DNA of 64,000 nt, from contig CAVXZH010000005.1 of assembly GCA_963766435.1 (NCBI GenBank), positions 265,610-329,609 on the forward strand, in the 5' to 3' direction. This document shows, piece by piece, positions 1 through 64,000 of this stretch. The notes beneath the pieces were generated by a model. The model ran no database searches, was not told the DNA's origin, and was given only the letters and a program-made list of their open reading frames with translations. Numbering within the stretch: position 1 is the first letter of the stretch; every line of letters begins with the position of its first letter. The stretch is from an uncultured cyanobacterium. GTDB lineage: Bacteria; Cyanobacteriota; Cyanobacteriia; Cyanobacteriales; Nostocaceae. Both the position numbers and the translations under genes were made by a program.

Positions 1-181
1 AAGCACCACCAATTGCACCAACTAACGCGGCTTCTCCTACACCTGCCATCAGGTTTTTACCATCAATAATGTTGTTACCCATCTGGATAACTGCACCAGA
101 GGCTGCACCGACTATCGCACCGCCCACAATGGCTCCAATCGCTCCCGCAGCCGCAGTACTAGCACCTAGCGCACCTGCCAT
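1..181 (-). CDS. Gly/Ala-rich glycine-zipper-like membrane protein, N-terminal part only; continues off the window
   Basis: Reverse-strand ATG at 181-179 gives MAGALGASTAAAGAIGAIVGGAIVGAASGAV...; open to the window edge; overlaps the end of the 159-917 ORF. Confidence 0.3.
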   Translation of the reverse strand, partial: MAGALGASTAAAGAIGAIVGGAIVGAASGAVIQMGNNIIDGKNLMAGVGEAALVGAIGGA

Positions 182-917
182 TGCCCCTACTGCACCTATC
201 ACTGCTTGAGCCTGCTACTAGTGCTACTACCACCACTACAGCCACTACTAACAGAATCTTTAAGACGCCCTTCCATCGTGGTTGTTCTTGTCCGGCGGCA
301 TCTTCGGCATATTTACCAATGTCCGCATTCATCTTGGTCAGCGCACCCCTTAAGCCTGTTTCTAATTGGGTGGCGCTGTTACCCATTCCCTGTTCTAAAT
401 TTTGATTAGTTTGGTTAAAGGTGGTTTCGATGCCTTGGGTAACTTGTGCAAAACCAGTAATTGCTGTTTGTGTTGTGGATTGAATTGTACTGGTGTGACC
501 TTGCTGTAATTGACTAAATGTATCAGTGGCACTTTGATTGAGTTGTTGTAAGCTGGTGGTTAATCCTGTCGCCATCGTCTGAGCTTCTTGTTTCCCAGAT
601 TCGCTGATAGTGGTTAAAGAGGTTAATGCTTGTTGTCCTGCTTGAATTAATCCTTGTGCTGCTGTCCCAAGATGAGTTTCTAATTGAGTTTGAACTTGAG
701 CGATTGCCTGATCAATTTGTCCTCCAGCTTGGGCTAAAGAAGTTCCCAAAGCTACAGGATCTGGTGCGGCGATACCTTGCGACTGAGTTTGAAAATTTTG
801 TAAAGCTTCATGTAAACTAGTTGCGGCTTGATTAACCCCTTGTTGTAGTGCTGTAATTACTTGATGACCATTACCTTCAATTGCAGATACTTGTTGTTGA
901 CTATATTCTGTCAACAT
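159..917 (-). CDS. Q/T/A-rich alpha-helical repeat protein with a C-terminal hydrophobic anchor; the frame stays open upstream to ~1256, so it may be a longer protein or continuous with 1252-3129 through a frameshift (tape-measure-like?)
   Basis: Six-frame ORF; I checked that the minus frame is stop-free over 918-1256 and its translation continues in the same Q-rich coiled-coil style. Confidence 0.4.
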   Translation of the reverse strand: MLTEYSQQQVSAIEGNGHQVITALQQGVNQAATSLHEALQNFQTQSQGIAAPDPVALGTSLAQAGGQIDQAIAQVQTQLETHLGTAAQGLIQAGQQALTSLTTISESGKQEAQTMATGLTTSLQQLNQSATDTFSQLQQGHTSTIQSTTQTAITGFAQVTQGIETTFNQTNQNLEQGMGNSATQLETGLRGALTKMNADIGKYAEDAAGQEQPRWKGVLKILLVVAVVVVVALVAGSSSDRCSRGNGRCARC

Positions 918-1251
918 TTGCAGTTGAGACTGTTCTTTTTGCTGTAAAGATTGTAAGTTAGCCTCTAACGTTTGATTAACTGCCTGACTTAAGCTGGTTT
1001 GTGTTTGTTGTATTTGTGAAATCGCTTGTTGTTCAGATGCAGTTAAACTGTCTAAATTACTTTGATGCTGAGTTTGTAAAGTTTCACGGGATTTAGCAGC
1101 TATTTGTCGGGTTGCATCTATATCTTTAGCTTTACCTTCTTGGGCTTTTTGACCCTGTTTATTAGCTTCTTCAATTAAACCTTGTTGATATTGTTTTCCT
1201 ACTTCTCGTGCTGCTTTGGCTCTAGCCTTATTTTTGTTATCAGTTAAAGGT

Positions 1252-3129
1252 TCAATCTAATAGACTGTCATCTTTCCCTGTGATTTGCGATTCATATCCT
1301 GTAGCACTTTTATTCGCAACTGCAATCGCCTCATTACCCACTTTTTCCCCAGCAGCTTGATACTTCGGTAAAGCTTGTTGATACAATTCCTCAATCTTAG
1401 CAATTTGACCAGTTTCTTTTTCAGCTAATCCAGCATTAGCCTTGGTAAATTCCGCTTCTAACTTAGTTTTCGCTGTAGCTGTACTTTGAGAAATTCCTGC
1501 TAAAGCTGTTTGTTGTTGGGTTTGAATTTGAGCTAAAGCGGTTTGAGCTTCTGCTTGAGCTTGAGCACGTAACTGAGTAATGTGAGCCGTTACTGCGGCT
1601 TTTTGTGGTTCTACTGCTGCTAAAACATTGGCTTTAGCACTTTCCGTAGTAGCTAAAATTCTAGCTGGGATATTTTCTCCCAAACCCGTAATTGTTTGTA
1701 CCTTCAGAGCTGCTGAACCTAAAAAAGCACTAGCTTGATTACTAGCAGCAGCTCGTTGTTGTTCTAAGAAAGCTAACTGATTACTTCCTGGTTCGCTTTT
1801 GCGAGAAATTACTGTACTTGCTTGATCTGTTTCCGGGTCTGGTGTACCAAAACTAACTCCGGCTGATGCTAGTTGGGCTACTTGGGTATTAGTAGCTGCT
1901 AGTTCCGACTGTCCTATTTGCGCCTCATTTTTAGATTTTTCTGCGGCTGTTGTTGTATCCTGAGTGGTAGGGTCATTACCTTCTGACTGGCTTTGACTAA
2001 CTTCTTGATTTTGGGTAACAGCTTGTTTTAAAACTTGAGCTTCTGGAACTTGAGTTAATGGTTGATCTGGTGTCTGATTTGCTGTTTTTCCCACCTGTGC
2101 TTTTTGATCAGACGCAGCAGCTTCTGATGGTAACTTGATTTTTTCAGTCAGAGCTTGTTCTTGCGTCTTCTCAGCAATAGGACTGGTTTTGGCAGTATTT
2201 TCTGGTGCTGCGGTATCTTGAGTTTTTGACTGTTGTGGTTGATCAGAAATCTCTACTGATGGATCTGCGGCTGATTTTTCGTTTTTTTCAGACTTTTTAG
2301 AATTTTTTGTGGTTTCGTGGCTTTCTGTTTTTGTTTCTACACTTACGACCGATGATGTTGTTTGTTCTACTTGTTCTTTAGGAATTTCAGTATTTTCTGA
2401 ATTGGGATGATCACTTTCTGTGATTTGTCGAAAGGATTGAATAAGTGGATTAACAGATGTATTTATAGGTTTGACCTGATTCTGTCTTTTTTGTAAGTCT
2501 ATTTGGTGTTGAATAAGTGGATTAACAGATGTATTTATAGGTTTGACCTGATTCTGTCTTTTTTGTAAATCTATTTGGTGTTGAATTAATGGACTGACAT
2601 TGTAGGCTAAAGGTTTTTTCTGAATTGATGCTTCTGATTTCTCATGATCATCGTCTGTTGATGTTGGCATGGACATCACTTTAGATGGCATATTATCTGC
2701 TTCTTGCTCGTATTTATCCCCTGATGTACCAATACTGAGTTTTGTTTGTAAGTGTGTTTTCTCTTCTGCGTCTTGTTTCTGCTCACATTCTGAACAAAGC
2801 CTTTGGATCACACCTGTTGAGGATACATCCAGGTTTTCATGAATAGGTTTTTCTGATTCTCCCTGTCCTGAAAGTGCTAAAATATCCTCCTGTGATGTGT
2901 TCTCTTCCTTCTCTGATTCTTCTGAGCATCCTTCTGATTTGGTCTGAACAACATTCGATGTATCTGAAGTATTCGGTGTTTGGGGAAAATAAGTCTGAGG
3001 CGCTGGGACTAAATTTGACTCTAACTCTTTTGGCAAGTTAAAGGGACGGGAAGTAAATTTACTTTCTTTGGCTGGTTGATAACTGGGCATTTTAAACGAA
3101 TTACTCTTTTTTACACTTTCGTAAACCAT
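1252..3129 (-). CDS. Large low-complexity S/T/E/Q-rich protein with a coiled-coil C-terminus and internal 24-aa tandem repeats
   Basis: 625-aa ORF; C-terminal AQAQAEAQTALAQIQTQQQ heptad-like region; repeat PLIQHQIDLQKRQNQVKPINTSVN x2. Confidence 0.45.
   Translation of the reverse strand: MVYESVKKSNSFKMPSYQPAKESKFTSRPFNLPKELESNLVPAPQTYFPQTPNTSDTSNVVQTKSEGCSEESEKEENTSQEDILALSGQGESEKPIHENLDVSSTGVIQRLCSECEQKQDAEEKTHLQTKLSIGTSGDKYEQEADNMPSKVMSMPTSTDDDHEKSEASIQKKPLAYNVSPLIQHQIDLQKRQNQVKPINTSVNPLIQHQIDLQKRQNQVKPINTSVNPLIQSFRQITESDHPNSENTEIPKEQVEQTTSSVVSVETKTESHETTKNSKKSEKNEKSAADPSVEISDQPQQSKTQDTAAPENTAKTSPIAEKTQEQALTEKIKLPSEAAASDQKAQVGKTANQTPDQPLTQVPEAQVLKQAVTQNQEVSQSQSEGNDPTTQDTTTAAEKSKNEAQIGQSELAATNTQVAQLASAGVSFGTPDPETDQASTVISRKSEPGSNQLAFLEQQRAAASNQASAFLGSAALKVQTITGLGENIPARILATTESAKANVLAAVEPQKAAVTAHITQLRAQAQAEAQTALAQIQTQQQTALAGISQSTATAKTKLEAEFTKANAGLAEKETGQIAKIEELYQQALPKYQAAGEKVGNEAIAVANKSATGYESQITGKDDSLLD
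2437..2600. repeat. 72-bp tandem repeat (2 full + 1 partial unit) inside the CDS
   Basis: ttgaataagtggattaacagatgtatttataggtttgacctgattctgtctttt... repeated at 2437 and 2509, partial at 2581. Confidence 0.8.
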
Positions 3130-3326
3130 GTCCCCGCCTCACTTTAATCTATCAGGTTAAAGATTTTTTGTATACTTTTAGCTAACTTTTCCTACTATAC
3201 ATACTTTAATAAAGTGCTACAATGATATGTAGCAAGCAACTTATTACACCAAATATAAATACTTTAACTTCGTGTATAAACTATTTTAAATAAGCAATAA
3301 TATAAGTATAAGCTGAGAAATACTCA

Positions 3327-3929
3327 TCACCCATTTTGTACCATCCAAACTAACATACTTAAAACTTGCTCTACTGGTGGGAGCGGATAATCAAGTAAAT
3401 CAATAGTCACAATATCACCCTCTAACTTCAAAAAACGCCATTGTGTACCACTGCTAATCGAGCCATAAACAGCCGAAACCGCACGATTTTTGGCAGCATT
3501 AAATCTTTGTGCTGCTACCATCTCTGCAATACATTGCCCAAATCCAGTTCTTAAATCTGCTTTTTTAGCTTCTACAATCACAACTACAGGTGCTTCAATT
3601 TCTAAAACTTCAGGAGAACGACTTAAAACAAAATCGCAGATTCCGTTTAACCCTACAGATTCGTCAACTGTAAAATCTTCACCAGAAAATAAACTAATTT
3701 GCCGATTTAGTATTTTTCTAACTTCTAATAAAACAGGGTAAATGATTCCTTCGGAACGGGCTTTTTCACTAGCTGAAGCAGTTATAGACAGGCTTTCATC
3801 AAGATATGATTTTAATGTAGTAGATGCTTCAATGGGTTCAAGAATCGGGATGAATCGTCCATTTTCTTTGGTTTTTAAGCCGAAAGCTTCTTTAACTTTA
3901 CCAATGCTTGTAAATTGACTATAAGACAT
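3327..3929 (-). CDS. PD-(D/E)xK nuclease-fold protein (HsdR-N-like); paralog of 30283-30912
   Basis: Motif ...GICDFVL...EVLEIEAPVVVIVEAKKA (D...E.K); shared motif pattern with VMIIESKKA protein at 30283. Confidence 0.5.
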   Translation of the reverse strand: MSYSQFTSIGKVKEAFGLKTKENGRFIPILEPIEASTTLKSYLDESLSITASASEKARSEGIIYPVLLEVRKILNRQISLFSGEDFTVDESVGLNGICDFVLSRSPEVLEIEAPVVVIVEAKKADLRTGFGQCIAEMVAAQRFNAAKNRAVSAVYGSISSGTQWRFLKLEGDIVTIDLLDYPLPPVEQVLSMLVWMVQNG

Positions 3930-4009
3930 AATTTATAACTTTTAAGAATTTAGAAACTGAGATGGGAATTGAGCAGGCTAGAAGCCTACTCCACAAGTTC
4001 TATTTTAAC

Positions 4010-6015
<2,006 letters not shown>

Positions 6016-6163
6016 TAAAACTATGAAGGATGAAGTCTGAAAAATTAATATTTTTCACTTCATACTTCCTTCCCTCTATCCCCCAGGGGAACTAGAGTCC
6101 CCAACGCTACAGGGGACATCCCCTTTCCCTATCCCTATTCCGTATGAGCAAGAGAGGCCGGAA

Positions 6164-7100
6164 ATGACTCCTCCAGACAACAAAAACATCATCGAAGAAA
6201 GAAAAGAACTAGTTAAAGAAGTTCTTAAAGCTTATCCTGAAAAAGCTGCTAAAAAGCGGGAAAAGCACCTCAATGTATATGAAGAAGGTAAGGCTGATTG
6301 CGGTGTTAAATCTAACATCAAGTCTCTTCCTGGTGTAATGACCGCTCGTGGTTGTGCTTACGCTGGTTCTAAAGGTGTGGTTTGGGGTCCTATTAAGGAC
6401 ATGATCCACATCAGCCACGGTCCCGTAGGTTGCGGTTACTGGTCTTGGTCAGGTCGTCGTAACTACTACATTGGTACTACTGGTATTGATACCTTTGGTA
6501 CTATGCACTTCACCTCTGACTTCCAAGAACGTGACATCGTTTTTGGTGGTGACAAAAAGCTGTTGAAATTAATTGAAGAATTAGAAATTCTTTTCCCTCT
6601 CAACCGTGGTATTTCCATTCAATCTGAATGTCCCATTGGTCTAATTGGGGATGACATCGAAGCAGTAGCTAGAAAAGCGGCTAAAGAAATTGGTAAGCCA
6701 GTTGTTCCTGTCCGTTGCGAAGGTTTCCGTGGTGTTTCCCAATCTTTAGGACACCACATCGCTAACGACATGGTACGCGACTGGGTATTCACCAGAGCAG
6801 ACCAAGCTAAGAAAGACGGTACAGCTTCCAAGTTTGAAGGTACTCCTTATGACGTAGCCATCATTGGTGACTACAACATCGGTGGAGATGCTTGGGCTAG
6901 CCGTATTCTCTTAGAAGAAATCGGCTTGCGCGTAGTCGCTCAATGGTCTGGAGATGGCACCATCAATGAGATGTTGCAAACTCCTAATGTGAAAATGAAC
7001 CTCATCCACTGTTACCGCTCGATGAACTACATCAGCCGTCACATGGAAGAGGCTTATGGTATACCCTGTCTTGAATATGATTTAATAGGCGATGTTACCA
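6164..7100 (+). CDS. nifD: nifD segment 1 (MoFe protein alpha, residues 1-~312)
   Basis: MTPPDNKN...CGVKSNIKS...[21 protein letters not shown]... canonical NifD; diverges after ...[17 protein letters not shown]. Confidence 0.9.
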
Positions 7101-7176
7101 GGATTTAGTCCACGCCTGACTTTGTTCAGTTTGAGCCTTGTTCTAAATGGACTAAATTTTAAGCCAGATTTAAGCC

Positions 7177-8586
7177 ATGATAGAAAGCCAGTATCAGGAC
7201 GTTTTTGATGACTTTATGCCACCAGCATCTACGGATGGCAGTTATTTAGGAACTCAAGCACAAATGAACGCTACACGTCAGCACCTGGAAAAGAAATTTG
7301 ATCAGGAGTTAATAGAAGTTAAAGCCAGGCTGAAAGCAGCCAAAATTAAAGTCGGTTTAATCTTGGCAGGTGGAGCTATTCAGCTACAAGCTTCGCTACC
7401 AATCAAGCCGGGTGATGTTGATACAAAAGGGACTGGGTTTAAGCAATACAAAATCTCTCTCAACATTCCTGCTAATTTAGATGGACTAAAAACGGCTGAA
7501 GAGGAAGCACACGAACTAGGAAAGCTAATAGCCCGTAAACAATTTGAATGGAATGATAAATATTCAGGTAAAATCACCAAACCAGAAAATAAACCTAAAA
7601 CCGTGGGTGAGATACTAGAAGATTTTGAATCTGAATACTTTAAACATCACAAAGTGACAGAAAAGAGTAAACACACCTTCTCTTATTACAAAGGCTTCCT
7701 GATTAGGTTGATTGGTGTTGATACCTACCTAACGCAAGTATGTATAGATGCAAAAATTGCAGAGATGTCCGAATGGTCTAAATATCATGCTGTAAAAACC
7801 CTAAAAGTCTTAAAAGGGACTCTCAAATTGACTAGCTTTAGTTTAGAGGGAATTAAAAGTACACAGCCAGAGTCAAAGATTCGTGATATTCCAAGTGATG
7901 ACGAAGTAATTAAATGCTTTCAATTATTTCATCAATATTCATTGAGTAGAAGATTGACAATCAAAAAGAACTTATTGGATACCTGGAAAATGTGGGAATG
8001 GGTATATGGAATGCTTGCCACCTATGGATTACGTCCAAGAGAGTTATTTGTAAATCCACAAATTGACTGGTGGTTGAATTCTGAAAATAAAGATAATACC
8101 TGGAAAGTTCACCCAGACACAAAAACAGGATACAGAGAGGCTTTACCTCTATATCCTGGCTGGGTAGAATTATTTAATTTAAAAGATAATCAGGAAGCAT
8201 TAGAGCTATTGAAAGCTCAAACTGATGGTAGAACCGCTTTTGCAGATATCAATACCATTAGAGTAAATTGTTCTTCATGGTTTAGACGTGTAAGTGTTCC
8301 CTTTACCCCCTACGATTTACGCCATGCTTGGGCAATTAGAGCGCATTTAATGGGAATTCCTATTAAAGCGGCGGCTGATAATTTAGGACACTCTGTTGAG
8401 ATTCATACTGAGGTTTACCAGAAGTGGTTTAGCTTGGAAAACCGAAAAAAAGCGATTAAGCAAGCAGTAGATAAACGAGATGACGTGGATATCTTGAAGC
8501 TGGAAAACTCCCAGCTAGAAGCTGAGGTTGAACGACTTAGGACGGCATTGGCTAGACAGCAGATTGAGTCATTGTTAAATAAATAA
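7177..8586 (+). CDS. XisA-family recombinase of nifD element 1
   Basis: 469 aa; same conserved motifs as 4010 and 53053 proteins; 70 bp inside the left border. Confidence 0.8.
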   Translation: MIESQYQDVFDDFMPPASTDGSYLGTQAQMNATRQHLEKKFDQELIEVKARLKAAKIKVGLILAGGAIQLQASLPIKPGDVDTKGTGFKQYKISLNIPANLDGLKTAEEEAHELGKLIARKQFEWNDKYSGKITKPENKPKTVGEILEDFESEYFKHHKVTEKSKHTFSYYKGFLIRLIGVDTYLTQVCIDAKIAEMSEWSKYHAVKTLKVLKGTLKLTSFSLEGIKSTQPESKIRDIPSDDEVIKCFQLFHQYSLSRRLTIKKNLLDTWKMWEWVYGMLATYGLRPRELFVNPQIDWWLNSENKDNTWKVHPDTKTGYREALPLYPGWVELFNLKDNQEALELLKAQTDGRTAFADINTIRVNCSSWFRRVSVPFTPYDLRHAWAIRAHLMGIPIKAAADNLGHSVEIHTEVYQKWFSLENRKKAIKQAVDKRDDVDILKLENSQLEAEVERLRTALARQQIESLLNK

Positions 8587-8660
8587 ATCCACTACCGCTA
8601 TCGTGATTCCGGTGTCACGATAGCGGTAATTATTTTGTTCTACTATCCCACTAGTTGAGA

Positions 8661-9122
8661 TTAATTAACTTTTATTTTCTGAACAGCATCCCATTGACGC
8701 TCTTTGGCTTCTTGCATTTCTGCCACCATTTGCTCTATTCTTGCGACTGCTTCTTGCCTATGACCAGGGATTCTAGATGATATAAACTCCGCAAAATAAG
8801 ACGCGCTGCGTGGGTAATATCTATTGTTCCAATCAGCAATAATCTCGATTCTTTGCTCCAATGGAACTGACCGCAGCCAACGCCGCGCTCGTTTCCAGGT
8901 TGCCGCTTCACACTGCCTCCATAAATGAATTTGTTGTTCTCTCCCCGATTGGAAAGCATCTACCCGCTCTTGTGCAGTTGGCTGGGATTCTTTAATCCAG
9001 TCAGCCAACAAGGGGAATTTTTCTTGCTGTTTGATTAGCGTCCGTTCAGATGCTTTGAGCCGTCGTGAGGTCACAGGGCGTGGCGCCCTGGAAGGGGATT
9101 TAGTAAATTTTATTCCAAACAT
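8661..9122 (-). CDS. hypothetical protein (Arg/Trp-rich)
   Basis: 153-aa ORF; no recognisable motif. Confidence 0.35.
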   Translation of the reverse strand: MFGIKFTKSPSRAPRPVTSRRLKASERTLIKQQEKFPLLADWIKESQPTAQERVDAFQSGREQQIHLWRQCEAATWKRARRWLRSVPLEQRIEIIADWNNRYYPRSASYFAEFISSRIPGHRQEAVARIEQMVAEMQEAKERQWDAVQKIKVN

Positions 9123-9128
9123 AAAATC

Positions 9129-10057
9129 CTACTGGGGGACAACTTTCTCAAAATCATCGGTACTGGCAACGCGAATTATTTCACCCTGGGGAGCTTCAAA
9201 TAGAAACATAGTTTGAGTATTTGAGGGGATGTCTTTCAGTTTGCAGTCGTACACCCATTCATAGGACGCGTCCTCATTAATCGGACTATTCGCCAAAACC
9301 CTCACGTTGCATATCGCTCCATCAGCGAGAATTTTTTTCCACTTTTTGTACTGCTTGAATTCCCAGGTAATAATCATTTCTCTAACTATTTTTTTAATGC
9401 TAGTTGGAGAAGTATCTAATAGTTTCTTTGTTGCCACCCCCTGGTTGTTATCTGGGAAATTCAACAAGAGATGCACCTTAAATCCACCTGCCTTGATTCG
9501 CTGATACAGCGTCGCCGTTACTGCTACATTTCCGTAGCTGGTGGGCAAATCCAAAACCAATGGCTTGAATCCCATTGTTTTGCAATAATCATCTAATGGT
9601 GGTGGAGAAAGTTTAATATCTGGTTCACCCTTGGTTTCAGGAGCAAATTCTTTATTAAAGGAACCATAGGGCGCAAAAATTTCCCGGAATTTATCAGGAT
9701 TATTCCCCCAATAAATAAAGCAGTGAGATTGTCTGGCTGGAGATTGTGGTTGATAGTTGGTATCGAGAAACTTAATTCTCCCCTTCCAGAAACAAATTAA
9801 GTTACTGGAGATTAGGGGGTGCAGCCAATTCGTATCCGTGGATGCTGGAACAAGGAGATCGCTTCCGTAACATGAGCAGCTTGTATCTCACTCTGTAATT
9901 TATCTATCCATTTGGAGGGACAGGAATAGGGCGGGTTCATGAATACTCGACCACTCCAAACTTGACTCAAGCCGTCATCAGCTGCGGTGAAGTGGTGGCA
10001 GGACTCAATGTGTTTGCCTTCATCAGCACAAGGGTCAAGAGTTATGCCTCCCAGCAT
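9129..10057 (-). CDS. Phage Dam-type N6-adenine DNA methyltransferase (pfam05869-like), with a 1-nt frameshift near 9858
   Basis: Frame A: DPCADEG...VFMNPPYS...; frame B continues ...LLVPASTDTNWLHPLISS...FWKGRIKF... and runs without stops into the 9129-9575 ORF; the two halves join by restoring one C in a CC(C) run. Confidence 0.55.
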
Positions 10058-13000
10058 TTGGCTGACGAGATTGGCGATATTGTCCGGTGTGTACCAGCAA
10101 TCTGATTTTTTGACAGTAACAGCTTTTTCTTCGGTGGCGTTTTCTCCAGCGGGGGGGATTTCTGGTAAAACTTCAGATTCTGGTAAAACTTCAGATTCTG
10201 GTAAAACTGGCTCAAATCCCCACGAATTAAATTTTCAGCCTCTAAGATTGCGTGACTAATTAGATTTTTTTCCTCTAATTCCCAGTTTCCCCACACCACA
10301 TCGTGTCCGGGGAGCAGAATTTTTACCGTACAAAGCACCTTGGAACCGTTGCGCTGTCCGGCTTTTACCTCAATTTGCACTTGCCCAAATTTAGAGGGAA
10401 TCTCAAAACCAAAATTATTTTCCGTTGAAAAATGATCAACATGATCAACATTTGTCTGTAACCCTTGATGGACAAGCGTTTGAGGGTGTTGATCAGTGAT
10501 CAACAAATGATCAACATGATCAACATTTATTTTTTCAAATTCAGAAAATTCAAATTTTGAATTTTTAAATTCACTTTCAGAAAATGTTGATCGCTGTTGA
10601 TCAATGTTGATCACATGATCAACGCACTCAACGCCATGCCCTGTATGGTTTTGCGGCTCTGTGTTGATCATGTTGATCATTTTTGCAGGAAAGAATTTAT
10701 TTCCCTCTTTAGTTATCGCTCCTTTTTCAACCAGAGTGTGGCAGTTGGCGGTTATTTCAGTGGTGGGGGTAGACCCGAAAGCCCGTCGCTGTAATTGTTT
10801 GATGTCTCTAGCGGTCACACCCTCTGGATGTTTTTCAACGAAATTTTTGATTTTTAAGAAGTCACCCGTAATACCAGCGTCGTTAGTTTTGTACAAAACT
10901 TGCAGCTGAGAAGCGAAAAAATCTATCATCCCACAAGCTACGGTCACAGCTTGGATGTCAATCATCTGGGATGGTGTCTCTCCAGCCAGGACAGCATTAA
11001 TAATGTGTACCCAAAGTGCAAGCCTAGCTAGATATCCCTGTAATTTGGGGTAAGCGACTGCGAGGGTTCGGTGTATGTCCTTGAGTCGTTCCCCCTCATT
11101 AACCAAGAAATTGTAGTGAGTCATAAATATCTTTTTGGCTTCATTGCCTAAGAAATAGTCTCTCGGTGGTAAACACCCGATGTTGTGATAAAGGCTTCTC
11201 AATCTTTTTTCTAATTTCTGTCCCGTGCCGTCATCCTCTTGGAATAGGTCAATATATCCGGGCGTTCCAGGCACTAAACAAAGTAGCCACCTCGCGTACT
11301 CACCTTGTGGGTCTTCAAAATTTTGCCGTGCTAATAAATTAGTGATTGTTTCTGGCTGAGTCGCTCCAGTCCTGGAGATGGCAGAACGATTAAGGAATAA
11401 TCTTTCGGTGGCCGTATCCTTCATGATGGCGTGACCATTGAATTCCGATAACTCAATTTCCAGATCGTTGCCCTTGCCACCGCGATACATGTTTCGACTG
11501 TTTACAAAACCAGACCACTCATCCATGTAGGCTAAGATCCCTCTCGGATTTTCGTGGTGTATTTTTATCCGGGTTTCCGTGGTACATCCCTGAATTACAA
11601 ATCTAGCTCTTGGGGGTGGTTCTTGGGGTGGTTCCTCTCCACTGGTTTTTTTGTAATTGCGAATATCCTCTTTATATCGCTTGTCAAGAGGTTCCCACTT
11701 TTCATATTCCTCTAGTTCCAGTGCAAAAAGTGGCTTGAGGATAACTGTTTGAGCCGGGGTTTTCTTCTCTCCAGTTGGGGCAATCACGCAACTCCAAAAC
11801 ACAGCAGGCTGCGTGTGATTGCCTACGGTATTGACTATGATTTTGGCAGAGGTTCCGATTCTTGAGCCAGCAGCAGGAATCAAAGTAGTGATAAGTCGCT
11901 CCACTGGAGTAGGCATTGAATCAGCGCTGATAGTAAGCAGTTTCGCTAATTCCCCGCCATCTCCATAAAGGATTTCAAATGGATTCAAACGTGCTTGCTG
12001 CGCCTGCATTATTGATGGGATAGTCTTCCCGATCTCTTGGCGTTCTTCTGTATCACGGCGCTCTTTGACTCGTGCTTCGTAAAGTTTGCGAATGTCAGCC
12101 GTTGAATAAGTATCGCTTTTTAGTTCTGGTAGAAATAGCTCAACTTCTGATTTAGGTAAATCTTTGTCTATTAGGGAGTCGAGAATTTTGATTAGAGCCT
12201 GTTTGTGGTCAAGCAATTCGTTTGGTATGATTACCTGTTCTTTGTTCCCTGTTCTTTGTTCCCCCATAATTGGCTCACTACTTTGTTGTCGCTGCCAATG
12301 CTTGATGCAATTTTCTAAAGCATCATCAGTGAGGGTGGCAGTGGGGTTATCTTTTTCTGCTGATTTCCAAATTGCATTAGCTTCTCGGTCGTCGAGAGGT
12401 GGAGAGCAACGATGACAGAAATCATCAAACAGTGTTCTAGGATTGCCGTCAAATCTATGTCCAAGATGAGTCAACCTGATGGCAGTACCAATCAAATTAC
12501 GAGCTAATTTAGCCCCGGCACTATTTCTACCACCCTGGCTTAATCCACTATCAATTAAAGCTCTATCATCTTTAGAAAGGCATCGGTAGAGCGGTACATC
12601 TCCAGTTGGTAAAGGGATAGATGGGGGCGGTAATTGTTGTTTTTTTGGTTGAGGAATTATGGCTCTGAGTTCCTCAAAATTATATTTCTTGCCAGAGTTG
12701 AGGATGATTCTGGAAAGATTGCTGCCAGCACTTGAGAAATGGTAGCAACCAGCCAGCCTCATCACTCTAGATGGGTTCTTTAGGCTTCTATCAGCATCGG
12801 CATATTCTAATAAGTCGGTTTGTAATGCCTTCCAAGAATCAGGGCTAATTCTATCGGTTACCCAATAACTATGAATAGATTTACCACCTGTATCCACTTG
12901 TAGCGTTGGCTCAGGTAGACCGAGGGATTGCCATAAATTTATCTGTAGTTCTTTGTCCAGGTTGTCATGTTCATAAAAGATAGCTCGGCATTCTGTCACA

Positions 13001-13263
13001 GCAGCGTCGGTATGTCCACCGCCGTTAACTACTAGATAGATGCCTCTCTCCTCGGACTGCCATTCACTAGCAGTTTTTATTAGTTGGTCAAGGCTTTTTA
13101 CCTCCTTCTTCCTACCTTTATCACCTTGCCTATCTGGGTTGTCACTAGGTAGGAAGGCACGGAGAAATACGCTATCACCTTTTCTGTAGCCAAGGGCTGA
13201 GAGGTGTTCACCAATAATAGTAGCATCAGGAGAATTAGGGAAAGAATGAATACCTTGTGTCAT
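10042..13263 (-). CDS. Primase-polymerase (prim-pol) N-domain + P-loop/helicase-like replication protein of the element; C-terminal low-complexity VDHVDH/FYQNLK repeats
   Basis: 1073 aa; LVVNGGGH...DTGGKSIHSYWV resembles prim-pol motifs; P-loop-like APTGEKKT; the C-terminus overlaps the iteron/tandem repeat DNA. Confidence 0.45.
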   Translation of the reverse strand: MTQGIHSFPNSPDATIIGEHLSALGYRKGDSVFLRAFLPSDNPDRQGDKGRKKEVKSLDQLIKTASEWQSEERGIYLVVNGGGHTDAAVTECRAIFYEHDNLDKELQINLWQSLGLPEPTLQVDTGGKSIHSYWVTDRISPDSWKALQTDLLEYADADRSLKNPSRVMRLAGCYHFSSAGSNLSRIILNSGKKYNFEELRAIIPQPKKQQLPPPSIPLPTGDVPLYRCLSKDDRALIDSGLSQGGRNSAGAKLARNLIGTAIRLTHLGHRFDGNPRTLFDDFCHRCSPPLDDREANAIWKSAEKDNPTATLTDDALENCIKHWQRQQSSEPIMGEQRTGNKEQVIIPNELLDHKQALIKILDSLIDKDLPKSEVELFLPELKSDTYSTADIRKLYEARVKERRDTEERQEIGKTIPSIMQAQQARLNPFEILYGDGGELAKLLTISADSMPTPVERLITTLIPAAGSRIGTSAKIIVNTVGNHTQPAVFWSCVIAPTGEKKTPAQTVILKPLFALELEEYEKWEPLDKRYKEDIRNYKKTSGEEPPQEPPPRARFVIQGCTTETRIKIHHENPRGILAYMDEWSGFVNSRNMYRGGKGNDLEIELSEFNGHAIMKDTATERLFLNRSAISRTGATQPETITNLLARQNFEDPQGEYARWLLCLVPGTPGYIDLFQEDDGTGQKLEKRLRSLYHNIGCLPPRDYFLGNEAKKIFMTHYNFLVNEGERLKDIHRTLAVAYPKLQGYLARLALWVHIINAVLAGETPSQMIDIQAVTVACGMIDFFASQLQVLYKTNDAGITGDFLKIKNFVEKHPEGVTARDIKQLQRRAFGSTPTTEITANCHTLVEKGAITKEGNKFFPAKMINMINTEPQNHTGHGVECVDHVINIDQQRSTFSESEFKNSKFEFSEFEKINVDHVDHLLITDQHPQTLVHQGLQTNVDHVDHFSTENNFGFEIPSKFGQVQIEVKAGQRNGSKVLCTVKILLPGHDVVWGNWELEEKNLISHAILEAENLIRGDLSQFYQNLKFYQNLKFYQKSPPLEKTPPKKKLLLSKNQIAGTHRTISPISSAKCWEA
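10160..10212. repeat. 18-bp tandem repeat x3 (ttctggtaaaacttcaga)
   Basis: Direct reading; encodes KFYQNL repeats on the minus strand. Confidence 0.8.
10431..10690. repeat. Iteron-like array of ~12 TGATCAAC/GTTGATCA units (GATC-rich), candidate replication origin of element 1
   Basis: 12 GATC sites in ~260 bp (about 1 expected); units atgatcaac / gttgatca in direct and inverted orientation. Confidence 0.55.
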
Positions 13264-13678
13264 GGCTAGTTCTCCCCCTTGATAGATGCTGTACTCAAAG
13301 TAGTTAGGCTATAATCATTAGCAGATTGAATCATTTTTAAAATCCTTATTTTTGATAAGCGAGGAGCGGCTAAAACTCCTCGCTTTTAAATTTGTGGAGC
13401 ATCAAGAAAGGAAGATAAATTGTGTGTCTCCCCGCCATACGTCAAAAGCAAGGTTAGCAGCAATCATTAATTCGATAATGCCCTCTACATCTTGATAGTG
13501 AGCGAATGTATTCTTTAGTCCACCCATAGAAAATCCTTTTTTTTGCTTTTTAAGAAACTTCTGAATTTCTCTGATAGAGATTCCCAGTTTTTGGTATTCT
13601 TCGGTACTCATTAAAATACCTCTGGGACTGCTCCATCCGGGTTTCTAGATTTGCGCTTTGCCTCTGCTTCAAAAGCGT

Positions 13679-13915
13679 CTATTTGATCAGGAAGAAGATT
13701 TCCGAAGCTGCAAAGGCTCGGTCATAAGCTGGTAGTCCACTAGAAGATATGCAGTAGAGTAGTAGGTTTATTTCTGATGCCACATCCAATGAAAAGTGGA
13801 TGTATTCCATGCCTTGGAGGCACAATCTGGCAATAGCTCTTACTCTTTTATATTCGTTAGGTGCTTGCTGTTGGGTGTTCATGATCAGTCCTTTCTTGAA
13901 GTTGTTGCCTGTCAC
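13679..13915 (-). CDS. small hypothetical protein
   Basis: 78-aa ORF in a run of small minus-strand ORFs (13402-14175). Confidence 0.25.
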   Translation of the reverse strand: MTGNNFKKGLIMNTQQQAPNEYKRVRAIARLCLQGMEYIHFSLDVASEINLLLYCISSSGLPAYDRAFAASEIFFLIK

Positions 13916-14294
13916 GCTCTAATGATTACTTTTTCTAGATGCCACTGACGCGATCTCCGGGGATATTTTTTAGAGGCTCCCTCTATAAGTCGCTTCGCCA
14001 GAGCGTCGTTACCGTATAACAGTACGAGTAGTCGCTTTTCCAGTAGTCGCCGCTTCAGTAATCTTGAACGCAGAAAAATGAAACAGACAGGTATCGCCAT
14101 GAGCGTCAGTGTGATGGACGCTGTATTAAGGCGGATGAATTCTGATATCCACCAGGTAAGATAAGAAGTATTCATGAGTAGTGTCTGTAATTACACAAGT
14201 ATCTTAGCGTACCAGAATAGATAGCCAGAATCACGTGAGCGATGCTTATATGATTCTGTTGCTATCAAGCTACAGAATCATATGATGAGCTAGA

Positions 14295-14540
14295 TTACTT
14301 GTCGTCTTTCACTCCTGTTGTATCAATACCAAAACTACCGCATAGCGCCTTGAGGGGAACACCAAGTTCTCGTGCGAGAGAGATCGCTCGGTCAAGCCTG
14401 GGGATTGATACCCCTCTCTCCCAATCGCCAATGATGCGAATACCTACTCCCATCCGTTGGCTTAGTTCTGGCTGAGTCAGCCCCATGGCTTCTCTTAATT
14501 CTTTCAAGGTTGGGATTCCTGAATTTGATGAATTGTTCAT
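14295..14540 (-). CDS. XRE-family helix-turn-helix transcriptional regulator
   Basis: LKELREAMGLTQPELSQRMGVGIRIIGDWERGVSIPRLDRAISLARELGV = Cro/C1 HTH. Confidence 0.6.
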   Translation of the reverse strand: MNNSSNSGIPTLKELREAMGLTQPELSQRMGVGIRIIGDWERGVSIPRLDRAISLARELGVPLKALCGSFGIDTTGVKDDK

Positions 14541-14898
14541 ATACTAGCAGAAAATTGCTAGCAGTAAAGTGCTTGACAAAAATATTGTCTGGCAGTAAAC
14601 TGCTAGTGTGGACTACCAACCGACTAACCAGACAAAGGAATTTCGATTGGTTGTTTAAAGTCTCTCATGATGGACAAATAGCTCTATGTCTCAGCTGGTG
14701 CTAGAGATATAAAGCTATTTGTCTTTAAACCCAAACCTTGTGACAAAAGCTCCCTCCTGCCAAAACGTGACAACTCACCCGCAGGACACCCCAGTAACCA
14801 CGGAGCAGACGACCCCATGAGCTACGAGTGCCGTGGGAAACATGAGCCTAGTGCTGACCACCTATTAATTAATGATTTAAAGTTCAACTCAACTCAAT

Positions 14899-15399
14899 AT
14901 GGAAATCAAAAAACTTATCAAGAAAATCAAACGAATGGCGTTCGCCCTAACTGGTCACACCCAGGAGGAGATGCAGCAACCAGATACACCAAAAACTTTC
15001 TTTAACGATGAGATGAGAGAGTATCAACCACTCCCCACTGCATCTAACAAATGGATCAAAGTTGATGACATCCACCTCAATCCGACCTTTCTTGTGTCTG
15101 TCCACGAAGACGGCAATTTTGTTCTCGTGTCCGATGCCAATAACAGGACATGGAAATTTGATGGAGAAAAAAAGAGTGCATTCCTAACCCAATTCGATGC
15201 ACTTTGTGGCTATCAAAAATCCTGGATAAGGGTTGGAGACATGCGATTCAACATGAATCTTGTCGTGTCGGTGACTGAATACTACTCTGCGTCAACCCCT
15301 TTCGTTGCAGTTGCCAACACCAGCCGTGCGACGCCGAATATTTCTGGATCAACCGCGATCGCATTTCTGAACCAGTTCAATGCACTCTGTCATGACTAG
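14899..15399 (+). CDS. hypothetical protein with an internal duplication
   Basis: Two ~50-aa repeats ending ...FLTQFDALC / ...FLNQFNALC. Confidence 0.35.
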   Translation: MEIKKLIKKIKRMAFALTGHTQEEMQQPDTPKTFFNDEMREYQPLPTASNKWIKVDDIHLNPTFLVSVHEDGNFVLVSDANNRTWKFDGEKKSAFLTQFDALCGYQKSWIRVGDMRFNMNLVVSVTEYYSASTPFVAVANTSRATPNISGSTAIAFLNQFNALCHD

Positions 15400-15752
15400 C
15401 CCTATAACCCTCCGACAGAGAGGAAAAAATTAGACGCAAGAAAACCACTCCCCATCTCCACTTCTCCCACCCTGCCATTCCATCTATGACTCTTTACGCT
15501 ATAGCTTTTGCTATGGCCTGTATAAGACTAGAACGGGAAACTAACGTGAGTGTTGCTCACTATAAAAAGCTCATCTCTGAAAAAGCGGCTGAGTTTCTGC
15601 TTTCCCAAACTCAAGCAGAAATAGATGATTGGCTGAGTGACTTTCTACTCCCAGAGGATTAACAAAAATATGGATCAAAAACCTTCTAGAGGTAGTGGAA
15701 GAACAGAAGCATAAATCACTTAAAAGCAGTTAGAAAACACCGGGAGGATATC

Positions 15753-16103
15753 TTGCTCAAATGGATAATAGCTAGGCTTCCAAAATTCATTTTCTCGGCA
15801 ATTCTTGACGAATTATCTAGGCATCTCGATCCACTAGGATTACTAAAAATCCCGTCAACAAACATCCCAGACGAATTACTTTGTAAGCTTGAAAAGCTGG
15901 ATGATACCACTCAATTAGGGCTATCCGCTCTACTCTGTGTTGCCGTTAGAGAGGGAACTAATCTTTCTCACCAGGCTAAAGAATGGGGGATGGAGGACAT
16001 TCCCCAGGACTTAATCAAGGAAATTGATGATATGGGGGACGGTGAATATTTGGAGGTGTGTTTACTCTCTATTCAAACCCTGGAGGCAATATCAACTTTA
16101 TGA
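15753..16103 (+). CDS. hypothetical protein
   Basis: 116-aa ORF. Confidence 0.3.
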   Translation: MLKWIIARLPKFIFSAILDELSRHLDPLGLLKIPSTNIPDELLCKLEKLDDTTQLGLSALLCVAVREGTNLSHQAKEWGMEDIPQDLIKEIDDMGDGEYLEVCLLSIQTLEAISTL

Positions 16104-16486
16104 TTATCAGCTTCTCTACCACTAATCACCTGGCCGAAGATGCGGGAGTTGATAACCCTCTTTTTCAGGGAATCAAAACAGTTACTCGCAGGCATTGGAC
16201 ACAAAGGTATTTCAATATCATTACCAGTGCCTATGATGAAAACAAAAAAGTGCATCAAGCGTGGGATGCTTTACCTCGCACCAAAGGCAGCAAACAAATC
16301 GGCTGTATCACCTTAACCCGTCGTCCCTACTGGGAGAAATTACAGGATATGCCAGTTGAAGATATTTATCATGAAGGTAATCTTTGGGAATCTAAAGATG
16401 AATTCATTGAAATGCTAAAGCTGGCTCCAGAAACAAAGGTCGTAGTAATTAGGTTTAGCTTTACGCCGGGCGATGAAAATGGCTAA
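16058..16486 (+). CDS. hypothetical protein (possibly ASCH/PUA-like)
   Basis: 142-aa ORF; weak resemblance only. Confidence 0.25.
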   Translation: MFTLYSNPGGNINFMIISFSTTNHLAEDAGVDNPLFQGIKTVTRRHWTQRYFNIITSAYDENKKVHQAWDALPRTKGSKQIGCITLTRRPYWEKLQDMPVEDIYHEGNLWESKDEFIEMLKLAPETKVVVIRFSFTPGDENG

Positions 16487-17396
16487 CCAATCCTCAATAG
16501 AATGGACTGACTTAACATCAAATCCCATCCATCTTGTTCGGGAAGATGGTTCACATGGTGGTCATTGGTGTAGAAAGATATCTGAAGGGTGTACGAATTG
16601 CTATGCAGAGGCTCTTAATCAGAACCGACGCTATAGATTTTCATCTCTCAAAAAATACGAGGGACTGTCACCAGTCAATCTAATCCTAGATACTGAGGTG
16701 ATGAAACAATGGATAACAATGAAAACCCCCAAGAGAATCTTTGTTTCGTCCATGACCGATGTTTTTGGGCAATGGATTTCTGATGAATGGTTAGACGAAA
16801 TATTCGCCTACATGGTGCTTTCTAAAAGTACATTCTTGGTTCTCACTAAAAGAGCAAAAAGGATGCAGCGATATTTTAGAAATCCAGATCGGGGTATTCG
16901 CATTGACTACAGAGCAGGTCAAATTATGCGAACGCGAGGAGTTCTTGACTGGCATAAATCTACACCAATCTCCTGTCCTCTCCCGAATGTTTGGCTAGGG
17001 GTAACAGTAGAAGACCAAGTAACCGCTACTGGGCGAATTCACTGCTTACTAGATACACCAGCTACAGGTAGGTTTCTCAGCTGCGAACCTCTACTCGAAG
17101 AAGTGGATTTGCGGCTCGGACTGTACGCACGAAATCCCGATTGGGTGATTGTTGGGGGTGAAAGTGGCAACAAAGCTAGGACCACCAAGATAGACCACCT
17201 ACTATCTGTGGTTCTTCAATGCCGATTAGAAAATGTTCCCGTATTTACCAAACAACTTGGTAGCCACGCTCTCGCAACCCTTCCACAGCCGTCTGATTAT
17301 GGGTACAGAGAGTTTCAAACCAGCGATCGCAAAGGCGGAATTTTTGAAGAATTCCCACCTGCATTGCAATTTCGTCAGTTCCCTGATTTTTGGTAG
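16473..17396 (+). CDS. Phage Gp37/Gp68 family protein (DUF5131)
   Basis: N-terminal SIEWTDLTSNPIHLV...GGHWCRKISEGCTNCYAE matches the IEWTD..NP...GC..S.GC.NCYA signature. Confidence 0.55.
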   Translation: MKMANQSSIEWTDLTSNPIHLVREDGSHGGHWCRKISEGCTNCYAEALNQNRRYRFSSLKKYEGLSPVNLILDTEVMKQWITMKTPKRIFVSSMTDVFGQWISDEWLDEIFAYMVLSKSTFLVLTKRAKRMQRYFRNPDRGIRIDYRAGQIMRTRGVLDWHKSTPISCPLPNVWLGVTVEDQVTATGRIHCLLDTPATGRFLSCEPLLEEVDLRLGLYARNPDWVIVGGESGNKARTTKIDHLLSVVLQCRLENVPVFTKQLGSHALATLPQPSDYGYREFQTSDRKGGIFEEFPPALQFRQFPDFW

Positions 17397-17893
17397 TGAA
17401 ATTTAAGCGATCGCTCTTGGTTAGAGTAGGCGATCGCATCTACATCAATAGACAAGGAGATTCTACCATGACAAAACCACTAAGTTTGCACACAACCTCT
17501 TCTCCAGCCCCTGAGCAGCCAGCGTCACAACTTCTGGAGAAAATTGGAGTCCACTTTGGTGAGAATTACTTTCCAGTTATTAAGGCTGAAACTGAAGGCG
17601 ATATAGCAAATGCTTTTAATGATTGCTGTGACAGATGGCTGTCCAGAATCAAAGAGAAAGCTAGCCACAAAGAGCAGATAATTGTTGATGAATTCACCAA
17701 TCTAAAATCACTAATTGGTAACACGGCGGTCAACTTTTTCAAGATGAGTTTAACTGACACTAGGAAGGCTAAAACCTTCTTGCTGGGCATCACCCACAAC
17801 ACTACCAATGAAAGTTTCCCTGATGGTACAGCAGCAGCAAGAAAAGCTGGGAGTATATTGATCGAGAAATTCAGTGCTAACGGGGAATGGTAA
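17390..17893 (+). CDS. hypothetical protein
   Basis: ORF; likely true start at MTKPLSLH (~17468). Confidence 0.3.
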   Translation: MVVKFKRSLLVRVGDRIYINRQGDSTMTKPLSLHTTSSPAPEQPASQLLEKIGVHFGENYFPVIKAETEGDIANAFNDCCDRWLSRIKEKASHKEQIIVDEFTNLKSLIGNTAVNFFKMSLTDTRKAKTFLLGITHNTTNESFPDGTAAARKAGSILIEKFSANGEW

Positions 17894-17949
17894 GCCAATT
17901 GTGTTTGAATGATCACGCTCCAAAAGAGGAATACGATCGCTAAAATCAT

Positions 17950-19044
17950 CTAGGCGGAATGGTGCTTAATTATCTGGGCATCACTCAATTGATAATTGTA
18001 TATTGACGCTTCGGCTAAGGTTAAAGCTGGAGAAACGCCCCATCCTGTTTTACTCCACCCCAACAGCCAGTAACCATTAAATGGTTGGTAATTAGGGTCG
18101 GACGAACTCGCTTCTAAGTGATTGTCTAGCCATAGCCTAATGCCATTGTCACCAAAGCTCAAAGTCAAGATATGCCAATCGTCATCCGCTACGTTAGTTA
18201 TTCCCTCTAAGTTTGTGCCATTGTAGTTGTAAAATCTCAGTGTTCCGTTGAGAACGTATACCTCTCTCGTGTATTGCCACCCTGTTGTATCCAAAGTATT
18301 AGAAAAAGAAAGTAGACTAGCCTGACTGTTGTTGCACTTAAACCTACATTCATATGTAAAGGCTTTTGGTGAGTAAATTTGATATGGAATTTGAATGTAT
18401 CCATTGCTCAAATTAATGGCTTTCTGACTATTGATGCCAGCAACGCTGGCATAGCCACCGATGTATGTGCCATTCCTAGTATTTCCAGAGCTATCAACAG
18501 CCGTGCCGTTGGTATCCTGAAATGCAAAATTCAGCCAAGGGTTATCGAGTAGAAGTGTTTGGTAGTAAGTGTTCCCGACAATAGGTGTAACCACCAATGG
18601 CTGGTCTGTCTCCCAGCCGCTATAGCCATAGATAAGAGTCAATACCCTTGTGGTCATCTGGCTAGATTCTTGCAGTACGCTATTGATTGTGGAGGAACAA
18701 GCAATAGTAACGTTTGTCAAAGTTACCCCTTGGCTAACCCATATTTTAATGCTATCCCCCAAAGTAGCGACCGTAGGAATATCAATTGTCGCCGCACCGC
18801 CAATATAGTAGCTTGTGTTAGACAAAGCACTAAAGGGGGCGGTCTTGACCGTCCATCCGGTGGGAGCAGTAGCTTTGATTATCTGGGTTATAGACTGAGA
18901 TGGAGATGAAATACCCACCCCGGAAAAATTCTTGAACTGAGTCGCCAGTGCACTCAATCCATTGATTATATTTTGCGGTCGATTCGATAAATTATAACTT
19001 TCGTCTATATTAAAACTCATTTTTCTCCTATAAAAAAAAGACAT
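17950..19044 (-). CDS. LamG (concanavalin A-like lectin) domain protein, possible phage tail fibre/structural protein
   Basis: C-terminal ...DDDWHILTLSFGDNGIRLWLDNHLE...NGYWLLGW... Laminin_G_3-like. Confidence 0.45.
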   Translation of the reverse strand: MSFFYRRKMSFNIDESYNLSNRPQNIINGLSALATQFKNFSGVGISSPSQSITQIIKATAPTGWTVKTAPFSALSNTSYYIGGAATIDIPTVATLGDSIKIWVSQGVTLTNVTIACSSTINSVLQESSQMTTRVLTLIYGYSGWETDQPLVVTPIVGNTYYQTLLLDNPWLNFAFQDTNGTAVDSSGNTRNGTYIGGYASVAGINSQKAINLSNGYIQIPYQIYSPKAFTYECRFKCNNSQASLLSFSNTLDTTGWQYTREVYVLNGTLRFYNYNGTNLEGITNVADDDWHILTLSFGDNGIRLWLDNHLEASSSDPNYQPFNGYWLLGWSKTGWGVSPALTLAEASIYNYQLSDAQIIKHHSA

Positions 19045-19312
19045 TAAAGCGTCGTACTTAATGTCTTGACAGGTTGCAATTATCGTGAAGTAGTTTATTT
19101 GGTTTCTCCTTTTAAATACCTGATATCCGCCTCAACTTTGCCCAGCTTTTCATTGAGTATTTCAAACATTAGCTTCGCATGTACCGTAAATTCGGCTTGT
19201 ACTAAAGCATTTTTCTTTGTCCCATCCCAAATCTTCCAGATAGCCATAAAGAGAGCGATTCCTACCCCTAGTTCAGTGGCGTTAACCATTTTATTCGAAC
19301 CCCGGCAAGCGT

Positions 19313-19735
19313 TTACACACCAATTATTGTTTTTAAAACATCTATTTCCGCTATTACATCAACAGGAGACGTAATAGCTCCCTCATATTGCCATATAGAC
19401 ATATTTAGGTCTATAAACCAACGGGGCACTCGAATCAACACTTTGTAATCAGCGTCTAAATCTTTAAAATGAATTATGTTGAATTTCCCCAAAAAGAGAG
19501 GGATTACTTCTTCAGAACTATAGGAGTCACCGAATTTAGTATCTAAAATTCGGTAAACTCGTCCAGCCCAGTCCCAACGACTGCCAATTGGTACGGAAGT
19601 TACCATGTTAATGGCAATAATCGGGCTATCAAAGATGACATCAGGGTTGATGTCTGTAATAGAAATAAATACCCTCCCACGCCTTCCTGTTCGGCGGGAA
19701 TAGGAGGCAGAGACAGTGTGTACATCTGACTCCAA
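19313..19735 (-). CDS. hypothetical protein
   Basis: 140-aa ORF. Confidence 0.3.
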   Translation of the reverse strand: MESDVHTVSASYSRRTGRRGRVFISITDINPDVIFDSPIIAINMVTSVPIGSRWDWAGRVYRILDTKFGDSYSSEEVIPLFLGKFNIIHFKDLDADYKVLIRVPRWFIDLNMSIWQYEGAITSPVDVIAEIDVLKTIIGV

Positions 19736-19771
19736 TTTGCATCAGGTTTGAGGCTGATTCTAGTCATGCCT

Positions 19772-20215
19772 CTACTGGATAAGAGTTGTTTCCTCGATCT
19801 CGATGTCCATAAAATTCAAAATTGTTTCTTCGAGTTCTAGTGAGCTTGTGGTTATAGACTTGCTTGTTTTTATATTCGTCAACATCCACGCTTGAGAATC
19901 GTCACGAGTCAGAGAAAATTCGGCATTCCTGTAGCTGAAGTATCCCTTAGTATCTATCGGGTTGGATGCCAAGTCTTTAAAAGTAGTACCAATGGCATTG
20001 AACAGTCCCAACGATATTGCCCGCTTCAACTCGCTCAAAAACTGATCGTTACATTTTTGAGCAACATATTTTATTAAGTCTTTTCTCTCGTCGCTAATTT
20101 GCTGGTTAGTTATAGCAAGTATTGCTGTTTTCTGTTTTCTCTGGTTTAAAACAGCATCAATGTTGTAATTTGCAGCAGCAATTTTGGCTGCTATTTCTTG
20201 CGGGTCGCTAAACAT
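19772..20215 (-). CDS. hypothetical protein
   Basis: 147-aa ORF. Confidence 0.3.
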   Translation of the reverse strand: MFSDPQEIAAKIAAANYNIDAVLNQRKQKTAILAITNQQISDERKDLIKYVAQKCNDQFLSELKRAISLGLFNAIGTTFKDLASNPIDTKGYFSYRNAEFSLTRDDSQAWMLTNIKTSKSITTSSLELEETILNFMDIEIEETTLIQ

Positions 20216-20451
20216 AGTAAGTCCTTAATTATTGCAAAACCAAGAAGCGTTTTCTTCTAGATATTCTAATTCCCCGCCTTGCTGATACTCCGTGGCAATA
20301 TCATCGTTGACCAGAAGCGGTATACCGTTACTGTCAACGATGATATTGGTATCTCCAGAGGCAATAGCTTTTTGAAGTAGCCATTGAATAGGAATGGTTT
20401 GCAGCTGCTCGTAAAAATCTTCATGGTGGGGGAGAAGTAAATCTAGCGCCA

Positions 20452-21114
20452 TTACTGAAGCTGCTCCGAACTCAGGATGTTGTAGCCAGCTTGTCCTAAG
20501 TCGGACATCTTAATGGTCGAGTAGAAGCTAGAGAATGTCCCTATGTTTTCTATATAGAGGCTTGCCCTCCCTGGCTTAGGACGGGTTGTTCCTCTCACTA
20601 GGCGAGCAAGTTCCGCCTCAGTAGTTATAGTTGCACTTGTTTTTAATCCGAGGGCTGCACCATAACTATTGAAATCAGCCTTGTTCATAGGAAACACGTA
20701 GAGAGTTCCGTCCGACAATTCCGCGACAGCGGAATGAGATGGCTTTGAACCGGGCGCCTGTAAGTTACAGGTTTTTCGTCCCTCTGACTGCCTCCATCCC
20801 GCTGTGGTGGCAGTGGTATATTTGTCCCAACCACAGAAAGTGGAGACTGAGCTTTGAGCCGCTCCTTCCGCAGACAGTTTTTTAGTAAATCGAGCTGGCA
20901 GGGGTGCCTTAGCTCCACTGATTTTGATAACGACACTCAAGTTTTCCGAGCCTCCGGTTTGCCCGCCGGAGATATGCCCAAGTGCCGTCAGATCTGATGC
21001 GGATATCCCTGGAAGGGCTGTCAGGTCTTTGGCGTTCCAGCCGTAATAAATAGAACTCGTAACTCTGACGTAAGTGAAAACATCCCTTTTCTTTCCTCTC
21101 GTGGCTGTTGACAT
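20452..21114 (-). CDS. hypothetical protein (phage structural-like?)
   Basis: 220-aa ORF; stop/start overlap with 20225-20452. Confidence 0.3.
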   Translation of the reverse strand: MSTATRGKKRDVFTYVRVTSSIYYGWNAKDLTALPGISASDLTALGHISGGQTGGSENLSVVIKISGAKAPLPARFTKKLSAEGAAQSSVSTFCGWDKYTTATTAGWRQSEGRKTCNLQAPGSKPSHSAVAELSDGTLYVFPMNKADFNSYGAALGLKTSATITTEAELARLVRGTTRPKPGRASLYIENIGTFSSFYSTIKMSDLGQAGYNILSSEQLQ

Positions 21115-21539
21115 ATTCTGGGAGCAAACTTTTTGTGCAATCCAAGACTAGCTGATTTAAACCAGGATTGCAATAGCCTGGAGGGATCGTAAAAGCGATA
21201 TTTGACGTCTTGTGCAATCACGGAACCTTAAAGGTTCTTTAATGATTTGTGGTAGAATAAAAAAGATTTTGTAGTCGAGTAAATCGAGAATGGAACTTAT
21301 TTGTTTTCCGCTATTGAACCTCAGGAGCAAACGCGCTATGCTTCGTGTATCGCGCCGTCGCGGCAACTCGAAGTGGAAGCGAATGTACAGCTATAATCCA
21401 CGAAGAAATTTAGTTCTCCGACTTGTAGAAGAACTAGCCATTACCGAAGATGCTGTAAAACATCAAATACTAAAAGAGCGTGATTTTTTATTAAAACAAT
21501 AGTTTTTAAGTTCAACTAAGCTATCTACAAATACACCCA

Positions 21540-22655
21540 ATGTTAGCCAAATTTGAAAGTTACGTGAATACCTCGTCAAGGGTAATTGACCATAATTACC
21601 ACAGGATTACTGATATTCCTAGAGGCGTAAGCAGCTTGCCTGATACAGTTGTACAGGTAAGCCAAAACCTAGTAATTAATAGCTTACAATGCTATGCTTC
21701 TATCAAATCATTAGCAGTGGTAGCCATACCTAGCTACCCACTCGAATTCAGTGAAAGTGAGAGAATAATAGCTGATTTAAATCTGGAATGGACATCAGCA
21801 AGGTGGCACCTTCAAGTATTCCTAGAAAATACGGTTAATAATACTCTATTCCTGTTAGGGCAAGTATCCCTCCTGAATGTATCACCGTATCCTTATCGGC
21901 AGTACAACTTACTTAAGGCTATCAATGATAATGCATTGCCACTGCAATTGGGCGAGAATTCACATCTAGGCTACAAATTGTATAACCCTGGATTCTCTGA
22001 GATATACATCGTATCCAATGAGAGTATTTCTGACCTAATAAATGTTTCCGCTTCCTTTACTAAAGAAGTATGGGTGCAAGAGACAGAAATTATTAATATC
22101 TCTGTACCACTAACACCAACGATTAACACACCAGTGAATATCACCAATAACATTACTGGTGGTTCTACCTCAAATTCAAATAACAACAATACACCTTCAT
22201 TGTTATTTATGCTGAAGCCAACAATTACGTCAGGGCTGGTTACTCTTACATCTGAGAATAAAGCCGTAAAACTTGCAACAGTTAACGGCAAGATAGTCGT
22301 ACAGCTAAAACTAGACCCTAATAGCCAAATCCCCTACGGTAGCGAATTTCAGATTTATTCGTATAACACGGAACCCATCAACAAATGGGACGCCTCATCT
22401 AGGTTGCAAAAAGCAAAAGTAGAAAACTCAGAGGGATGCCAAGAGGAACTATCAGGGATTAAAGTATTCGATGGATATTTCTGGTTAGTGATATTCTGTA
22501 AATTATCTGGAACTCGAGATTGGAACCAATACGGTACGTGGAGAAAATGCCAGATAGCTACCGCTGCTTTCAATGCTGAAGGAGCGCTAGTAATCACCAT
22601 CTCCGGTTTATGGATAGAACCGAGCGTGTGGGTAGGTCAGTATTACTCTAATTAA
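21540..22655 (+). CDS. hypothetical protein
   Basis: 371-aa ORF; N/T/S-rich middle. Confidence 0.3.
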   Translation: MLAKFESYVNTSSRVIDHNYHRITDIPRGVSSLPDTVVQVSQNLVINSLQCYASIKSLAVVAIPSYPLEFSESERIIADLNLEWTSARWHLQVFLENTVNNTLFLLGQVSLLNVSPYPYRQYNLLKAINDNALPLQLGENSHLGYKLYNPGFSEIYIVSNESISDLINVSASFTKEVWVQETEIINISVPLTPTINTPVNITNNITGGSTSNSNNNNTPSLLFMLKPTITSGLVTLTSENKAVKLATVNGKIVVQLKLDPNSQIPYGSEFQIYSYNTEPINKWDASSRLQKAKVENSEGCQEELSGIKVFDGYFWLVIFCKLSGTRDWNQYGTWRKCQIATAAFNAEGALVITISGLWIEPSVWVGQYYSN

Positions 22656-22668
22656 TTAAGGAGATCAA

Positions 22669-23220
22669 ATGACTGTGTTACTAGGGAATGATTTCAGTTT
22701 TTATAAGCTATGGAACGAGAAAGCGTATCATCCATACAATGACAATTTTTTGATAGCGGGGATAGATAGCTTGCCTATTTGGAGCGTCATATTACAGCAT
22801 CAACTAGAGCATTTTAAATCTGAAGACAAAATGTATCTATCTTGCTCACATTTACATGGAATGAGTAAGGTATTGGATATTCAAAAGTTAAATGTTGACG
22901 AATACATGGAATTCAGCCAATTAGACGTACTGTTCTATTGCACACAGTTCTATGAGGATATGACATCGAGCTTATGGGAAATACTAGAACAAGCATTCAA
23001 GGATAAAATGATTTATTTATTGGATGCTTACCCTAACCTGCATATAGTACCAATACCATTAGTAAGGTTTGTATACTCAGAATACAATTGCTTAATGTAT
23101 CAATGGCTTAAGGCTACGTACCCAAGCAGAGTAGTGAATATTGACTTTTTGATATCAACCAAACCAGGGTATCAAGAGTTAACCAGGCAAGAATATCTAT
23201 CACTTTTGAATGTATTATGA
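22669..23220 (+). CDS. hypothetical protein
   Basis: 183-aa ORF, RBS-like ggag upstream. Confidence 0.3.
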   Translation: MTVLLGNDFSFYKLWNEKAYHPYNDNFLIAGIDSLPIWSVILQHQLEHFKSEDKMYLSCSHLHGMSKVLDIQKLNVDEYMEFSQLDVLFYCTQFYEDMTSSLWEILEQAFKDKMIYLLDAYPNLHIVPIPLVRFVYSEYNCLMYQWLKATYPSRVVNIDFLISTKPGYQELTRQEYLSLLNVL

Positions 23221-23533
23221 GTATCCTAGAGGGATTGCCCAAAAACCACCAAGAATTACTCAACCGTGATTTACGGAATTCGCCATATTATGGGTCTGGA
23301 GTCCCCGGCTCTTTAACTAATTGGGTGACTAAAAAAGCCGTATCAATAGCCGTGAAAGAATTCACAAGACGAATTTTTGATAACGGGTGCGACACTCTAA
23401 TCCAGATAAGAGATAGAATAGGGAATTTATGGCTACCTGGTGACGCCTTGGTTATCAGGAATCCATCTCAAGCATGCACAAGAAAACCCTCACCAGAGCC
23501 ATATCAACCTAGTGGATTCTCGCCAAATAATAT

Positions 23534-25075
23534 TTGCCCCGGTGGTGGGAAGTATATTGTTGCAAAAAAGAAATATCAGAATTATTTGGAAACTGTCCCT
23601 ATGGGTGGTGCTTAAACACCAATGGGGAGTTTTACGATTGGTACTTTGACCAATGGTTCGTAGATTCCCTAGATATAGACAGATTAACTTGTAGGGTAGC
23701 TAGAATCCAACAAAGTAACACAAATGCAACTATTCAGGATAATAGAATATGTACCATGTTCTATGAGAATGAATGGTATACAGGAAACCTGACTCTAAGA
23801 CTCAACAGAAAAGATGCTATCGAGATTATGGGCACTCCCGTCTTTGTGATAGCTACTGTATACAATCGTTACGACGCATTTCAAGAAGATGTAAACAGGA
23901 AGGAATCGGTTGAGCGACGCGGTGAACCGAATGTAACTTTAAACCCAGTTGGAAGATATGCTCTTTTACCCGAAACATTGGTGGTAAATTCACCATCACC
24001 AATACCACAAAGAAGTATCTCCCCTGCTTACAGTGCTTTGACATTCTATGGACTGGAATATATATATCTCATGCCGCGATATGGACTAGTGCATGAAGAA
24101 TATCAGTATATTCAATTGTGCAAACCGTTCGATGTTGCCCCACCACCGCCGCCAAAAATACCACCCCCAAAAGAGGATTGCTGTATGTGTAACGACGATC
24201 TATTGCGTTTGATTAACAAGAAATTAGGCGATTACCCCGGAGTGTTGCCAGCAAGCGTTAAAAATAGCGTTGCTGGCACTACAACTATCAACAGTGTCGC
24301 CGAACACTTAATACATAATTACAAAACATTTGATGAAGTGGTGGGAAGCTTTCCCGTTGTAATTAGAATAGAAGATACGGATTTAATACAAGATGGAGAG
24401 CAAACTAAAACAGTAGAAATACAAAATATTGCTCAAGGAATTGCCGAGATTTTTGGTAGCAATATATTATCGAAAGCTGATACAGCAGCAATACTAGCGG
24501 TATGTCTTTCGACGCTGACAGAAACCAGCCAAACGAAGCAAATAGCGACCAAGAATTACGATATCTTAAAGTCTATACTCGACTGGCTAGGTTTCAAATT
24601 CAAGGAAGTTTCTCGTAAAATAGTATTGATGGTAAAACCAGGAGAAAACCGAATTTCAGACATGGTACAACCGTCGGAGGTTGATTATATTACCGTCGAA
24701 GAAGATTTTGGTAAAAGCAATTTTCAACTATTCATTAACAACATGAGCGATTTTGCAGCACACTGGTTTGCTGCGAATAGAGTTAGCTTGGGCAAGCGAA
24801 ATGTCGAAGAAAATTTACAATCTTTAAAATCCCAGTTTGTTGGGGCTAAAGAGATAGACAAGGCGATTAATACCGATCTGAAAGACCACCTGAAGCCTGC
24901 AACAAGTGATAGCGATTTCGATAATTTCTTGGAACAGGCAGAAAAAGGATTTGAGACACTACCAGATATCACACCCGATCAAGGTGGCAGTATATCGCCG
25001 TGGGGTAAGCCATTTAATAAACGACCAAAATTAACACAAAAAAGTAGAACCAATGAAGGCAGTAGTAATTTATAG
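23534..25075 (+). CDS. hypothetical protein
   Basis: 513-aa ORF; PPPPPKIPPPK linker. Confidence 0.3.
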   Translation: MPRWWEVYCCKKEISELFGNCPYGWCLNTNGEFYDWYFDQWFVDSLDIDRLTCRVARIQQSNTNATIQDNRICTMFYENEWYTGNLTLRLNRKDAIEIMGTPVFVIATVYNRYDAFQEDVNRKESVERRGEPNVTLNPVGRYALLPETLVVNSPSPIPQRSISPAYSALTFYGLEYIYLMPRYGLVHEEYQYIQLCKPFDVAPPPPPKIPPPKEDCCMCNDDLLRLINKKLGDYPGVLPASVKNSVAGTTTINSVAEHLIHNYKTFDEVVGSFPVVIRIEDTDLIQDGEQTKTVEIQNIAQGIAEIFGSNILSKADTAAILAVCLSTLTETSQTKQIATKNYDILKSILDWLGFKFKEVSRKIVLMVKPGENRISDMVQPSEVDYITVEEDFGKSNFQLFINNMSDFAAHWFAANRVSLGKRNVEENLQSLKSQFVGAKEIDKAINTDLKDHLKPATSDSDFDNFLEQAEKGFETLPDITPDQGGSISPWGKPFNKRPKLTQKSRTNEGSSNL

Positions 25076-25085
25076 GTAATTTAGA

Positions 25086-26618
25086 ATGGGTTTCAACATA
25101 GATAAAAGTCAGCTTTCCTCAATGCAATCTTTTAGCAACAGAGGGAGCCTATCAATCAATACTGCTTTGCAATCTGCAAGTACAAATGATGAAGGTGGCA
25201 TAACTGGATGGCTGTGGCAGGGATTGGCTGGGGCTACTAATTTTTTATTTAGCAAAATTGGTGGTTTTTTATCCTGGTCTGCGTCTCAGGTGTGGGGTTT
25301 TATTGTTGCTTCAGCTCAATTCATATACTCATTTAATTGGAACCAAACGGATGCCCAAATTAATGCATCTATAAATGCACAATGGGAAGTGATTGCTTCC
25401 CAACTAGGAGGTACGCTTGGTAACGCGGCGGGTTATATTGCTTGTGGATTCCTACCAGCCGCAGGTATTTTTGTTTTCAATGAGCCACTGGGAGCATATA
25501 TCCTCTCTAAAGTTACAGAGGAATTTGCCGAAGAATTTTTATCTAATCTAGCAGTGTTGTCAACATCAATTCTTAATGCGACCGCACAAACAGCTTTCAA
25601 GCATATATATATGAATGCGCGGAAATTCATCAAGGACAACATCAGATCAATTAGACAGATATTTCCTGGTATTTCTGAAGCAGCTATAAACAATTGGGGT
25701 AGTGAAAAATCAAGGCCCTGGTCGTTTGCCCTGGCTGTAAATAATTGGGTTGAATCCATAAACCCCCAATGGGTACAGAACCTCATTGAAGAGTTTATAG
25801 AAGAATTTCAGGATGGCTGTAGAGAGGCTGGCTATGTTGTCGCGGAAGCAATAACCAGTTTTTACGCTGAATCCCTGATTCAGCAAAAACTGATACCCGC
25901 CGCCGGAGAAAATCTAACTGTAGAAATACAGTTAGACAGAGAGGATAATTTATCAGACAAAATCATCCTGCAAGCGCCTGAAAGCGAGTTGCGAGGACAG
26001 ATAAATAGCGTCCTCGCAATCGACCAGATGATCAGGAATAAAAGTTTTGGGACTGTTTACGGCGTTCTGCCATTTGAGCCGCTAAAAGAAAGGCGATTTA
26101 AGCCGCAAATACATTTAGTTTTTAAAGGAAAATCAACGGATGGAAGAGCACTAGAAAGTGAAATTACCCTTAGGATACTCAATAAAACCGATAACGATTT
26201 TCAGAACTATACGTATATAGATGAATTGGCGAATACTATAAAAATTAAGTTTGCTACTCCCCCATTCACAATAAATAGAGGGGGAGAGCCTTACACCTAT
26301 AACGATGGTGCATTAGTTACTCAGCTTTGGGTAGCTGACGCACAGGAAGCCCGGAAGGTCATCGAAAGAATATTAGATTTGGTGGGGCAATCGCCCAATT
26401 GGAAAAAACTCAAGCCGATGTTTGCCGTGGACAGATCCGACCTAACCCTCGTACCTGAAAAAATAACAGTGCTTTCTCAAACACAGAAGTTGCCTGTCAA
26501 GGGTTATCCAGGCACTGTTACTTTTCGGGAAGCATTCTTGATGTTGTATGGACTGGATAGCCCTGTCTCATTGGTGGACTTGACAGGAAAACGCAATCCT
26601 AGAGTCAAGGTTTTGTAA
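25086..26618 (+). CDS. hypothetical protein
   Basis: 510-aa ORF, last gene before the element-1 right border. Confidence 0.3.
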   Translation: MGFNIDKSQLSSMQSFSNRGSLSINTALQSASTNDEGGITGWLWQGLAGATNFLFSKIGGFLSWSASQVWGFIVASAQFIYSFNWNQTDAQINASINAQWEVIASQLGGTLGNAAGYIACGFLPAAGIFVFNEPLGAYILSKVTEEFAEEFLSNLAVLSTSILNATAQTAFKHIYMNARKFIKDNIRSIRQIFPGISEAAINNWGSEKSRPWSFALAVNNWVESINPQWVQNLIEEFIEEFQDGCREAGYVVAEAITSFYAESLIQQKLIPAAGENLTVEIQLDREDNLSDKIILQAPESELRGQINSVLAIDQMIRNKSFGTVYGVLPFEPLKERRFKPQIHLVFKGKSTDGRALESEITLRILNKTDNDFQNYTYIDELANTIKIKFATPPFTINRGGEPYTYNDGALVTQLWVADAQEARKVIERILDLVGQSPNWKKLKPMFAVDRSDLTLVPEKITVLSQTQKLPVKGYPGTVTFREAFLMLYGLDSPVSLVDLTGKRNPRVKVL

Positions 26619-26924
26619 GTGCAATGAACCCGATCCATCTGGTTTTGCGATCGCCACGACATATAAGTAAAAAACCGCGCAGCGCATCTTGAAATATAAG
26701 TTAAGCTAATTAACAGGTTCCCTATGGGATTAAGCGATCGCTAAAGCGATCGCTAAACCAATCAGCTAACGCATTTACAAGGGTTTCAGCCTTCAGAGAT
26801 AGAGGATTTAAGCCAAAAATAAGCATCAGGAAAGATGCGGCGCTAGAACGCTTACGCTGTAATGGTTTCACCTTACTGATATTTATCTACCCTGGTTAGA
26901 GTATAACTTCTTTGGTCGTTACCA

Positions 26925-27366
26925 AGATTGCTGCTTCTTTACGCGAAATCGCTTCTAAGTTTGATGCTAAGATTCAAGCAAATGCTGAGAAAGTAATTGC
27001 TAAGTATCAACCCACAATGGATGCGATCGTTAGCAAGTATCGCCCCCGTTTAGAAGGTAAGACTGTCGCGATGATGGTTGGTGGTCTACGTCCTCGTCAC
27101 GTTGTTCCTGCTTTCCAAGACTTGGGTATGAGAATGATTGGTACTGGTTATGAGTTCGCTCATAATGATGACTACAAACGTACCACTCACTACATTGAAA
27201 ACGGTACCATCGTTTATGATGACGTTACCGCTTATGAATTTGAAGAGTTTGTCAAAGCTCTAAAACCAGATTTAATTGCTTCTGGTGTGAAAGAGAAGTA
27301 CGTATTCCAAAAGATGGGTCTTCCTTTCCGTCAAATGCACTCCTGGGATTACTCCGAACCTAACCA
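26925..27366 (+). CDS. nifD: nifD segment 2 (middle part)
   Basis: [28 protein letters not shown]...[16 protein letters not shown]...[10 protein letters not shown] matches NifD; ends at GGATTACTCCG. Confidence 0.9.
27356..27366. repeat. GGATTACTCCG 11-bp direct repeat (left copy) of nifD element 2
   Basis: Exact copy at 54554-54564; identical to the known Anabaena nifD-element core. Confidence 0.85.
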
Positions 27367-27599
27367 TGTGTGTGAAATTGATTGTAAATCAAGGGTTTTT
27401 AGTGGTGGGAATCCAGAAATTGAATTTATAGACTAAATATAATTGGTTATGTTTTATAATAACATTGTTTGTTGGTAACTGCAAATAATAGAACTCTGAT
27501 TGCTACTGCTGTGGACAGGTTTATTAAAATTTCATGAATAGTAAAGCTGTTAAATACGATATCTTTTTTATAGAAAATTCTTTAGACTAAAATTCATAA

Positions 27600-28070
27600 T
27601 TACGGACTTTCTATAAATTTAATCACCCTAATATAGAAAAAAGGGATACTTTTCCAATCTTGACGCTGATTAATCAAGGTTTCTCCCGAAAACATCCTTA
27701 TCTGATAATTGTAACCAAGACTATCTCTATAACCTCCATATCCTGGGTAATTTTCATTTTTAATCACTTCTATTGGTTCCCATCCGCAGCACAAAAACCG
27801 TAGTTTAGACATCTTGAATTTTTGCTGCAAAAATTTTTCTACCTCTCCTGCATCTTTACCTGGAACTTGATAACTTGTTTCTAGCACATTTAACTGCATA
27901 TGCTTAGTTGGTTTACATTCTAAAAACTGTAGCTCTTGTGGCTTATCCACTAAAATAGCCATCATATCTTTGCAATCAGTTTCACCTTGACTCAGCATTT
28001 GGCTGTTAGCGGTAGATGTCAGCAAAGTAATTAAAGTTGTTCCCATCACTAGAAATAGTAGTTTATTCAT
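27600..28070 (-). CDS. secreted hypothetical protein (signal peptide, Cys-rich)
   Basis: MNKLLFLVMGTTLITLLTSTANSQ signal-like N-terminus. Confidence 0.35.
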   Translation of the reverse strand: MNKLLFLVMGTTLITLLTSTANSQMLSQGETDCKDMMAILVDKPQELQFLECKPTKHMQLNVLETSYQVPGKDAGEVEKFLQQKFKMSKLRFLCCGWEPIEVIKNENYPGYGGYRDSLGYNYQIRMFSGETLINQRQDWKSIPFFYIRVIKFIESP

Positions 28071-28211
28071 AAATTCACTTTTAGGTCATGTGTATTCATG
28101 GTTTATTATACTCAAAAGTTTCTATGAGATCATCACATTGGCGTATCGGATTGCACTCTTTGATGATACGCTAGAAACGTTTCCAGTTGTTTAATCACAA
28201 CTTGGGTTTAA

Positions 28212-28874
28212 TTGCTGAATCGGAATTTTATTAGTAACAAAAGACACTGTAACATGAATAGATTCTTTTCCACTCTAACCCTGATCACAGGTACATCCTT
28301 AACAATTCTACTGACATCAATAGTTCCATCTCAATTTACAAAAAGTATACCCTTAAAGGTAATGAACAATAATATGGCTTTAGCAGAGACATCGATTGAC
28401 CTAACTACCTTAAATAGCACATCTCTGACTAGCCATAATGGGTATCGAGCTACACATAGTAGTCCAGACATGACCAATAGTGATGCTCTCAATCAAAGTT
28501 CTCAAACATGGGCTGAAAACATAGCATCAAGTGGAAAATTTGAACACAGCACTAATCGGGGTGATGTGGGAGAAAACCTTTATGCTTATTACACCACAGC
28601 GGACTCAATCGGTGCAGATGTCTTAGCGACACAAGCAGTTCAGTCTTGGTACAACGAAGTTTCCGCCTATGACTATAATAATCCACAATTTTCTAAAAAA
28701 ACTGGGCATTTTACTCAGGTAGTTTGGAAAGGTAGTATTGAATTAGGATGTGGTGCAGCACAGGGTACTAAAGTAATCAAGGGTAAGGAATACAAAGCTT
28801 TTTATGTAGTGTGCCAGTATAGTCCTGCTGGTAATGTAAAAGGGGCATTTGCAGATAATGTACTAAAACCATAG
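28212..28874 (+). CDS. CAP/SCP/PR-1 domain secreted protein
   Basis: GHFTQVVWKGSIELGCG...YVVCQYSPAGN CAP motifs; signal peptide from MNRFFSTLTLITG. Confidence 0.6.
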   Translation: MLNRNFISNKRHCNMNRFFSTLTLITGTSLTILLTSIVPSQFTKSIPLKVMNNNMALAETSIDLTTLNSTSLTSHNGYRATHSSPDMTNSDALNQSSQTWAENIASSGKFEHSTNRGDVGENLYAYYTTADSIGADVLATQAVQSWYNEVSAYDYNNPQFSKKTGHFTQVVWKGSIELGCGAAQGTKVIKGKEYKAFYVVCQYSPAGNVKGAFADNVLKP

Positions 28875-28959
28875 AACAGCCGCAAGTTTTTAAAATCCGT
28901 TGTGAGTAAGATATTGACAAGTCAACGCATATATCTTACTCACAATTTTGGCACAGATT

Positions 28960-29583
28960 CTACAAAGCACCATTAAAAATCTGATTAGCAGTGAGGTTCA
29001 AATCTGGAAAAGTAGGTGATATAATCTGTTCTGAATTTTTAAATTGAGTGAGTTGATATTCTCTATCAATGAGATGATAAATAGAAACAGTTGGTTGTTT
29101 GGGATTACCAATAAATTTTCTTGCTCCCAAAGCTGCATAATCAACTATCCAATATTCAGAAATTTGCATAGCTTCATAATTTCCTAATTTGGTGTAATAG
29201 TCATCTTCCCAATTGGTACTCACAACCTCAATCACCAAAGGAATAGATTCACTTTGAGTTACGGTAGATTCTTTTTCCCAGAATTCCTCATTATGCAAAT
29301 TAGCATCATTAATTAACACAACATCTGGTGAATAACCCGATGATTTTCTGGGTGGTTTTACCAATGCTGTTTTGGGGATAAAGTATGGTAGTTTCAATCG
29401 CTTATACTCAACAGTAATTTCCCCGGCTAAAAATCCGGTAACTTTTTCGTGTTTTCCACTGGGTTGAAGCATTTCCACAATTATCCCATCGTGTAATTCA
29501 TAACGCTTATCAGTGTTTTCTGGTAGCCATTCAATAAATTCGGCAAAGGTAAATAGTTTAGGTAAGGCTTGAGCCATATTCAC
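28960..29583 (-). CDS. Uma2-family (DUF820) endonuclease
   Basis: YELHDGIIVEM...PDVVLI...IPLVIEVVS...EYWIVD. Confidence 0.6.
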   Translation of the reverse strand: MNMAQALPKLFTFAEFIEWLPENTDKRYELHDGIIVEMLQPSGKHEKVTGFLAGEITVEYKRLKLPYFIPKTALVKPPRKSSGYSPDVVLINDANLHNEEFWEKESTVTQSESIPLVIEVVSTNWEDDYYTKLGNYEAMQISEYWIVDYAALGARKFIGNPKQPTVSIYHLIDREYQLTQFKNSEQIISPTFPDLNLTANQIFNGAL

Positions 29584-29699
29584 ACCTGGGCTGATTTTGA
29601 TTTTTGTGTTAGAGTTGACGTGATAGTTTTCAACTCACCCTAAATTAATCTTATATTAACTTAGATATATTGAATTGCGGTTAAAAATGGGAGAAAATA

Positions 29700-30262
29700 T
29701 ATGTCGATGATGACAATCCAAGATTTAGAGCAAGTTCAAAGTGCTTTTAGCGAAGCAGGGTTAGATTATCAAGTTGAATTAGAAAATGGTAAAATTTCCA
29801 TTGTGGTCTTCAGATATTGTATCTAGTGAAATTAGTAGTCGTTTGATTGCTTTTCTGTTTGCTTGGGTCAATCCCCGACGTTGGGGAAGAATATTTGATT
29901 CCGCAGGTGGTTTCATTTTACCTGATAGCAATCTTAAAGCTCCAAATGTTTCTTTTGTTCGTGCTGCGCGTTTACGTCAAAGTCCTCGTTATTTTGGAGA
30001 ACTTGTTCCTGATTTGGTAGTAGAGGTCAAATCTCAGAGTGATAGAATTAAATCTTTAGTTAGCAAAATTGTTAATTTTATAGAATTGGGAGCAGTGATT
30101 GGGATTCTAATTGATCCTGATGAGGAAACGGTGACAATTTATCGTTGTGAAGGTGAACCAACAGTTTTAAGAAATGGGGATATTCTTACTATAGTAGAAC
30201 TTTTTCCTGGTTGGGAGTTACCGATTTCTGAATTATGGCCTCCTATATTTACCGAAGAATAA
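29700..30262 (+). CDS. Uma2-family endonuclease, apparent frameshift near 29810
   Basis: ATG at 29700 gives MSMMTIQDLEQVQ...ELENGKISIV then stops; ORF 29786 continues ...SDIVSSEISSRLIAF...PDLVVEVKS...; two single-base gaps in gg/cc runs join them. Confidence 0.5.
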
Positions 30263-30282
30263 ATATTATACTAGGGAAAAGT

Positions 30283-30912
30283 TTAAACACTTACTAACTG
30301 AGTCAAATGCTTGAGGATACGCAGCACCTCATATAATTCATTTCCAGGGTTCCGCATCAAGAAACCTTTTGACAAAGCGTAATTTGGTGGATTACTTTTA
30401 ACTAATTTCACAAAAATAAATTCGCTACCAGTCGCAATCATCCCAAAACCAGGTTGGTCTGAATCTGGATTACCTAACATATAAGCCAGAATTTGCGCGA
30501 GTCCTTCTTCTATGGAAAATGAAGCTTTTTTGGATTCAATAATCATTACCCAAAGTCGGTTTTTAAAAACTAGAATATCTATTCTACCTTTGATAATTAT
30601 ATCTTCATTTGGGACAGCAATATCTATAGATTCTTCTGATTTCACATAAAATGGTGAGAGATAAAAGTCAGCAATAAAAAGTATTGGGTCTACAATTGCC
30701 ATTCTGACTACATCTTCTAGTAATGGTGGGTAATTCAGAAGATTTATGTAACCAGCTTTTACTTTGTCTAAAAGTTGTTGGTCTAAAGCTGTAATTTCTG
30801 GTAAATTTTCTTGCCATTCAGGAAAGAATTGCATATCTGTAACTAATTGAATACCGAAGTTATCAATTAAGTAACGTAAGTCAATATCTTTTGCTGCTAT
30901 GGTTTGGGTCAT
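30283..30912 (-). CDS. PD-(D/E)xK nuclease-fold protein (HsdR-N-like)
   Basis: GRIDILVF...VMIIESKKA; paralog of 3327-3929. Confidence 0.5.
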   Translation of the reverse strand: MTQTIAAKDIDLRYLIDNFGIQLVTDMQFFPEWQENLPEITALDQQLLDKVKAGYINLLNYPPLLEDVVRMAIVDPILFIADFYLSPFYVKSEESIDIAVPNEDIIIKGRIDILVFKNRLWVMIIESKKASFSIEEGLAQILAYMLGNPDSDQPGFGMIATGSEFIFVKLVKSNPPNYALSKGFLMRNPGNELYEVLRILKHLTQLVSV

Positions 30913-30945
30913 AATTAAGGGAGTAGGGAATAAAAGAATAATAAG

Positions 30946-31131
30946 CTATACAGAAATCCATGATTCAATCATCTGCTCAACTTTTTCAATTGATACTCCT
31001 TGACCTTGATTTATCTGATTTAAACCGTCTTGAATAGCTGCAATAAATTGAATTTCTTGCATTATTTGGTGGATTGATACATCTGGTGGTAGATGCTTTA
31101 AAAGTTCCATGACAGTTTCTTTATCGCTCAT
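30946..31131 (-). CDS. small protein, possibly antitoxin-like
   Basis: 61 aa, immediately upstream of the nuclease-fold gene. Confidence 0.25.
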   Translation of the reverse strand: MSDKETVMELLKHLPPDVSIHQIMQEIQFIAAIQDGLNQINQGQGVSIEKVEQMIESWISV

Positions 31132-31231
31132 AGGAGTTTAAGATTTTTTCTGTGTTTAGCTATGATTTTACAACATAAAAATGAGGGCAGGCTAGAAGCC
31201 TGCTCCACGTCTAAGAATAGTATGAACCAAA

Positions 31232-32770
31232 TCACTGCGGATTCATCCGAATCAAGTCAGTCAAAATACTATCCAAACTACCGTTGACTTGAATCCGATC
31301 AATCTTCTCCGCAATCCGCTCTAAAACTTCCAGCTCCTTCAACCGCAAAGCTACCGGATTATCCTCCATTACCTTAGCGGTATTTAACATACTGCGAGTA
31401 GCGGCTGTTTCTTCCCTCCGTCTAACGACATTTGCTTGAGCAGCTTTTTCTGCTTCCACCACTTTACTCAAAATTGCTTTAATCTCTCCTGGTAAAATGA
31501 TATCTTTCACTCCCACAGAATCTACTTCAATTCCATAGTCTGCGGTTTTTTGACGAATGTATTCAGATATACTTCTATCAATTGCACCTTTATCCTCCAA
31601 TAATGCATCTAAAGTTCTTTCCCCCACTGCACCACGCAATGCATATTGCAATTCTTTGTACAAGAATCCAGATATGTCTGCGAGTCCGTTTTTAGCTTTT
31701 AATGGGTCTTGGATGCGGTAGCCAGCAGTTAAGTTTAACCGCAGAGGTACTTTATCTTTAGAAAGAATATCTTGACCAGATATCTCTATATTCAACAATC
31801 GCAGGTCTATGCTTTCGGTTTGAAAGGAGCGTCCAAATAACCACCAAGCATGAACTCCTGATGCCAGTTGGGCTGCAAATTCTTGATTAACATACAATAA
31901 TCCAATATGCTGTGCGGGAACTTGGCAAATATGCAAGCAATTGCGACTGAGTAGCCGCACTTCTGCTGTACCTTCAACCAATTCACCAATTAAGGGAGAT
32001 GGTAATTTAGCCTCGGTGCTGATGTCGATGATTTCTACTTCCACACCTTGCCAAAATAATTTTCGGCTGGTGGGTGGTAAAATAGAAATGACTTTACCCC
32101 GATATCGCACAATTGCCACTTGGAAAGATGATAATTGTACGTTTTCACAGTAATTTGCCACAAAATCGGGATGTTTTTCCACTAGTATATCTTCTAATGG
32201 AAAATCTGGGTTAGGTAGAATTCGGCTGAGACTACGGACTGTAACATCTCGATTTATTGACCAAAAAGCGTATTCTCCTGGTTCTAAGGGTCGGACAAAA
32301 TTATTTTGTAGATAAAGTAAACCTACTTCGTATTCTGAGATTTGGAATTTTTTGATTCCTGCTAAGGTAAGTGAGCGTAATTGCTGTACAAAGGAAGTCG
32401 GTAATTCCCAATTGTCTTCTAAGTTGAAGAAATGAGATTCTACTTCTATGAAACCACGCCAAAAAGCTTTTAGTTGATTTGGTGCAATACTTACCCAATT
32501 CTGACCCCAGTGTACTAAAGCTGCTTGGTTGAATGTAGTTTTGACAATTAATAGATGTGCTTCTAGTTCCGCGCTGTGTAAGCGCAGCAATAGTTCTAGG
32601 TTGGGAATCTCCGCTATGGGTTGGTTGAGGTCGTAAGTTTTAATTTGCCAATGGCGACCAAAATAAGTATATTCACCAGATTGTAAGATTTTTTTGAAGT
32701 CACTCCGGTAAGATAAAATCCCTATTTCGTTAGCTTTGATATAAAATGTTTGCCACAAAGAATTTTGCAT
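31232..32770 (-). CDS. SPFH/band-7 (prohibitin/flotillin-like) domain protein with a long N-terminal extension
   Basis: C-terminal ...ILPGEIKAILSKVVEAEKAAQANVVRRREETAATRS...LRLKELEVLERIAEK. Confidence 0.55.
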   Translation of the reverse strand: MQNSLWQTFYIKANEIGILSYRSDFKKILQSGEYTYFGRHWQIKTYDLNQPIAEIPNLELLLRLHSAELEAHLLIVKTTFNQAALVHWGQNWVSIAPNQLKAFWRGFIEVESHFFNLEDNWELPTSFVQQLRSLTLAGIKKFQISEYEVGLLYLQNNFVRPLEPGEYAFWSINRDVTVRSLSRILPNPDFPLEDILVEKHPDFVANYCENVQLSSFQVAIVRYRGKVISILPPTSRKLFWQGVEVEIIDISTEAKLPSPLIGELVEGTAEVRLLSRNCLHICQVPAQHIGLLYVNQEFAAQLASGVHAWWLFGRSFQTESIDLRLLNIEISGQDILSKDKVPLRLNLTAGYRIQDPLKAKNGLADISGFLYKELQYALRGAVGERTLDALLEDKGAIDRSISEYIRQKTADYGIEVDSVGVKDIILPGEIKAILSKVVEAEKAAQANVVRRREETAATRSMLNTAKVMEDNPVALRLKELEVLERIAEKIDRIQVNGSLDSILTDLIRMNPQ

Positions 32771-33158
32771 AACTTTTATCTGCGATCGCCTCCTATAGAG
32801 CGTAGCTCATCACTACACTAAAAAAATTTATTGTAATCAGTTGTAGTATACATAATACAATATTTTTTTGACTCTGTAAATACAAGTGTTTAAATTTATG
32901 AATGGGCAAAAGTTTTTCCAGAACTGGATTAAGATGGCTATAAATACCATCAGATATACTGTTCAACTAACCAATCAGCATTTCCTAAGAAAAACTGACT
33001 GTGGAAATCAAAGAGACATACTCAAGTTAGGGAAAAGTGCAGTTGCGCGAACTTCATCAATTTGACCACACTTGCACCACAGAGTTTGGACTTGATGTGA
33101 GTTAGGGATTTCTCCCTGAGGTCTACTTTTACAGAGTAGTGTCTTTAACCCGGACAGG

Positions 33159-33234
33159 GTGGTGGAAAGTGTAGGAATCGAACCTACAACAAATTGATTA
33201 CGAGTCGATCGCTCTACCAGTGAGCTAACTTTCT
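33159..33234 (-). tRNA. tRNA-Thr(CGU)-like, with anomalies (A1:C72 and C28:A40 mismatches, 8-nt T-loop), possibly degenerate
   Basis: Hand-folded cloverleaf: D-arm GCTC/GAGC, anticodon loop CUCGUAA, T-arm GTAGG/CCTAC, encoded CCA. Confidence 0.45.
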
Positions 33235-33309
33235 GGGGTTTGATACAGGAATCGAACCTGTGACCGATCAATTATGAGTTGATTGCTCTACCAACTGAGC
33301 TAATCAAAC
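33234..33309 (-). tRNA. tRNA-Met(CAU) elongator-type, or tRNA-Ile2(LAU)
   Basis: Perfect cloverleaf: acceptor GTTTGAT/ATCAAAC, anticodon loop CUCAUAA, T-loop TTCGATT, encoded CCA; abuts the other tRNA. Confidence 0.8.
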
Positions 33310-33458
33310 AAAATAGTTCAAGCTAGCGGTATACGCTCGTACCAGTGGACGGCGCACCAGTTAGGTGTATAAAACCTAAACTATAGCTATAGCGACTTGA
33401 TTACTATCCCACTACAAATGTATCACATCTTGAAACATTTGGATATAGATTTTATTTT

Positions 33459-33881
33459 TTATGCTTCCGGACAGCGATCGCATACCCCATGCACTGTCAC
33501 TTCATAATTATCCACTTTTAACCCAGAACGAATTTGCTGTAAATCTATGCCGTGAATGTGCTCCCAAGGAATATCCTCAATTCCACCACAAGACTTACAG
33601 CGAAAATGATGATGTGGTGTAACGTTAGCGTCATAGCGACAAATCCCTTCGTCTAGCAGTACTTCCCGCACCAGTCCTGCATCTCGTAGCGCTTGTAAAG
33701 AACCGTAAACAGTTGCTTGAGAGGATGTTGGTGCTTCTTGGTTAAGATCATGCAAAATTTGTTCAGCGGTGGGATGATCTGTTCGATGAAGCAAATTCGC
33801 ATAAACCGCAAAGCGCTGAGGTGTTACTCTCAGTCCACAATCCTTGAGAGTTTGAATAATTCTGTTTACTGGCTGTTCCAT
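33459..33881 (-). CDS. Fur-family transcriptional regulator (PerR/FurC-like)
   Basis: 140 aa; ...HHHFRCKSCG...HGVCDRC; divergent from a peroxiredoxin gene. Confidence 0.65.
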   Translation of the reverse strand: MEQPVNRIIQTLKDCGLRVTPQRFAVYANLLHRTDHPTAEQILHDLNQEAPTSSQATVYGSLQALRDAGLVREVLLDEGICRYDANVTPHHHFRCKSCGGIEDIPWEHIHGIDLQQIRSGLKVDNYEVTVHGVCDRCPEA

Positions 33882-34058
33882 ACCCCTCTACTCCGCGTCT
33901 GGACGGCAAATCCTAAACGAACAGGTTTTTCTATGATAGTTTTTCCCTCATGTTAGCATTCTTTGCTAAGAATGCAAATTGTTCTACAATAATTATTAAG
34001 ATTAAGTAAATATTACTATTGACTTCTTCCTATCTAAGAATTATTCTTAGATATAGAA

Positions 34059-34682
34059 ATGTTCAAGTCAAACAAAAAAGTCCTTTTAAATTCATCACCA
34101 GAGGGAAGTATGACAGTTATTCAAACAGTACCAGATGTTACTTTCAAGACTCGTGTGCGTGATGAGTCTGTACCTGGTCCTAACCCTTATCGTTGGGAAG
34201 ACAAAACCACTCAACAGATTTTTGGTGGTAAAAAGGTAGTTCTGTTTTCCCTACCTGGAGCATTTACTCCTACCTGCTCATCTAACCATTTACCTCGCTA
34301 CGAAGAACTATATGATGAGTTCAAAGCTTTGGGCGTTGATGAGGTAATTTGTATATCCGTTAATGATGCTTTTGTCATGTTCCAATGGGGCAAGAATGTG
34401 GGCGCGAATCATGTCTTCTTACTACCTGATGGCAACGGAGAGTTTACACGTAAGATGGGAATGTTGGTTGACAAGTCTAATATCGGATTTGGATTCCGCT
34501 CCTGGCGTTATTCTGCACTGATTAATGACCTTCAAATTGAGAAAATCTTTGTAGAACCAGGCTTTGCAGACAACTATGGTGCTGATCCATTTGAAGTTTC
34601 TGATGCTGATACCATCCTAGCTTACTTGAAAAATACTAAATCTTCTGGTGTTTCTGCACCTCGTCTAGCCTTTGTTGGTTAA
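34059..34682 (+). CDS. Peroxiredoxin (Prx5/type II family)
   Basis: [10 protein letters not shown] peroxidatic Cys motif; probable start at MTVIQT (~34110). Confidence 0.7.
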
Positions 34683-34757
34683 TTAGTTTTAGGTTAAAAA
34701 GGGAATAGGAAATAGTGTTCTCTATTCCCTAGTCCCTACTCCTTACTCTCTACTCCC

Positions 34758-35750
34758 ATGAAACTCTCTAGCAAAAATCTGGATGTTCGCTTAAATACCC
34801 TCTATGATGCCATCATTGTTGGTGGTGGGACAGGGGGATTATCCGCAGCCATTTATTTAGCTCGCTATGGGCTGAAATGTTTGGTAGTAGAAAAAGGAAA
34901 AGGGCGATCGCTGTGGATGCAGGATTTGCGAAATTACTTGGGACTTGATCCACATACACCTGGTCGAGATATTCTCAATCATGGCACTCAACAAGCATTA
35001 AACTGGGGAGCAGATTATCTGCGCGGTTATGTGGAAGACGTGACAGATGAAGGGGAAAACTTTGCGGTCAAGGTGAAGGTGGGGAAGAAAGATAGTATCT
35101 ATCCGGTATTTCGCAGTAAATATATTATTGCTGCTTCGGGAATCATTGATGTTTTGCCTGAATTAGAGAATATGCAAAATGTCTATGATTATGCAGGTTA
35201 TACCTTACACGTGTGTATGATTTGCGATGGCTTTGATATGTGGAACGAAAAAGCAGTTTTGATTGTCAATTCCGAGAGTCAAATCAATGCAGCATTTGTA
35301 TTGAATTGGTTTACTCCTTATATCTCCGTCCTGACACATGGATTGTGTACAGTTAGTGATACCATGAAACAGAAACTAGCTGAACATGGATATCCATTAT
35401 ATGAATCAGCGATCGCCAGTTTCCAGGGTGAGAATCATCAACTGAGTGGTGTTGTGCTCACAGATGGGACTGTAGTTGAAGCCACAACAGGTTTAGTGAG
35501 TATGGGTTCAGTTTACCATAACCATTATTTAAAGGGAATTGAGGGACTGACCTGGGACGGGGAAAGTTTAGTGACCAATGAAATGGCTCAAACTACCCAT
35601 AATCGTATTTTTGCTTTAGGTGATTTGAAAAAAGGACTTAACCAAGTATCAATATCTGTAGCGGATGGAACTTTAGCCGCAACCCAAATTTGGCGGAATA
35701 TCCGTCGTGCTAGTACACCGCGCAAGTGGTTAGAAAATATCAAATCCTAA
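34758..35750 (+). CDS. FAD/NAD(P)-dependent oxidoreductase, thioredoxin-reductase-like
   Basis: DAIIVGGGTGGLSAAIYLAR dinucleotide motif; C..C pair VCMICDGF. Confidence 0.55.
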   Translation: MKLSSKNLDVRLNTLYDAIIVGGGTGGLSAAIYLARYGLKCLVVEKGKGRSLWMQDLRNYLGLDPHTPGRDILNHGTQQALNWGADYLRGYVEDVTDEGENFAVKVKVGKKDSIYPVFRSKYIIAASGIIDVLPELENMQNVYDYAGYTLHVCMICDGFDMWNEKAVLIVNSESQINAAFVLNWFTPYISVLTHGLCTVSDTMKQKLAEHGYPLYESAIASFQGENHQLSGVVLTDGTVVEATTGLVSMGSVYHNHYLKGIEGLTWDGESLVTNEMAQTTHNRIFALGDLKKGLNQVSISVADGTLAATQIWRNIRRASTPRKWLENIKS

Positions 35751-35753
35751 ATT

Positions 35754-36332
35754 TTAATCAGGGAAAGCCACACCAGTCATCGGGTCGCGGATATATAACC
35801 CTAGAGTCAGACTACGCATCACTTCATCCCAAACGGGTATTAGCTGCTCTGCTTGGTCAGCCCAATAATCAAACGTAATCAAACACTGAATATTCGAGCC
35901 TAAACCGATGCAAGTTCTTGAAAAAGCTTCCCTTGGTTCATCTTGAGTATCAATAAACTTAATTTGAGTCCAGACAATTCGCGCCGTTTGTCGTTTGACA
36001 GGAATGATTTCTCCTCTTTCAATCACATTACGACTATCATCTTCCATCACTTTTCGCAAAGTAGCTTTGAGGGGAAATAGAGTCCAGTCGTTAGGAGGTA
36101 GATGATTGTAGGACACTTCTAAACAACAATCATCCTTGGGAGGCTTATTATCCAGAAACTTGAAGGATTTTTCCTGTGGCTCAAATACCCAGCTATCAGG
36201 AACATTGAAACGAACTGCTCCTCTACCTGCGACAAAAATTTTATAACCAGGGGTAGATTCCCAATGATGGTCTGGTTTTAATTCAAGCGTTTCTTTAATC
36301 CATTTGAGATTGTCTTTCTTACGCTTTGCCAT
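35754..36332 (-). CDS. hypothetical protein
   Basis: 192-aa ORF. Confidence 0.3.
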   Translation of the reverse strand: MAKRKKDNLKWIKETLELKPDHHWESTPGYKIFVAGRGAVRFNVPDSWVFEPQEKSFKFLDNKPPKDDCCLEVSYNHLPPNDWTLFPLKATLRKVMEDDSRNVIERGEIIPVKRQTARIVWTQIKFIDTQDEPREAFSRTCIGLGSNIQCLITFDYWADQAEQLIPVWDEVMRSLTLGLYIRDPMTGVAFPD

Positions 36333-36659
36333 AATAGTGCTTATGAATCCATATTCTCTATTTTACCTAATTACTGGCTTGCTGAACAATTCCTTGGATA
36401 ACTGCTAAAATTGCCCCAACATTATCTAAATAATATCTTTGTTGATCAAACAAGACTACTTTTTGCCAAAGTCGGAGAAATTGCCAAACCTCACCTGTGT
36501 CATTAAATCAGCTGCAACCTTTTCTAAGGTAAAGTCGCTGTAAGCCATTATGACTATATTCCTATAGATTTTAAATTCTATAACACTCTTCTGGGAATTT
36601 TTGTGAAAAGTTCATATAATTTAATCTTCATCTATCGCTTCAGAGCTACAGTGTACACT

Positions 36660-36687
36660 GTAGGGGCGTATTGCATACGCCCCCTAC
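36660..36687. repeat. Dispersed palindromic repeat GGGGCGTATTGCATACGCCCC (copy 1)
   Basis: Further copies at 36739-36767 and 38569-38596; partial copies 43281-43310 and 63246-63263. Confidence 0.75.
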
Positions 36688-36738
36688 ACCAATTCCCGGC
36701 AAAAAAAGGCTGAAACCTATGCATCCTACAGTACACAC

Positions 36739-36767
36739 AGAGGGGCGTATGCAATACGCCCCTACTC
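36739..36767. repeat. Dispersed palindromic repeat (copy 2, inverted)
   Basis: aggggcgtatgcaatacgcccct. Confidence 0.75.
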
Positions 36768-36771
36768 AATA

Positions 36772-38545
36772 TTGTCATTCTGCTATACGGAAAGAACCTG
36801 CCAGAAAATGGAGTATAACTTGGTGAGGAGCAACATCTTCATCAAACCCGACTCAGAAATAAAAGAGGAGTTTTATATTTTTATGTCTATAATCTCTACT
36901 CCCATGACTAAATCCCCTTGGGAACGGTTAAAAAAATCAGAGATTACCTGTGAAGAAGCTTTACAGCTTTTAGTCCAAGATGAAAATATTGACCTTCCAT
37001 CCTTAGATATTGAAGTTAGTACCCGCTTTTTTAGATTATTTTCTAACGCTCAAGATATTCCCCCAGTGATTCCCTTATTATTATGGCGTAATTGTTACTA
37101 CTTGGGTAGTCCAGTGGTGTTCACATCAGATATAATTCAGAAATTGAGCGATGCCTTCGGCGCGGCGTAGCCATCGCACAGACACAGAAATTAAAATCAT
37201 TCCCATATCCGAAAAAAGTTATAAATCTTGGTTCATCACTCAAAATCTCGACCTGAACAAAATCAATGGTAATTCCCTAATCAACCCATTCACCAACGAA
37301 TTAGAAGCAGAAAACATTTCTGAAGTCACAGAAATCTATCTTGCGAAAGCATCAGACCAAATCCAACGAGTGAAAACAATTATCAGTGGTGCTTTGCGTA
37401 ACCGTGCTAGCGACATTCATTTAGAACCTACACCCGATGGTTTAAGAGTAAGATATCGGATTGATGGAGTTTTGCGTTATATTACCACCTTACCACCAGA
37501 ATTGAATCGGAGAATAGCAGGTGCGCTGAAAGTAATGTCTAATCTTGATATAGCGGAAAATCGTTGTCCTCAAGATGGACGGATTGGAGAGAAATATGCG
37601 ATTGGAGATTCATTAGACGTAGGATTAGATATGCGAGTCAGTACCCTTCCTTGTGTAGGTGGGGAAAAAGTAGTAATTCGGTTACTACCGCAACGCAATC
37701 CTTTCACAGATATGAGTAAACTAGGTTTTACCGACTCTGCGCTGACAATTTTCAAATCTTGGTTGGATCAACCCCAAGGAATGATTATTCTCACCGGTCC
37801 CACAGGTTCCGGTAAAACCAGCACTTTATATACTAGTTTACAATATGTAGCTAAAGAAACCGTGAATGTAGTAACAGTAGAAGACCCGGTAGAGTATATA
37901 TTACCAGGTATTACCCAAACTCAAGTAAATGAATTAGCTGGGATGACCTTTGCAGCAGGGTTAAGAGCGATTCTCCGTCAAGATCCAGATGTGATCATGT
38001 TGGGAGAAATCCGAGATGCAGAAACCGCAGAAACCGCAATTAGAGCCGCTTTAACAGGACATTTAGTGTTTACGACATTACACACTAATAATGCAGTGGG
38101 TACAATTCCTCGGTTAAAAGATATTGGACCTGACCCTGGTTTAATTAGTGATGCACTTTTGGGTATTGTGGCACAGCGTTTAGTCCGTCGAGTATGTCCT
38201 GATTGTGCCCAAGCCTATAAACCGACTTTAGCCGATTTACGTAACCTGGGGATAGAAGCAACCCCAGCAAATACTCAGGGTTGGAAACGTGGGAAAGGTT
38301 GTGCTAAATGTTTTAATTCTGGTTATTTAGGAAGAGAAGCAATTGTGGAATTACTAAATATAGATGATAGAATCAGAGAAATGATTTATGAAGGGACGAT
38401 GACACAAATACATCGTTATCTTCAGGAAATTAATTTCGTTTCTTTTACAGTGTCTGCTATTCAGAAAATAACTAGTGGAGTGACAACATTAGAGGAAGTA
38501 TTTAGAGTTTTACCTTATAGTGTTTTTGCTCAAAAATATTCTTAA
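36772..38545 (+). CDS. GspE/PilB-family type II/IV secretion ATPase, apparent frameshift near 37150-37170
   Basis: N-terminal T2SE_N-like segment (36772-37170), then Walker A ILTGPTGSGKTST, VEDPVEY, DPDVIMLGEIRD, C-terminal CPDC...CAKC zinc-binding motif. Confidence 0.6.
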
Positions 38546-38568
38546 TTCGTAACGATGTATGGCAATAT

Positions 38569-38596
38569 CGTAGGGGCGTATTGCATACGCCCCTAT
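38569..38596. repeat. Dispersed palindromic repeat (copy 3)
   Basis: taggggcgtattgcatacgcccctat. Confidence 0.75.
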
Positions 38597-38690
38597 TTGT
38601 GTGTACTTTTACCAGACTATTCTATACAAGAAAGATTTTCATTAGCAAATTTGGTTACAGCGATTTTCATGTAGATGAACCACATTTTTT

Positions 38691-39281
38691 TTGTCTCACG
38701 CAAAGGAGGTTTTGAAACGGAAACTGGCTTCTATAGACATAAAGAAAATGGATGAAATCTTGAATCAATTACCCAGTCCAGTAATTGTTTGTATTACCCT
38801 AACTACTGATGATTGGAAAAAACCAAGATTTGATATTAATGAATTATTGAAATCTTTGCAAAATTGGCATAATGAAAGTACTATTATCAATGAAAAAATA
38901 ATTATTTGTATATCTATTGAATATACATATTTTAAATATTCTTGCCTAAAAAAATATAAAGATCAACGAATAAATAATAAAATTCGTAAACACATTCAAA
39001 AAATTTCATCACCTCCTCAACAATTTAACTCGTTATCAGTTGTGGTTTTACCAGAACTGGAATCAATAAAGAGACAGGATGTAGTGAGATGGTGTACTCA
39101 TGAATATATTAAAAAGTTTTTGGGTGAAGATGAAATTCAAATTCAAGAATTAAAATACAAAACTGGAGATATGTTTGACAACTGGGAAAAACAAAACAAA
39201 TCTGATAAAATGTCTATGAGAGATATAGCTGATGAATTGCTTAAAATCCTGAAACAATTTGAACGTATGAGGAGAAATTAA
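38691..39281 (+). CDS. hypothetical protein, AT-rich
   Basis: 196-aa ORF; composition atypical for the region. Confidence 0.3.
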   Translation: MSHAKEVLKRKLASIDIKKMDEILNQLPSPVIVCITLTTDDWKKPRFDINELLKSLQNWHNESTIINEKIIICISIEYTYFKYSCLKKYKDQRINNKIRKHIQKISSPPQQFNSLSVVVLPELESIKRQDVVRWCTHEYIKKFLGEDEIQIQELKYKTGDMFDNWEKQNKSDKMSMRDIADELLKILKQFERMRRN

Positions 39282-39282
39282 C

Positions 39283-39640
39283 ATGAAATTGCCAATTTAT
39301 CGAGGTGATGGACAACAGGGGGAAGAATTACCCAAAAAATTGCCAGATTCCCCACGTTCTCGATTACTAAAACCAGAAAATTATATTGCAGATGCAGGTT
39401 TGCGAGATGCTTGTAATGTCGCATTATTATTAGGACAACCTTTATTACTAACCGGAGAACCTGGTTCTGGAAAAACTCAACTAGCTTACAGTCTTGCTTG
39501 GGAACTTGGTTTTGGTGAACCTTTTAAATTTGAAACTAAATCCACTAGTATTGCGCGGGATTTATTTTATATTTATGATGCTTTAAACCGATTTCAAGAT
39601 ATTCAAAGTCAAGCTGGTTCAGCTGAAGTTTTAAACTATA
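39283..39640 (+). pseudogene. AAA+ ATPase (MoxR/AAA_5/McrB-like), N-terminal part, interrupted by IS630
   Basis: Walker A LLLTGEPGSGKTQLA; reading frame resumes at 40671. Confidence 0.6.
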
Positions 39641-39649
39641 TAGCCTTTC

Positions 39650-40222
39650 CTAGTCTAGTGAGGTACAGTAGCAGCAGTGTGTAAACCAGTTATAAATATC
39701 CTCTAAAGATATCTGACCAAATGCATCTTGAATGGCTGATGCTAAATCTTGGTAATTTCTGGGACTGATTGAACGTAATAAATTCTTAATCTTAGACCAA
39801 CAATTTTCAATGGGTGAGAATTCAGGAGAATAGGGAGGTAAATAAATAAGTCTAGCACCTGCTTTAGTGATTAAAGCTTCAATTTCTTGACCCTTATGAA
39901 TTGAGCAATTATCCATAATTATACAAGCACCTGGCCAAAGTTTTGGTACTAATTTTTGAGCAATAAAAGCCTCAAATGTCAGACCATCAGTAGCACCAAG
40001 GATACTGTATTGAGCAATCACACCATCAAGACCAATTGCACCAATAATAGAAACATTTCTGCCACGTTGCTGAGGGCGTGAGCCATGAGCTCTTTTGCCT
40101 TTAGGTGCGCGGGCAAATAAACGTGTTAAAGCCAAGTTTACGCCTGACTCATCAAGGAAAATTAAGTCTTTAGCTAAGATTCCTTGGACTAATTGCCAAA
40201 ATTCTACTCGTTCTTTTTGCAC
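39650..40222 (-). CDS. IS630 transposase, DDE catalytic part (orfB)
   Basis: ...LIFLDESG...IIMDNCSIHKG...LPPYSPEFSPIE. Confidence 0.75.
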   Translation of the reverse strand: MQKERVEFWQLVQGILAKDLIFLDESGVNLALTRLFARAPKGKRAHGSRPQQRGRNVSIIGAIGLDGVIAQYSILGATDGLTFEAFIAQKLVPKLWPGACIIMDNCSIHKGQEIEALITKAGARLIYLPPYSPEFSPIENCWSKIKNLLRSISPRNYQDLASAIQDAFGQISLEDIYNWFTHCCYCTSLD

Positions 40223-40638
40223 CCTATCACTATATTTTTCGCTGGCATGCAGTGTTTTTTTTTGAATGTTATATTCAAGCGATTTAGCATCCTACCTACA
40301 GTTGAGCGTCCAATTAAAACTCCAGTTTTTTCTTCTAACAGATAACGTAGTTCTTCTAGTGTTGCATCATTATTTGCTGCTACAATCTCTTCCAAAATGT
40401 TTAATTGCTCAGGACTGAGTTTTGTTGGTGTTTGTTCTAACCGTATCTTTGGCGCAATTGTTCCCGTGTCTCGAAACTGTTTCAATAATTTCTCAACAAA
40501 ACTTACTGCAACTCGGAATTGTTTAGCTAGTTCACGTTGAGAAATATTTCCTTCCATATAGACATCTATAATTTTCTGGCGCAGGTCAAGCGAGTATGCT
40601 TTCATTTTTACATCCAATCCCTCTACAATCAATATCAC
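40204..40638 (-). CDS. IS630 transposase, HTH part (orfA); probably fused to orfB by frameshifting
   Basis: HTH ISQRELAKQF; overlaps orfB. Confidence 0.7.
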   Translation of the reverse strand: MILIVEGLDVKMKAYSLDLRQKIIDVYMEGNISQRELAKQFRVAVSFVEKLLKQFRDTGTIAPKIRLEQTPTKLSPEQLNILEEIVAANNDATLEELRYLLEEKTGVLIGRSTVGRMLNRLNITFKKKHCMPAKNIVIGCKKNE

Positions 40639-40670
40639 TATTGTACCTTACTAGACCGGGAAAGGCTATA

Positions 40671-41305
40671 TCACTTACCAAGCTTTAGGATTAGCGATTT
40701 TACAAACTCGGAATTTGGATGAGATAAAAGAATTTGTTCCTTCAGATTTTTCTCATGATGGACAAGTACGTTCTGTAGTTTTAATTGATGAAATTGACAA
40801 AGCTTCTCGCGATTTTCCTAATGATTTGCTTAATGAATTGGAACTGATGTATTTTCGGATTCCGGAATTAGGAAATCAGAAAATTACCGCAGACCCGAAA
40901 TTACAACCTATTGTGATTATCACTAGCAATTCTGAAAAAGATTTACCTGATGCTTTTTTGCGACGTTGTATTTATTATAATATCCCTTTTCCTACTGGTG
41001 ATCGATTGAGAAATATTATTGCAAATCAGTTAGGAATGAATATTACTAATCCATTTTTGCAATCAGCTATTAAACTATTTGAGAAATTACGTTCTCCTCA
41101 AAATAGATTCATCAAGAAACCTGCAACAGCAGAATTATTAAACTGGATTTTAGCTTTGCAAAAATTTAAGGATGTTTCCAATGACCATTTAATTCAACTA
41201 GATTCAAATTTGATTTTTTCCACTCTTAGTACTTTAATTAAAACAGCAGAAGACCAAGAAAAAGCTAAAAAAATTGTAGAACAATGGATAGAAGAACAGA
41301 AATAG
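40671..41305 (+). pseudogene. AAA+ ATPase C-terminal part
   Basis: Walker B VVLIDEIDKA, sensor-1 IVIITSN, arginine finger FLRRC. Confidence 0.6.
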
Positions 41306-41913
41306 AAAACAGCAACTTAGATTGGTTGAATCTCGATGATTTGATAGAATTTATTGATAATCTGAGAGCAGAGGGTTATAAAATAGATATTTCTCAATAT
41401 ATTGCAGCACAAGATTTAATTCTCATGTTGATTGCTCAAGGTGAAACTTTGGATAGTCCAGAGAGGTTGAGAAATTTACTAGCTCCAATATTTTGCAGTT
41501 CACCAACTGAGCAGGAAAAATTTCAACAGCACTTTGATAGTTGGGTTCAGGTTATTAGTCAAACTATCTCTGAGGAAAGTGAAGAAAATCTAGAAGTAGA
41601 AACATTAATAGAGAATGACCTACAATCTAATTCCCATCATCTCATTGCAGTGCTGATATTTATGAGTTTAACGGGAATTATTCTATTTATTGCTCTTAAA
41701 GTATCTCAGCAAAATACACCAACAGTAACTTCTACTGATATACCAACAATAACTCCTACTAATATAGCAATAATAACTCCTACTAATACAGCAATAATAA
41801 CCCCTACTAATACAGCAACAATAACTCATCAAGTCTGTACCTCTATAATTGACCGCAAAGTTTACCTTGGTTTCGTTCTGGTTATATTCCAGATTGGTTG
41901 CGTGTTTATTTGA
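41284..41913 (+). CDS. N-terminal part of a membrane-anchored protein (TM helix + TPTN tandem repeats), probably continuous with 41898-43103 via a frameshift
   Basis: Start overlaps the ATPase stop; LIAVLIFMSLTGIILFIAL TM; 24-bp DNA repeats. Confidence 0.4.
   Translation: MDRRTEIENSNLDWLNLDDLIEFIDNLRAEGYKIDISQYIAAQDLILMLIAQGETLDSPERLRNLLAPIFCSSPTEQEKFQQHFDSWVQVISQTISEESEENLEVETLIENDLQSNSHHLIAVLIFMSLTGIILFIALKVSQQNTPTVTSTDIPTITPTNIAIITPTNTAIITPTNTATITHQVCTSIIDRKVYLGFVLVIFQIGCVFI
41747..41830. repeat. 24-bp tandem repeat x3.5 (ataactcctactaatacagcaata)
   Basis: Direct reading; encodes ITPTNTAI repeats. Confidence 0.8.
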
Positions 41914-43103
41914 TTAAAGAATTGACTTCACAGCAAGAAAAAGTAATTCGGACTGAAATCAAAACTTTACTCAGTCAGGTTAATGATACTTCTGAAACTG
42001 GATTTAAATTATCAATAGGAAAAAAATTACCTAAGAAATCATTATTTAAACGTCTTTATCAGTTTTTGGGACGAGTTGCTGAAGATAGTCCATTGCAAGA
42101 TTATCTGTTTTTAGATTTTATGACTAAATCATCTACACTTGCTTTTGAAGTACCAGAAAAATTTACTAAGTCAATTTTTGGAAAAGGAAAAGTTAATCGT
42201 AGACGATTTTTGCAGATGGTTGGTTTAGGAACAACAGGTTTTATTACAGCAGTTGTAGGTGATCGAATTTTTACAGGTTCCGAAAAAGTATCTAATTGTG
42301 AGGTGCTAACAGTAGATTCCCAAGGAAAAATTATCCGTCGTGTCTTGAGTAAATCCAAGTTTTTTGTTGAGAATTTAGGTAATGGTATAACTTTAGAAAT
42401 GGTAGATATTCCTGCTGGTTCTTTTCTGATGGGTTCACCAGAATCAGAAAATGGTCGAAGCTCAAGTGAAAGTCCACAACATATTGTGAATGTACCCGCT
42501 TTTTCAATGGGTAAATTTGAAGTAACTCAAGAACAGTATCAGCAAATTATGGGTAAGAATCCGTCTAACTTCAAGGGACTAAAACTTCCTGTAGAGCAAG
42601 TGTCTTGGAATGATGCAGTGGAATTTTGTCAAAAGCTTAGTCAAAAAACTGGGCGTAAATATCGTCTACCAAGTGAAGCAGAATGGGAATATGCTTGTCG
42701 TGCAGGAACAACGACACCATTTCACTTTGGTGCGACGATAACCAGTGAGTTAGCTAACTATTATGGGACTGATGTTTACGCTTCTGAGTCAAAAGGCGAA
42801 TCTCGTGGACAAACAACAAACGTAGGAACTTTTCCCCCCAATGCTTTTGGTTTATATGATATGCACGGGAATGTATAGGAATGGTGTGCAGATAATTGGC
42901 ATGATAATTATCAGCGAGCACCAACTGATGGAAGGGTATGGCTGAATAAGAATGATAATCGTTCTTATCTAGTGCGGGGTGGTTCCTGGCTCGTCAATCC
43001 TGATTACTGCCGTTCCGCTTCCCGTTTCATCAACTATAGGGCTATCGTTAACAGCAATTTTATTGGTTTTCGTATTGCTTGTGGGGTGGGGAGAACTTTG
43101 TAG
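41898..43103 (+). pseudogene. FGE-sulfatase (formylglycine-generating enzyme/SUMF1-like) domain protein with an in-frame TAG at 42876-42878
   Basis: ...YRLPSEAEWEYACRAGTTTPF...YDMHGNV*EWCADNWH...RGGSW... conserved FGE motifs continue after the stop (TGG to TAG). Confidence 0.55.
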
Positions 43104-43200
43104 CCCTTTTCCCTTTAGCACTCTGCTCTTTTTTATTTACCCTTTTTTAGCAGAGTGAAATGGAGCGATTCAAAATTTTTTTGTCAATTGACGAAAACAC

Positions 43201-43258
43201 TGCGCTAAAGCGCAACTACGAACAAATTTTCCTGGCTCGTAGTTGCGCTTTAGCGCAT
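43201..43258. repeat. Perfect 23-bp-stem inverted repeat TGCGCTAAAGCGCAACTACGAAC...GTTCGTAGTTGCGCTTTAGCGCA (MITE-like); a single arm recurs at 53007-53033
   Basis: Direct reading of both arms. Confidence 0.75.
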
Positions 43259-43405
43259 GTTCTTTTCTTACAGATACCAGGTAGAGGCGGATTGCATACG
43301 CGCCTACACCATAGATTCTTGCTAAGGAGACAGAAGAACTATAATACAATGTGTACATTTTACTGTAAAATCAACACATAGCGAGCATTTGTATCAGCAA
43401 CAAAC

Positions 43406-44569
43406 ATGACACAATCTCCCCAGGACACCTCAACCCGGACTGAGTTTTTCAACGAATGCGGTAGTGTTCCAGAAGTGATTGAATTTTGCCCCAATCAACC
43501 ACCACCAAAAATCACTCTCCTGGACTACAATAAATTGATAGTGCAGAAAATCAATATCCAGCACCCAGAAGAATGCATTCCCTATCTCAACAGCGAATCA
43601 ATTTCTTGGGTTGATGTCGGTGGTCTAGGTGGAGAAGAAACTTGGCAACAACTCAAACAAGTATTTAATCTGCATCCACTCGTATTAGAAGATATTATTC
43701 ACGTCCCTCAACGTCCCAAAATGGAAGAATATGAGGAACAATTGGTCATTATCTCTCTGATGGTGTCGTTAGGAGAAGATGGTAAAAGTTTTCTCACCGA
43801 GCAAATTAGTTTGGTAGTAGGTAAAAACTATTTGTTGAGCGTCCAAGAGGAACCCTACCATGATTGCTTGCAATTAGTTCGGGATAGAATTCAATTAATT
43901 CATTCCCCCATTCGCAAATCAGGGGTAGATTATTTGTTATATTCCTTGATAGATGCCATCATTGATGGGTTTTTCCCCATTTTGGAAATGTATGGTGAGT
44001 TAATTGAGGACTTAGAAGCAGAGGTACTCAGTTCTCCAATGCCACATACGCTGGAGCGAATCTATGAAATTAAACGAGACCTTTTACAGCTTCGACGCAG
44101 CATTTGGCCACAGCGAGATGCAATTAATGCGTTGATTCGCGATAGTAGTGACTTAATTAGTCGTGATGTGCGAGTTTATTTACGAGACTGTTATGACCAT
44201 GTTATTCAGGTTTTAGACATTGTGGAAACCTACCGGGAGCTTACTTCCAGTCTGACTGATATTTATTTGTCTTCGGTCAGCAATCGGATGAATGAAGTCA
44301 TGAAAACCTTAACGATTATTTCCAGCATTTTTATCCCCCTCACCTTTATCGCGGGAATTTATGGAATGAATTTTGATCCTGAGAGTTCCCCTTTCAATAT
44401 GCCTGAATTGGGTTCGTATTGGGGGTATGTCACCACATTAGCAGTGATGTTAATCATCGCGATTGGTATGATTATCTTCTTCTGGTCTAGAGGTTGGTTC
44501 AAAGATTTTGCATCTGTGAAAAGTGAAGGGGCACCTACGTCGGGGCGTAACCCATCGCATCGCCCCTAA
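43406..44569 (+). CDS. corA: CorA-family Mg2+/Co2+ transporter
   Basis: C-terminal two TM helices with YGMNF (GMN) motif. Confidence 0.7.
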   Translation: MTQSPQDTSTRTEFFNECGSVPEVIEFCPNQPPPKITLLDYNKLIVQKINIQHPEECIPYLNSESISWVDVGGLGGEETWQQLKQVFNLHPLVLEDIIHVPQRPKMEEYEEQLVIISLMVSLGEDGKSFLTEQISLVVGKNYLLSVQEEPYHDCLQLVRDRIQLIHSPIRKSGVDYLLYSLIDAIIDGFFPILEMYGELIEDLEAEVLSSPMPHTLERIYEIKRDLLQLRRSIWPQRDAINALIRDSSDLISRDVRVYLRDCYDHVIQVLDIVETYRELTSSLTDIYLSSVSNRMNEVMKTLTIISSIFIPLTFIAGIYGMNFDPESSPFNMPELGSYWGYVTTLAVMLIIAIGMIIFFWSRGWFKDFASVKSEGAPTSGRNPSHRP

Positions 44570-44602
44570 TCATATCATTTTTCCCACATCCTCTCAGAAA
44601 TT

Positions 44603-45871
44603 TTATGGGACGCTCTTTAATTGCAAAGTATCTACGTCAAGATTATTATCCTCAAGCCAAACTGCAATCGGATTCTGACGCTTGATAACCGAACTCTTAA
44701 TTTCATCCAATTTAATCGGAGGTTTCAAAGTTGCCAATTTTTGTTTGAGTGGATGTAACTCTTTCAAAATCATTTCCTTGTCAGATGGATAAGCTTCCAC
44801 CTTACAAATAACCAGATGACAATCATAAACAATTTCATCTTGGATATTTTGTTTGCTTGAATAACCAGGTTGTTGAATAAGCTTTTGTTTTGCTTCTCCT
44901 AATTGTTCAATAGCCTTAGACCAATCTTTTAAACTCATATAAGTATAAGCTATATGAGCAGGATAACGGTCATTATCTTTATTCTTATCACTATCTCTCA
45001 ATGCTATAAAGATTTTTAAAGCATTTTTTACCAATTGTTCTTCTATTGATTCTTTCTGTGGTTCTGCATTCTCATAGAGTACTAATTGTGTTTGTCTAAA
45101 AATGTAGGTGCGAGTAGCAGTAGAGATATATTGAATATTTTCAATTAACTTATTTTCCTGTTCAAGTGAAAGTGTTAAACTTCTATCCAGATGACGACTT
45201 AAAAACTTTAATGTCTGTCCATCTATCTGAGCTTGGTCTTCCACTGCTTTAAGTTTTTGCTTGGTTGCATCAAGTTCTTGTCTCGTTACATCAAGTTCTC
45301 CTTTATTTTGGTTAACTTGTTTTTCGATTTTTTCCTGTCTTTTTGCAATTCCATCTACAGCCTGATTTAATAAACTTCTTCCACCATAACCACCAATAAT
45401 TGCTGTACCTAAAAACTTGATTAAGGAAAGATTTTCTTCCCCACCAGGTAAAATTAGAAATACAACTAATGCTCCACCTATACCAATTAGACAATCAGCT
45501 ATTACACCAAGGTAAATTACTTTTGCACTAGATTTATTAAAATTTCCAGATGCTGATTCTGTAACTAATTTCTGATCAGAATTGACAGAATTTTCCCCAA
45601 CTAGAACTGTTGATGGACTATCTTCACTAATATGGGGTAATTTTAGCTCTCCATTTTGTAGAGAATATAATAAACCACCAAATGAACCTGCTAATAAAAT
45701 GCTAACCACCTGACTAATATTGGCACTGAGTAAAAGTGGTGTTCCCTGAAACTCAATTAGAGATGGATTTCCATAAAACGTAGCCAAATAGGAGTCCGTT
45801 CCAAAGCTCAAAGTCAATCCTGGTAGAATGCTGAGAAGATAATACGGCTTATTCTTGGTATTCATTTTCAA
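44603..45871 (-). CDS. Membrane (4 predicted TM) + coiled-coil + C-terminal helical domain protein, paralog A
   Basis: Paralog of 46135-47373; shared blocks GGLLYSL.NGE, YLGVIADCLIG.GGALV.FLILPGG, GTAIIGGYGGR, DRYPAH.AY..M. Confidence 0.45.
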   Translation of the reverse strand: MKMNTKNKPYYLLSILPGLTLSFGTDSYLATFYGNPSLIEFQGTPLLLSANISQVVSILLAGSFGGLLYSLQNGELKLPHISEDSPSTVLVGENSVNSDQKLVTESASGNFNKSSAKVIYLGVIADCLIGIGGALVVFLILPGGEENLSLIKFLGTAIIGGYGGRSLLNQAVDGIAKRQEKIEKQVNQNKGELDVTRQELDATKQKLKAVEDQAQIDGQTLKFLSRHLDRSLTLSLEQENKLIENIQYISTATRTYIFRQTQLVLYENAEPQKESIEEQLVKNALKIFIALRDSDKNKDNDRYPAHIAYTYMSLKDWSKAIEQLGEAKQKLIQQPGYSSKQNIQDEIVYDCHLVICKVEAYPSDKEMILKELHPLKQKLATLKPPIKLDEIKSSVIKRQNPIAVWLEDNNLDVDTLQLKSVP

Positions 45872-46134
45872 TCATCCACTGAGAAACAATACTCTGCCAA
45901 TTAGCATCGGATTTACAAGAATCCTCTATGTATTCTACATTGCCTTTCAGTACGATTCCTGAAAATAGAGTAATTATTAGTGGAGCGGGCATCTTGCCCG
46001 CCTGATTTCAATGGTGAACCAGCAGTCAGGATTAAGAATAAATCTCAAAAATCATATTTCTTAACTTCTGACTTTTTCTTTCTTCTGACTCCTGACGGAT
46101 GTATTCTTACTATCAACTTAATAACAGCACATCC

Positions 46135-47373
46135 TCAATTATTGAGCGCCTCTAAATTAGTTGGATTAATGTTTTTATCAAACTTAAGCAGCCAAGATTT
46201 AATCTCACTACTATCCATTAACACCCAATTCTCAATTTCACTTAATTTATAACCAGGGCCTAATTTTTTTAATTTTTCTTCGAGTTGCTCTATTTCCTTG
46301 AGATTCAGTTTTTCATCAGATGAAATTTTGGTTTTACAAATAACAAGATGAGATTCATAAACAATCTCATCTTTTTTATTTTCTTCAGCGATATAACCAG
46401 ATTTCTTAAGCTTATTTTTTGCTTCTTCTAATCTACTAATAGCCTGTTCCCACTTTTCTAAATTCATGTGAGCATAGGCTGCATGAGCAGGATAACGGTC
46501 ATTATTTTTGGCTTTACCATCTTGATCCTGATCACTATCTCGCAATGCCTCAAATATTTTTAGCGTATTGCTTATCAATTGTTGTTTTATTGTTGGGTTA
46601 AGTTCTCGTTTTATATTATGGTATAGGACTGACTGTGCTTCTCTAAAGATAGAGGTGCGAGCAAGAGGAGAAACATATTGAATATTTTCTATTAACTTTT
46701 TTTCCAACTCAAATGGAAGTGATAAACTCTGATCAAGATGACGACTTAGTAATCTTAATGTCTCACCATCTTTCTGGGCTTGAGCTTCCACTGCTTTAAG
46801 TTTTTCTTCGTTTATATTGATCTGTTTCTCAATTTTATCTTGCCTTTGTGAGATTCCATTCAGAGCCTGATCCAATAAACGTCTTCCACCATAACCACCA
46901 ATTATTGCTGTACCTAACAACTGTGTCAAAGAAAAGTCTTTATCCTTATCCCCACCAGGTAAAATCAGAAATATCACTAATGCTCCACCTACACCAATTA
47001 GACAATCAGCTATTACACCAAGGTAAAACACTTTTGAAATGCATTCATTATGGCGCTTAGGTTCCTTTTCTGTGTCAGAAGTTTTAAGATTTGATGGAGT
47101 TATAACTTGTATCTCACTATTCTTACTAGAATTAGTAATGTATGGTAGATTGATTTCTCCATTCTTTAAAGAGTATAGCAAACCACCAAATGCTCCTGCT
47201 AACACAATTTTAAGCGTGTATATAGCGCTTGGGCTGAGTGAAAATGATATTTCCTGAAACTGAAATAGGAATGATACTCCATAAAACGTAGCCAGATAAG
47301 TACCAATTCCAAGACTCAAAACCAATGCTAGTAAGAAAATCAGAAAATATGACGGGTTATTGTTGGTACTCAT
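46135..47373 (-). CDS. Membrane + coiled-coil protein, paralog B
   Basis: As above. Confidence 0.45.
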   Translation of the reverse strand: MSTNNNPSYFLIFLLALVLSLGIGTYLATFYGVSFLFQFQEISFSLSPSAIYTLKIVLAGAFGGLLYSLKNGEINLPYITNSSKNSEIQVITPSNLKTSDTEKEPKRHNECISKVFYLGVIADCLIGVGGALVIFLILPGGDKDKDFSLTQLLGTAIIGGYGGRRLLDQALNGISQRQDKIEKQININEEKLKAVEAQAQKDGETLRLLSRHLDQSLSLPFELEKKLIENIQYVSPLARTSIFREAQSVLYHNIKRELNPTIKQQLISNTLKIFEALRDSDQDQDGKAKNNDRYPAHAAYAHMNLEKWEQAISRLEEAKNKLKKSGYIAEENKKDEIVYESHLVICKTKISSDEKLNLKEIEQLEEKLKKLGPGYKLSEIENWVLMDSSEIKSWLLKFDKNINPTNLEALNN

Positions 47374-47527
47374 TTTTAATCATCAATTGGGAAATTGTAC
47401 TTGATTAGTCAGCACTAGATTTATAAAAATCTTCTATAGATTATACATACTTTTTAAGTGTGATTGCTAGAAGTAGAGTAATTATTAGTGATTAAAATTT
47501 ACAACATAGACTGTTAGTAAGCGTCTT

Positions 47528-48154
47528 GTGAGTGGTTGTCATATATTTCCTGGCTTTGCTACTACACAGACAACTATGATAAAATCATATTGTGTTTGCA
47601 TTGTCAATGTAATAGCTGACAACATGATTACCACCATCAAGCACCACTACACCTTGGATGAATATCGCACCATCGAAGAGAAAGCAGAAGGACGCAGCGA
47701 ATATCGAGATGGAGAAATTGTACTCATGGCTGGAGGTTCACTTAATCATAGCCGCATTAATCGGAATATTCTCACCTATCTAACCTTTTCACTGCGGGAT
47801 ACTCAATACGAGTCAATTAATAGTGATTTACGATTGTGGATTCCTGAATATCGACGCGGAGTATATCCAGATGCGATGGTTTTTGATGGTCAACCACAAC
47901 TAAATGATAATCGCACTGATGAAGTATTAAATCCTATCTTGATTGTAGAAGTTTTATCTCCTTCTACCGCAGACTATGACCGAGAAAATAAATTTCGGAT
48001 GTATCGCTCGATTTCTAGTTTTAGAGAATATTTATTAATTGAGCAGAATGAACCTTTTGTGGAACGCTATATTAAGCAGAGTCAAGGTTGGTTACTAACT
48101 GATTTTAATAACTTAGAACAATTGATTTTCTTGGAGACTGACCTAGAACATTGA
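47528..48154 (+). CDS. Uma2-family endonuclease
   Basis: ...EYRDGEIVLMAGGS...PDAMVF...PILIVEVLSPST... Confidence 0.55.
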   Translation: MSGCHIFPGFATTQTTMIKSYCVCIVNVIADNMITTIKHHYTLDEYRTIEEKAEGRSEYRDGEIVLMAGGSLNHSRINRNILTYLTFSLRDTQYESINSDLRLWIPEYRRGVYPDAMVFDGQPQLNDNRTDEVLNPILIVEVLSPSTADYDRENKFRMYRSISSFREYLLIEQNEPFVERYIKQSQGWLLTDFNNLEQLIFLETDLEH

Positions 48155-48222
48155 ATCTCCAGACATAGCTTGACATTTCCAGACATTGTGTAGATAATAG
48201 AGTTGAAAACTTGAATAACGCA

Positions 48223-48823
48223 ATGGCAAATCATGTACCTCCAAGGATTGCTGCTACCAGACTGGGAGTTAGCACCAAAACCCTCGAAAGGTGGCTTAAA
48301 GACGGGAAAATCAAAGGCATTTTCACCCCGTCTGGACAAAGAAGATACGACGTGGACTCAGTTATCTCTACTAGAACTACTGAACAAGAAGACGGACGAG
48401 CCACTATCTTATATGCCAGAGTTTCAAGCCACAGTCAAAAACCTGACCTTGAACAACAAGTACAGTTTCTTCAGTCTCACTATCCCGATGCGGAACTTAT
48501 CACCGACGTTGGAAGTGGACTCAACTTTAGAAGAAAAGGTTTACAAACCTTACTGGACAGAGTTCTCACAAACACTTGCAAACTTGTTGTCATTGCCCAC
48601 AAAGATTGGCTTTGTCGCTTTGGGTTCGATTCTTATCTCATGGTTGTGTGCTAGGCAGCAGACTGAGGTATTGGTTCTCAACCAAACGAACCTCAGCCCA
48701 GAAAGAGAAATGGTGGAAGATATTCTCGCCATCATCCACGTCTTTAGTTGCAGACTGTATGGACTCAGAAAGTACAAAAAACAAATTAACGAGGACGCTG
48801 ACTTACCGAGTTTACCCAAATAA
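48223..48823 (+). CDS. tnpA: IS607-type TnpA (MerR-like HTH + serine recombinase), apparent frameshift near 48630
   Basis: ILYARVSSHSQ catalytic-Ser motif; C-terminus ...TEVLVLNQTNLSPEREMVEDILAIIHVFSCRLYG continues in another frame. Confidence 0.55.
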
Positions 48824-50012
48824 AGAACTTGAGCAAATTTGGAAAAAATGGGTAGCTGCGGCTCGTAAAGTTTATAACATCTCCATTGCTTATCTAAACC
48901 AGCACCAAGGTTACATCAAGATATGTAATAAAGGTGGGAAGATGGGATTTAGAACCATGCTGAAAGCTTCTGGTTTAATCCCTCAGTGGTGTATTGATTT
49001 AAGTGCCTCTAAAATACTAGATAATTCCTCAATGGCAGCTTATACAGCTTGGGTTAATACTCAAAGAAACCCTAAGTTTATTGGTAAAGGCAAAAATCGA
49101 AAACCGCATCCTCAAGCTGGTTTAAAAATAGCAAAGTTTCGTTCAATTCGTGACTCTAAGCAAACCATCCAGTTCGACCCGACTAACTATAAAAATGGGA
49201 CTTGGATGATATCTACGACCAAGCATCTACCAAAACCTGAATTCAAAGGTCATGATTTTTGTCCATTAACCAATGGAGCAACTGAGTTGACCTACAATAA
49301 AGGACGATGGTTTGCTCACTTTCCGGTTGAATTTGAAGTAACTCCACAAGTTACCAATAAGGTAATAGCACTTGACCCTGGTATTAGAACTTTCATGACT
49401 GGGTTTGATGGTAGTGACTTTTTGGAATTTGGTGGTGGAGATTTCAATGGATTAGCAAAACTTTGTTGGCATTTAGATAAACTGAAATCTAGACACTATC
49501 AAGCTAAAGGGCAAATTTATAAGCGGCTGAGACATAAACTAAAACAGGCGATGGAAAGAATCAGGACTAGAATTCAAAATCTACGTTCTGAATGTCATAA
49601 ACAAGTAGCATCGTATTTAGCTAGAAACTACGATATTATTGTGCTTCCAACTTTTGAAACATCAGAAATGGTGGCAAAAAAGAAGCGTAAGTTGAGAAAT
49701 AAAACTGCCAGAGCAATGATGACCTGGGCATTTTATCAATTCTCTCAAACACTCGAACATCTGTGTAACCGATATGGTTCCAGATTGGTAAGAATCACGG
49801 AAGAATATACTTCTAAAACTTGTACCAAATGTGGGCATATTCATTCAAAGCTTGGTGGCTCTAAATTGTTTAAATGCCCTCATTGTGGTTACGAAATACC
49901 GCGTGATTTTAATGGAGCCGTGGGGATTTTCCTCAAGGCTATGTGGGATTCCACCTTCACCAACACTGTTGGTAATGTTGTACTTGATGTCCAAGATGTC
50001 TCTGATGTCTGA
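48762..50012 (+). CDS. tnpB: TnpB (OrfB, RuvC-like with zinc finger)
   Basis: LTYRVYPNKELEQIWKKW... N-terminus; C-terminal CTKCGHIH...CPHCGYEIPRDFNGAVGI. Confidence 0.7.
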   Translation, partial: DSESTKNKLTRTLTYRVYPNKELEQIWKKWVAAARKVYNISIAYLNQHQGYIKICNKGGKMGFRTMLKASGLIPQWCIDLSASKILDNSSMAAYTAWVNTQRNPKFIGKGKNRKPHPQAGLKIAKFRSIRDSKQTIQFDPTNYKNGTWMISTTKHLPKPEFKGHDFCPLTNGATELTYNKGRWFAHFPVEFEVTPQVTNKVIALDPGIRTFMTGFDGSDFLEFGGGDFNGLAKLCWHLDKLKSRHYQAKGQIYKRLRHKLKQAMERIRTRIQNLRSECHKQVASYLARNYDIIVLPTFETSEMVAKKKRKLRNKTARAMMTWAFYQFSQTLEHLCNRYGSRLVRITEEYTSKTCTKCGHIHSKLGGSKLFKCPHCGYEIPRDFNGAVGIFLKAMWDSTFTNTVGNVVLDVQDVSDV

Positions 50013-50157
50013 GGATGTTTAGGTTAAAAGAATCAGTCGATAGGAATAGAATTACCAATGACGGAAATTTATCGAAGTATTGTGTTTGGGTAAATGAGAT
50101 TGATTAGGAGGAGATATGCAATGGCTACTCTGAATATAGCCATTGATATTTCATAGT

Positions 50158-50520
50158 CTAACGTGTAAGCGATACAACAGTTTTTTGGCCAGTTTGAGTG
50201 ATACCCAACATATTGCACACAGGAGCTAAGGCCGCTGCAGGAGGAAAAAAACTCGTAGCCAATCCATCTATAGTATAACAGATTCCCACAAGCGTTGCTG
50301 TCTCCATAATGGTTTTAGCCAAATCACAAACAACTTCTCCAACCCCACTATCTGGTTGACTAAACAGACAATTTTTAATCAGGTTTTCATAATTCTGATT
50401 ATTAGTGGCAATATTAGAAGCGAGAGCAGGCTTCTCAATGTAAAACCATGTTGTAAGCATCAAAACTAAAAACAGTGACAATATTTTTCTAGCCACACTG
50501 AAGAATGTATTGTGCAACAC
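50158..50520 (-). CDS. small secreted/membrane hypothetical protein
   Basis: Signal/TM-like N-terminus. Confidence 0.3.
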   Translation of the reverse strand: MLHNTFFSVARKILSLFLVLMLTTWFYIEKPALASNIATNNQNYENLIKNCLFSQPDSGVGEVVCDLAKTIMETATLVGICYTIDGLATSFFPPAAALAPVCNMLGITQTGQKTVVSLTR

Positions 50521-50805
50521 TTTATTCCTCGTTAAATTACTTTACTTGAGTTTATACAAAATTTTTCCTTGTGTCAACCATATTCATTGATTAACTGTGA
50601 CTTTTCCATTAAGTCGTTAAACTCCCAATTAACAAGGGTTTTAGACTATAGTCCGATTCTCAACCAGCAACTTTTAATGAGAATTGTCAACGAGAAAATA
50701 CGACTTTGGGGCGGGGGTTTTAGTAGGTGACACCTTCTCCTTCGGAGACACTGACGCGAACAGCGCGGTGTAGTCATCGCTCAATCAGAAAGATAACGGG
50801 AAAAG

Positions 50806-51615
50806 TCATGTCCCGATAATTGGAATTAAATATTCTTCAACTTCTTGGATATAGGCTGTTAAACCTGTATCAACACCTCTTTTATATAAAACTTCTAAAT
50901 TTGTATCTTCCCAGCACTGCTGTTCTCGTTCCATGTCTCCACCTGTTAGTTGCTCGACTACTACTTTCGGATTTCTGATTCGGTTAGGTTCTTCAAAATC
51001 AGTAGAGCGGAGTCTATATGATTCTATGCATGGATTAAAATTTAATTGAGTCTTAATCTCTTCTAAAATTTGCTCCTCCTGTTGATTAGAGGAAATAAAG
51101 CCGTTCAGAACCCATGCTTCACGTTTTGGATTAGCTACACCAATAATAATTTCTAATTTAGGATGTTTATTGATGTCTTGTAACCGTGCTTGTTCAATTC
51201 CTTCCTTACGTTCTGGTTGATTATCTAAATCGCGGATAAATATAACAGCTCTTATTCTTCGTGTTTTTTGTAAAAAACGGACTAAATTAAGAATCTTGAT
51301 AGATGCAGCTCCATCAGCTTTTAAAGGTATACCATTACCATGACCCAAATATTTAACAGGTCGATAATTTAATTCTTGTTTTGCATATTCAATAATTTCC
51401 ATAATGTTTTTCCAACAGGAATATTCAGTTCCTGCTTGCAAACCACTCCATCGGAATATATATTGTATTTGCTCAGACTCTAACCAGTCAATTTTATCTA
51501 TTAAAACACGCTCGGCTAATTTAGTAGCAGTTCTTGCATCTGCACTACTCTCAACTATGATAATAAATTCAATCACTGACCTCTCCTGCAATAACCCAAT
51601 CTTCACCCTCAGCAC
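50806..51615 (-). CDS. Toprim-like nuclease-domain protein (DUF4435/DUF4276-like), partner of the upstream ATPase
   Basis: Conserved acidic E (IIIVESSAD) and DxD (VIFIRDLDNQ) spaced as in Toprim; overlaps the ATPase gene by 47 nt. Confidence 0.45.
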   Translation of the reverse strand: MLRVKIGLLQERSVIEFIIIVESSADARTATKLAERVLIDKIDWLESEQIQYIFRWSGLQAGTEYSCWKNIMEIIEYAKQELNYRPVKYLGHGNGIPLKADGAASIKILNLVRFLQKTRRIRAVIFIRDLDNQPERKEGIEQARLQDINKHPKLEIIIGVANPKREAWVLNGFISSNQQEEQILEEIKTQLNFNPCIESYRLRSTDFEEPNRIRNPKVVVEQLTGGDMEREQQCWEDTNLEVLYKRGVDTGLTAYIQEVEEYLIPIIGT

Positions 51616-52807
51616 CCCAAAATTCGCCAGTTGTTAAAGTTTGTTTTGCCCATTCTATATCAGGATGTTCATCTAAACGCTTGGAAATTGTGAAACCTGA
51701 ATCGCTGTTATTTAATATATGTACTTGAGCAGGAGCAAGTTCGTCAATAATATAAGGAGAATGAGTAGAAAAAATAATTTGTAGGTTTTTATTATTTTGT
51801 ATAATTTCCTTAAAAACATTCATCAGCTGACGTTGGGCTTTAGGATGAAGTCCCTGTTCTACATCATCTAATAAAACTAAATTAGGTTGATTAGGATTTA
51901 TGATTACAGTTAATAAGCCTAGAGTTAGCATTGTTCCTTCGCTAATTGCATGGGCTGGTATACGTTCACCTGTATTCATATCTAATATAACTTCTTGTCC
52001 TGCCATTTTTTCACTTTGTTCATAGGAAATTGATTTACCATCAACTTCAATTAAACGTTTGTGAGTAACTGGAACTATTGCTCTTTTTATCCCGATTTTG
52101 CGTACATTAGGTACAATCCGACTCAACATTTCTTCGATTAATTTAAATTTATCTGGAGCTTCATTCCGCAGAAAATCTAAAGTAGGTGCTAATCCTGAAC
52201 CATCAAACTCGACTTTTGGTATGATTTCACTACTGTAAGCAGCTTTAGTAAGATTGCTTGCAACTAACTTTAGGTAAACAGTATTTATTAAAGATTTAGA
52301 AATTTCATTTGGTAAAAGTTCAGAAATCATCTTTGATGATATATTCGACGATTTTTTCTTAAATTCCCAAGTATCTTCATTTCCATTTGCTTTCCATGAT
52401 ACTGTTGCATTCCATCCAGTATTTTTTTTCTTACCACTATCAATATTTTCCTGCTTCCAATGATAAGAAATTTCCCAATTTTTTTTATTATCGTCATCTT
52501 CCCAAAAACCATTTACTGTCACAGAGATATCTTTTTCCCCAATTGTTGTAATAAATTCAGGTGAGCTTTCATCCTTAAATATGCTTACAAATCTAGTATT
52601 AGTAATACTGCTTAGGTAGTATAATGATTGCAGTACTGATGTTTTGCCAGTACTGTTTTTTCCTACAAGCGCACACAAGCGGGAATTATCGAAATTAAGT
52701 TCTGTCGATTTCAGAGCTTTGAAATTATGAAGTAATACCTTCTGTAACATTTGATAATTAATATTTCTAGATACAATAACCACTTCTATTCTATCATCTA
52801 TGAGCAA
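51569..52807 (-). CDS. ABC-type ATPase of the AAA_15/AAA_21 family (OLD/AriA-like)
   Basis: Walker A GKNSTGKTS, D-loop/Walker B LVLLDDVEQGLHP, H-loop FSTHSPYII. Confidence 0.6.
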   Translation of the reverse strand: MLIDDRIEVVIVSRNINYQMLQKVLLHNFKALKSTELNFDNSRLCALVGKNSTGKTSVLQSLYYLSSITNTRFVSIFKDESSPEFITTIGEKDISVTVNGFWEDDDNKKNWEISYHWKQENIDSGKKKNTGWNATVSWKANGNEDTWEFKKKSSNISSKMISELLPNEISKSLINTVYLKLVASNLTKAAYSSEIIPKVEFDGSGLAPTLDFLRNEAPDKFKLIEEMLSRIVPNVRKIGIKRAIVPVTHKRLIEVDGKSISYEQSEKMAGQEVILDMNTGERIPAHAISEGTMLTLGLLTVIINPNQPNLVLLDDVEQGLHPKAQRQLMNVFKEIIQNNKNLQIIFSTHSPYIIDELAPAQVHILNNSDSGFTISKRLDEHPDIEWAKQTLTTGEFWGAEGEDWVIAGEVSD

Positions 52808-53021
52808 TTATGCGATCGCTCTTTGGAAGATGGGATTTGGGATTGTTTAAGATAGGCCATTGAATTTCTTCTCGGACTTCAAAAGGTAGCTGTTCTGGAC
52901 GTTCAAGTGGTTCACCTTCCCAGGAACCTACAACTTCTTCAATAAATTCACGTGTATATCCTAATTCTTCCTGCATTTTAGTTACTCGCTTGTGTTTAAG
53001 GTGGATTGCGCTAAAGCGCAA
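52794..53021 (-). CDS. small hypothetical protein
   Basis: 75-aa ORF overlapping a copy of the dispersed palindrome arm. Confidence 0.2.
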   Translation of the reverse strand: MRFSAIHLKHKRVTKMQEELGYTREFIEEVVGSWEGEPLERPEQLPFEVREEIQWPILNNPKSHLPKSDRIIAHR

Positions 53022-53052
53022 CTACGAACAAATAATTTTGTGTCTTCTCAAT

Positions 53053-54387
53053 TTATCTGATTTTACCATATTCTGTATCCAAAATATGATTCTGTTGATA
53101 AATTATTTCCATTCTCAATTTCTCCATCTCTAACTTCAATCGCTCATTCTCAATTTTCAATGTAGCATTTTCATCCTTAATCACCTCAACCTCATTCCGC
53201 TTGCTCAAAGCCTGATTAATCGCTAGTTTTCGCATATCTAAGGAAAACCAACGTTGATAAGTTTGTGTATGCACCTGTACACTATGCCCTAAATTATCTG
53301 CTGCTGCTTTGATGGGAATTCCTAAAATATGTGCTCTAATTGCCCAAGCATGACGTAAATCATAGGGTTTGAAATCTAATCCAATTTTTCTAAACCACCA
53401 ACTTACTCGTTGGGTTAGTGCGGTTATTTCAGCATGATTAGTATTATCTTTTTTATTAACTGCTGTGATTAACATTTCTACATATTTGGGATTACTTAAA
53501 TCAAATTCTTCAATCCATTGTTTATATAATGGTAAAGCTTGTCTTTCTCCAGTTTTACAATCTTTATGAACTTTCCAGGTTAAATCTACATTTTCTTTAC
53601 TTAACCACCAATCAATATCAGGATTAATGAAAAGTTCTCTTGGTCGTAATCCAAAAACTGCTAACATTCCATAAGTCCAGCGCCAAAGTTGCCAGCTATC
53701 TTTCACTTCTTGGTTTACTTGTTTGCCTCGATTATTTAAATAATCTTCAAATTTGATGATTCCGGCAATTATTTCCCCATCTGTGGGAATTTTCCGAGAA
53801 TTATTCTCAGGCATTTTCGCATATTTAGATAAATCAATCTCAATTTTAAAGGTCTGACAAAATGCAGCAATAGCTCTAGCAGCATTATATTTAGACCATT
53901 CTTTATCAATTTTTTCAATTGAATTAATCAGATTTTCGGCAGTTGCTAATTCTTCGGGATTAGTAAAACGCTTGGTACGAGAAAAGTAATAAAAAAATGT
54001 ATGTTCACTTTTAGTAGTACGCTGATGGGTTTTAAAATATTCTGTGGCAAATTCTGCCAATAACTCTCCCATAGTTTTAATATCTTTTTTAATAACTTCT
54101 TTACTTAAATATTTATCATTCCAGACAAAAGTTTTCCGGGCAATTAACTTTCCCAATTCATAAGCTTCTTCTTCAGCAGTTTTCAATCCGTCTAAGTTAG
54201 CAGGAATATTTAAACTCAGATTATATTGTTTTCTCCCAGTTCCATTGGTATCTTTATCTTCTGGTTTAATTGGTAACGTTGCACGTAGTTGCAGACTTCC
54301 ATTGGATTCTCGAATTGTGACTTTTGTTTTCGCAGATTTCAAACGGAGATTCACTTGTTCTAATTCCGTTGTTAATTTTGTTGTCAT
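53053..54387 (-). CDS. xisA: XisA site-specific recombinase of nifD element 2
   Basis: 444 aa with the same conserved motifs; at the nifK-proximal border of an element bounded by GGATTACTCCG. Confidence 0.85.
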   Translation of the reverse strand: MTTKLTTELEQVNLRLKSAKTKVTIRESNGSLQLRATLPIKPEDKDTNGTGRKQYNLSLNIPANLDGLKTAEEEAYELGKLIARKTFVWNDKYLSKEVIKKDIKTMGELLAEFATEYFKTHQRTTKSEHTFFYYFSRTKRFTNPEELATAENLINSIEKIDKEWSKYNAARAIAAFCQTFKIEIDLSKYAKMPENNSRKIPTDGEIIAGIIKFEDYLNNRGKQVNQEVKDSWQLWRWTYGMLAVFGLRPRELFINPDIDWWLSKENVDLTWKVHKDCKTGERQALPLYKQWIEEFDLSNPKYVEMLITAVNKKDNTNHAEITALTQRVSWWFRKIGLDFKPYDLRHAWAIRAHILGIPIKAAADNLGHSVQVHTQTYQRWFSLDMRKLAINQALSKRNEVEVIKDENATLKIENERLKLEMEKLRMEIIYQQNHILDTEYGKIR

Positions 54388-54553
54388 ACAGTATCTGTGT
54401 AGCTATGTGAATATTTCTCTAATTTCCTGCTCCCTGCTGCCTTCTACCTTACATTTATTCTCAAAATAAATATGTTATTAACAAACAATGTTTAGGGCTG
54501 ACATTGATTATTATAAACATTAATTTATCGAAAATTAGTCAATGATTAATCAG

Positions 54554-54564
54554 GATTACTCCGG
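54554..54564. repeat. GGATTACTCCG direct repeat (right copy)
   Basis: Exact match to 27356-27366. Confidence 0.85.
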
Positions 54565-54703
54565 CCCTTATCACGGTTACGACGGATTTGCTATCTTCGC
54601 TCGTGATATGGATTTAGCTCTTAACAGTCCCACCTGGGGATTAATCGGCGCTCCCTGGAATAAAACTGCTAAGGCTAAAGCTACAGCTAAAGCTAAAGTG
54701 TAG
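54565..54703 (+). CDS. nifD: nifD segment 3 (C-terminal 46 codons)
   Basis: [46 protein letters not shown]; segments 937+442+139 = 1518 nt = 506 codons in frame. Confidence 0.9.
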
Positions 54704-54924
54704 AAATATCTCCTTAGGGCGGGGAAAACCCGCCTGTCATAGATAAGAGTTAGGAATTCAAAATTTAAAATTAAAAATTCATAGTTTTGAATTTTGCATT
54801 TTGAATTTTGATGGACATTTCCTACTCTTTCTAAAAGCAAGAGAGCGGGAACACCCCATCCCTATAACGCCGCAACTCCTGCATTTATCAATTAAAAAAT
54901 ACAGCCAAGCTTGGAGATGTAGAA

Positions 54925-56459
54925 ATGCCTCAGAATCCTGAAAAAATTCAAGACCACGTTGAGTTATTCCACCAACCAGAATATCAACAGCTTTTTGAAA
55001 ACAAGAAGCAGTTTGAAAATGGTCATAACCCTGAAGAAGTACAACGGGTTGCAGAATCAGACGAAGTCTTGGGAATATCGTGAAAAGAACTTTGCTCGTG
55101 AAGCTTTAACCGTTAACCCTGCTAAAGGTTGTCAACCTTTAGGTGCAATCTTTGCTGCGGTTGGTTTTGAAGGTACTCTACCTTTTGTTCAAGGTTCTCA
55201 AGGTTGCGTGGCTTACTTCCGTACCCACTTAACCCGTCACTATAAAGAACCATTCTCTGGTGTATCTTCTTCTATGACTGAAGATGCAGCGGTGTTTGGT
55301 GGACTGCAAAACATGATTGATGGCTTGGCTAACTCTTATACTCTGTACAAGCCCAAGATGATTGCTGTCTGCACAACTTGCATGGCTGAAGTAATTGGAG
55401 ATGACTTACAAGCGTTCATCAACAATGCTAAGAATGCTGGTTCTGTTCCTCAAGATTTCCCAGTTCCTTACGCTCACACTCCTAGCTTCGTTGGTTCCCA
55501 CATCACTGGTTACGACAACATGATGAAGGGTATTCTTCACACCTTAACCGCAGGTAAGAAGAAGCCCACCAGCAATGGCAAAATTAACTTTATCCCTGGT
55601 TTTGATACCTATGTTGGTAACAACCGGGAAATCAAGCGGATTGCTTCTTTGTTCGGCTTTGATTACACAATTCTAGCTGACAATAGCGATTACTTGGATT
55701 CACCTAACACTGGTGAGTTTGATATGTACCCAGGTGGTACCAAGTTGGAAGATGCAGCAGATGCAATTAACGGTAAAGCTACTGTGGTTCTGCAAGCACA
55801 CTCCACTCCTAAAACCCGTGAGTACATTGCTAAGGAATGGCAACAACCTGTTGTAGTTTCTCGTCCTTGGGGTATTAAGGCTACTGATGAATTCTTGATG
55901 CAACTCAGTGAATTAACAGGTATCGCCATTCCTGAAGAATTGGAAATTGAACGTGGTCGTGCCGTTGATGCCATGACTGACTCTCATTCCTGGGTTCATG
56001 GTAAGCGCTTCGCTATCTACGGTGAACCAGATTTAGTTTACAGCATGGTTGGTTTCATGTTGGAATTGGGTGCTGAACCTGTACACATTTTGGTTCACAA
56101 CTCTAACGAAGTATTTGAGACAGAACTCAAAGCATTGTTAGCTTCTAGCCCCTTCGGTAAGATGCAACTATCTGGGGTGGTAAGGACTTATGGCACATGC
56201 GTTCCTTACTGTTTACTGAACCTGTTGACTTGTTGATTGGTAACACTTACGGTAAGTACCTGTGGCGTGATACTAAGACACCTTTGGTAAGAATTGGTTA
56301 TCCTATCATGGACGCCACCACTTACACCGCTATTCTACTATCGGTTATCAAGGTGTGATCAACTTGCTCAACTGGATTGTAAATACAATCTTCGATGACA
56401 TCGATCATAACACCAATATTCCTTCCAAGACCGATATTTCTTACGACTTGATCCGTTAA
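54925..56459 (+). CDS. nifK: nifK (MoFe protein beta) with three apparent single-base frameshifts (~55057, ~56160, ~56313)
   Basis: ATG 54925 [28 protein letters not shown]... switches frame to [27 protein letters not shown]...; later ...[28 protein letters not shown].../[23 protein letters not shown]... each in a new frame. Confidence 0.85.
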
Positions 56460-56638
56460 GAATATTCAGGCTCAGTGTGCAGTTATTAGTAGTAAGAAAT
56501 AGCTAATAGCTGCCCATTGAAAAACACTAATGAACCAGGGGACTGGGGACTGGGAAAATAATTTACCCACTACCCGTTCCCTGTTTCTCTTTACCACATT
56601 TATGTTGTCAACGTCTGCATTTACTTAAGGTATCTATT

Positions 56639-56962
56639 ATGGAATCTACTACTCATTCTCACTCCCATACTTATCATCCCGGTTCTCACAGACAATCGGG
56701 TTTATCTGGTATTTTTAATCCTTTACGAAGTTTGGTAGATGCAATACCAGTTAAAGATTCCCGTTTCGCTCATATAATTTGTCAACTAATTCCTTGCTGT
56801 TGTCCTTTTGAGCGAACTATTGCGGTATTTGGTCGGAGTTTCCATATACCAGCATTATGCAAACTTAATCCTTTATATGATGAGTTTGTGGGTTTGCGTT
56901 TTCGGGCTTTATCTTATTTAGCTGATGATTGTGGGGAAGATATCACGAAATATATTTGCTAA
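56639..56962 (+). CDS. small Cys-rich conserved nif-cluster protein (possibly Mo-nitrogenase C-terminal-like domain)
   Basis: 107 aa; CQLIPCCCPFE; position between nifK and nifE as in other cyanobacteria. Confidence 0.4.
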   Translation: MESTTHSHSHTYHPGSHRQSGLSGIFNPLRSLVDAIPVKDSRFAHIICQLIPCCCPFERTIAVFGRSFHIPALCKLNPLYDEFVGLRFRALSYLADDCGEDITKYIC

Positions 56963-56990
56963 AGATTAGTCCAAAAATGAGTTGCAAAAG

Positions 56991-57029
56991 TCAACAGTCA
57001 ACAGTTAACCACTAACTGTTGACTGTTGA
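56991..57029. promoter_or_regulatory. 39-bp near-perfect palindrome TCAACAGTCAACAGTTAACCACTAACTGTTGACTGTTGA upstream of nifE
   Basis: 16-nt arms are exact reverse complements; shares the 13-mer GTCAACAGTCAAC with 60921-60973. Confidence 0.45.
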
Positions 57030-57077
57030 TTAACAATTAATAATTGATAACTAACACCTAAGAAGACGAGAACAGAG

Positions 57078-58455
57078 ATGAAAATCACCCAAGGCAAAAT
57101 TAATGAGTTGCTGACTGAGCCAGGATGTGAGCATAATCAGCATAAACAAACGGAAAAGAAAAATAAATCTTGTGCTCAACAAGCTCAACCAGGAGCTGCT
57201 CAAGGGGGTTGTGCTTTTGATGGAGCAATGATTTCTCTAGTCCCCATTACTGATGCGGCTCATTTGGTTCATGGCCCATCGCTTGTGCTGGTAATTCTTG
57301 GGGTAGTCGTGGTAGTCTCTCCTCTGGTCACAGCTTTACAAGATGGGTTTTACTACTGATTTGGGTGAAAATGATGTGATTTTTGGGGGTGAAAAAAAGC
57401 TTTATCAAGCTATTCTTCAACTTCAGGAACGTTATCAACCCGCAGCTGTATTTGTCTATGCTACTTGTGTTACAGCTTTAATTGGTGATGATATTGATGC
57501 TGTTTGTAAAGCTGCAACTGAAAAAATTGGTGTTCCCGTTATTCCTGTGATTGCTCCTGGCTTTATTGGTAGTAAAAATTTAGGGAACCGTTTTGGTGGT
57601 GAAGCTCTGTTAGAATATGTAGTCGGCACTGCGGAACCAGAATACACTACCGATTATGATATTAACTTAATTGGTGAATACAACATTGCCGGAGAAATGT
57701 GGGGTGTCCTACCTTTGCTAGAAAAATTAGGGATTCGGGTTTTATCTAAAATTACTGGTGATGCTCGCTTCCATGAAATTCGTTATGCTCATCGGGCCAA
57801 GCTGAACGTGATGATTTGCTCACGAGCGCTGTTGAATATGGCTAGGAAGATGGAGGAACGCTATGGGATTCCTTATATTGAGGAGTCTTTTTATGGCATT
57901 GATGATGTCAACCACTGTCTCCGGAATATTGCGGCTCAGTTGGGTAGTCCTGATTTACAAGCACGAGTGGAAGAATTAATTGCTCAAGAAACTGCAACTC
58001 TTGATTTGGCTTTAGCTCCCTATCGCGCTCGTCTTAAAGGTAAGCGGGTTGTACTTTACACTGGTGGTGTGAAGAGTTGGTCGGTGATTTCCGCCGCTAA
58101 GGATTTGGGCATAGAAGTTGTGGCTACTAGTACTAGAAAAAGTACTGAAGAAGATAAAGCCAAAATCAAGAAGTTGATTGGTCAAGATGGAATTATGCTG
58201 GAAAAGGGCAATGCTCAAGAATTGCTACAGCTGATTAAAGACACTAATGCAGATATGCTGATTGCTGGTGGTAGAAACCAATACACTGCCCTGAAAGCCA
58301 GAATTCCTTTTTTAGATATTAACCAAGAGCGTCATCATCCTTATGCAGGTTATGTGGGCATGGTAGAAATGGCGCGAGAATTCTATGAAGCGCTATACAG
58401 TCCGGTGTGGGAACAAGTCCGTAAACCTGCTCCTTGGGATGCCGAGGAAATTTAA
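57078..58455 (+). CDS. nifE: nifE with two apparent 1-nt deletions (~57278, ~57328)
   Basis: [24 protein letters not shown]...[23 protein letters not shown] then, after two shifts, [21 protein letters not shown]... Confidence 0.8.
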
Positions 58456-58562
58456 ATGAACAGGAGTGAGGATACATCCGTCAGGAATGAAAATAATTCC
58501 CAAATTATAAATGAACGACTTGGTTTTAAATATCAACTGCAAATTAAAGGTGGAGCAGTTTA

Positions 58563-59882
58563 ATGGCGATTATTAATGTTGCTAACAAGGCTCTGACGGT
58601 GAATCCCCTCAAGCAAAGTCAAGCTTTGGGTGCATCTTTAGCTTTTTTAGGATTAAAGGGGACAATCCCTTTATTTCACGGTTCTCAAGGTTGTACGGCT
58701 TTTGCGAAAGTTGTCTTGGTTCGACATTTCCGGGAAGCTATTCCTTTAGCTACCACAGCTATGACTGAGGTAACTACTATTTTGGGTGGTGAGGAAAATG
58801 TTGAACAAGCAATCCTGACTTTGGTGGAAAAATCCCAACCAGAAATTATTGGTTTGTGTACGACTGGATTGACGGAAACTAGAGGTGATGATATTGAGGG
58901 TTTCTTAAAAGAAATTCGCGATCGCCATCCCGAATTACATGATTTAGCGATTATTTTTGCACCAACTCCAGATTTTAAAGGTGCATTACAAGATGGTTTT
59001 GCGGTAGCGGTGGAAAGCATTGTCAAGGAAATCCCCCAACCAGGTGCAATCAATACTGAGCAAATCACCATTTTAGCTGGTTCTGCATTTACTCCTGGAG
59101 ATGTACAAGAAATTAAAGAGATGGTCACAGCCTTCGGGTTGGAACCTATTTTTATTCCTGACTTGGGTGCTTCTTTAGATGGTCACTTAGAAGATGGTTA
59201 TGGTCCCATTACCGTTAGTGGTACAACTTTAGCACAATTGCGGCAAGTAGGTAGGTCTGCCTTTACTTTAGCATTGGGCGAGAGTATGCGGGGTGCAGCC
59301 AGGATTTTGCAAGAAAGATTTAACATCCCTTATGAAGTATTTAGCGAATTAACGGGATTAGAACCTGTAGATGAATTTCTACAAGCATTAGCAATTTTGA
59401 GTGGTAATCCTGTACCGGAAAAATATCGTCGTCAACGCGCTCAATTACAAGACGCTATGCTCGATACTCACTTTTATTTTGGCGCCAAGCGAGTATCTTT
59501 AGCTCTAGAGCCAGATTTGCTCTGGTCAACAGTGAGTTTTTTACAGTCAATGGGTAGTCAAATTCATGCTGTAGTTACCACTACCCGTTCACCGTTACTA
59601 GAGCAACTTCCTGTTAAAAGCGTTACCATTGGCGATTTAGAAGACTTTGAAGCACTCGCGGTGGGGTCAGATTTACTGATTGGTAATTCTAACGTGAATG
59701 CGATCGCCAAACGGCTCTCTATTCCTCTTTATCGTTTGGGAATACCTATTTACGACCGTTTAGGTAATGGTCAATTTACCAAAGTAGGCTATCGCGGCAC
59801 AATGGAGCTTTTATTTGGTATTGGTAATCTGTTTTTAGTAGCAGAAGAAGAGAGAGTTAAAAATTTTCGTGGTGATTGGTAA
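58563..59882 (+). CDS. nifN: nifN
   Basis: 439 aa; ...LGASLAFLGLKGTIPLFHGSQGCTAF... Confidence 0.8.
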   Translation: MAIINVANKALTVNPLKQSQALGASLAFLGLKGTIPLFHGSQGCTAFAKVVLVRHFREAIPLATTAMTEVTTILGGEENVEQAILTLVEKSQPEIIGLCTTGLTETRGDDIEGFLKEIRDRHPELHDLAIIFAPTPDFKGALQDGFAVAVESIVKEIPQPGAINTEQITILAGSAFTPGDVQEIKEMVTAFGLEPIFIPDLGASLDGHLEDGYGPITVSGTTLAQLRQVGRSAFTLALGESMRGAARILQERFNIPYEVFSELTGLEPVDEFLQALAILSGNPVPEKYRRQRAQLQDAMLDTHFYFGAKRVSLALEPDLLWSTVSFLQSMGSQIHAVVTTTRSPLLEQLPVKSVTIGDLEDFEALAVGSDLLIGNSNVNAIAKRLSIPLYRLGIPIYDRLGNGQFTKVGYRGTMELLFGIGNLFLVAEEERVKNFRGDW

Positions 59883-60004
59883 TTAAGAGGGAACAGGGAA
59901 CAGGGAACAGGGAACAAATCAAAAAAACTATTCTTTTTCATCCCTCCCCATCTCCCCATCTCCCCATCTCCCTTTCTAATTAATGTAAATTCAGGAGAAA
60001 TAGA

Positions 60005-60409
60005 ATGAAAATTGCCTTCACAACTAGCGACCGGGTGCATATCAATTCTCACTTTGGTTCTGCTAAAGAAATTGATGTTTATGAAATCTCCGACAATGGA
60101 TATCAATTTCTAGAAACTTTGACCTTTGCTGGGGAACTCAAAGAAGATGGAAATGAGGACAAAATTACCCCAAAACTAGATGCTCTAGTTGATTGTACAA
60201 TTGTTTATGTAGTGGCAATTGGTGGTAGTGCTGCTGCTCGTTTAATCAAAAAAGGTGTCACCCCAGTCAAGGCTAAATCCGAAGAGGAAGAGATTGCGGA
60301 AGTACTAACAAAGTTAGTCAAAACCCTCAAAGGTAATCCTCCACCTTGGTTACGGAAAGCTTTACAACCAAAAACCTCAAGTTTTCTAGATGAAGTTGAA
60401 ACGATATGA
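60005..60409 (+). CDS. nifX: nifX
   Basis: 134 aa; MKIAFTTSDRVHINSHFGSAKEIDVYEI... Confidence 0.75.
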   Translation: MKIAFTTSDRVHINSHFGSAKEIDVYEISDNGYQFLETLTFAGELKEDGNEDKITPKLDALVDCTIVYVVAIGGSAAARLIKKGVTPVKAKSEEEEIAEVLTKLVKTLKGNPPPWLRKALQPKTSSFLDEVETI

Positions 60410-60882
60410 GCGACAATAATAATCTTAATGGCACTACTGCATCCGCAGCATTAAGTTCGCCTTTTCTGAAGATATTAGTCCAACAAATCCGCGCTCAAGA
60501 CTCTTATGGTTTTTACCGTTCTTGGTCGGATGAATTGATGCTGAAAGGATTTGTAGTCAGCAAACAAAAGAAACGGGAAATTTCTGTAGAAGGTGAAGTT
60601 GACGCCGCCACAAAAGCCAGAATTTTGGCATTTTTTCGGGCTGTAGCGGCGGCAATTGAACAAGAAACAGGATTGATTTCTCAAGTAGTGATTGATTTAG
60701 GTCATGAAGGTTTTGGCTGGGCGCTAGTTTTTTCTGGTCGTCTGATATTAGCCGTAAAAACCTTACGTGATGCTCATCGCTTTGGCTTTGATTCTCTAGA
60801 GAAATTAGCTGAAGAAGGAGAAAGTTTTGTCACCAAAGGACTTGATTTAGCCAAACGTTTTCCTGAAGTTGGCAAACTTTAA
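60406..60882 (+). CDS. NifX-associated protein (DUF269-like)
   Basis: Start overlaps the nifX stop; position conserved in nif clusters. Confidence 0.5.
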   Translation: MSDNNNLNGTTASAALSSPFLKILVQQIRAQDSYGFYRSWSDELMLKGFVVSKQKKREISVEGEVDAATKARILAFFRAVAAAIEQETGLISQVVIDLGHEGFGWALVFSGRLILAVKTLRDAHRFGFDSLEKLAEEGESFVTKGLDLAKRFPEVGKL

Positions 60883-60920
60883 TTAGGGATGATGTGTGGG
60901 TAATTTATAACTTGAAAATA

Positions 60921-60973
60921 TTGTTGACGGTTCATAGTTAACCGTCAACAGTCAACCGTCAACAATCAACAGA
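60921..60973. promoter_or_regulatory. Inverted repeat GTTGACGGTT-n7-AACCGTCAAC followed by GTCAACAGTCAACCGTCAAC direct repeats
   Basis: Shares GTCAACAGTCAAC with the nifE-upstream palindrome. Confidence 0.45.
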
Positions 60974-60976
60974 CAA

Positions 60977-61174
60977 ATGATAGATGACCTGAAAGTTCAA
61001 ATTAGACGGCTGAATAGTAAAGCAGGTCAAATGAAGATGGATCTGCACGATTTAGCCGAAGGTTTACCGACCGATTACAAAAAACTTATGGATATGGCTG
61101 CTGAAACTTATGAAATCTATCGTCAGTTAGATGAACTTAAGCAACAGCTTACAAAATTGGAGAAGAGTCAATGA
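60977..61174 (+). CDS. small conserved nif-cluster protein (CCE_0567-like)
   Basis: 65-aa helical ORF whose stop overlaps the nifW start. Confidence 0.4.
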   Translation: MIDDLKVQIRRLNSKAGQMKMDLHDLAEGLPTDYKKLMDMAAETYEIYRQLDELKQQLTKLEKSQ

Positions 61175-61488
61175 GCAGAAGTATTGATGAATTTAAAAAG
61201 TTAGTAGATGCAGAAGAATTTTTTCAATTCTTTAATCTACCCTATGACCTGGAAGTGGTAAATGTTAACCGTTTACACATTTTAAAGAAGTTCTCGCAGT
61301 ACATCAGAGAAATTGATGATAATGCTACTGAATTAAGTACAGAAGAAAAGTTAAATCAATATAGCACCGCTTTTCAAAAAGCTTATGAGGTGTTTCTGGA
61401 ATCTACACCCCAGGAACAAAAGCTCTTTAAAGTATTTAACGATAAGCCGAAAAATGTAGTCACGCTGACAGAAATCACTTCTGATTAG
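61171..61488 (+). CDS. nifW: nifW (nitrogenase-stabilizing protein)
   Basis: 105 aa; ...EEFFQFFNLPYD... Confidence 0.7.
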   Translation: MSRSIDEFKKLVDAEEFFQFFNLPYDLEVVNVNRLHILKKFSQYIREIDDNATELSTEEKLNQYSTAFQKAYEVFLESTPQEQKLFKVFNDKPKNVVTLTEITSD

Positions 61489-61498
61489 GAGGTAAAAA

Positions 61499-62299
61499 TT
61501 GATCAATCTAACGCCTACCGAATTAGAACGCTATAGTCGCCAAATGATGCTCCCTAATTTTGGCGAAGTAGCTCAAAAACGCCTCAAGTCAGCGACGGTT
61601 CTGGTGACTGGTGTGGGAGGATTAGGCGGTACAGCAGCGCTCTACTTAGCAGCAGCAGGTGTTGGACGACTAATCTTAGTCCGGGGGGGTGACTTGCGGT
61701 TAGATGATATGAATCGTCAAGTCTTAATGACTAACGATTGGGTCGGTAAACCCAGGGTCATCAAAGCCAAGGAAACTCTGGAAGGGATTAATCCTGATGT
61801 CCAAGTGGACGCGGTTCATGAATATATCACCCCGGAAAATGTAGATGCTTTGGTGCAATCGGCGGATATGGCTTTAGACTGCGCTCACAATTTCACCGAA
61901 CGCGATTTGTTAAACGCGGCTTGTGTGCGCTGGCGAAAACCAATGGTAGAAGCAGCGATGGATGGAATGGAGGCTTATGTCACCACGATTATTCCTGGTG
62001 TCACTCCTTGTTTATCCTGTTTGTTTCCCGAAAAGCCTGATTGGGAACGACGTGGTTTTTCCGTTCTGGGAGCGGTTTCTGGAACATTAGCTTGTTTGAC
62101 CGCTTTAGAAGCCGTCAAGTTAATTACTGGGTTTAGTCAACCGCTATTGTCGCAATTGCTGACCATTGACCTGAACCAGATGGAATTTGCTAAACGCCGT
62201 TCTTATCGCGATCGCGCTTGTCCTGTGTGTGGTAATACTGCACCTTGGCGACAGTCTCATGGGACATCAATGGGGTGTGAATTTGGGATTGATGGTTAA
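61499..62299 (+). CDS. hesA: hesA (MoeB/ThiF-family)
   Basis: TGVGGLGGTAALYLAAAGVGRL dinucleotide fold; C..C...C..C pairs. Confidence 0.75.
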   Translation: MINLTPTELERYSRQMMLPNFGEVAQKRLKSATVLVTGVGGLGGTAALYLAAAGVGRLILVRGGDLRLDDMNRQVLMTNDWVGKPRVIKAKETLEGINPDVQVDAVHEYITPENVDALVQSADMALDCAHNFTERDLLNAACVRWRKPMVEAAMDGMEAYVTTIIPGVTPCLSCLFPEKPDWERRGFSVLGAVSGTLACLTALEAVKLITGFSQPLLSQLLTIDLNQMEFAKRRSYRDRACPVCGNTAPWRQSHGTSMGCEFGIDG

Positions 62300-62358
62300 T
62301 CTTCAGCACCCACACCGGAAATCATCACAATTAATCGCGACTTTTAAGAGGAGATTCG

Positions 62359-62730
62359 ATGACTGTTACTTTAACAGAAAAAGCAGAATTTCGTCTGCGA
62401 GCATTTCTCAGAGATTCGAGTTCTAATCCTAATGACCCCAATAAAGGTGTCCGCATCTCTGTGAAAGATGGTGGTTGTAATGGCTATGAATATGGCATTG
62501 ATATTACCAGTAAACCACAACCAGACGATTTAGTAATTACACAAGGCAAGGTATTGGTTTACGTTGATGCTCAAAGTGCGCCCTTATTAACAGGTGTTGT
62601 CATCGACTTCGTTGAGGGAGTGATGGAAAGCGGGTTCAAATTCATCAACCCCAATGCAAGTGATACCTGTGGTTGTGGAAAGTCCTTTAAAGCAGGTGAC
62701 TGTACACCTAATGGTGTGCCTTGCAGCTAA
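62359..62730 (+). CDS. hesB: hesB (IscA/HesB Fe-S assembly family)
   Basis: C-terminal SDTCGCGKSF motif. Confidence 0.75.
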   Translation: MTVTLTEKAEFRLRAFLRDSSSNPNDPNKGVRISVKDGGCNGYEYGIDITSKPQPDDLVITQGKVLVYVDAQSAPLLTGVVIDFVEGVMESGFKFINPNASDTCGCGKSFKAGDCTPNGVPCS

Positions 62731-62827
62731 TGCGCTTAATTTTTCTAAACAACTTAAGTTCGGGAAACTTAACTAGTTTGGAAATCCCGAAAACCTAATT
62801 CTACAACCCTTTCAGGAGAATCAGAAA

Positions 62828-63127
62828 ATGGCTACTTATCAAGTTAGATTGATCAACAAAAAAGAAGACATCGACACTACAATTGAAGTTGATGAAGAAA
62901 CTACAATTTTAGACGCAGCAGAAGAAAACGGCATTGACTTACCCTTCTCTTGTCATTCTGGTTCTTGTTCTAGCTGTGTAGGTAAAGTTGTAGAAGGTGA
63001 AGTCAATCAAGATGATCAAAACTTTCTTGATGATGAGCAAATTTCTAAAGGATATGCTCTACTTTGTGTAACTTACCCACGTTCTAACTGCACAATCAAG
63101 ACTCATCAAGAAGCATATCTCGTTTAA
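62828..63127 (+). CDS. fdxH: fdxH heterocyst-type [2Fe-2S] ferredoxin
   Basis: 99 aa; [12 protein letters not shown]...LLCV plant-type ferredoxin Cys pattern. Confidence 0.8.
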
Positions 63128-63147
63128 TTTATTTTAAAAAGTAAAAA

Positions 63148-63192
63148 GGGAATGGGCAATAGAAAATACTATTTCCTATTCCCTTTTTTTAT
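63148..63192 (+). terminator. Rho-independent terminator after fdxH
   Basis: GGGAATGGGCAATAG-loop-CTATTTCCTATTCCC followed by TTTTTTT. Confidence 0.6.
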
Positions 63193-63345
63193 TGTTTATT
63201 AGAGGATGTTTTAAAAGTCATAAAGGTATAATTTATAACTTCAATCTTATACGCCCCTACCTCTGAACGATAAATTGTCGGGAAGGGCGATCGCGGTTAA
63301 AATTAAAGAGGTTGGAGAGGGCATAAAGCTATACTGAGTATTTCT

Positions 63346-63903
63346 ATGAAAATTGCAGCAATTAAACCCACAACTATTGAAGAATTTTTGCAATTACCAG
63401 AAACAGAACCTGCTTCTGAATTTATTCATGGACAAATCATCCAGAAACCTATGCCTCAAGGGGAACATAGCCAACTTCAGATTGATTTATGTGAAACTAT
63501 TAATCAAATTACTAAACCTCAAAAAATTGCCAAAGCTTTTCCAGAACTACGCTGTGTTTTTGGTGGGTTAGCGATTATCCCAGATATATCCGTATTTCGT
63601 TGGGAGCGAATTCCTCGATTACCATCAGGACGGATTGCTAATCGTTTTGAAATCCATCCAGATTGGGCTATGGAAATTCTCTCTCCCCATCAGAAATATA
63701 AACAAGTCCTAGCGAAATTACTACACTGTGCCGAGTATGGAACTGAGTTGGGTTGGTTACTTGATCCTGAAGATGAAAGCATTTTAGTCGTAGATCGCGA
63801 TCGCCGAGTTAGGGAACTTAAAAATAGCGATCGCTTACCAGTTCTGACAGGGGTTGAATTAGATATCACTGTTCAAGAAGTCTTTAGCTGGTTAATTGCC
63901 TGA
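63346..63903 (+). CDS. Uma2-family endonuclease
   Basis: ...EFIHGQIIQKPMP...PDISVF...LDPEDESILVVD... Confidence 0.55.
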   Translation: MKIAAIKPTTIEEFLQLPETEPASEFIHGQIIQKPMPQGEHSQLQIDLCETINQITKPQKIAKAFPELRCVFGGLAIIPDISVFRWERIPRLPSGRIANRFEIHPDWAMEILSPHQKYKQVLAKLLHCAEYGTELGWLLDPEDESILVVDRDRRVRELKNSDRLPVLTGVELDITVQEVFSWLIA

Positions 63904-64000
63904 AAAAGATTCGGTTTACCGAATTCGGAGATACGGTAAACCGAACAAATTTCTACTCTGTAAATTACTGTTAGGGTAATTTTGTGATGATCATTTATTA

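Follow-up and report, generated by a model that had tools for sequence, protein, structure and literature searches.

An '895' variant of the nifD element has been described in A. cylindrica PCC 7122 (element no. 5, 74,986 bp), Anabaena sp. PCC 7108 (no. 2, 19.811 kb), C. stagnale PCC 7417 (no. 2) and Microchaete PCC 7126 (no. 2) by Hilton, Meeks & Zehr 2016 (PMC4874684). The repeat reads TATTCCCTG in PCC 7108 and TATACCCTG in A. cylindrica, the position is 894, and xis lies at the element start on the + strand (PMC4874684). In A. cylindrica, TATACCCTG forms the borders of the element, which is homologous to the one considered below (PMC4874684, Table B). By sequencing of heterocysts and by PCR, this element was shown to be removed precisely, so that a 1,503-bp nifD is restored (bioRxiv 10.1101/629832).

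The window analysed here (64,000 nucleotides of an uncultured cyanobacterium of the Nostocaceae, contig CAVXZH010000005.1) carries an element of this kind, called element 1, within nifD. The best joint explanation, and a probable one, is that element 1 is an ordinary member of the nifD-895 class with TACCCTG borders, and that one extra base in the nifD sequence downstream of it would be an assembly error. Direct copies of TACCCTG bound the element at 7062-7068 (left, + strand) and 26888-26894 (right, + strand). With one core copy counted, element 1 occupies 7062-26887 (19,826 bp), and the GC content of its interior (7069-26887) is 0.418. The left border reads TATACCCTG, which is identical in site and sequence to the published repeat TAT(A/T)CCCTG. 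The right border reads TCTACCCTG, and the exact repeat at the two borders comprises 7 of the 9 bases of the published one. The borders of FACHB-1237 likewise have only TACCCTG in common, and the right junctions in loci L008 and L001 are laid out like that of element 1 (TTTATCTACCCTGG). In the window nifD, which has one additional upstream codon relative to the reference, TATACCCTG begins at nt 897; this matches the insertion point of the class at about nt 894-895, between G-I-P and W.

The borders are demonstrated by comparison with related loci, for which 68 uninterrupted and nine interrupted nifD loci were aligned and motifs were counted over 80 loci. All 68 uninterrupted loci are continuous through GGTAT(A/T)CCCTGG TTAGA(A/G)TATAAC to GGNCCNACCAAGATT. 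The nifD 5' segment of the window (6164-7068, + strand; codons 1-301 plus 2 nt; Pfam Oxidored_nitro) ends in the left core and is colinear with them as far as GGTATACCCTG. At the left junctions of seven related elements, nifD ends with GGTAT(A/T)CCCTG in every case and is followed by conserved element sequence up to xis. In the interrupted loci L001, L003, L008, L015, L033, L034, L054, L058 and L066, whose junction sequences were inspected except for L034, nifD restarts at CC(C/T)TGG. Measured against the seven related elements and the 80 nifD loci, nifD homology in the window ends at 7062-7068 and restarts at 26888-26894.

An earlier note on this DNA quoted the border strings correctly, with ccctgtcttgaatatgatttaataggcgatgttaccaggatt on the left (7064-7105) and ccctggttagagtataacttctttggtcgttaccaagatt on the right (26890-26929). 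Its reading of PWLEYNFFG as the NifD consensus is also confirmed, PW[LM]E[YF]NFFGP being present in frame in 80/80 nifD loci. The note took the right arm to be internal to the element and the left arm to be chromosomal; the 68 uninterrupted loci and seven related elements reverse these labels. Its borders are also about 30 bp off, the core TACCCTG lying upstream of the assigned position. The PWLEYNFFG codons are chromosomal nifD because they lie downstream of the right core, and the left codons described as divergent are element DNA because they lie downstream of the left core. In the right string, PWLEYNFFG occurs in one frame and the continuation of nifD in another, one base out. The chromosomal middle segment of nifD (26895-27356, + strand) extends from (P)WLEYNFFG to the left core of a second element of the classical XisA type, located within nifD at 27346-54552. 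The 3' segment (54564-54703, + strand) completes the gene after removal of the second element. For element 1, uninterrupted nifD and not the longest local repeat is the proper guide to the borders, and the present report matters mainly as a correction.

The xis gene of element 1 (7177-8586, + strand) starts 115 bp in from the left border and is read on the strand of nifD, as in the nifD-895 subcluster with A. cylindrica, PCC 7108, C. stagnale and Microchaete; it encodes a tyrosine recombinase of the XisA/XisC family with 469 aa. The protein is homologous to XisA of PCC 7120 over its full length (48% identity, 468 aa). It shows 47% identity with the nifH-element recombinase of the same window and 67-76% with the nifD-895 counterparts in C. 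stagnale, A. cylindrica and PCC 7108. As the recombinase is at most 76% identical to any known one, element 1 represents a new strain-level member. The exact recombinase sequence was matched on one 1.6-Mb contig only. Precomputed PF27551 (XisAC_N) and PF27132 (XisAC_2nd) domains are recorded for database protein P0001, which is 100% identical to it; the Phage_integrase match (residues 374-415) is weak. Candidate catalytic motifs, including VYQKW, are conserved in the alignment with XisA and give the tyrosine-recombinase signature; going by the general pattern of the superfamily, we take them to supply the catalytic Arg of box I, the (H/Y)xxR motif, the His and the Tyr nucleophile.

The left end of the element (7069-7176, + strand), comprising the P' arm and the xis leader, is conserved in the seven related elements, with the consensus T[AC][CT]..AATATGA...ACC..GATTTAGTCC...xis beyond CCCTG. 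It contains the inverted repeat ATTTAGTCCA/TGGACTAAAT (7103-7112 / 7148-7157) and a tandem TTTAAGCCA (7158-7166 and 7169-7177). Among the cargo genes of element 1 are a DUF3987 primase/helicase-like gene on the minus strand (10042-13263) and one with DUF5131 (16473-17396), beside numerous ORFs without a family.

By homology, the recombinase would pair both borders of element 1 during heterocyst differentiation, and strand exchange would take place within the shared TACCCTG core. A circle would thereby be released and nifD rejoined. The heterocyst junction predicted from the TACCCTG join is GGTATACCCTGGTTAGAG.

The two arms resemble each other beyond the core, on its 3' side. Positions 7069-7088 match nifD 26895-26914 at 11/20 ungapped positions after TACCCTG, a value reached by 0.8% of control 20-mers from the window nifD. 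The left arm matches the nifD of a relative at 12/20, which 0.07% of controls reach. In the relatives, arm similarity is 8-12/20, and six of the eight arms (the window counted) fall below 2% of controls. The similarity is thus genuine over the core and about 20 nt 3' of it (11-12/20) and is conserved across the family; the block (A/G)AATAT(G/A)A is characteristic of the 895 family. Of the imperfect repeats of about 40 bp described earlier, significance is confined to the portion adjoining the core. The 40-nt arms need a 2-nt gap, and their global alignment gave p of about 0.06 against composition shuffles. When a 42-nt arm was slid along all of nifD, the true site ranked 461st among 2,916 positions, and GTTACCA together with the distal half of the arms showed similarity not above chance. 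Neither 7-mer is meaningful alone, TACCCTG occurring 5 times in the window (5.3 expected) and GTTACCA 13 times (7.2 expected).

The asymmetry of element 1 recurs in the classical GGATTACTCCG element of the window, with 10/20 matches downstream of its core and 4/20 upstream. The similarity 3' of the core may be interpreted as a putative recombinase half-site and not as a captured target. The first 12-20 nt of the left end would be nifD-like because a single enzyme has to recognise the 3' half-site on each border. Similarity confined to the 3' side in both XisA-type nifD elements and in seven relatives offers a concrete candidate for this half-site. Neither a replacement copy of the target gene end that makes the gene functional in the integrated state, the feature of tRNA-gene integrators, nor a long duplication of the target at high identity was found in element 1: similarity is 11-12/20 and then drops to chance level. 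The truncated nifD ORF reads through 13 codons into the element and stops at TAG (7106-7108). The suggestion that the arms record capture or duplication of the target is accordingly not borne out.

After joining at TACCCTG, nifD as sequenced has a +1 frameshift at 26918/26919 (+ strand), where GGTC[GT]TACC stands against GGNC[C]NACC. The window nifD reads GGTCGTTACC, and 80/80 relatives have GGNCCNACC with a single C. The change from C to GT is a substitution plus an insertion and not a simple homopolymer slip, and it lengthens the identity with the left arm of the element from TACCA to GTTACCA; both points speak against an error. Across the 1,367 nt of nifD that were aligned, no other indel departs from a multiple of three, and the extra base sits in a conserved GGTCC site. 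Replacement of the anomalous GT by a single C, one base fewer, yields a canonical 501-aa NifD, and the spliced gene has zero substitutions at columns whose conservation among 68 relatives is 95% or more. Frame-breaking single-base indels also occur in nifK (three) and nifE (two), at 55058, 56161, 56312, about 57277 and about 57328. Single-base repairs restore NifK to its full length (511 aa) and likewise NifE, with normal conservation.

GGWCC, GATC and GGCC motifs are often methylated in Nostocales. The single-base indels in nifD, nifK and nifE, at least six in number, lie mostly in these motifs; three of the four alignable ones fall in columns of this type, whose share of all columns is about 5.5% (p about 7e-4 by our own binomial estimate). 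This clustering points to a technical cause. The extra base is most likely a consensus error of the assembly, and the true sequence at the site would then probably read GGTCCTACC. An alternative crossover at ccctg combined with an erroneous extra base had been considered in the earlier note, and the present data support that option. Two further GGTCC sites and several GATC sites in nifD are read correctly, so a motif-linked error would not be systematic. The long ORFs of the elements (1,073, 625, 513 and 510 aa) are intact, which also speaks against an error. Searches did not find an independent copy of the extra-base allele or its close relatives. Before the organism is named nif-defective, the apparent frameshifts in the three genes nifD, nifK and nifE should be regarded as probable errors of assembly.

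The extra base could also be real and the nif cluster recently inactivated, the borders still being TACCCTG, and such loss could occur in culture on combined nitrogen. The NifD made after TACCCTG excision would then break off after about 323 residues. The sequence as given does show a frameshifted nifD, the five others, in nifK and nifE, would fit a loss of selection across the whole cluster, and the complex C to GT change fits poorly with homopolymer slip. However, the six indels are accompanied by zero substitutions at conserved NifD columns and by normal NifK conservation, a pattern unlike neutral decay, which should leave many more substitutions than indels. The nifH 3' part, nifN and nifX are intact as well, as is each of the three xis genes, and recent inactivation is considered unlikely. 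Considerably less probable still is a real frameshift caused by short-patch gene conversion, in which GT of the left arm (GATGTTACCAGG) was copied into nifD, turning GGTCCTACCAAG into GGTCGTTACCAAG; the route, equally improbable, would be through borders held by the recombinase or through ectopic repair. The two new bases equal the left arm exactly and make the shared block 7 nt long instead of 5, and the window left arm TTACCAGGATT is nearer to nifD CTACCAAGATT than most arms of relatives (AACCCACGATT). Yet a chance match of two bases has a probability of about 1 in 16, and the 23 nt between core and patch are still of the nifD type, which would leave an isolated tract of 2-8 nt. Moreover, Nostoc PA-18-2419 has such a variant in its left arm (GATACCGAGATT) without a change in nifD, and the five other indels of nifK and nifE have no such template. 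Cross-talk between the borders would put nifD beyond repair by canonical excision, or leave it reparable only by an aberrant GTTACCA join, and would demonstrate directly that elements excised in development can damage or remodel the host gene.

The crossover within GTTACCA (7094-7100 / 26918-26924) proposed in the earlier note, with ancestral nifD codons in an element-internal right arm, has the lowest probability of all and is barely tenable. GTTACCA is indeed common to both arms, and the join is in frame, as the note had stated, giving a computed non-canonical NifD of 502 aa. In this product, however, W, N, F, F and P would be replaced, residues found without exception in 80/80 loci. None of the seven relatives has a GTTACCA-like second repeat at this place; in each of them nifD homology stops at CCCTG and the left arm consists of conserved element DNA. 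The frequency of GTTACCA in the window (see above) and the excision of the A. cylindrica homologue at TATACCCTG also speak against it. This crossover, improbable as it is, predicts the heterocyst junction GGCGATGTTACCAAGATTGC. An ordinary nifD-895 element with TACCCTG borders, followed by an erroneous base, probably remains the best account of the locus.

Element 1 and the nifD '895' elements share the insertion after GIP (nt 894 in reference numbering), the core TAT(A/T)CCCTG, and xis at the element start, encoded on the strand of nifD at a distance of about 115-132 bp from the element edge. They also share the conserved left end, which is followed by a minus-strand primase/helicase-like gene. 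The PCC 7108 element is nearly equal in size (19.811 kb and 19,826 bp) and similar in gene order. Unlike these elements, element 1 repeats 7 of the 9 core bases and has an extra base in nifD downstream of the core. The classical 11-kb nifD element of Anabaena (Nostoc) sp. PCC 7120, with the core GGATTACTCCG, uses XisA, a recombinase of the same family, and a short direct repeat in nifD, and its developmental excision likewise restores the gene. The copy of this type at 27346-54552 has arm similarity 3' of the core only, as does element 1. The classical element differs in its target (about nt 1353 instead of 894), in its core sequence and in its xis, which lies at the far end on the opposite strand.

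In the core-type half-sites of lambda Int at attP and attB, identity is limited to a 6-8-bp overlap, and the flanks are imperfectly similar because one enzyme binds both partners. Short core identity with imperfect flanks is also seen at the candidate half-site of element 1. Unlike lambda att sites, element 1 shows detectable similarity on one side of the core only, and it possesses the conserved inverted repeat.

The codons for PWLEYNFFG, a canonical NifD segment, in the right arm of element 1, the first of two elements interrupting nifD, were read in an earlier note as a possible sign of target capture. The borders proposed there are about 30 bp too far downstream, which is the border part of the puzzle; the remainder is probably a single-base assembly error.

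The comparison of NifD around PWLEYNFFG, as asked for in that note, was made with 80 nifD loci fetched from other genomes. PW[LM]E[YF]NFFGP was present in one frame at 80 of 80 loci, followed by TKIA in almost all. In 68 of them the nifD frame upstream of the matched segment stayed open over more than 290 codons, with no interruption at the insertion point. Nine loci are interrupted at the same place, and in each of them nifD homology restarts at CC(C/T)TGG, e.g., TTTATCTACCCTGGATGG in Anabaena FACHB-1237 and TTTATCTACCCTGGTTAG in the window. Therefore, the right arm (26890-26929) is chromosomal nifD and not an element-internal sequence. It does encode PWLEYNFFG, in a frame one base off the nifD continuation, and both border strings quoted in the note occur exactly in the window. 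Left junctions were fetched for seven elements with recombinases that share 67-76% identity with the product of ORF 7177-8586. In all seven, nifD ends at GGTAT(A/T)CCCTG and is followed by sequence resembling that of the window: T[AC][CT]..AATATGA, ..ACC..GATTTAGTCC, a conserved leader and the xis start. Thus, positions 7069-7176, including most of the left arm (about 40 nt from 7064 on), are element DNA rather than the divergent chromosomal flank they had been taken for. The truncated nifD reads through into the left end of the element, and its TAG stop (7106-7108) falls within a conserved ATTTAGTCC motif. The common core is TACCCTG at 7062-7068 and 26888-26894, giving an element length of 19,826 bp. 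Excision at this core would rejoin the chromosome as ...GGTATACCCTGGTTAGAGTATAAC... and give a circle junction ...TATTTATCTACCCTGTCTTGAATATG....

The imperfect repeat of about 40 bp described for the two arms holds for its first part. In the 20 nt after TACCCTG the arms match at 11/20 positions, a value reached by 0.8% of control windows; the left arm matches a relative's nifD over the same 20 nt at 12/20 (0.07% of controls). Past +20 the alignment needs a gap and is background-like (p about 0.06 by shuffling). When the 42-nt left arm was slid along nifD in a gapped comparison, the true site ranked 461 of 2,916; therefore, the full 40 bp was dropped as a meaningful repeat and the anchored first 12-20 nt were retained. 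The similarity is confined to the 3' side of the core and centers on (A/G)AATAT(G/A)A at +5 to +12, which is conserved in relatives. Upstream of the core, the element right end showed no significant similarity to nifD for either element. Element 2 is equally one-sided, with 10/20 matches downstream of its repeat GGATTACTCCG and 4/20 upstream. Tyrosine recombinases generally bind half-sites beside the crossover region on both partners, and the arm similarity may represent such a half-site adjoining the crossover region on chromosome and element. The arms are not a captured or duplicated copy of the target, since the read-through stops after 13 codons and the similarity is at chance within about 20 nt.

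Further into the left end (7103-7177), ATTTAGTCCA / TGGACTAAAT (7103-7112 / 7148-7157, 35 nt apart) form a perfect inverted repeat of 10 nt. Next come two tandem copies of TTTAAGCCA, which reach into the start codon of xis. The inverted repeat and the tandem copies are both conserved among related elements and might act as accessory recombinase sites or as a regulatory operator. The ATTTAGTCC motif bears a loose resemblance to GGATTACTCC, the classical XisA core.

Element 1 lies in a nif cluster, and the host is a cyanobacterium that forms heterocysts. The window begins inside an element interrupting nifH, and only its right junction is included (1-5554). The XisA-like recombinase gene of that element (4010-5437, minus strand), whose product shows 47% identity to the recombinase of element 1, precedes the 3' piece of nifH (5416-6015), and the core CCGTGAAG (5547-5554) matches the published one. 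nifD starts at 6164 and is interrupted twice. The second break, after HSWDYS, is occupied by element 2 (27,207 bp) between exact GGATTACTCCG copies at 27346-27356 and 54553-54563. Its xisA (53053-54387, minus strand) encodes a protein sharing 82% identity with the XisA of Anabaena PCC 7120. This ORF begins at a Met aligned with residue 40 of PCC 7120 XisA; a frameshift at its 5' end was sought and none was found, the ORF simply starting there. The cargo of element 2 (48576-50012 and 40715-42878) includes an IS605-type TnpB/Cas12f-like ORF. Some of its ORFs carry Pfam domains extending past the ORF ends (an AAA_5 domain without its N-terminal portion, an FGE-sulfatase domain truncated C-terminally) and are either decayed cargo genes or products of further assembly indels. 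Pfam domains split across adjacent element ORFs were also tried as a gauge of assembly quality and proved uninformative, as element genes may be true pseudogenes. From about 54,925 on, the cluster continues with nifK (54925-56460), nifE (57078-58455), nifN and nifX.

The window has GGTCGTTACCAAG where 80 of 80 relatives have GGNCCNACCAAG, i.e., GT at 26918-26919 in place of a single C, so that after TACCCTG excision nifD loses its frame and hits an early stop. Over 1,367 aligned nt, nifD has no other non-triplet indel than this extra base, which lies at one of just three GGWCC sites conserved in the gene. Replacing GT by C (one base fewer) with both elements spliced out yields a canonical 501-aa NifD, and at columns at least 95% conserved among 68 relatives the spliced protein is free of substitutions. 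Single-base, frame-breaking indels also occur in nifK at 55058 (TGG to TCAG), 56161 (A lost) and 56312 (T of GGATCG lost), and in nifE at about 57277 (GGCCC-ATCG) and 57328 (GGTC-ACAG, GGTCC expected). Apart from these indels, both genes are well conserved. One-base repairs restore a 511-aa NifK, as conserved as relatives are among themselves, and a full-length NifE. Three of the four alignable indels fall in GGWCC, GATC or GGCC columns, a class amounting to about 5.5% of the total. In Nostocales, these motifs often carry methylation, which is known to cause consensus errors in long-read data. It is the nifK and nifE indels, most of them in such motifs, that decide the judgment: the extra base is most likely an assembly (consensus) error. 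Hence, the alternative mentioned in the earlier note, a crossover at ccctg with the extra base erroneous, is favored.

Most of the remaining probability goes to a very recent real inactivation of the nif genes, although six indels without the loss of any conserved residue look like consensus errors and unlike pseudogene decay. A conversion event copying left-arm bases onto nifD is improbable. The anomalous GT is the same as the bases in the left arm (GATGTTACCAGG), but two bases agree by chance in about 1 of 16 cases, the stretch of 23 nt from the core to the patch is still of nifD type, and the left arms of relatives differ here while their nifD does not change. The same match of GT to GATGTTACCAGG produced the supposed GTTACCA core. 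Crossover there, giving an in-frame non-canonical NifD, is less probable still: it would replace five residues invariant at 80 of 80 loci and has no counterpart in any relative, and GTTACCA is present 13 times in the window, where chance alone would give 7.2. Scans run without a positive control gave no match to the frameshift allele TTYTTYGGNCGTTACCAAGATTGC in metagenome and viral contigs, and none to close relatives of the right junction in metagenome contigs.

A systematic GGTCC-to-GGTCG conversion was rejected, GGTCG/CGACC showing no global excess (40 observed, 41 expected). GGWCC is depleted in the whole window (7 vs. 64 expected); restriction avoidance fits this as well as error does, and it was left out of the evidence. 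GGCC (15 vs. 123) and CYCGRG (1 vs. 21) are likewise avoided, and CGATCG is in excess (21 vs. 4.5). These counts would fit AvaI/AvaII-type restriction-modification in the host and HIP1-like repeats. If the extra base is an error, the true bases are GGTCCTACC; if GGTCGTTACC is real, nifD is a true pseudogene. Without the error caveat, annotators would label nifD, nifK and nifE pseudogenes.

Element 1 is a member of the "nifD 895" element variant, real, known in kind and new at the strain level. Its cargo is phage- or plasmid-like, with a DUF3987 primase/helicase-like gene, a DUF5131 gene and many family-less ORFs. Its recombinase and PCC 7120 XisA share 48% identity along the full length; VYQKW and the other motifs of the tyrosine-recombinase catalytic signature are retained in the alignment, and the 100%-identical database protein carries Pfam XisAC_N and XisAC_2nd. 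In the catalogue of Hilton, Meeks and Zehr (PMC4874684), the nifD 895 direct repeat, at position 894, is TATACCCTG (A. cylindrica PCC 7122) or TATTCCCTG (Anabaena PCC 7108); a tyrosine-recombinase xis stands at the element start, 131-132 bp inside the edge, and shares its strand with nifD. A check against a fetched locus (L084) showed that their start coordinate coincides with the first nucleotide of TATACCCTG. In the window, TATACCCTG begins at nt 897 of nifD, which has one additional upstream codon, and xis starts 115 bp from the core. By locus coordinates, the elements of FACHB-1237 (L008/L087; roughly 2.3 kb) and Nostoc sp. PA-18-2419 (L015/L088; roughly 4.7 kb) hold little beyond xis, compared with about 20 kb in the window and 75 kb in A. 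cylindrica. Two loci (L054 and L058) have a different right end (AAAATTCCCTGG), that of the Rivularia-type subfamily. The PCC 7108 element (19.811 kb) is close in size to element 1, but its recombinase is just 67% identical; therefore, the window comes from a different organism. In A. cylindrica, heterocyst genome sequencing and PCR showed that precisely the 74,986 bp delimited by the TATACCCTG repeat are lost and that a nifD of 1,503 bp is thereby restored (bioRxiv 10.1101/629832). For element 1, excision, cleavage positions and protein binding are suggested by homology.

Follow-up and report, generated by a model that had tools for sequence, protein, structure and literature searches.

Does an excision element of a cyanobacterial nifD gene carry its own means of replication and, if so, is its firing governed by methylation? 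The question is raised by a 64,000-nt stretch of DNA from an uncultured cyanobacterium (the window), in which a long gene that overlaps a cluster of GATC-containing repeats lies beside a Dam-type methylase sequence. Our analysis suggests, with a probability of about 0.72, that the first nifD element (element 1) holds a self-contained module of the type by which cyanobacterial plasmids replicate, made up of one Rep and a putative origin within its own gene.

In the window, nifD is found in pieces at 6164-~7068, ~26890-27367 and 54554-54658, and both nifD and nifK contain frame breaks. An ORF of 469 aa encoding the xisA-type tyrosine recombinase of element 1 (7177-8586, plus strand; weak Phage_integrase match) adjoins the broken nifD. 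The two junctions of element 1 carry the 7-bp TACCCTG, and those of element 2 the 11-bp GGATTACTCCG. This insertion belongs to the XisA-type nifD elements: it splits nifD, has a tyrosine recombinase gene at its end and is bounded on either side by a short direct repeat. The excised 11-kb nifD circle of Anabaena PCC 7120, an element of a different type, is reportedly not amplified in heterocysts according to classic work. Between xisA and the genes of the rep strand stands a strong bidirectional terminator-like hairpin (8591-8630; 15-16-bp stem with a T-run on both strands). The last rep-strand ORF before it (153 aa, 8661-9122, minus strand) has no family match in Pfam, NCBIfam or PHROG and no homologue in related loci.

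Domain architecture of the putative initiator

The 1073-aa ORF that the earlier note had placed at 10042-13263 and described as prim-pol/helicase-like is confirmed on both counts; it lies on the minus strand and is free of stops across 3.2 kb. Its product (Rep) is composed, in order, of an archaeo-eukaryotic-type (AEP) primase-polymerase (PrimPol) domain, a helical region, a DUF3987 domain, a winged helix, an iteron-encoded disordered linker, a small alpha/beta domain and a tail. The AEP domain (~aa 20-205; 12649-13206) was delimited by alignment to the AEP domain of cyanophage S-2L PrimPol, the structure of which (PDB 6zp9) is matched by Rep aa 73-203 with an E-value of 4.8e-25. Both proteins have the motif blocks AIFxExD, TGGKSIHxYWV and NPSRVMRLAGC in common, and Rep reaches 38.5% identity to cyanophage S-2L in tblastn. 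The DUF3987 domain (aa 452-792; 10888-11910), a putative ATPase/helicase, matches PF13148 with 112.6 bits (cut-off 27, E 3e-32) over profile positions 2-363 of 364. A match to phrog_2373 "DNA helicase" (E 1.5e-15) also makes this domain helicase-like and suggests a helicase activity, with a Walker-A-like motif that reads as a non-canonical APTGEKKT in the sequence; Rep as a whole matches PHROG helicase and primase families. Among the profiles that the earlier note had proposed for this product, DUF3987 was therefore found, whereas Prim-Pol (PF09250) gave no match on Rep at E <= 0.01 and D5_N was likewise absent; a precomputed PF09250 match is present in several Rep homologues. Besides D5_N, neither Toprim nor TIGR01613 was matched among the Pfam and NCBIfam profiles, nor was Phage_rep_O in Pfam.

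The segment at aa 800-859 (10687-10866) is predicted by AlphaFold2 to fold into three helices and a beta-hairpin with a pLDDT above 90. Foldseek relates this model to the winged-helix DNA-binding domains of Fur, PerR, Zur and MotA with a probability of ~1, at weak E-values of 4e-3 to 0.2. It is thus a candidate iteron-binding domain. Taken as a whole, the sequence matches support the assignment of Rep as an initiator of the primase-polymerase/helicase type.

A mirror-symmetric iteron array within rep

The 3' part of rep contains 12 units with the core TGATCAAC (10432-10680, both orientations). Each 9-bp unit contains a GATC, so that 12 of these tetramers fall within 245 bp, between 10434 and 10678, exactly the number reported earlier. 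This density stands well above background: GATC is under-represented in the window (106 occurrences versus 216 +/- 14 expected from shuffles), and its rate outside the array (~1.5 per kb) predicts ~0.4 per 245 bp. The 8-mer TGATCAAC occurs 15 times in the window on both strands together, compared with 2.8 +/- 1.6 expected, and none of 100 shuffles reached 15; 11 of these copies are inside the array, the twelfth unit of which is the variant GTTGATCG. In gene orientation the units are laid out as AA-BAAA-[61 bp, 85% AT]-BBBA-BB. The description as iterons can therefore be kept, but not as direct repeats alone, since the units form an almost perfect dyad. Its outer arms, of 23 nt each (10428-10450 and 10662-10684), are 100% complementary, and its centre is a 61-bp spacer of 85% A+T (10525-10585) that is a candidate DNA-unwinding element. 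The GC content reaches a minimum of 16.7% at 10520-10579, versus roughly 40-50% in the flanks. No DnaA box was found in the 64,000-nt window.

Neighbouring units are 7-11 bp apart, with spacings that are mostly not multiples of 3, and they are translated in all three frames (MIN, VIN, IDQ, RST, VDH, LIT, TDQ), which makes the repeat a unit of DNA and not of peptide. The encoded peptide (aa 864-948), directly after the winged helix, is predicted by AlphaFold2 to be disordered, and the limits of this disorder (nt 10420-10674) coincide with the array.

Rep has 993 homologues, mostly cyanobacterial, and the family is found on 60 cyanobacterial plasmids of PLSDB. With an array defined as at least eight copies of a 7-mer within 600 bp, a density for which a codon-shuffle null never exceeded five copies, 15 of 23 full-length family genes carry one, starting at 0.71-0.87 of the gene; by this k-mer test a dense array is absent from the other 8. 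In the 12 family arrays that were oriented, the units lie mostly in two opposed blocks. The array region is open and translated in every array-bearing homologue, and homologues of 1000-1200 aa all continue through an equivalent array into further domains. The suspicion that the ORF across the iterons might be partly artefactual can thus be set aside, since equivalent translated arrays recur at a matching relative position in these 15 genes. Indeed, the array of element 1 is positionally orthologous to those of Nostoc linckia and Nostoc NIES-4103. In a subfamily represented by loci L008-L010 and L013, small motif clusters occur at two sites within the gene.

In the proposed comparison with cyanobacterial plasmid rep regions, three of the array-bearing genes are plasmid-borne: on pANA03 (20 kb), on Calothrix Cal7716_p5 and on pOSC7112.05 (7.6 kb). 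Small plasmids of this kind have no gene other than the rep homologue that resembles a replication gene; pOSC7112.05 also has repeat clusters outside the array of its rep homologue. The iteron motif varies with the lineage among the 15 array-bearing genes, with GATC present only in the closest subclade and motifs such as CCACCAAC, GGCGACA, GCTGACA, ATGATGAC and GGTCAACA in others. Position for position, the array of N. linckia z4 can be aligned to that of NIES-25, and an identical A/T change is read from this alignment in nearly all of ~17 aligned copies in both orientations (GATCAACA versus GATCATCA). Between these strains, protein identity falls to 50-54% across the array versus 80-95% elsewhere.

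Anatomy and comparison agree with the earlier claim of an iteron origin: a short motif is repeated at a spacing of about one helical turn, an AT-rich region is adjacent (here at the dyad centre), and the initiator is encoded in cis with a motif that co-varies with its lineage. On these grounds, the intragenic array is probably the replication origin of Rep itself. The initiator would join the AEP primase-polymerase, the DUF3987 ATPase/helicase-like domain and the winged helix, while the origin would consist of 9-bp iterons grouped into opposed sets of six on either side of the AT-rich stretch. The winged-helix domains may bind the two sets in opposite orientation; this binding would load two helicase assemblies head-to-head over the spacer and lead to its melting, after which the PrimPol domain could prime synthesis without DnaA or DnaG. 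Selection on the iterons would act at the DNA level, and Rep would tolerate them, as their translation yields a disordered linker.

Methylation, decay and other roles of the array

The sequence downstream of rep was earlier taken for a Dam-type methyltransferase gene. Its homology is clear, since an 81-aa ORF (9812-10057) with an NPPY motif matches PF05869 (35 bits versus a cut-off of 28.1) and the methylase shares as much as 72% identity with PF05869 proteins of cyanobacteria. An intact translatable gene, on the other hand, is not present as assembled, and the methylase is spread over two frames of the minus strand. The first (9815-10234), which is offset by -1 from the rep frame and overlaps the end of that gene, encodes a linker followed by the KKSDCWYTP, DPCAD and NPPY motifs, with no ATG, GTG or TTG upstream of WYTP. 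The second (9132-9887) holds the rest of the methylase (~9650-9887), cut off from the first part by a 1-nt deletion near 9857, and a C-terminal domain (9132-9620); the 148-aa ORF formerly called at 9129-9575 is the end of this longer frame and not a separate ORF. When joined and frame-corrected, the sequence scores 64.7 bits against the phage N6A methylase equivalog TIGR01712, below the cut-off of 97.05. The 18-bp tandem repeat noticed previously is real (10160-10208; 2.7 copies, 100% identical in a repeat search) and translates to a linker-like PESEVL in the frame of the methylase and to QNLKFY in that of rep. The C-terminal domain is shared with other primase-helicase proteins, where it is likewise C-terminal (P0246, P0001/P0002), and it also occurs in short proteins (146-204 aa, with one of 297 aa). 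The Dam-family methylase seems to have been inserted later, between the body of Rep and a Rep-type C-terminal domain. Since the module is disrupted at its 3' end in the assembly, Rep may now be without its ancestral C-terminal domain.

Could this methylase nevertheless control the origin, as in models built on E. coli oriC/SeqA or P1 oriR? The element's own Dam would then methylate the GATC cores, and full, hemi- or no methylation would gate the binding of Rep or its firing. The presence of GATC in all 12 iterons while it is depleted elsewhere in the window, the location of the Dam-family sequence, on the same strand immediately downstream and not cut off by a strong terminator, and its NPPY catalytic motif are in line with such a scheme. 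Yet no Dam homologue was found in the flanks (up to 8 kb on each side of rep) of the 43 relatives' loci scanned, three loci with GATC iterons included, and most lineages have no GATC in their iterons. Moreover, the methylase is disrupted as described above and scores below the equivalog cut-off, and its nearest homologue with an examined context (P0123) stands alone, with no rep beside it. Finally, GATC is already methylated by DmtA in nearly all cyanobacteria (PMC4390886), the host methylase. We consequently regard this scheme as improbable; the coupling between Dam and GATC put forward in the earlier note found no support, and origin control by the neighbouring adenine methylase is not supported. 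We propose instead that the GATC is part of the recognition sequence of this subclade, which the host would methylate.

A more serious alternative, although still a doubtful one, is that an integrated plasmid or satellite-like element has left the module as a fossil in nifD that no longer initiates replication, the element being excised by XisA in heterocysts as a mere passenger. The out-of-frame methylase and C-terminal domain, the latter split off from the Rep body, would fit such decay, and heterocysts do not divide, so that replication there would bring no vertical benefit; besides, this insertion type is represented by inherited elements in several genera (PMC4874684). On the other hand, the 3.2-kb ORF is stop-free with conserved PrimPol motifs, and neutral decay would first have blurred the perfect core of 11 of the 12 iterons and the full complementarity of the dyad arms. 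The frame breaks of the module may also be assembly errors and not decay, because nifD and nifK are frame-broken in the same window. It is unlikely, in turn, that the array serves another role, such as handcuffing for copy-number or incompatibility control, partition or autoregulation of rep, with the true origin elsewhere. Iterons of many plasmids do serve control as well as initiation (PMC4980987), and the two-site motif clusters of the L008-L010 and L013 subfamily could be read in this sense, but dyad symmetry about a spacer of 85% AT is the classic layout for helicase loading. The intragenic array of the small pOSC7112.05, at a matching relative position, points the same way, although it is not decisive because this plasmid has further repeat clusters. 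As for a repeat of purely protein-level significance, in a low-complexity coding region devoid of DNA function, the open frame in every array-bearing homologue is what it would predict. This reading is strongly disfavoured by units in both orientations and all three frames, by their spacings, by a single-base change that recurs over inverted and direct copies between N. linckia strains, and by the predicted disorder of the peptide; we give it hardly any weight.

Comparison with known replication systems

The replication module proposed here recalls several systems, none of which it matches in full. As in lambda O/ori-lambda, the iterons lie inside the initiator ORF and give rise, on translation, to a flexible segment between domains, and their sequence diverges among relatives together with initiator specificity (lambda) or initiator lineage (the rep family). 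There is, however, no sequence relationship to lambda O, on the evidence of Rep lacking a Phage_rep_O match; lambda O, which comprises neither a primase nor a helicase, relies on P to bring in the DnaB of the host, and its iterons are four direct 19-bp repeats with the AT-rich region to one side and no dyad around it. The alpha protein of satellite phage P4 is closer in organization: a single polypeptide has the order primase, helicase and C-terminal winged helix (origin-binding in P4, a candidate for this here), and its 8-bp type I iteron occurs in direct and inverted copies (ori/crr) in a DnaA-independent, integrative element. Yet alpha combines a Toprim-type primase with a D5/SF3-type helicase, unlike the AEP PrimPol and DUF3987 of Rep, and ori and crr are outside its gene. 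Membership of Rep in the P4 alpha/D5 type was rejected, with no Toprim, D5_N/SF3 or TIGR01613 match; Rep is a non-member with the same domain order and probably a similar role.

The Rep-ori system of staphylococcal pathogenicity islands (SaPIs) and the primase-helicase operon of SCCmec (PMC7581432) likewise belong to integrated elements that encode a helicase-type initiator of their own, with two iteron sets around an AT-rich region as an origin that is used after excision. In both, primase and helicase are separate proteins of other families; the SaPI origin lies just 3' of rep and not within it, and its firing is induced by a helper phage. The fusion of an AEP prim-pol to a helicase in a single Rep is known from pRN1 ORF904 and other PrimPol-helicase plasmid initiators (PMC2777425, PMC4234260), although the helicase of ORF904 is of the SF3 type, pRN1 has as its origin a stem-loop region located beyond the gene and not an iteron dyad within it, and its host is archaeal.

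Nearer to the host, CyRepA1 and CyRepA2 are large multidomain Reps of the primase/helicase type, experimentally shown for cyanobacterial plasmids (PMC10079941, PMC9978351). These have DUF3854 (Toprim-like) and DEXDc domains (PMC10079941), and no iteron array is described for them. An assignment of Rep to CyRepA was rejected, as DUF3987 is its sole Pfam match with neither DUF3854 nor DEXDc; its PrimPol and DUF3987 place it in another family, one for which our literature search found no paper.

Finally, a replication gene in a nif excision element, earlier called unusual, is perhaps less so than supposed. In Anabaena cylindrica PCC 7122, the element at the 5' insertion site of nifD is annotated with a "primase P4" gene (bioRxiv 10.1101/629832), which also appears in a list for Anabaena PCC 7108 (PMC4874684). 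This element (position 895, 5'-nifD) has a replication-type gene in the same insertion type with xis at its start (bioRxiv 10.1101/629832; PMC4874684). Its gene is known by annotation alone, with no described origin, and, from the name "P4", may encode a D5-type protein. Element 1, by comparison, has an uninterrupted plasmid-style rep that holds a mirror-symmetric array of 12 repeats, a probable replication origin, in its own coding sequence.

An iteron array within a gene of the first nifD element

Three pieces of nifD are found in the nif cluster of the window (6164-~7068, ~26890-27367 and 54554-54658), separated by two insertions. The first one, element 1 (~19.8 kb), shows the 7-bp TACCCTG common to both junctions and carries a xisA-type recombinase gene at its start (7177-8586). 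Since it cuts nifD ~900 nt into the gene and has its xis gene at the element start, it matches the 'position 895' variant of nifD elements described by Hilton et al. (PMC4874684). Element 2 spans ~27 kb between two copies of the classic 11-bp repeat GGATTACTCCG (27346-27356 and 54553-54563) and has its recombinase gene on the minus strand (53053-54387); its cargo includes a CorA transporter, a T2SSE-type ATPase, an SPFH/Band-7 protein, an AAA_15/AAA_21 ATPase and an IS605-family OrfB (TnpB-like) gene. Besides, the 5' end of nifH is apparently truncated, a NifH-like frame being open only from about 5392 (region 1-6015), and a third ORF for a XisA-like tyrosine recombinase (4010-5437, minus strand) lies directly upstream of this frame, which points to one more interruption element, in nifH, extending past the window start. 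Element 1 further encodes a DUF5131 protein (16473-17396; PF07505, E 5e-58), and most of its other ORFs have no family match.

The putative replication module is located on the minus strand just inside element 1. Its rep gene (10042-13263) is an uninterrupted ORF of 1073 aa, which contains an array of iterons at 10432-10680 with 12 GATC between 10434 and 10678. As the whole window holds only 106 GATC versus 216 ± 14 expected, this tetranucleotide is depleted outside the array, and the density within it is not that of the background. The 8-mer iteron core TGATCAAC occurs 15 times on both strands of the window versus 2.8 expected, 11 of these copies being inside the array. With A standing for GATCAAC and B for its complement, the units are ordered in gene orientation as AA - 49 - BAAA - (61 bp, 85% AT) - BBBA - 48 - BB. 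This layout is an almost perfect dyad, whose outer arms (23 nt) are 100% complementary, whose GC minimum (16.7%) is at the centre and whose neighbouring units are spaced by 7-11 bp. The units occupy all three reading frames (MIN, VIN, IDQ, RST, VDH, LIT, TDQ); the array is a DNA element and not a peptide repeat. An 18-bp repeat is present in 2.7 perfect copies at 10160-10208. The ORF, the 12 GATC, this repeat and a Dam-type homology, on which the earlier note had built its proposal, were all recovered by ORF, motif and Pfam checks. No DnaA box was found across the window, and promoter-like sites were no more numerous than in shuffles. On the rep strand, small ORFs (13402-14540) and an HTH_3 (Cro/CI-type) protein (14295-14540) precede rep and may form a regulatory module of the replicon; one of these ORFs (78 aa, 13679-13915) shares 42% identity with an ORF that immediately precedes rep in Nostoc NIES-4103 (7549-7749 of locus L003).

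The Rep protein and the arrays of its family

The prim-pol/helicase-like identity previously proposed for Rep is supported. DUF3987 (aa 452-792) is its sole Pfam match, its N-terminus resembles the solved AEP domain of the cyanophage S-2L PrimPol (PDB 6zp9, E 5e-25) with catalytic motif blocks in common, and its PHROG matches are families annotated as helicase and primase. Identity with the S-2L phage gene reaches 38.5% (tblastn). For aa 730-1073, an AlphaFold2 model using 35 homologues predicts a confident winged helix (aa 800-859), a disordered stretch (aa 864-948), a small alpha/beta domain (aa 950-1028) and a disordered tail. The predicted disordered stretch is encoded by nt 10420-10674, i.e. 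by the iteron array. Foldseek matches of the modelled region are winged-helix DNA-binding domains with weak E-values; the search against the PDB returned generic winged-helix domains only, and the P4 alpha origin-binding domain was not retained as a match. The family is also distinct from CyRepA1 and CyRepA2, two experimentally shown cyanobacterial Reps whose domains are unlike those of the PrimPol + DUF3987 Rep.

Homologues of Rep are numerous (993 detectable) and nearly all cyanobacterial, and the family is present on 60 cyanobacterial plasmids in PLSDB. The best rep locus among the GTDB representatives scanned is 56% identical. A homologue from a JGI metagenome contig (P0004, locus L046) has the highest identity (61%), yet is only 782 aa long and without array; it ends about where DUF3987 of the window Rep ends and may be truncated or frameshifted.

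Across a comparison set of 42 genomic loci and two plasmids, 15 of 23 full-length family genes were found to repeat a 7-mer at least eight times over no more than 600 bp, with an array start always at 0.71-0.87 of the gene, while the copy number never exceeded five in codon-shuffled genes. Units are mostly organized in two opposed blocks in the 12 oriented arrays. The motif itself varies by lineage: GATCAACA in the window, Nostoc NIES-4103 and N. linckia z4; GATCATCA in N. linckia NIES-25; CCACCAAC in a Tolypothrix locus (L002); TGGCGACA in Richelia (L004); GGCCGACA in L007; TGCTGACA in a Calothrix plasmid (L012) and Microcoleus (L014); CGCCGACA in L015; ATGATGAC in Nodularia (L042); GGTCAACA in plasmid pANA03 of Anabaena sp. 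90 (L043); and the 7-mer GTCCACA in the 7.6-kb plasmid pOSC7112.05 (L044). This comparative evidence indicates that the read-through ORF is genuine and conserved, contrary to the suspicion that it was partly artefactual. Together with the occurrence of the family on plasmids, the intragenic arrays give good support to the reading of the region as a replication module.

The arrays of the window, NIES-4103, z4 and NIES-25 can be aligned position by position. One A/T change separates z4 and NIES-25 in nearly all of the ~17 aligned copies, direct and inverted, as read by eye from the alignment, and protein identity between both Reps is 50-54% over the array versus 80-95% elsewhere. In this single close pair, the array copies appear to evolve in concert, and such a uniform shift would be expected from selection on sites that all fit one DNA-binding domain. 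When the GATCAACA lineages, three in number, were set against the GATCATCA lineage in search of specificity residues, 26 scattered candidate positions emerged with no clear cluster. In a more distant subfamily (L008, L009, L010 and L013, from Nostoc FACHB-280 and Komarekiella), ACTGTCACC / TGGTGACA form two small clusters, one ~1.0-1.1 kb from the gene start, after the primase region and before DUF3987, and one at ~2.75 kb, versus the single large array of other family genes.

The methylase region and the question of methylation control

The methylase homology is split. The Pfam Dam model PF05869 is matched above threshold by an 81-aa ORF (9812-10057), and the Dam-type reading frame is shifted by -1 from that of rep and open only from 10234. 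As no ATG, GTG or TTG is found ahead of its conserved KKSDCWYTP motif, the methylase overlaps the rep tail, and to continue it must shift by -1 once more, where 1 nt is deleted near 9857. Once frame-corrected, it scores 64.7 bits with TIGR01712, below the cut-off of 97; it reaches 72% identity with multidomain PF05869 proteins of cyanobacteria (250-630 aa). The last 163 codons (9132-9620) encode a separate C-terminal domain, which recurs at the C-terminus of P0246, a 1044-aa protein of another primase-helicase type, partly in N. linckia Rep tails, and in short proteins, most of them of 146-204 aa and a single one of 297 aa. An HMM of this domain gave no match at aa 950-1028 of Rep, and a partial duplication was discarded. 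The simplest history would be that a methylase cassette, on insertion, separated the Rep body from its C-terminal domain.

Single-base frame breaks are also present in otherwise well-conserved nif genes, one in nifD (26905-26920) and two in nifK (55050-55065 and 56150-56165), and nifE (57343-58455, 370 aa) is possibly short. They reflect either assembly indel errors or a fresh inactivation of the strain's nif genes, and trust in any frameshift of the window depends on their cause. Given these three breaks, those of the methylase region may be real or assembly-made, and a continuous Rep-methylase ORF of ~1,378 aa is possible. In the rep tail (10105-10160, minus strand), the WYTP motif of the methylase is closely preceded by a C7 run and by GAAGAAAAAG. 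A frameshift of -1 at one or the other would join rep to the methylase frame, and this stretch could be prone to slippage or just a spot of assembly indels. Short DNA repeats within translated sequence were also noticed in several related cyanobacterial Dam-family methylase genes. Locus L045 (2730-3075 and 160-370) has TTCCTCTAAGAA in three direct copies and one inverted copy within the 5' part of its methylase gene, with another three copies 2.4 kb off, P0126 and P0134 contain VLMVNSTVST and LLGDIENSPS repeats, respectively, and P0231 belongs to the same set. In-gene binding-site arrays may be common among cyanobacterial mobile-element genes.

The earlier note had read the Dam homology and the GATC iterons as a methylation-controlled origin. 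A dedicated system of this kind is not supported by our results: no Dam homologue is found beside rep in 43 relatives' loci scanned with flanks up to 8 kb on each side, three with GATC iterons included, the iteron motifs of most lineages are without GATC, and in nearly all cyanobacteria GATC is already a substrate of the host's essential DmtA (PMC4390886). It is therefore probable that the iterons carry methylation in vivo, and one may speculate that hemimethylation after fork passage affects re-initiation. The boldest version would treat 9129-13263 as one gene of ~1,378 aa broken by assembly errors, coding for PrimPol, DUF3987, winged helix, iteron linker, Dam-family methylase and Rep-type C-terminal domain. 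This initiator would bear its own adenine methylase and mark the GATC cores of the iterons that it binds, the nifD circle excised by XisA (the element 1 recombinase) would replicate as a plasmid, and the elements that interrupt nif genes would amount to integrative plasmids, domesticated but still able to exit the chromosome. We regard this whole as very improbable. Among 114 methylase homologues screened for such fusions, no protein exceeds 628 aa and none is fused to a Rep, and the nearest one whose context was looked up (P0123) is a stand-alone gene.

A probable plasmid-type replicon and its significance

The module is most likely a plasmid-type replicon, in which the gene of a PrimPol-helicase initiator harbours the origin. 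In analogy to P4 alpha, SaPI Rep and viral SF3 initiators, the winged helix may bind the two opposed iteron sets, and two helicase assemblies may load head-to-head over the AT-rich spacer, where melting is presumed. The PrimPol domain would then prime synthesis, in a window devoid of DnaA boxes.

The uninterrupted rep ORF, the conserved PrimPol motifs, the perfect sequence of 11 of the 12 iterons and the perfect dyad arms all speak for an active module. Against it stand the 3' end, broken as assembled, and the lack of any obvious gain from replication in non-dividing heterocysts. Low-level excision of such elements was measured in vegetative cells of A. cylindrica, and the same-type nifD element of the strain studied holds a gene annotated 'primase P4', known by annotation (bioRxiv 10.1101/629832). 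A circle replicating in vegetative cells could persist or spread.

These results bear on where nif interruption elements come from, as they point to a plasmid or a satellite-like element as the ancestor of one class at least, and predict that the excised circle may replicate. Comparative evidence alone also identifies the probable replication origin of this Rep family, which is found widely on plasmids of cyanobacteria. Few replicons are known in filamentous cyanobacteria, and knowledge of this probable origin is of direct use for shuttle vectors in these organisms. The in-gene dyad array, translated as a predicted disordered linker, is a clear natural example of a sequence constrained at once as DNA and as protein. 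Our literature search returned no paper on the PrimPol + DUF3987 Rep family or its arrays, experimental descriptions included. Iteron origins located inside an initiator gene are known from other systems; here, this arrangement is well supported as a family-wide and apparently undescribed feature.

Follow-up and report, generated by a model that had tools for sequence, protein, structure and literature searches.

The window analysed here is a stretch of 64,000 nucleotides from an uncultured cyanobacterium of the Nostocaceae, and two adjacent genes on its minus strand are the subject of this report. The first encodes an ABC ATPase of 393 amino acids (51569..52750) that belongs to the OLD-like AAA_15/AAA_21 group, and the second encodes a partner protein of 256 amino acids (50806..51576) that is a probable Toprim-superfamily nuclease. 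The initial annotation had placed two such reading frames here, and both are present where it put them, with lengths, 412 and 269 amino acids, that need correction. The mechanical open reading frame of the ATPase reaches too far upstream, to a TTG at 52807; the start is the ATG at 52750, and homologues in 80 loci align with the protein from residue 1. Homologues of the partner begin with MIEF, which in the window is encoded from a GTG at 51576, and a GTG start is common to at least 23 of the related loci.

Because of these corrected starts, the overlap between the genes, which does exist, is 8 nt long (51569..51576, minus strand) rather than 47 nt. It reads GTGATTGA directly in the sequence and contains the start of the partner and the stop of the ATPase; an overlap of the form (A/G)TGnnTGA is seen in 75 of the 80 related loci. 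The motif GGAGAGG lies three bases upstream of GTGATTGA, and the two features together suggest that translation of the ATPase and the partner is coupled. Upstream of the ATPase, the ribosome-binding site AAGGATG is conserved in the Nostoc relatives and degenerate in the window. Both reading frames are complete, and every conserved motif is intact.

The assignment of the first protein to the AAA_15/AAA_21 group stands: its scores are well above the cut-offs of both Pfam families, AAA_15 (6.6e-27, 95.5 bits against a cut-off of 32.1, profile positions 1-374 of 374) and AAA_21 (7.6e-27, 95.6 bits against 27, positions 3-304 of 304). The three motifs originally reported, GKNSTGKTS, LLDDVEQGLHP and FSTHSPY, are all found in the translation, and the second of them, which had been called the D-loop, is in fact the Walker B segment. 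The protein thus has a Walker A motif (GKNSTGKTS), a signature-like segment (ISEGT), a Walker B motif (LLDDVE) and an H-loop (STHSP), and GxNSxGKT, LLDDxE and STHSP are conserved across 68 sequences of the family. In all 68 the Walker B motif reads DD and not DE, that is, the residue following the aspartate is Asp where Glu is usual. When the PADLOC models were run on the ATPase, the top match, best of 158, was HEC-01A (5.3e-34), followed by generic AriA/AAA models, PDC-M25A, AbiLi and mad3. Among solved structures it is nearest to PtuA and an OLD nuclease. Pfam SMC_N is matched at 1.5e-11, a RecF N-terminal match is confined to residues 21-72 (the Walker A region), and every score against the NCBIfam models is far under the cut-off. 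The AAA_15 and AAA_21 scores, the HEC-01A match, the nearest solved structures and the conserved motifs show that the protein is an OLD-like ABC ATPase.

The partner protein consists of an N-terminal alpha/beta core (residues 1-160) and a C-terminal helical domain (residues 165-255). Its family is large, with 510 homologues in a 90%-identity database and 1071 cluster representatives in a 50%-identity library. The RDLDN motif noticed at the outset is present. Among 139 diverse family members E9, D116, E153 and W155 are invariant, and D118 is near-invariant (at least 90% conserved). A structure prediction with AF2 from the alignment of these 139 sequences has a pLDDT of 96.9; an earlier model from 19 close homologues (pLDDT 68.5) was discarded. 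The model contains strands at residues 2-8 and 108-116, and the conserved residues follow strands β1, β3 and β4 directly or at a short distance. The Toprim fold is a three-layer alpha/beta fold with the sheet order β2-β1-β3-β4. Its conserved Glu ends β1 and its DxD follows β3 (PMC12065111), and the modelled positions of the conserved residues of the partner agree with this placement of the Glu and the DxD.

In profile searches the window partner matches no Pfam family above the cut-off, and the only family it touches is RloB (E 0.0035, 18 bits against a cut-off of 31.5). Six of the 139 family members match RloB (best 4.1e-5), and one matches Toprim. The profile check that had been proposed for DUF4435 and DUF4276 gave no match, either for the window protein or for the 139 family members. 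Of the PADLOC models, the window partner touches only mad4 (E 0.0013-0.0021) and PDC-M25B, and nothing is found against the HEC-01B models at E <= 0.1. Other members of the family do match the HEC-01B models (20, 10 and 5 members, best 3.7e-7; roughly 20-30 of the 139 in all), which are the same models that genuine DUF4276 proteins match, and seven members match PDC-M25B (4.1e-7). Family profiles compared by hhalign gave E 3.1e-3 (probability 10%) with 29 DUF4276 proteins and E 3.3e-4 (probability 38%) with 77 HEC-01B-type proteins. With three DUF4276 profiles the alignments are local, 46-50 columns, with probabilities of 10-38%, and they bring the DxD and the E-A-W residues into register; global hhalign failed, and the local alignments alone are informative. 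No match resulted from hmmsearch between the partner family and DUF4276 in either direction, or from hhalign with the single sequence of P2 Old. When solved structures were searched by sequence with the profiles of 19 and 139 sequences, the matches were at chance level only, and Foldseek found no significant solved or viral neighbour of the model in PDB or BFVD. Foldseek matches to tubulin (TM ~0.3) were dismissed as noise.

The Toprim-like label originally given to the partner therefore holds in part: E9 and D116 are invariant, D118 is nearly so and the modelled strands β1 and β3 lie next to these residues as expected, but the protein has no match above the cut-off in the Toprim clan of Pfam. 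We conclude from the conserved residues and the model that the partner is probably a Toprim-superfamily nuclease of an unnamed family.

The excision element in which the pair had been placed is real; it is the DNA that heterocyst-forming cyanobacteria remove from their nitrogenase gene nifD. Two exact copies of the 11-bp direct repeat GGATTACTCCG of the nifD-1355 element lie on the plus strand at 27346..27356, inside nifD, and at 54553..54563, where the 3' end of nifD resumes, and they bracket a nifD element of 27.2 kb. The nifD reading frame is broken at the left repeat, leaving fragments at 26912-27436 and 54553-54703. The nifD element of Scytonema UTEX 2349 has a repeat identical to GGATTACTCCG (PMC4874684 Table B). 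The recombinase described near the pair is xisA, the tyrosine recombinase of the nifD element (53053..54387, minus strand, with a weak Phage_integrase match), which lies about 300 bp upstream of the ATPase gene on the same strand. It lies at the nifK-proximal end of the element and in the direction opposite to nifD, a layout that agrees with PMC4874684 Table B. XisA homologues with 78-85% identity keep this position in most of 25 related loci, and nifK lies beyond the XisA homologue in 19 of the 25.

An uncertain gene, a 75-aa open reading frame (52794..53021, minus strand), is located between xisA and the ATPase gene. It matches no family in profile searches, stretches homologous to it occur in only 6 of the 80 loci, and Nostoc loci have other sequence in its place. 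It may be what is left of an antitoxin-like gene, and it does not belong to the conserved pair. When the spacers between xisA and the ATPase gene are aligned, only about 35 nt before the ATG are conserved and no shared promoter is apparent; the rest is variable and contains unrelated inserts. Promoter-like sites occur at the rate of shuffled sequence and a terminator scan of the locus found none, and so these scans are uninformative about the transcription unit. Downstream of the pair, the insertion sequences that had been noted are represented by an IS607-type insertion (48211..50012, plus strand) with a split serine-recombinase tnpA and a tnpB (matches to Resolvase, MerR, OrfB_IS605 and Cas12f1-like_TNB). 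This insertion stands between the pair and a Uma2 gene (47528-48154, Uma2 profile 3.9e-30). Ten other proteins of the element were run against the PADLOC models, and none of them was recognised as a defence protein. The neighbouring nifK, nifE and IS genes contain frameshifts, which may be assembly errors.

The two genes travel together. The ATPase gene is directly upstream of the partner gene in all 80 cyanobacterial loci, and an AAA_15/21 gene precedes the partner in at least six of eight distant members; for the remaining two, the gene upstream is either cut off or lacks annotation. One relative pair is located in a BREX operon between brxC/pglY and pglX, and a canonical pair of an ATPase and a DUF4276 protein was found within a type I restriction-modification (R-M) operon. 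Relatives are present in 145 of 185,579 species genomes. Cyanobacteria without heterocysts and members of other phyla also have the pair; Microcoleus, Coleofasciculus, Tychonema and further genera carry it without xisA, and in distant lineages it lies among housekeeping genes. A tblastn search of plasmid and phage collections with the partner gave no homologue, and a word-indexed search from a Myxococcota member of the partner family gave four matches only, without annotation. The Nostocales pairs form one clade and are directly downstream of xisA wherever a copy has enough flanking sequence, except for two decayed copies, and in this order the pair is inherited beside xisA as a unit.

Both genes are under purifying selection, with dN/dS values of 0.10-0.25 for the ATPase and mostly 0.11-0.43 for the partner. 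These values and the numbers of homologues mean that the genes are not chance reading frames. Relatives have decayed in about 10% of the loci. Independent nonsense mutations affect the partner gene in 6 of the 80 loci and the ATPase gene in one, and this excess in the partner is the pattern expected of a toxic effector. However, the gene tree mostly tracks taxonomy, which counts against a role in defence, as typical defence genes are patchier. The pair is real and conserved, and we regard it as a new branch of a known design with a predicted function.

An ABC ATPase combined with a Toprim nuclease is a design that recurs in the immunity of bacteria and is found in OLD, Gabija, PARIS, HEC-01, Mad3/4 and AbiL. 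The pair had been labelled PARIS/AriAB-like or split-OLD-like; the combination of an ABC ATPase and a probable Toprim-like protein is upheld, but the pair is neither PARIS nor Gabija. PARIS consists of the ABC ATPase AriA and the DUF4435 Toprim nuclease AriB, and the lack of any DUF4435 match in the partner and its 139 relatives led us to reject this label. Hallmarks of PARIS are triggering by anti-restriction proteins, with sensing of Ocr, release of AriB and cleavage of tRNA-Lys. The "AriA" matches in PADLOC resemble the generic AAA_21 and AAA_15 profiles in length (304 and 373 positions), and AriA has been published at 53-55 kDa, compared with 393 residues for the window ATPase. In class 1 and class 2 OLD proteins and in GajA of Gabija, a single polypeptide contains both the ATPase and the Toprim part, and Gabija has a gene for a UvrD-type helicase in addition. 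Gabija and class 2 OLD were rejected: the window genes are split and the neighbouring reading frames encode no helicase. Septu was rejected for want of an HNH partner.

The closest resemblance is to HEC-01, the PADLOC "Hma-embedded candidate 01", which consists of the ABC ATPase HEC-01A and the TOPRIM/DUF4276 protein HEC-01B (Payne et al., 10.1101/2024.01.29.577857). Both are two-gene systems of an ABC ATPase and a small Toprim-type partner, HEC-01A is the top match of the ATPase and relatives are embedded in other defence operons (BREX, type I R-M). In the family of the window partner the stretch from β1 to β3 is longer by about 45 residues and a helical domain of about 90 residues is added at the C-terminus, which brings the length to 256 residues as opposed to about 205-220; moreover, the window pair resides in a nifD excision element and not in an Hma system. 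The PADLOC rule for HEC-01 calls for both components in adjacent genes, and in the window A is detected (5.3e-34) and B is not at E <= 0.1. When a HEC-01 representative was challenged with coliphages, it gave protection from none of them (10.1101/2024.01.29.577857). Mad3 and Mad4 of MADS are likewise an ATPase and a DUF4276 protein, and deletion of mad3 and mad4 weakens MADS defence (10.1101/2023.03.30.534895). The window ATPase matches mad3 at 5.8e-23, whereas its score against the NCBIfam MAD3 model (NF047739) is 68.8 bits with a cut-off of 420, and no other mad genes, including mad6-8, lie beside the pair, the neighbours being xisA, the IS element and Uma2. The ATPase also matches AbiLi at 1e-23, the ATPase that is paired with AbiLii (RloB) in AbiL; for this system, as for the RloA/RloB pairs in type I R-M loci, the RloB score of the window partner is below the cut-off. 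The pair is best filed as a divergent relative of the PADLOC candidate HEC-01.

An ATPase of nifD elements has been described before. Hilton, Meeks and Zehr (2016) found an "ATPase" of unexplained function in six nifD-1355 elements and in no other genome, and their listing does not contain the partner gene (PMC4874684). The nifD elements of PCC 7120, A. variabilis and N. punctiforme are without the pair (PMC4874684). In Scytonema UTEX 2349, Tol9009DRAFT_00060800 adjoins xisA (..60810), and this is one of our loci (L009); thus, the ATPase family of the window is almost certainly the one that they reported. The six elements known then have become 25 xisA-linked loci together with many in non-heterocystous cyanobacteria.

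We favor, with a probability of about 0.68, the reading that the pair is a conflict module directed against phages or mobile elements and carried as cargo of the nifD element. In such a module the OLD-like ABC ATPase would be the sensor or regulator and the metal-dependent Toprim-superfamily nuclease the effector. Coupled translation through the 8-nt overlap would favour joint production of the two proteins, and they probably form a complex. By analogy with PARIS, OLD and Gabija, we infer a mechanism of activation and cleavage in which the ATPase restrains the nuclease until a cue from a phage or mobile element, together with ATP binding or hydrolysis, frees it. The freed nuclease would then cut DNA or tRNA by means of the acidic cluster E9/D116/D118/E153, and this cleavage would stop the infection or the cell. 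In this genome and throughout the Nostocales, the module occupies, as cargo, the integrase-proximal position of the nifD excision element, which puts it in vegetative cells and, in heterocysts, on the excised circle.

The close association with xisA invites other explanations. An unlikely one is that the pair stabilizes the element in the manner of an addiction module and penalizes vegetative cells that lose it, for example if the nuclease outlasted the ATPase. The single Nostocales clade directly downstream of xisA would fit, as would the unexplained ATPase that Hilton et al. saw only inside elements, the recurrent nonsense mutations in the nuclease gene and the toxin-antitoxin-like remnants that occupy the same slot. 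However, Microcoleus, Coleofasciculus, Tychonema and others have the pair without xisA, distant lineages keep it among housekeeping genes, many nifD elements are maintained although they lack it, among them the ones in PCC 7120, A. variabilis and N. punctiforme, and no feature of differential stability or of an antitoxin was identified. It is very unlikely that the pair aids XisA-mediated excision or processes the excised circle in heterocysts: the well-studied nifD elements that lack it excise normally, the spacer between xisA and the ATPase gene is variable and accommodates unrelated inserts, and the pair occurs in cyanobacteria without heterocysts and in other phyla. These points count against a linkage to xisA kept in 25 loci, a shared strand with the pair 300 bp downstream and no terminator-like site between, and the fact that Toprim and ABC ATPase proteins act on DNA.

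Another possibility, to which we give little weight, is that the pair looks intact and is a silent remnant in this genome, with poor or no expression. The degenerate ribosome-binding site of the ATPase gene, the GTG start of the partner, the frameshifted nifK, nifE and IS genes nearby and the decay of about a tenth of the related loci point that way. However, the frames and conserved motifs are intact, at least 23 related loci share the GTG start and the frameshifts may come from the assembly. Finally, the SMC_N match and the short RecF match could be read as signs of a housekeeping ATPase pair of the RecF/SMC type that serves DNA repair or chromosome maintenance. We consider this hardly credible and rejected the label because of the patchy distribution (just 145 species genomes) and the mobile context; in addition, some copies are decaying, the best matches of the ATPase are ATPases of defence systems and the NCBIfam scores are far below their cut-offs.

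The conflict module that we prefer would extend the design of an ABC ATPase with a Toprim partner, and the locus brings to it a partner family of considerable size, with 1071 clusters at 50% identity. Since this family is not detected by Pfam and matches PADLOC models only marginally, current annotation pipelines probably miss it. To our knowledge, there are no experimentally tested defence systems of this class in cyanobacteria. The pair also gives a name to the sole gene that Hilton et al. (2016) found exclusively in nifD elements. There is a slim chance that the pair is the reason why some nifD elements persist, either by killing vegetative cells that lose the element or by repaying the host with protection from phages. 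If so, heterocyst development would physically remove the module from the chromosome, and the old puzzle of why heterocystous cyanobacteria keep elements that interrupt their genes would have a solution open to testing. If the pair either defends or stabilizes, it would be the first candidate for a beneficial or selfish function of the cargo of a developmentally excised element.

The window holds two overlapping minus-strand genes, an ABC ATPase gene (52750..51569) and a partner gene (51576..50806). Both ORFs and every motif quoted for them in the initial annotation are present in the sequence; the starts, and hence the lengths, needed revision. The 80 homologous loci kept, out of 145 contig stretches that encode a relative, align from the ATG at 52750, giving an ATPase of 393 and not 412 aa, and partner homologues start at MIEF, the GTG at 51576, giving 256 and not 269 aa. 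With these starts, the genes therefore overlap by 8 nt (GTGATTGA), with GGAGAGG before the overlap. Of the 80 loci, 75 share the (A/G)TGnnTGA junction, which points to translational coupling. Purifying selection acts on both genes: dN/dS ranges from 0.10 to 0.25 in the ATPase, and most partner values fall within 0.11-0.43. A 35-nt leader upstream of the ATPase ATG, containing an AAGGATG Shine-Dalgarno sequence, is common to Nostoc relatives; the window equivalent (leader 52751-52790) is AGAAATA, and translation initiation of the ATPase may be weaker here.

The ATPase matches Pfam AAA_15 and AAA_21 end to end (~95 bits). The best of its 158 PADLOC matches is HEC-01A (5.3e-34), the ATPase of the candidate system HEC-01, followed by generic AriA/AAA models, PDC-M25A, AbiLi, mad3, PtuA and Old; among solved structures, PtuA and an OLD nuclease come closest. 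The family conserves Walker A, Walker B, the H-loop and a signature-like ISEGT. The segment initially labeled as a D-loop is the Walker B region, and its motif, LLDD-V-E, is unusual in that the Walker B aspartate is followed by Asp, not Glu, in all 68 aligned ATPases (residues 295-296, window 51863-51868). Asp at the catalytic-Glu position may result in slow ATP turnover.

The profile checks that placed the ATPase gave no Pfam or NCBIfam model above threshold for the partner. Neither a sequence-level search of solved structures nor Foldseek with the partner model against PDB and BFVD found a significant match. The partner has 510 matches in a 90%-identity database, the best 120 of which are all cyanobacterial with at least 65% identity; clustering at 50% identity gives 1071 family representatives, 225 with matches below 1e-30, and one Myxococcota and one Lamprocystis MAG also encode members. 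In a 139-sequence alignment, E9, D116, E153, W155 and L239 are invariant and D13, D118 and R123 are nearly so. The AlphaFold2 model built on this alignment is confident (pLDDT 96.9, pTM 0.93) and has strands at residues 2-8, 41-44, 108-116 and 142-148, helices between them and an all-helical domain at 165-255. E9 lies after β1, β3 ends in D116 and D118, and E153 and W155 come after β4. In the model, this placement is the Toprim layout described in PMC12065111, DUF4276 and RloB included.

Members of the partner family supply further links to named models. HEC-01B models, the TOPRIM/DUF4276-type component of HEC-01, are matched by 20, 10 and 5 members (best 3.7e-7) in PADLOC, PDC-M25B by seven (4.1e-7) and mad4 also, and Pfam RloB is matched by six (best 4.1e-5) and Toprim by one. 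A Meiothermus plasmid encodes a bona fide DUF4276 protein beside an AAA ATPase within a type I R-M operon; this protein matches HEC-01B at 1.4e-80, and the divergent HEC-01B models are common to it and the partner family. Profile-profile comparison gave local matches to three DUF4276-type profiles (E 3e-3 to 3e-4, probabilities only 10-38%), with DxD and E-A-W in register. We predict, with a probability of about 80%, that the partner is a nuclease of the Toprim superfamily and a relative of DUF4276 and HEC-01B. The family is distinct, having a ~45-residue insertion between β1 and β3 and the added helical domain. Membership in DUF4276, DUF4435 or RloB, as now defined, was rejected.

The 80 kept loci are all from cyanobacteria, and in each the ATPase gene immediately precedes the partner gene. 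Of eight distant members, at least six have an AAA_15/21 gene ahead of the partner; for the remaining two, the gene in that position is cut off or lacks annotation. One distant pair sits in a BREX operon, flanked by brxC/pglY and pglX: in metagenomic BREX operons (L170 and L171, 1767-11513), a 41%-identical partner and its ATPase are found between brxB-brxC/pglY and a pglX-type methyltransferase. Other distant pairs stand alone among housekeeping genes. Searches of plasmid and phage collections by tblastn found no relative in either. A Uma2-family gene (putative restriction endonuclease) directly follows the 3' end of the partner in 17 of the 80 loci, spanning Nostocales, Zarconia and an unclassified Cyanobacteriota MAG, and is found in Coleofasciculus as well (window 47528-48154; L005 6873-7388; L028 3572-3802; L082, from Coleofasciculus, 8905-9501; and others). 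It is on the same strand ~100 bp off in some loci and convergent in others, and the window has an IS607 element and a 120-aa ORF between it and the partner. Uma2 may be a third component or a chance neighbor; its paralogues are abundant.

The window covers the nif cluster of a heterocyst-forming cyanobacterium, with the 3' part of nifH (5416-6015), nifD fragments (6164-7108, 26912-27436 and 54553-54703), nifK from 54926, and nifE and nifN downstream of nifK. Two exact copies of the direct repeat GGATTACTCCG (27346-27356 and 54553-54563), which is the repeat given for the Scytonema UTEX 2349 nifD-1355 element (PMC4874684), enclose a 27.2-kb element (27346-54563). At the nifK-proximal end lies xisA (53053-54387, minus strand), which encodes the tyrosine recombinase of the element; the pair is ~300 bp downstream of xisA on the same strand. 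The proposed excision-element context is therefore real. A 75-aa ORF between xisA and the ATPase (52794-53021), which may resemble small cyanobacterial antitoxins in their C-terminal part, recurs in six related loci; another small ORF fills this slot in Nostoc loci, and the spacer is therefore a variable insertion site.

No fewer than three distinct excision elements are present in the nif cluster, and each has its own XisA-family recombinase: a nifH element (recombinase 4010-5437, nifH interrupted near nt 405), a phage-like insertion of ~19.8 kb in nifD (7109-26911; recombinase 7177-8586, DUF3987 primase/helicase 10042-13263, tail-like ORFs) and the nifD-1355 element. Three frames are used near the 3' end of nifK (56170-56340), nifE has one frame change (~57345) and the IS607 tnpA is also split (48211-48823), which reflects either assembly indel errors or nif gene decay; the frames of the pair, unlike these, are intact. 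Cellular-type genes in the nifD element (33459-36332 and 43406-44569) include Fur-like, peroxiredoxin-like, thioredoxin-reductase-like and CorA-like ones, judged from translations alone, and a Pfam-confirmed Band_7 protein. A MoxR-like AAA ATPase gene (39283-41305), again from translations only, is apparently interrupted by an IS630-type insertion with two ORFs (39650-40638). Two paralogous genes next to each other in the element (44603-45871 and 46135-47373, ~415 aa each) encode proteins with N-terminal membrane segments, a coiled-coil-like middle and a TPR-like tail, and neither product matched Pfam or PADLOC.

A XisA homologue is upstream on the same strand in 25 of the 80 loci (78-85% identity, except L016 at 50%), and 19 of these loci have nifK past it on the other strand. 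In a neighbor-joining tree of the concatenated proteins, all xisA-linked copies, the window included, fall in one Nostocales clade, members of which lack xisA only where the contig is too short to show it; separate clades, without xisA, hold the copies from Microcoleus, Coleofasciculus, Tychonema and other genera. Two Nostocales copies omitted from the tree, from Pelatocladus and LEGE 11386, have no xisA within ~5-6 kb upstream; the former is outside any nif context with a truncated partner, and the ATPase of the latter is internally deleted. The Pelatocladus pair (L040) adjoins a homologue (2698-3276) of the window ORF 35754-36332. Hilton et al. 2016 reported an "ATPase" of unknown function solely in six nifD-1355 elements (PMC4874684). 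Their Scytonema UTEX 2349 "ATPase" adjoins xisA and matches our locus L009, and so it is almost certainly the ATPase gene described here; the link of the pair to the nifD element is partly known already, and unexplained. Between L009 and six Nostoc loci (L005, L006, L007, L013, L019 and L023), synonymous divergence is 0.09-0.25 for the pair and 0.54-0.94 for the adjacent xisA and nifK; Nostoc calcicola (L047) is the reverse case, nifK being less diverged than the pair. It seems that nifD elements have exchanged the pair independently of flanking genes.

The analysis shows that the ABC ATPase is intact, that the alpha/beta core of the partner carries a conserved acidic cluster, that the two genes are obligately paired and overlap, and that both are under purifying selection; relatives of the pair are occasionally embedded in defense operons. 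By analogy with PARIS, OLD and MADS, the ATPase would restrain or license the nuclease and respond to an invader cue, and the nuclease would then cut nucleic acid. The main caveat is that the sole tested HEC-01 representative gave no protection against the coliphages tried (10.1101/2024.01.29.577857).

The partner has independent nonsense codons at six different positions in six of the 80 loci (L031, L037, L040, L043, L066 and L079) and the ATPase has one (L043), with internal ATPase deletions in two further loci (L069 and L080). The nonsense excess hints that the partner is the harmful or costly component.

Other explanations are less attractive. That the pair is an addiction module for the nifD element is unlikely, and we consider a silent remnant quite unlikely. 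A role in excision is very improbable, since the pair is missing from the nifD elements of PCC 7120, A. variabilis and N. punctiforme (PMC4874684) and is therefore dispensable for excision. A housekeeping function is hardly credible.

In conclusion, the gene pair is real and the architecture proposed for it was right in outline, while the PARIS and Gabija labels were wrong. The pair represents a known ABC-ATPase/Toprim design, of which it is a variant because its partner family is new.
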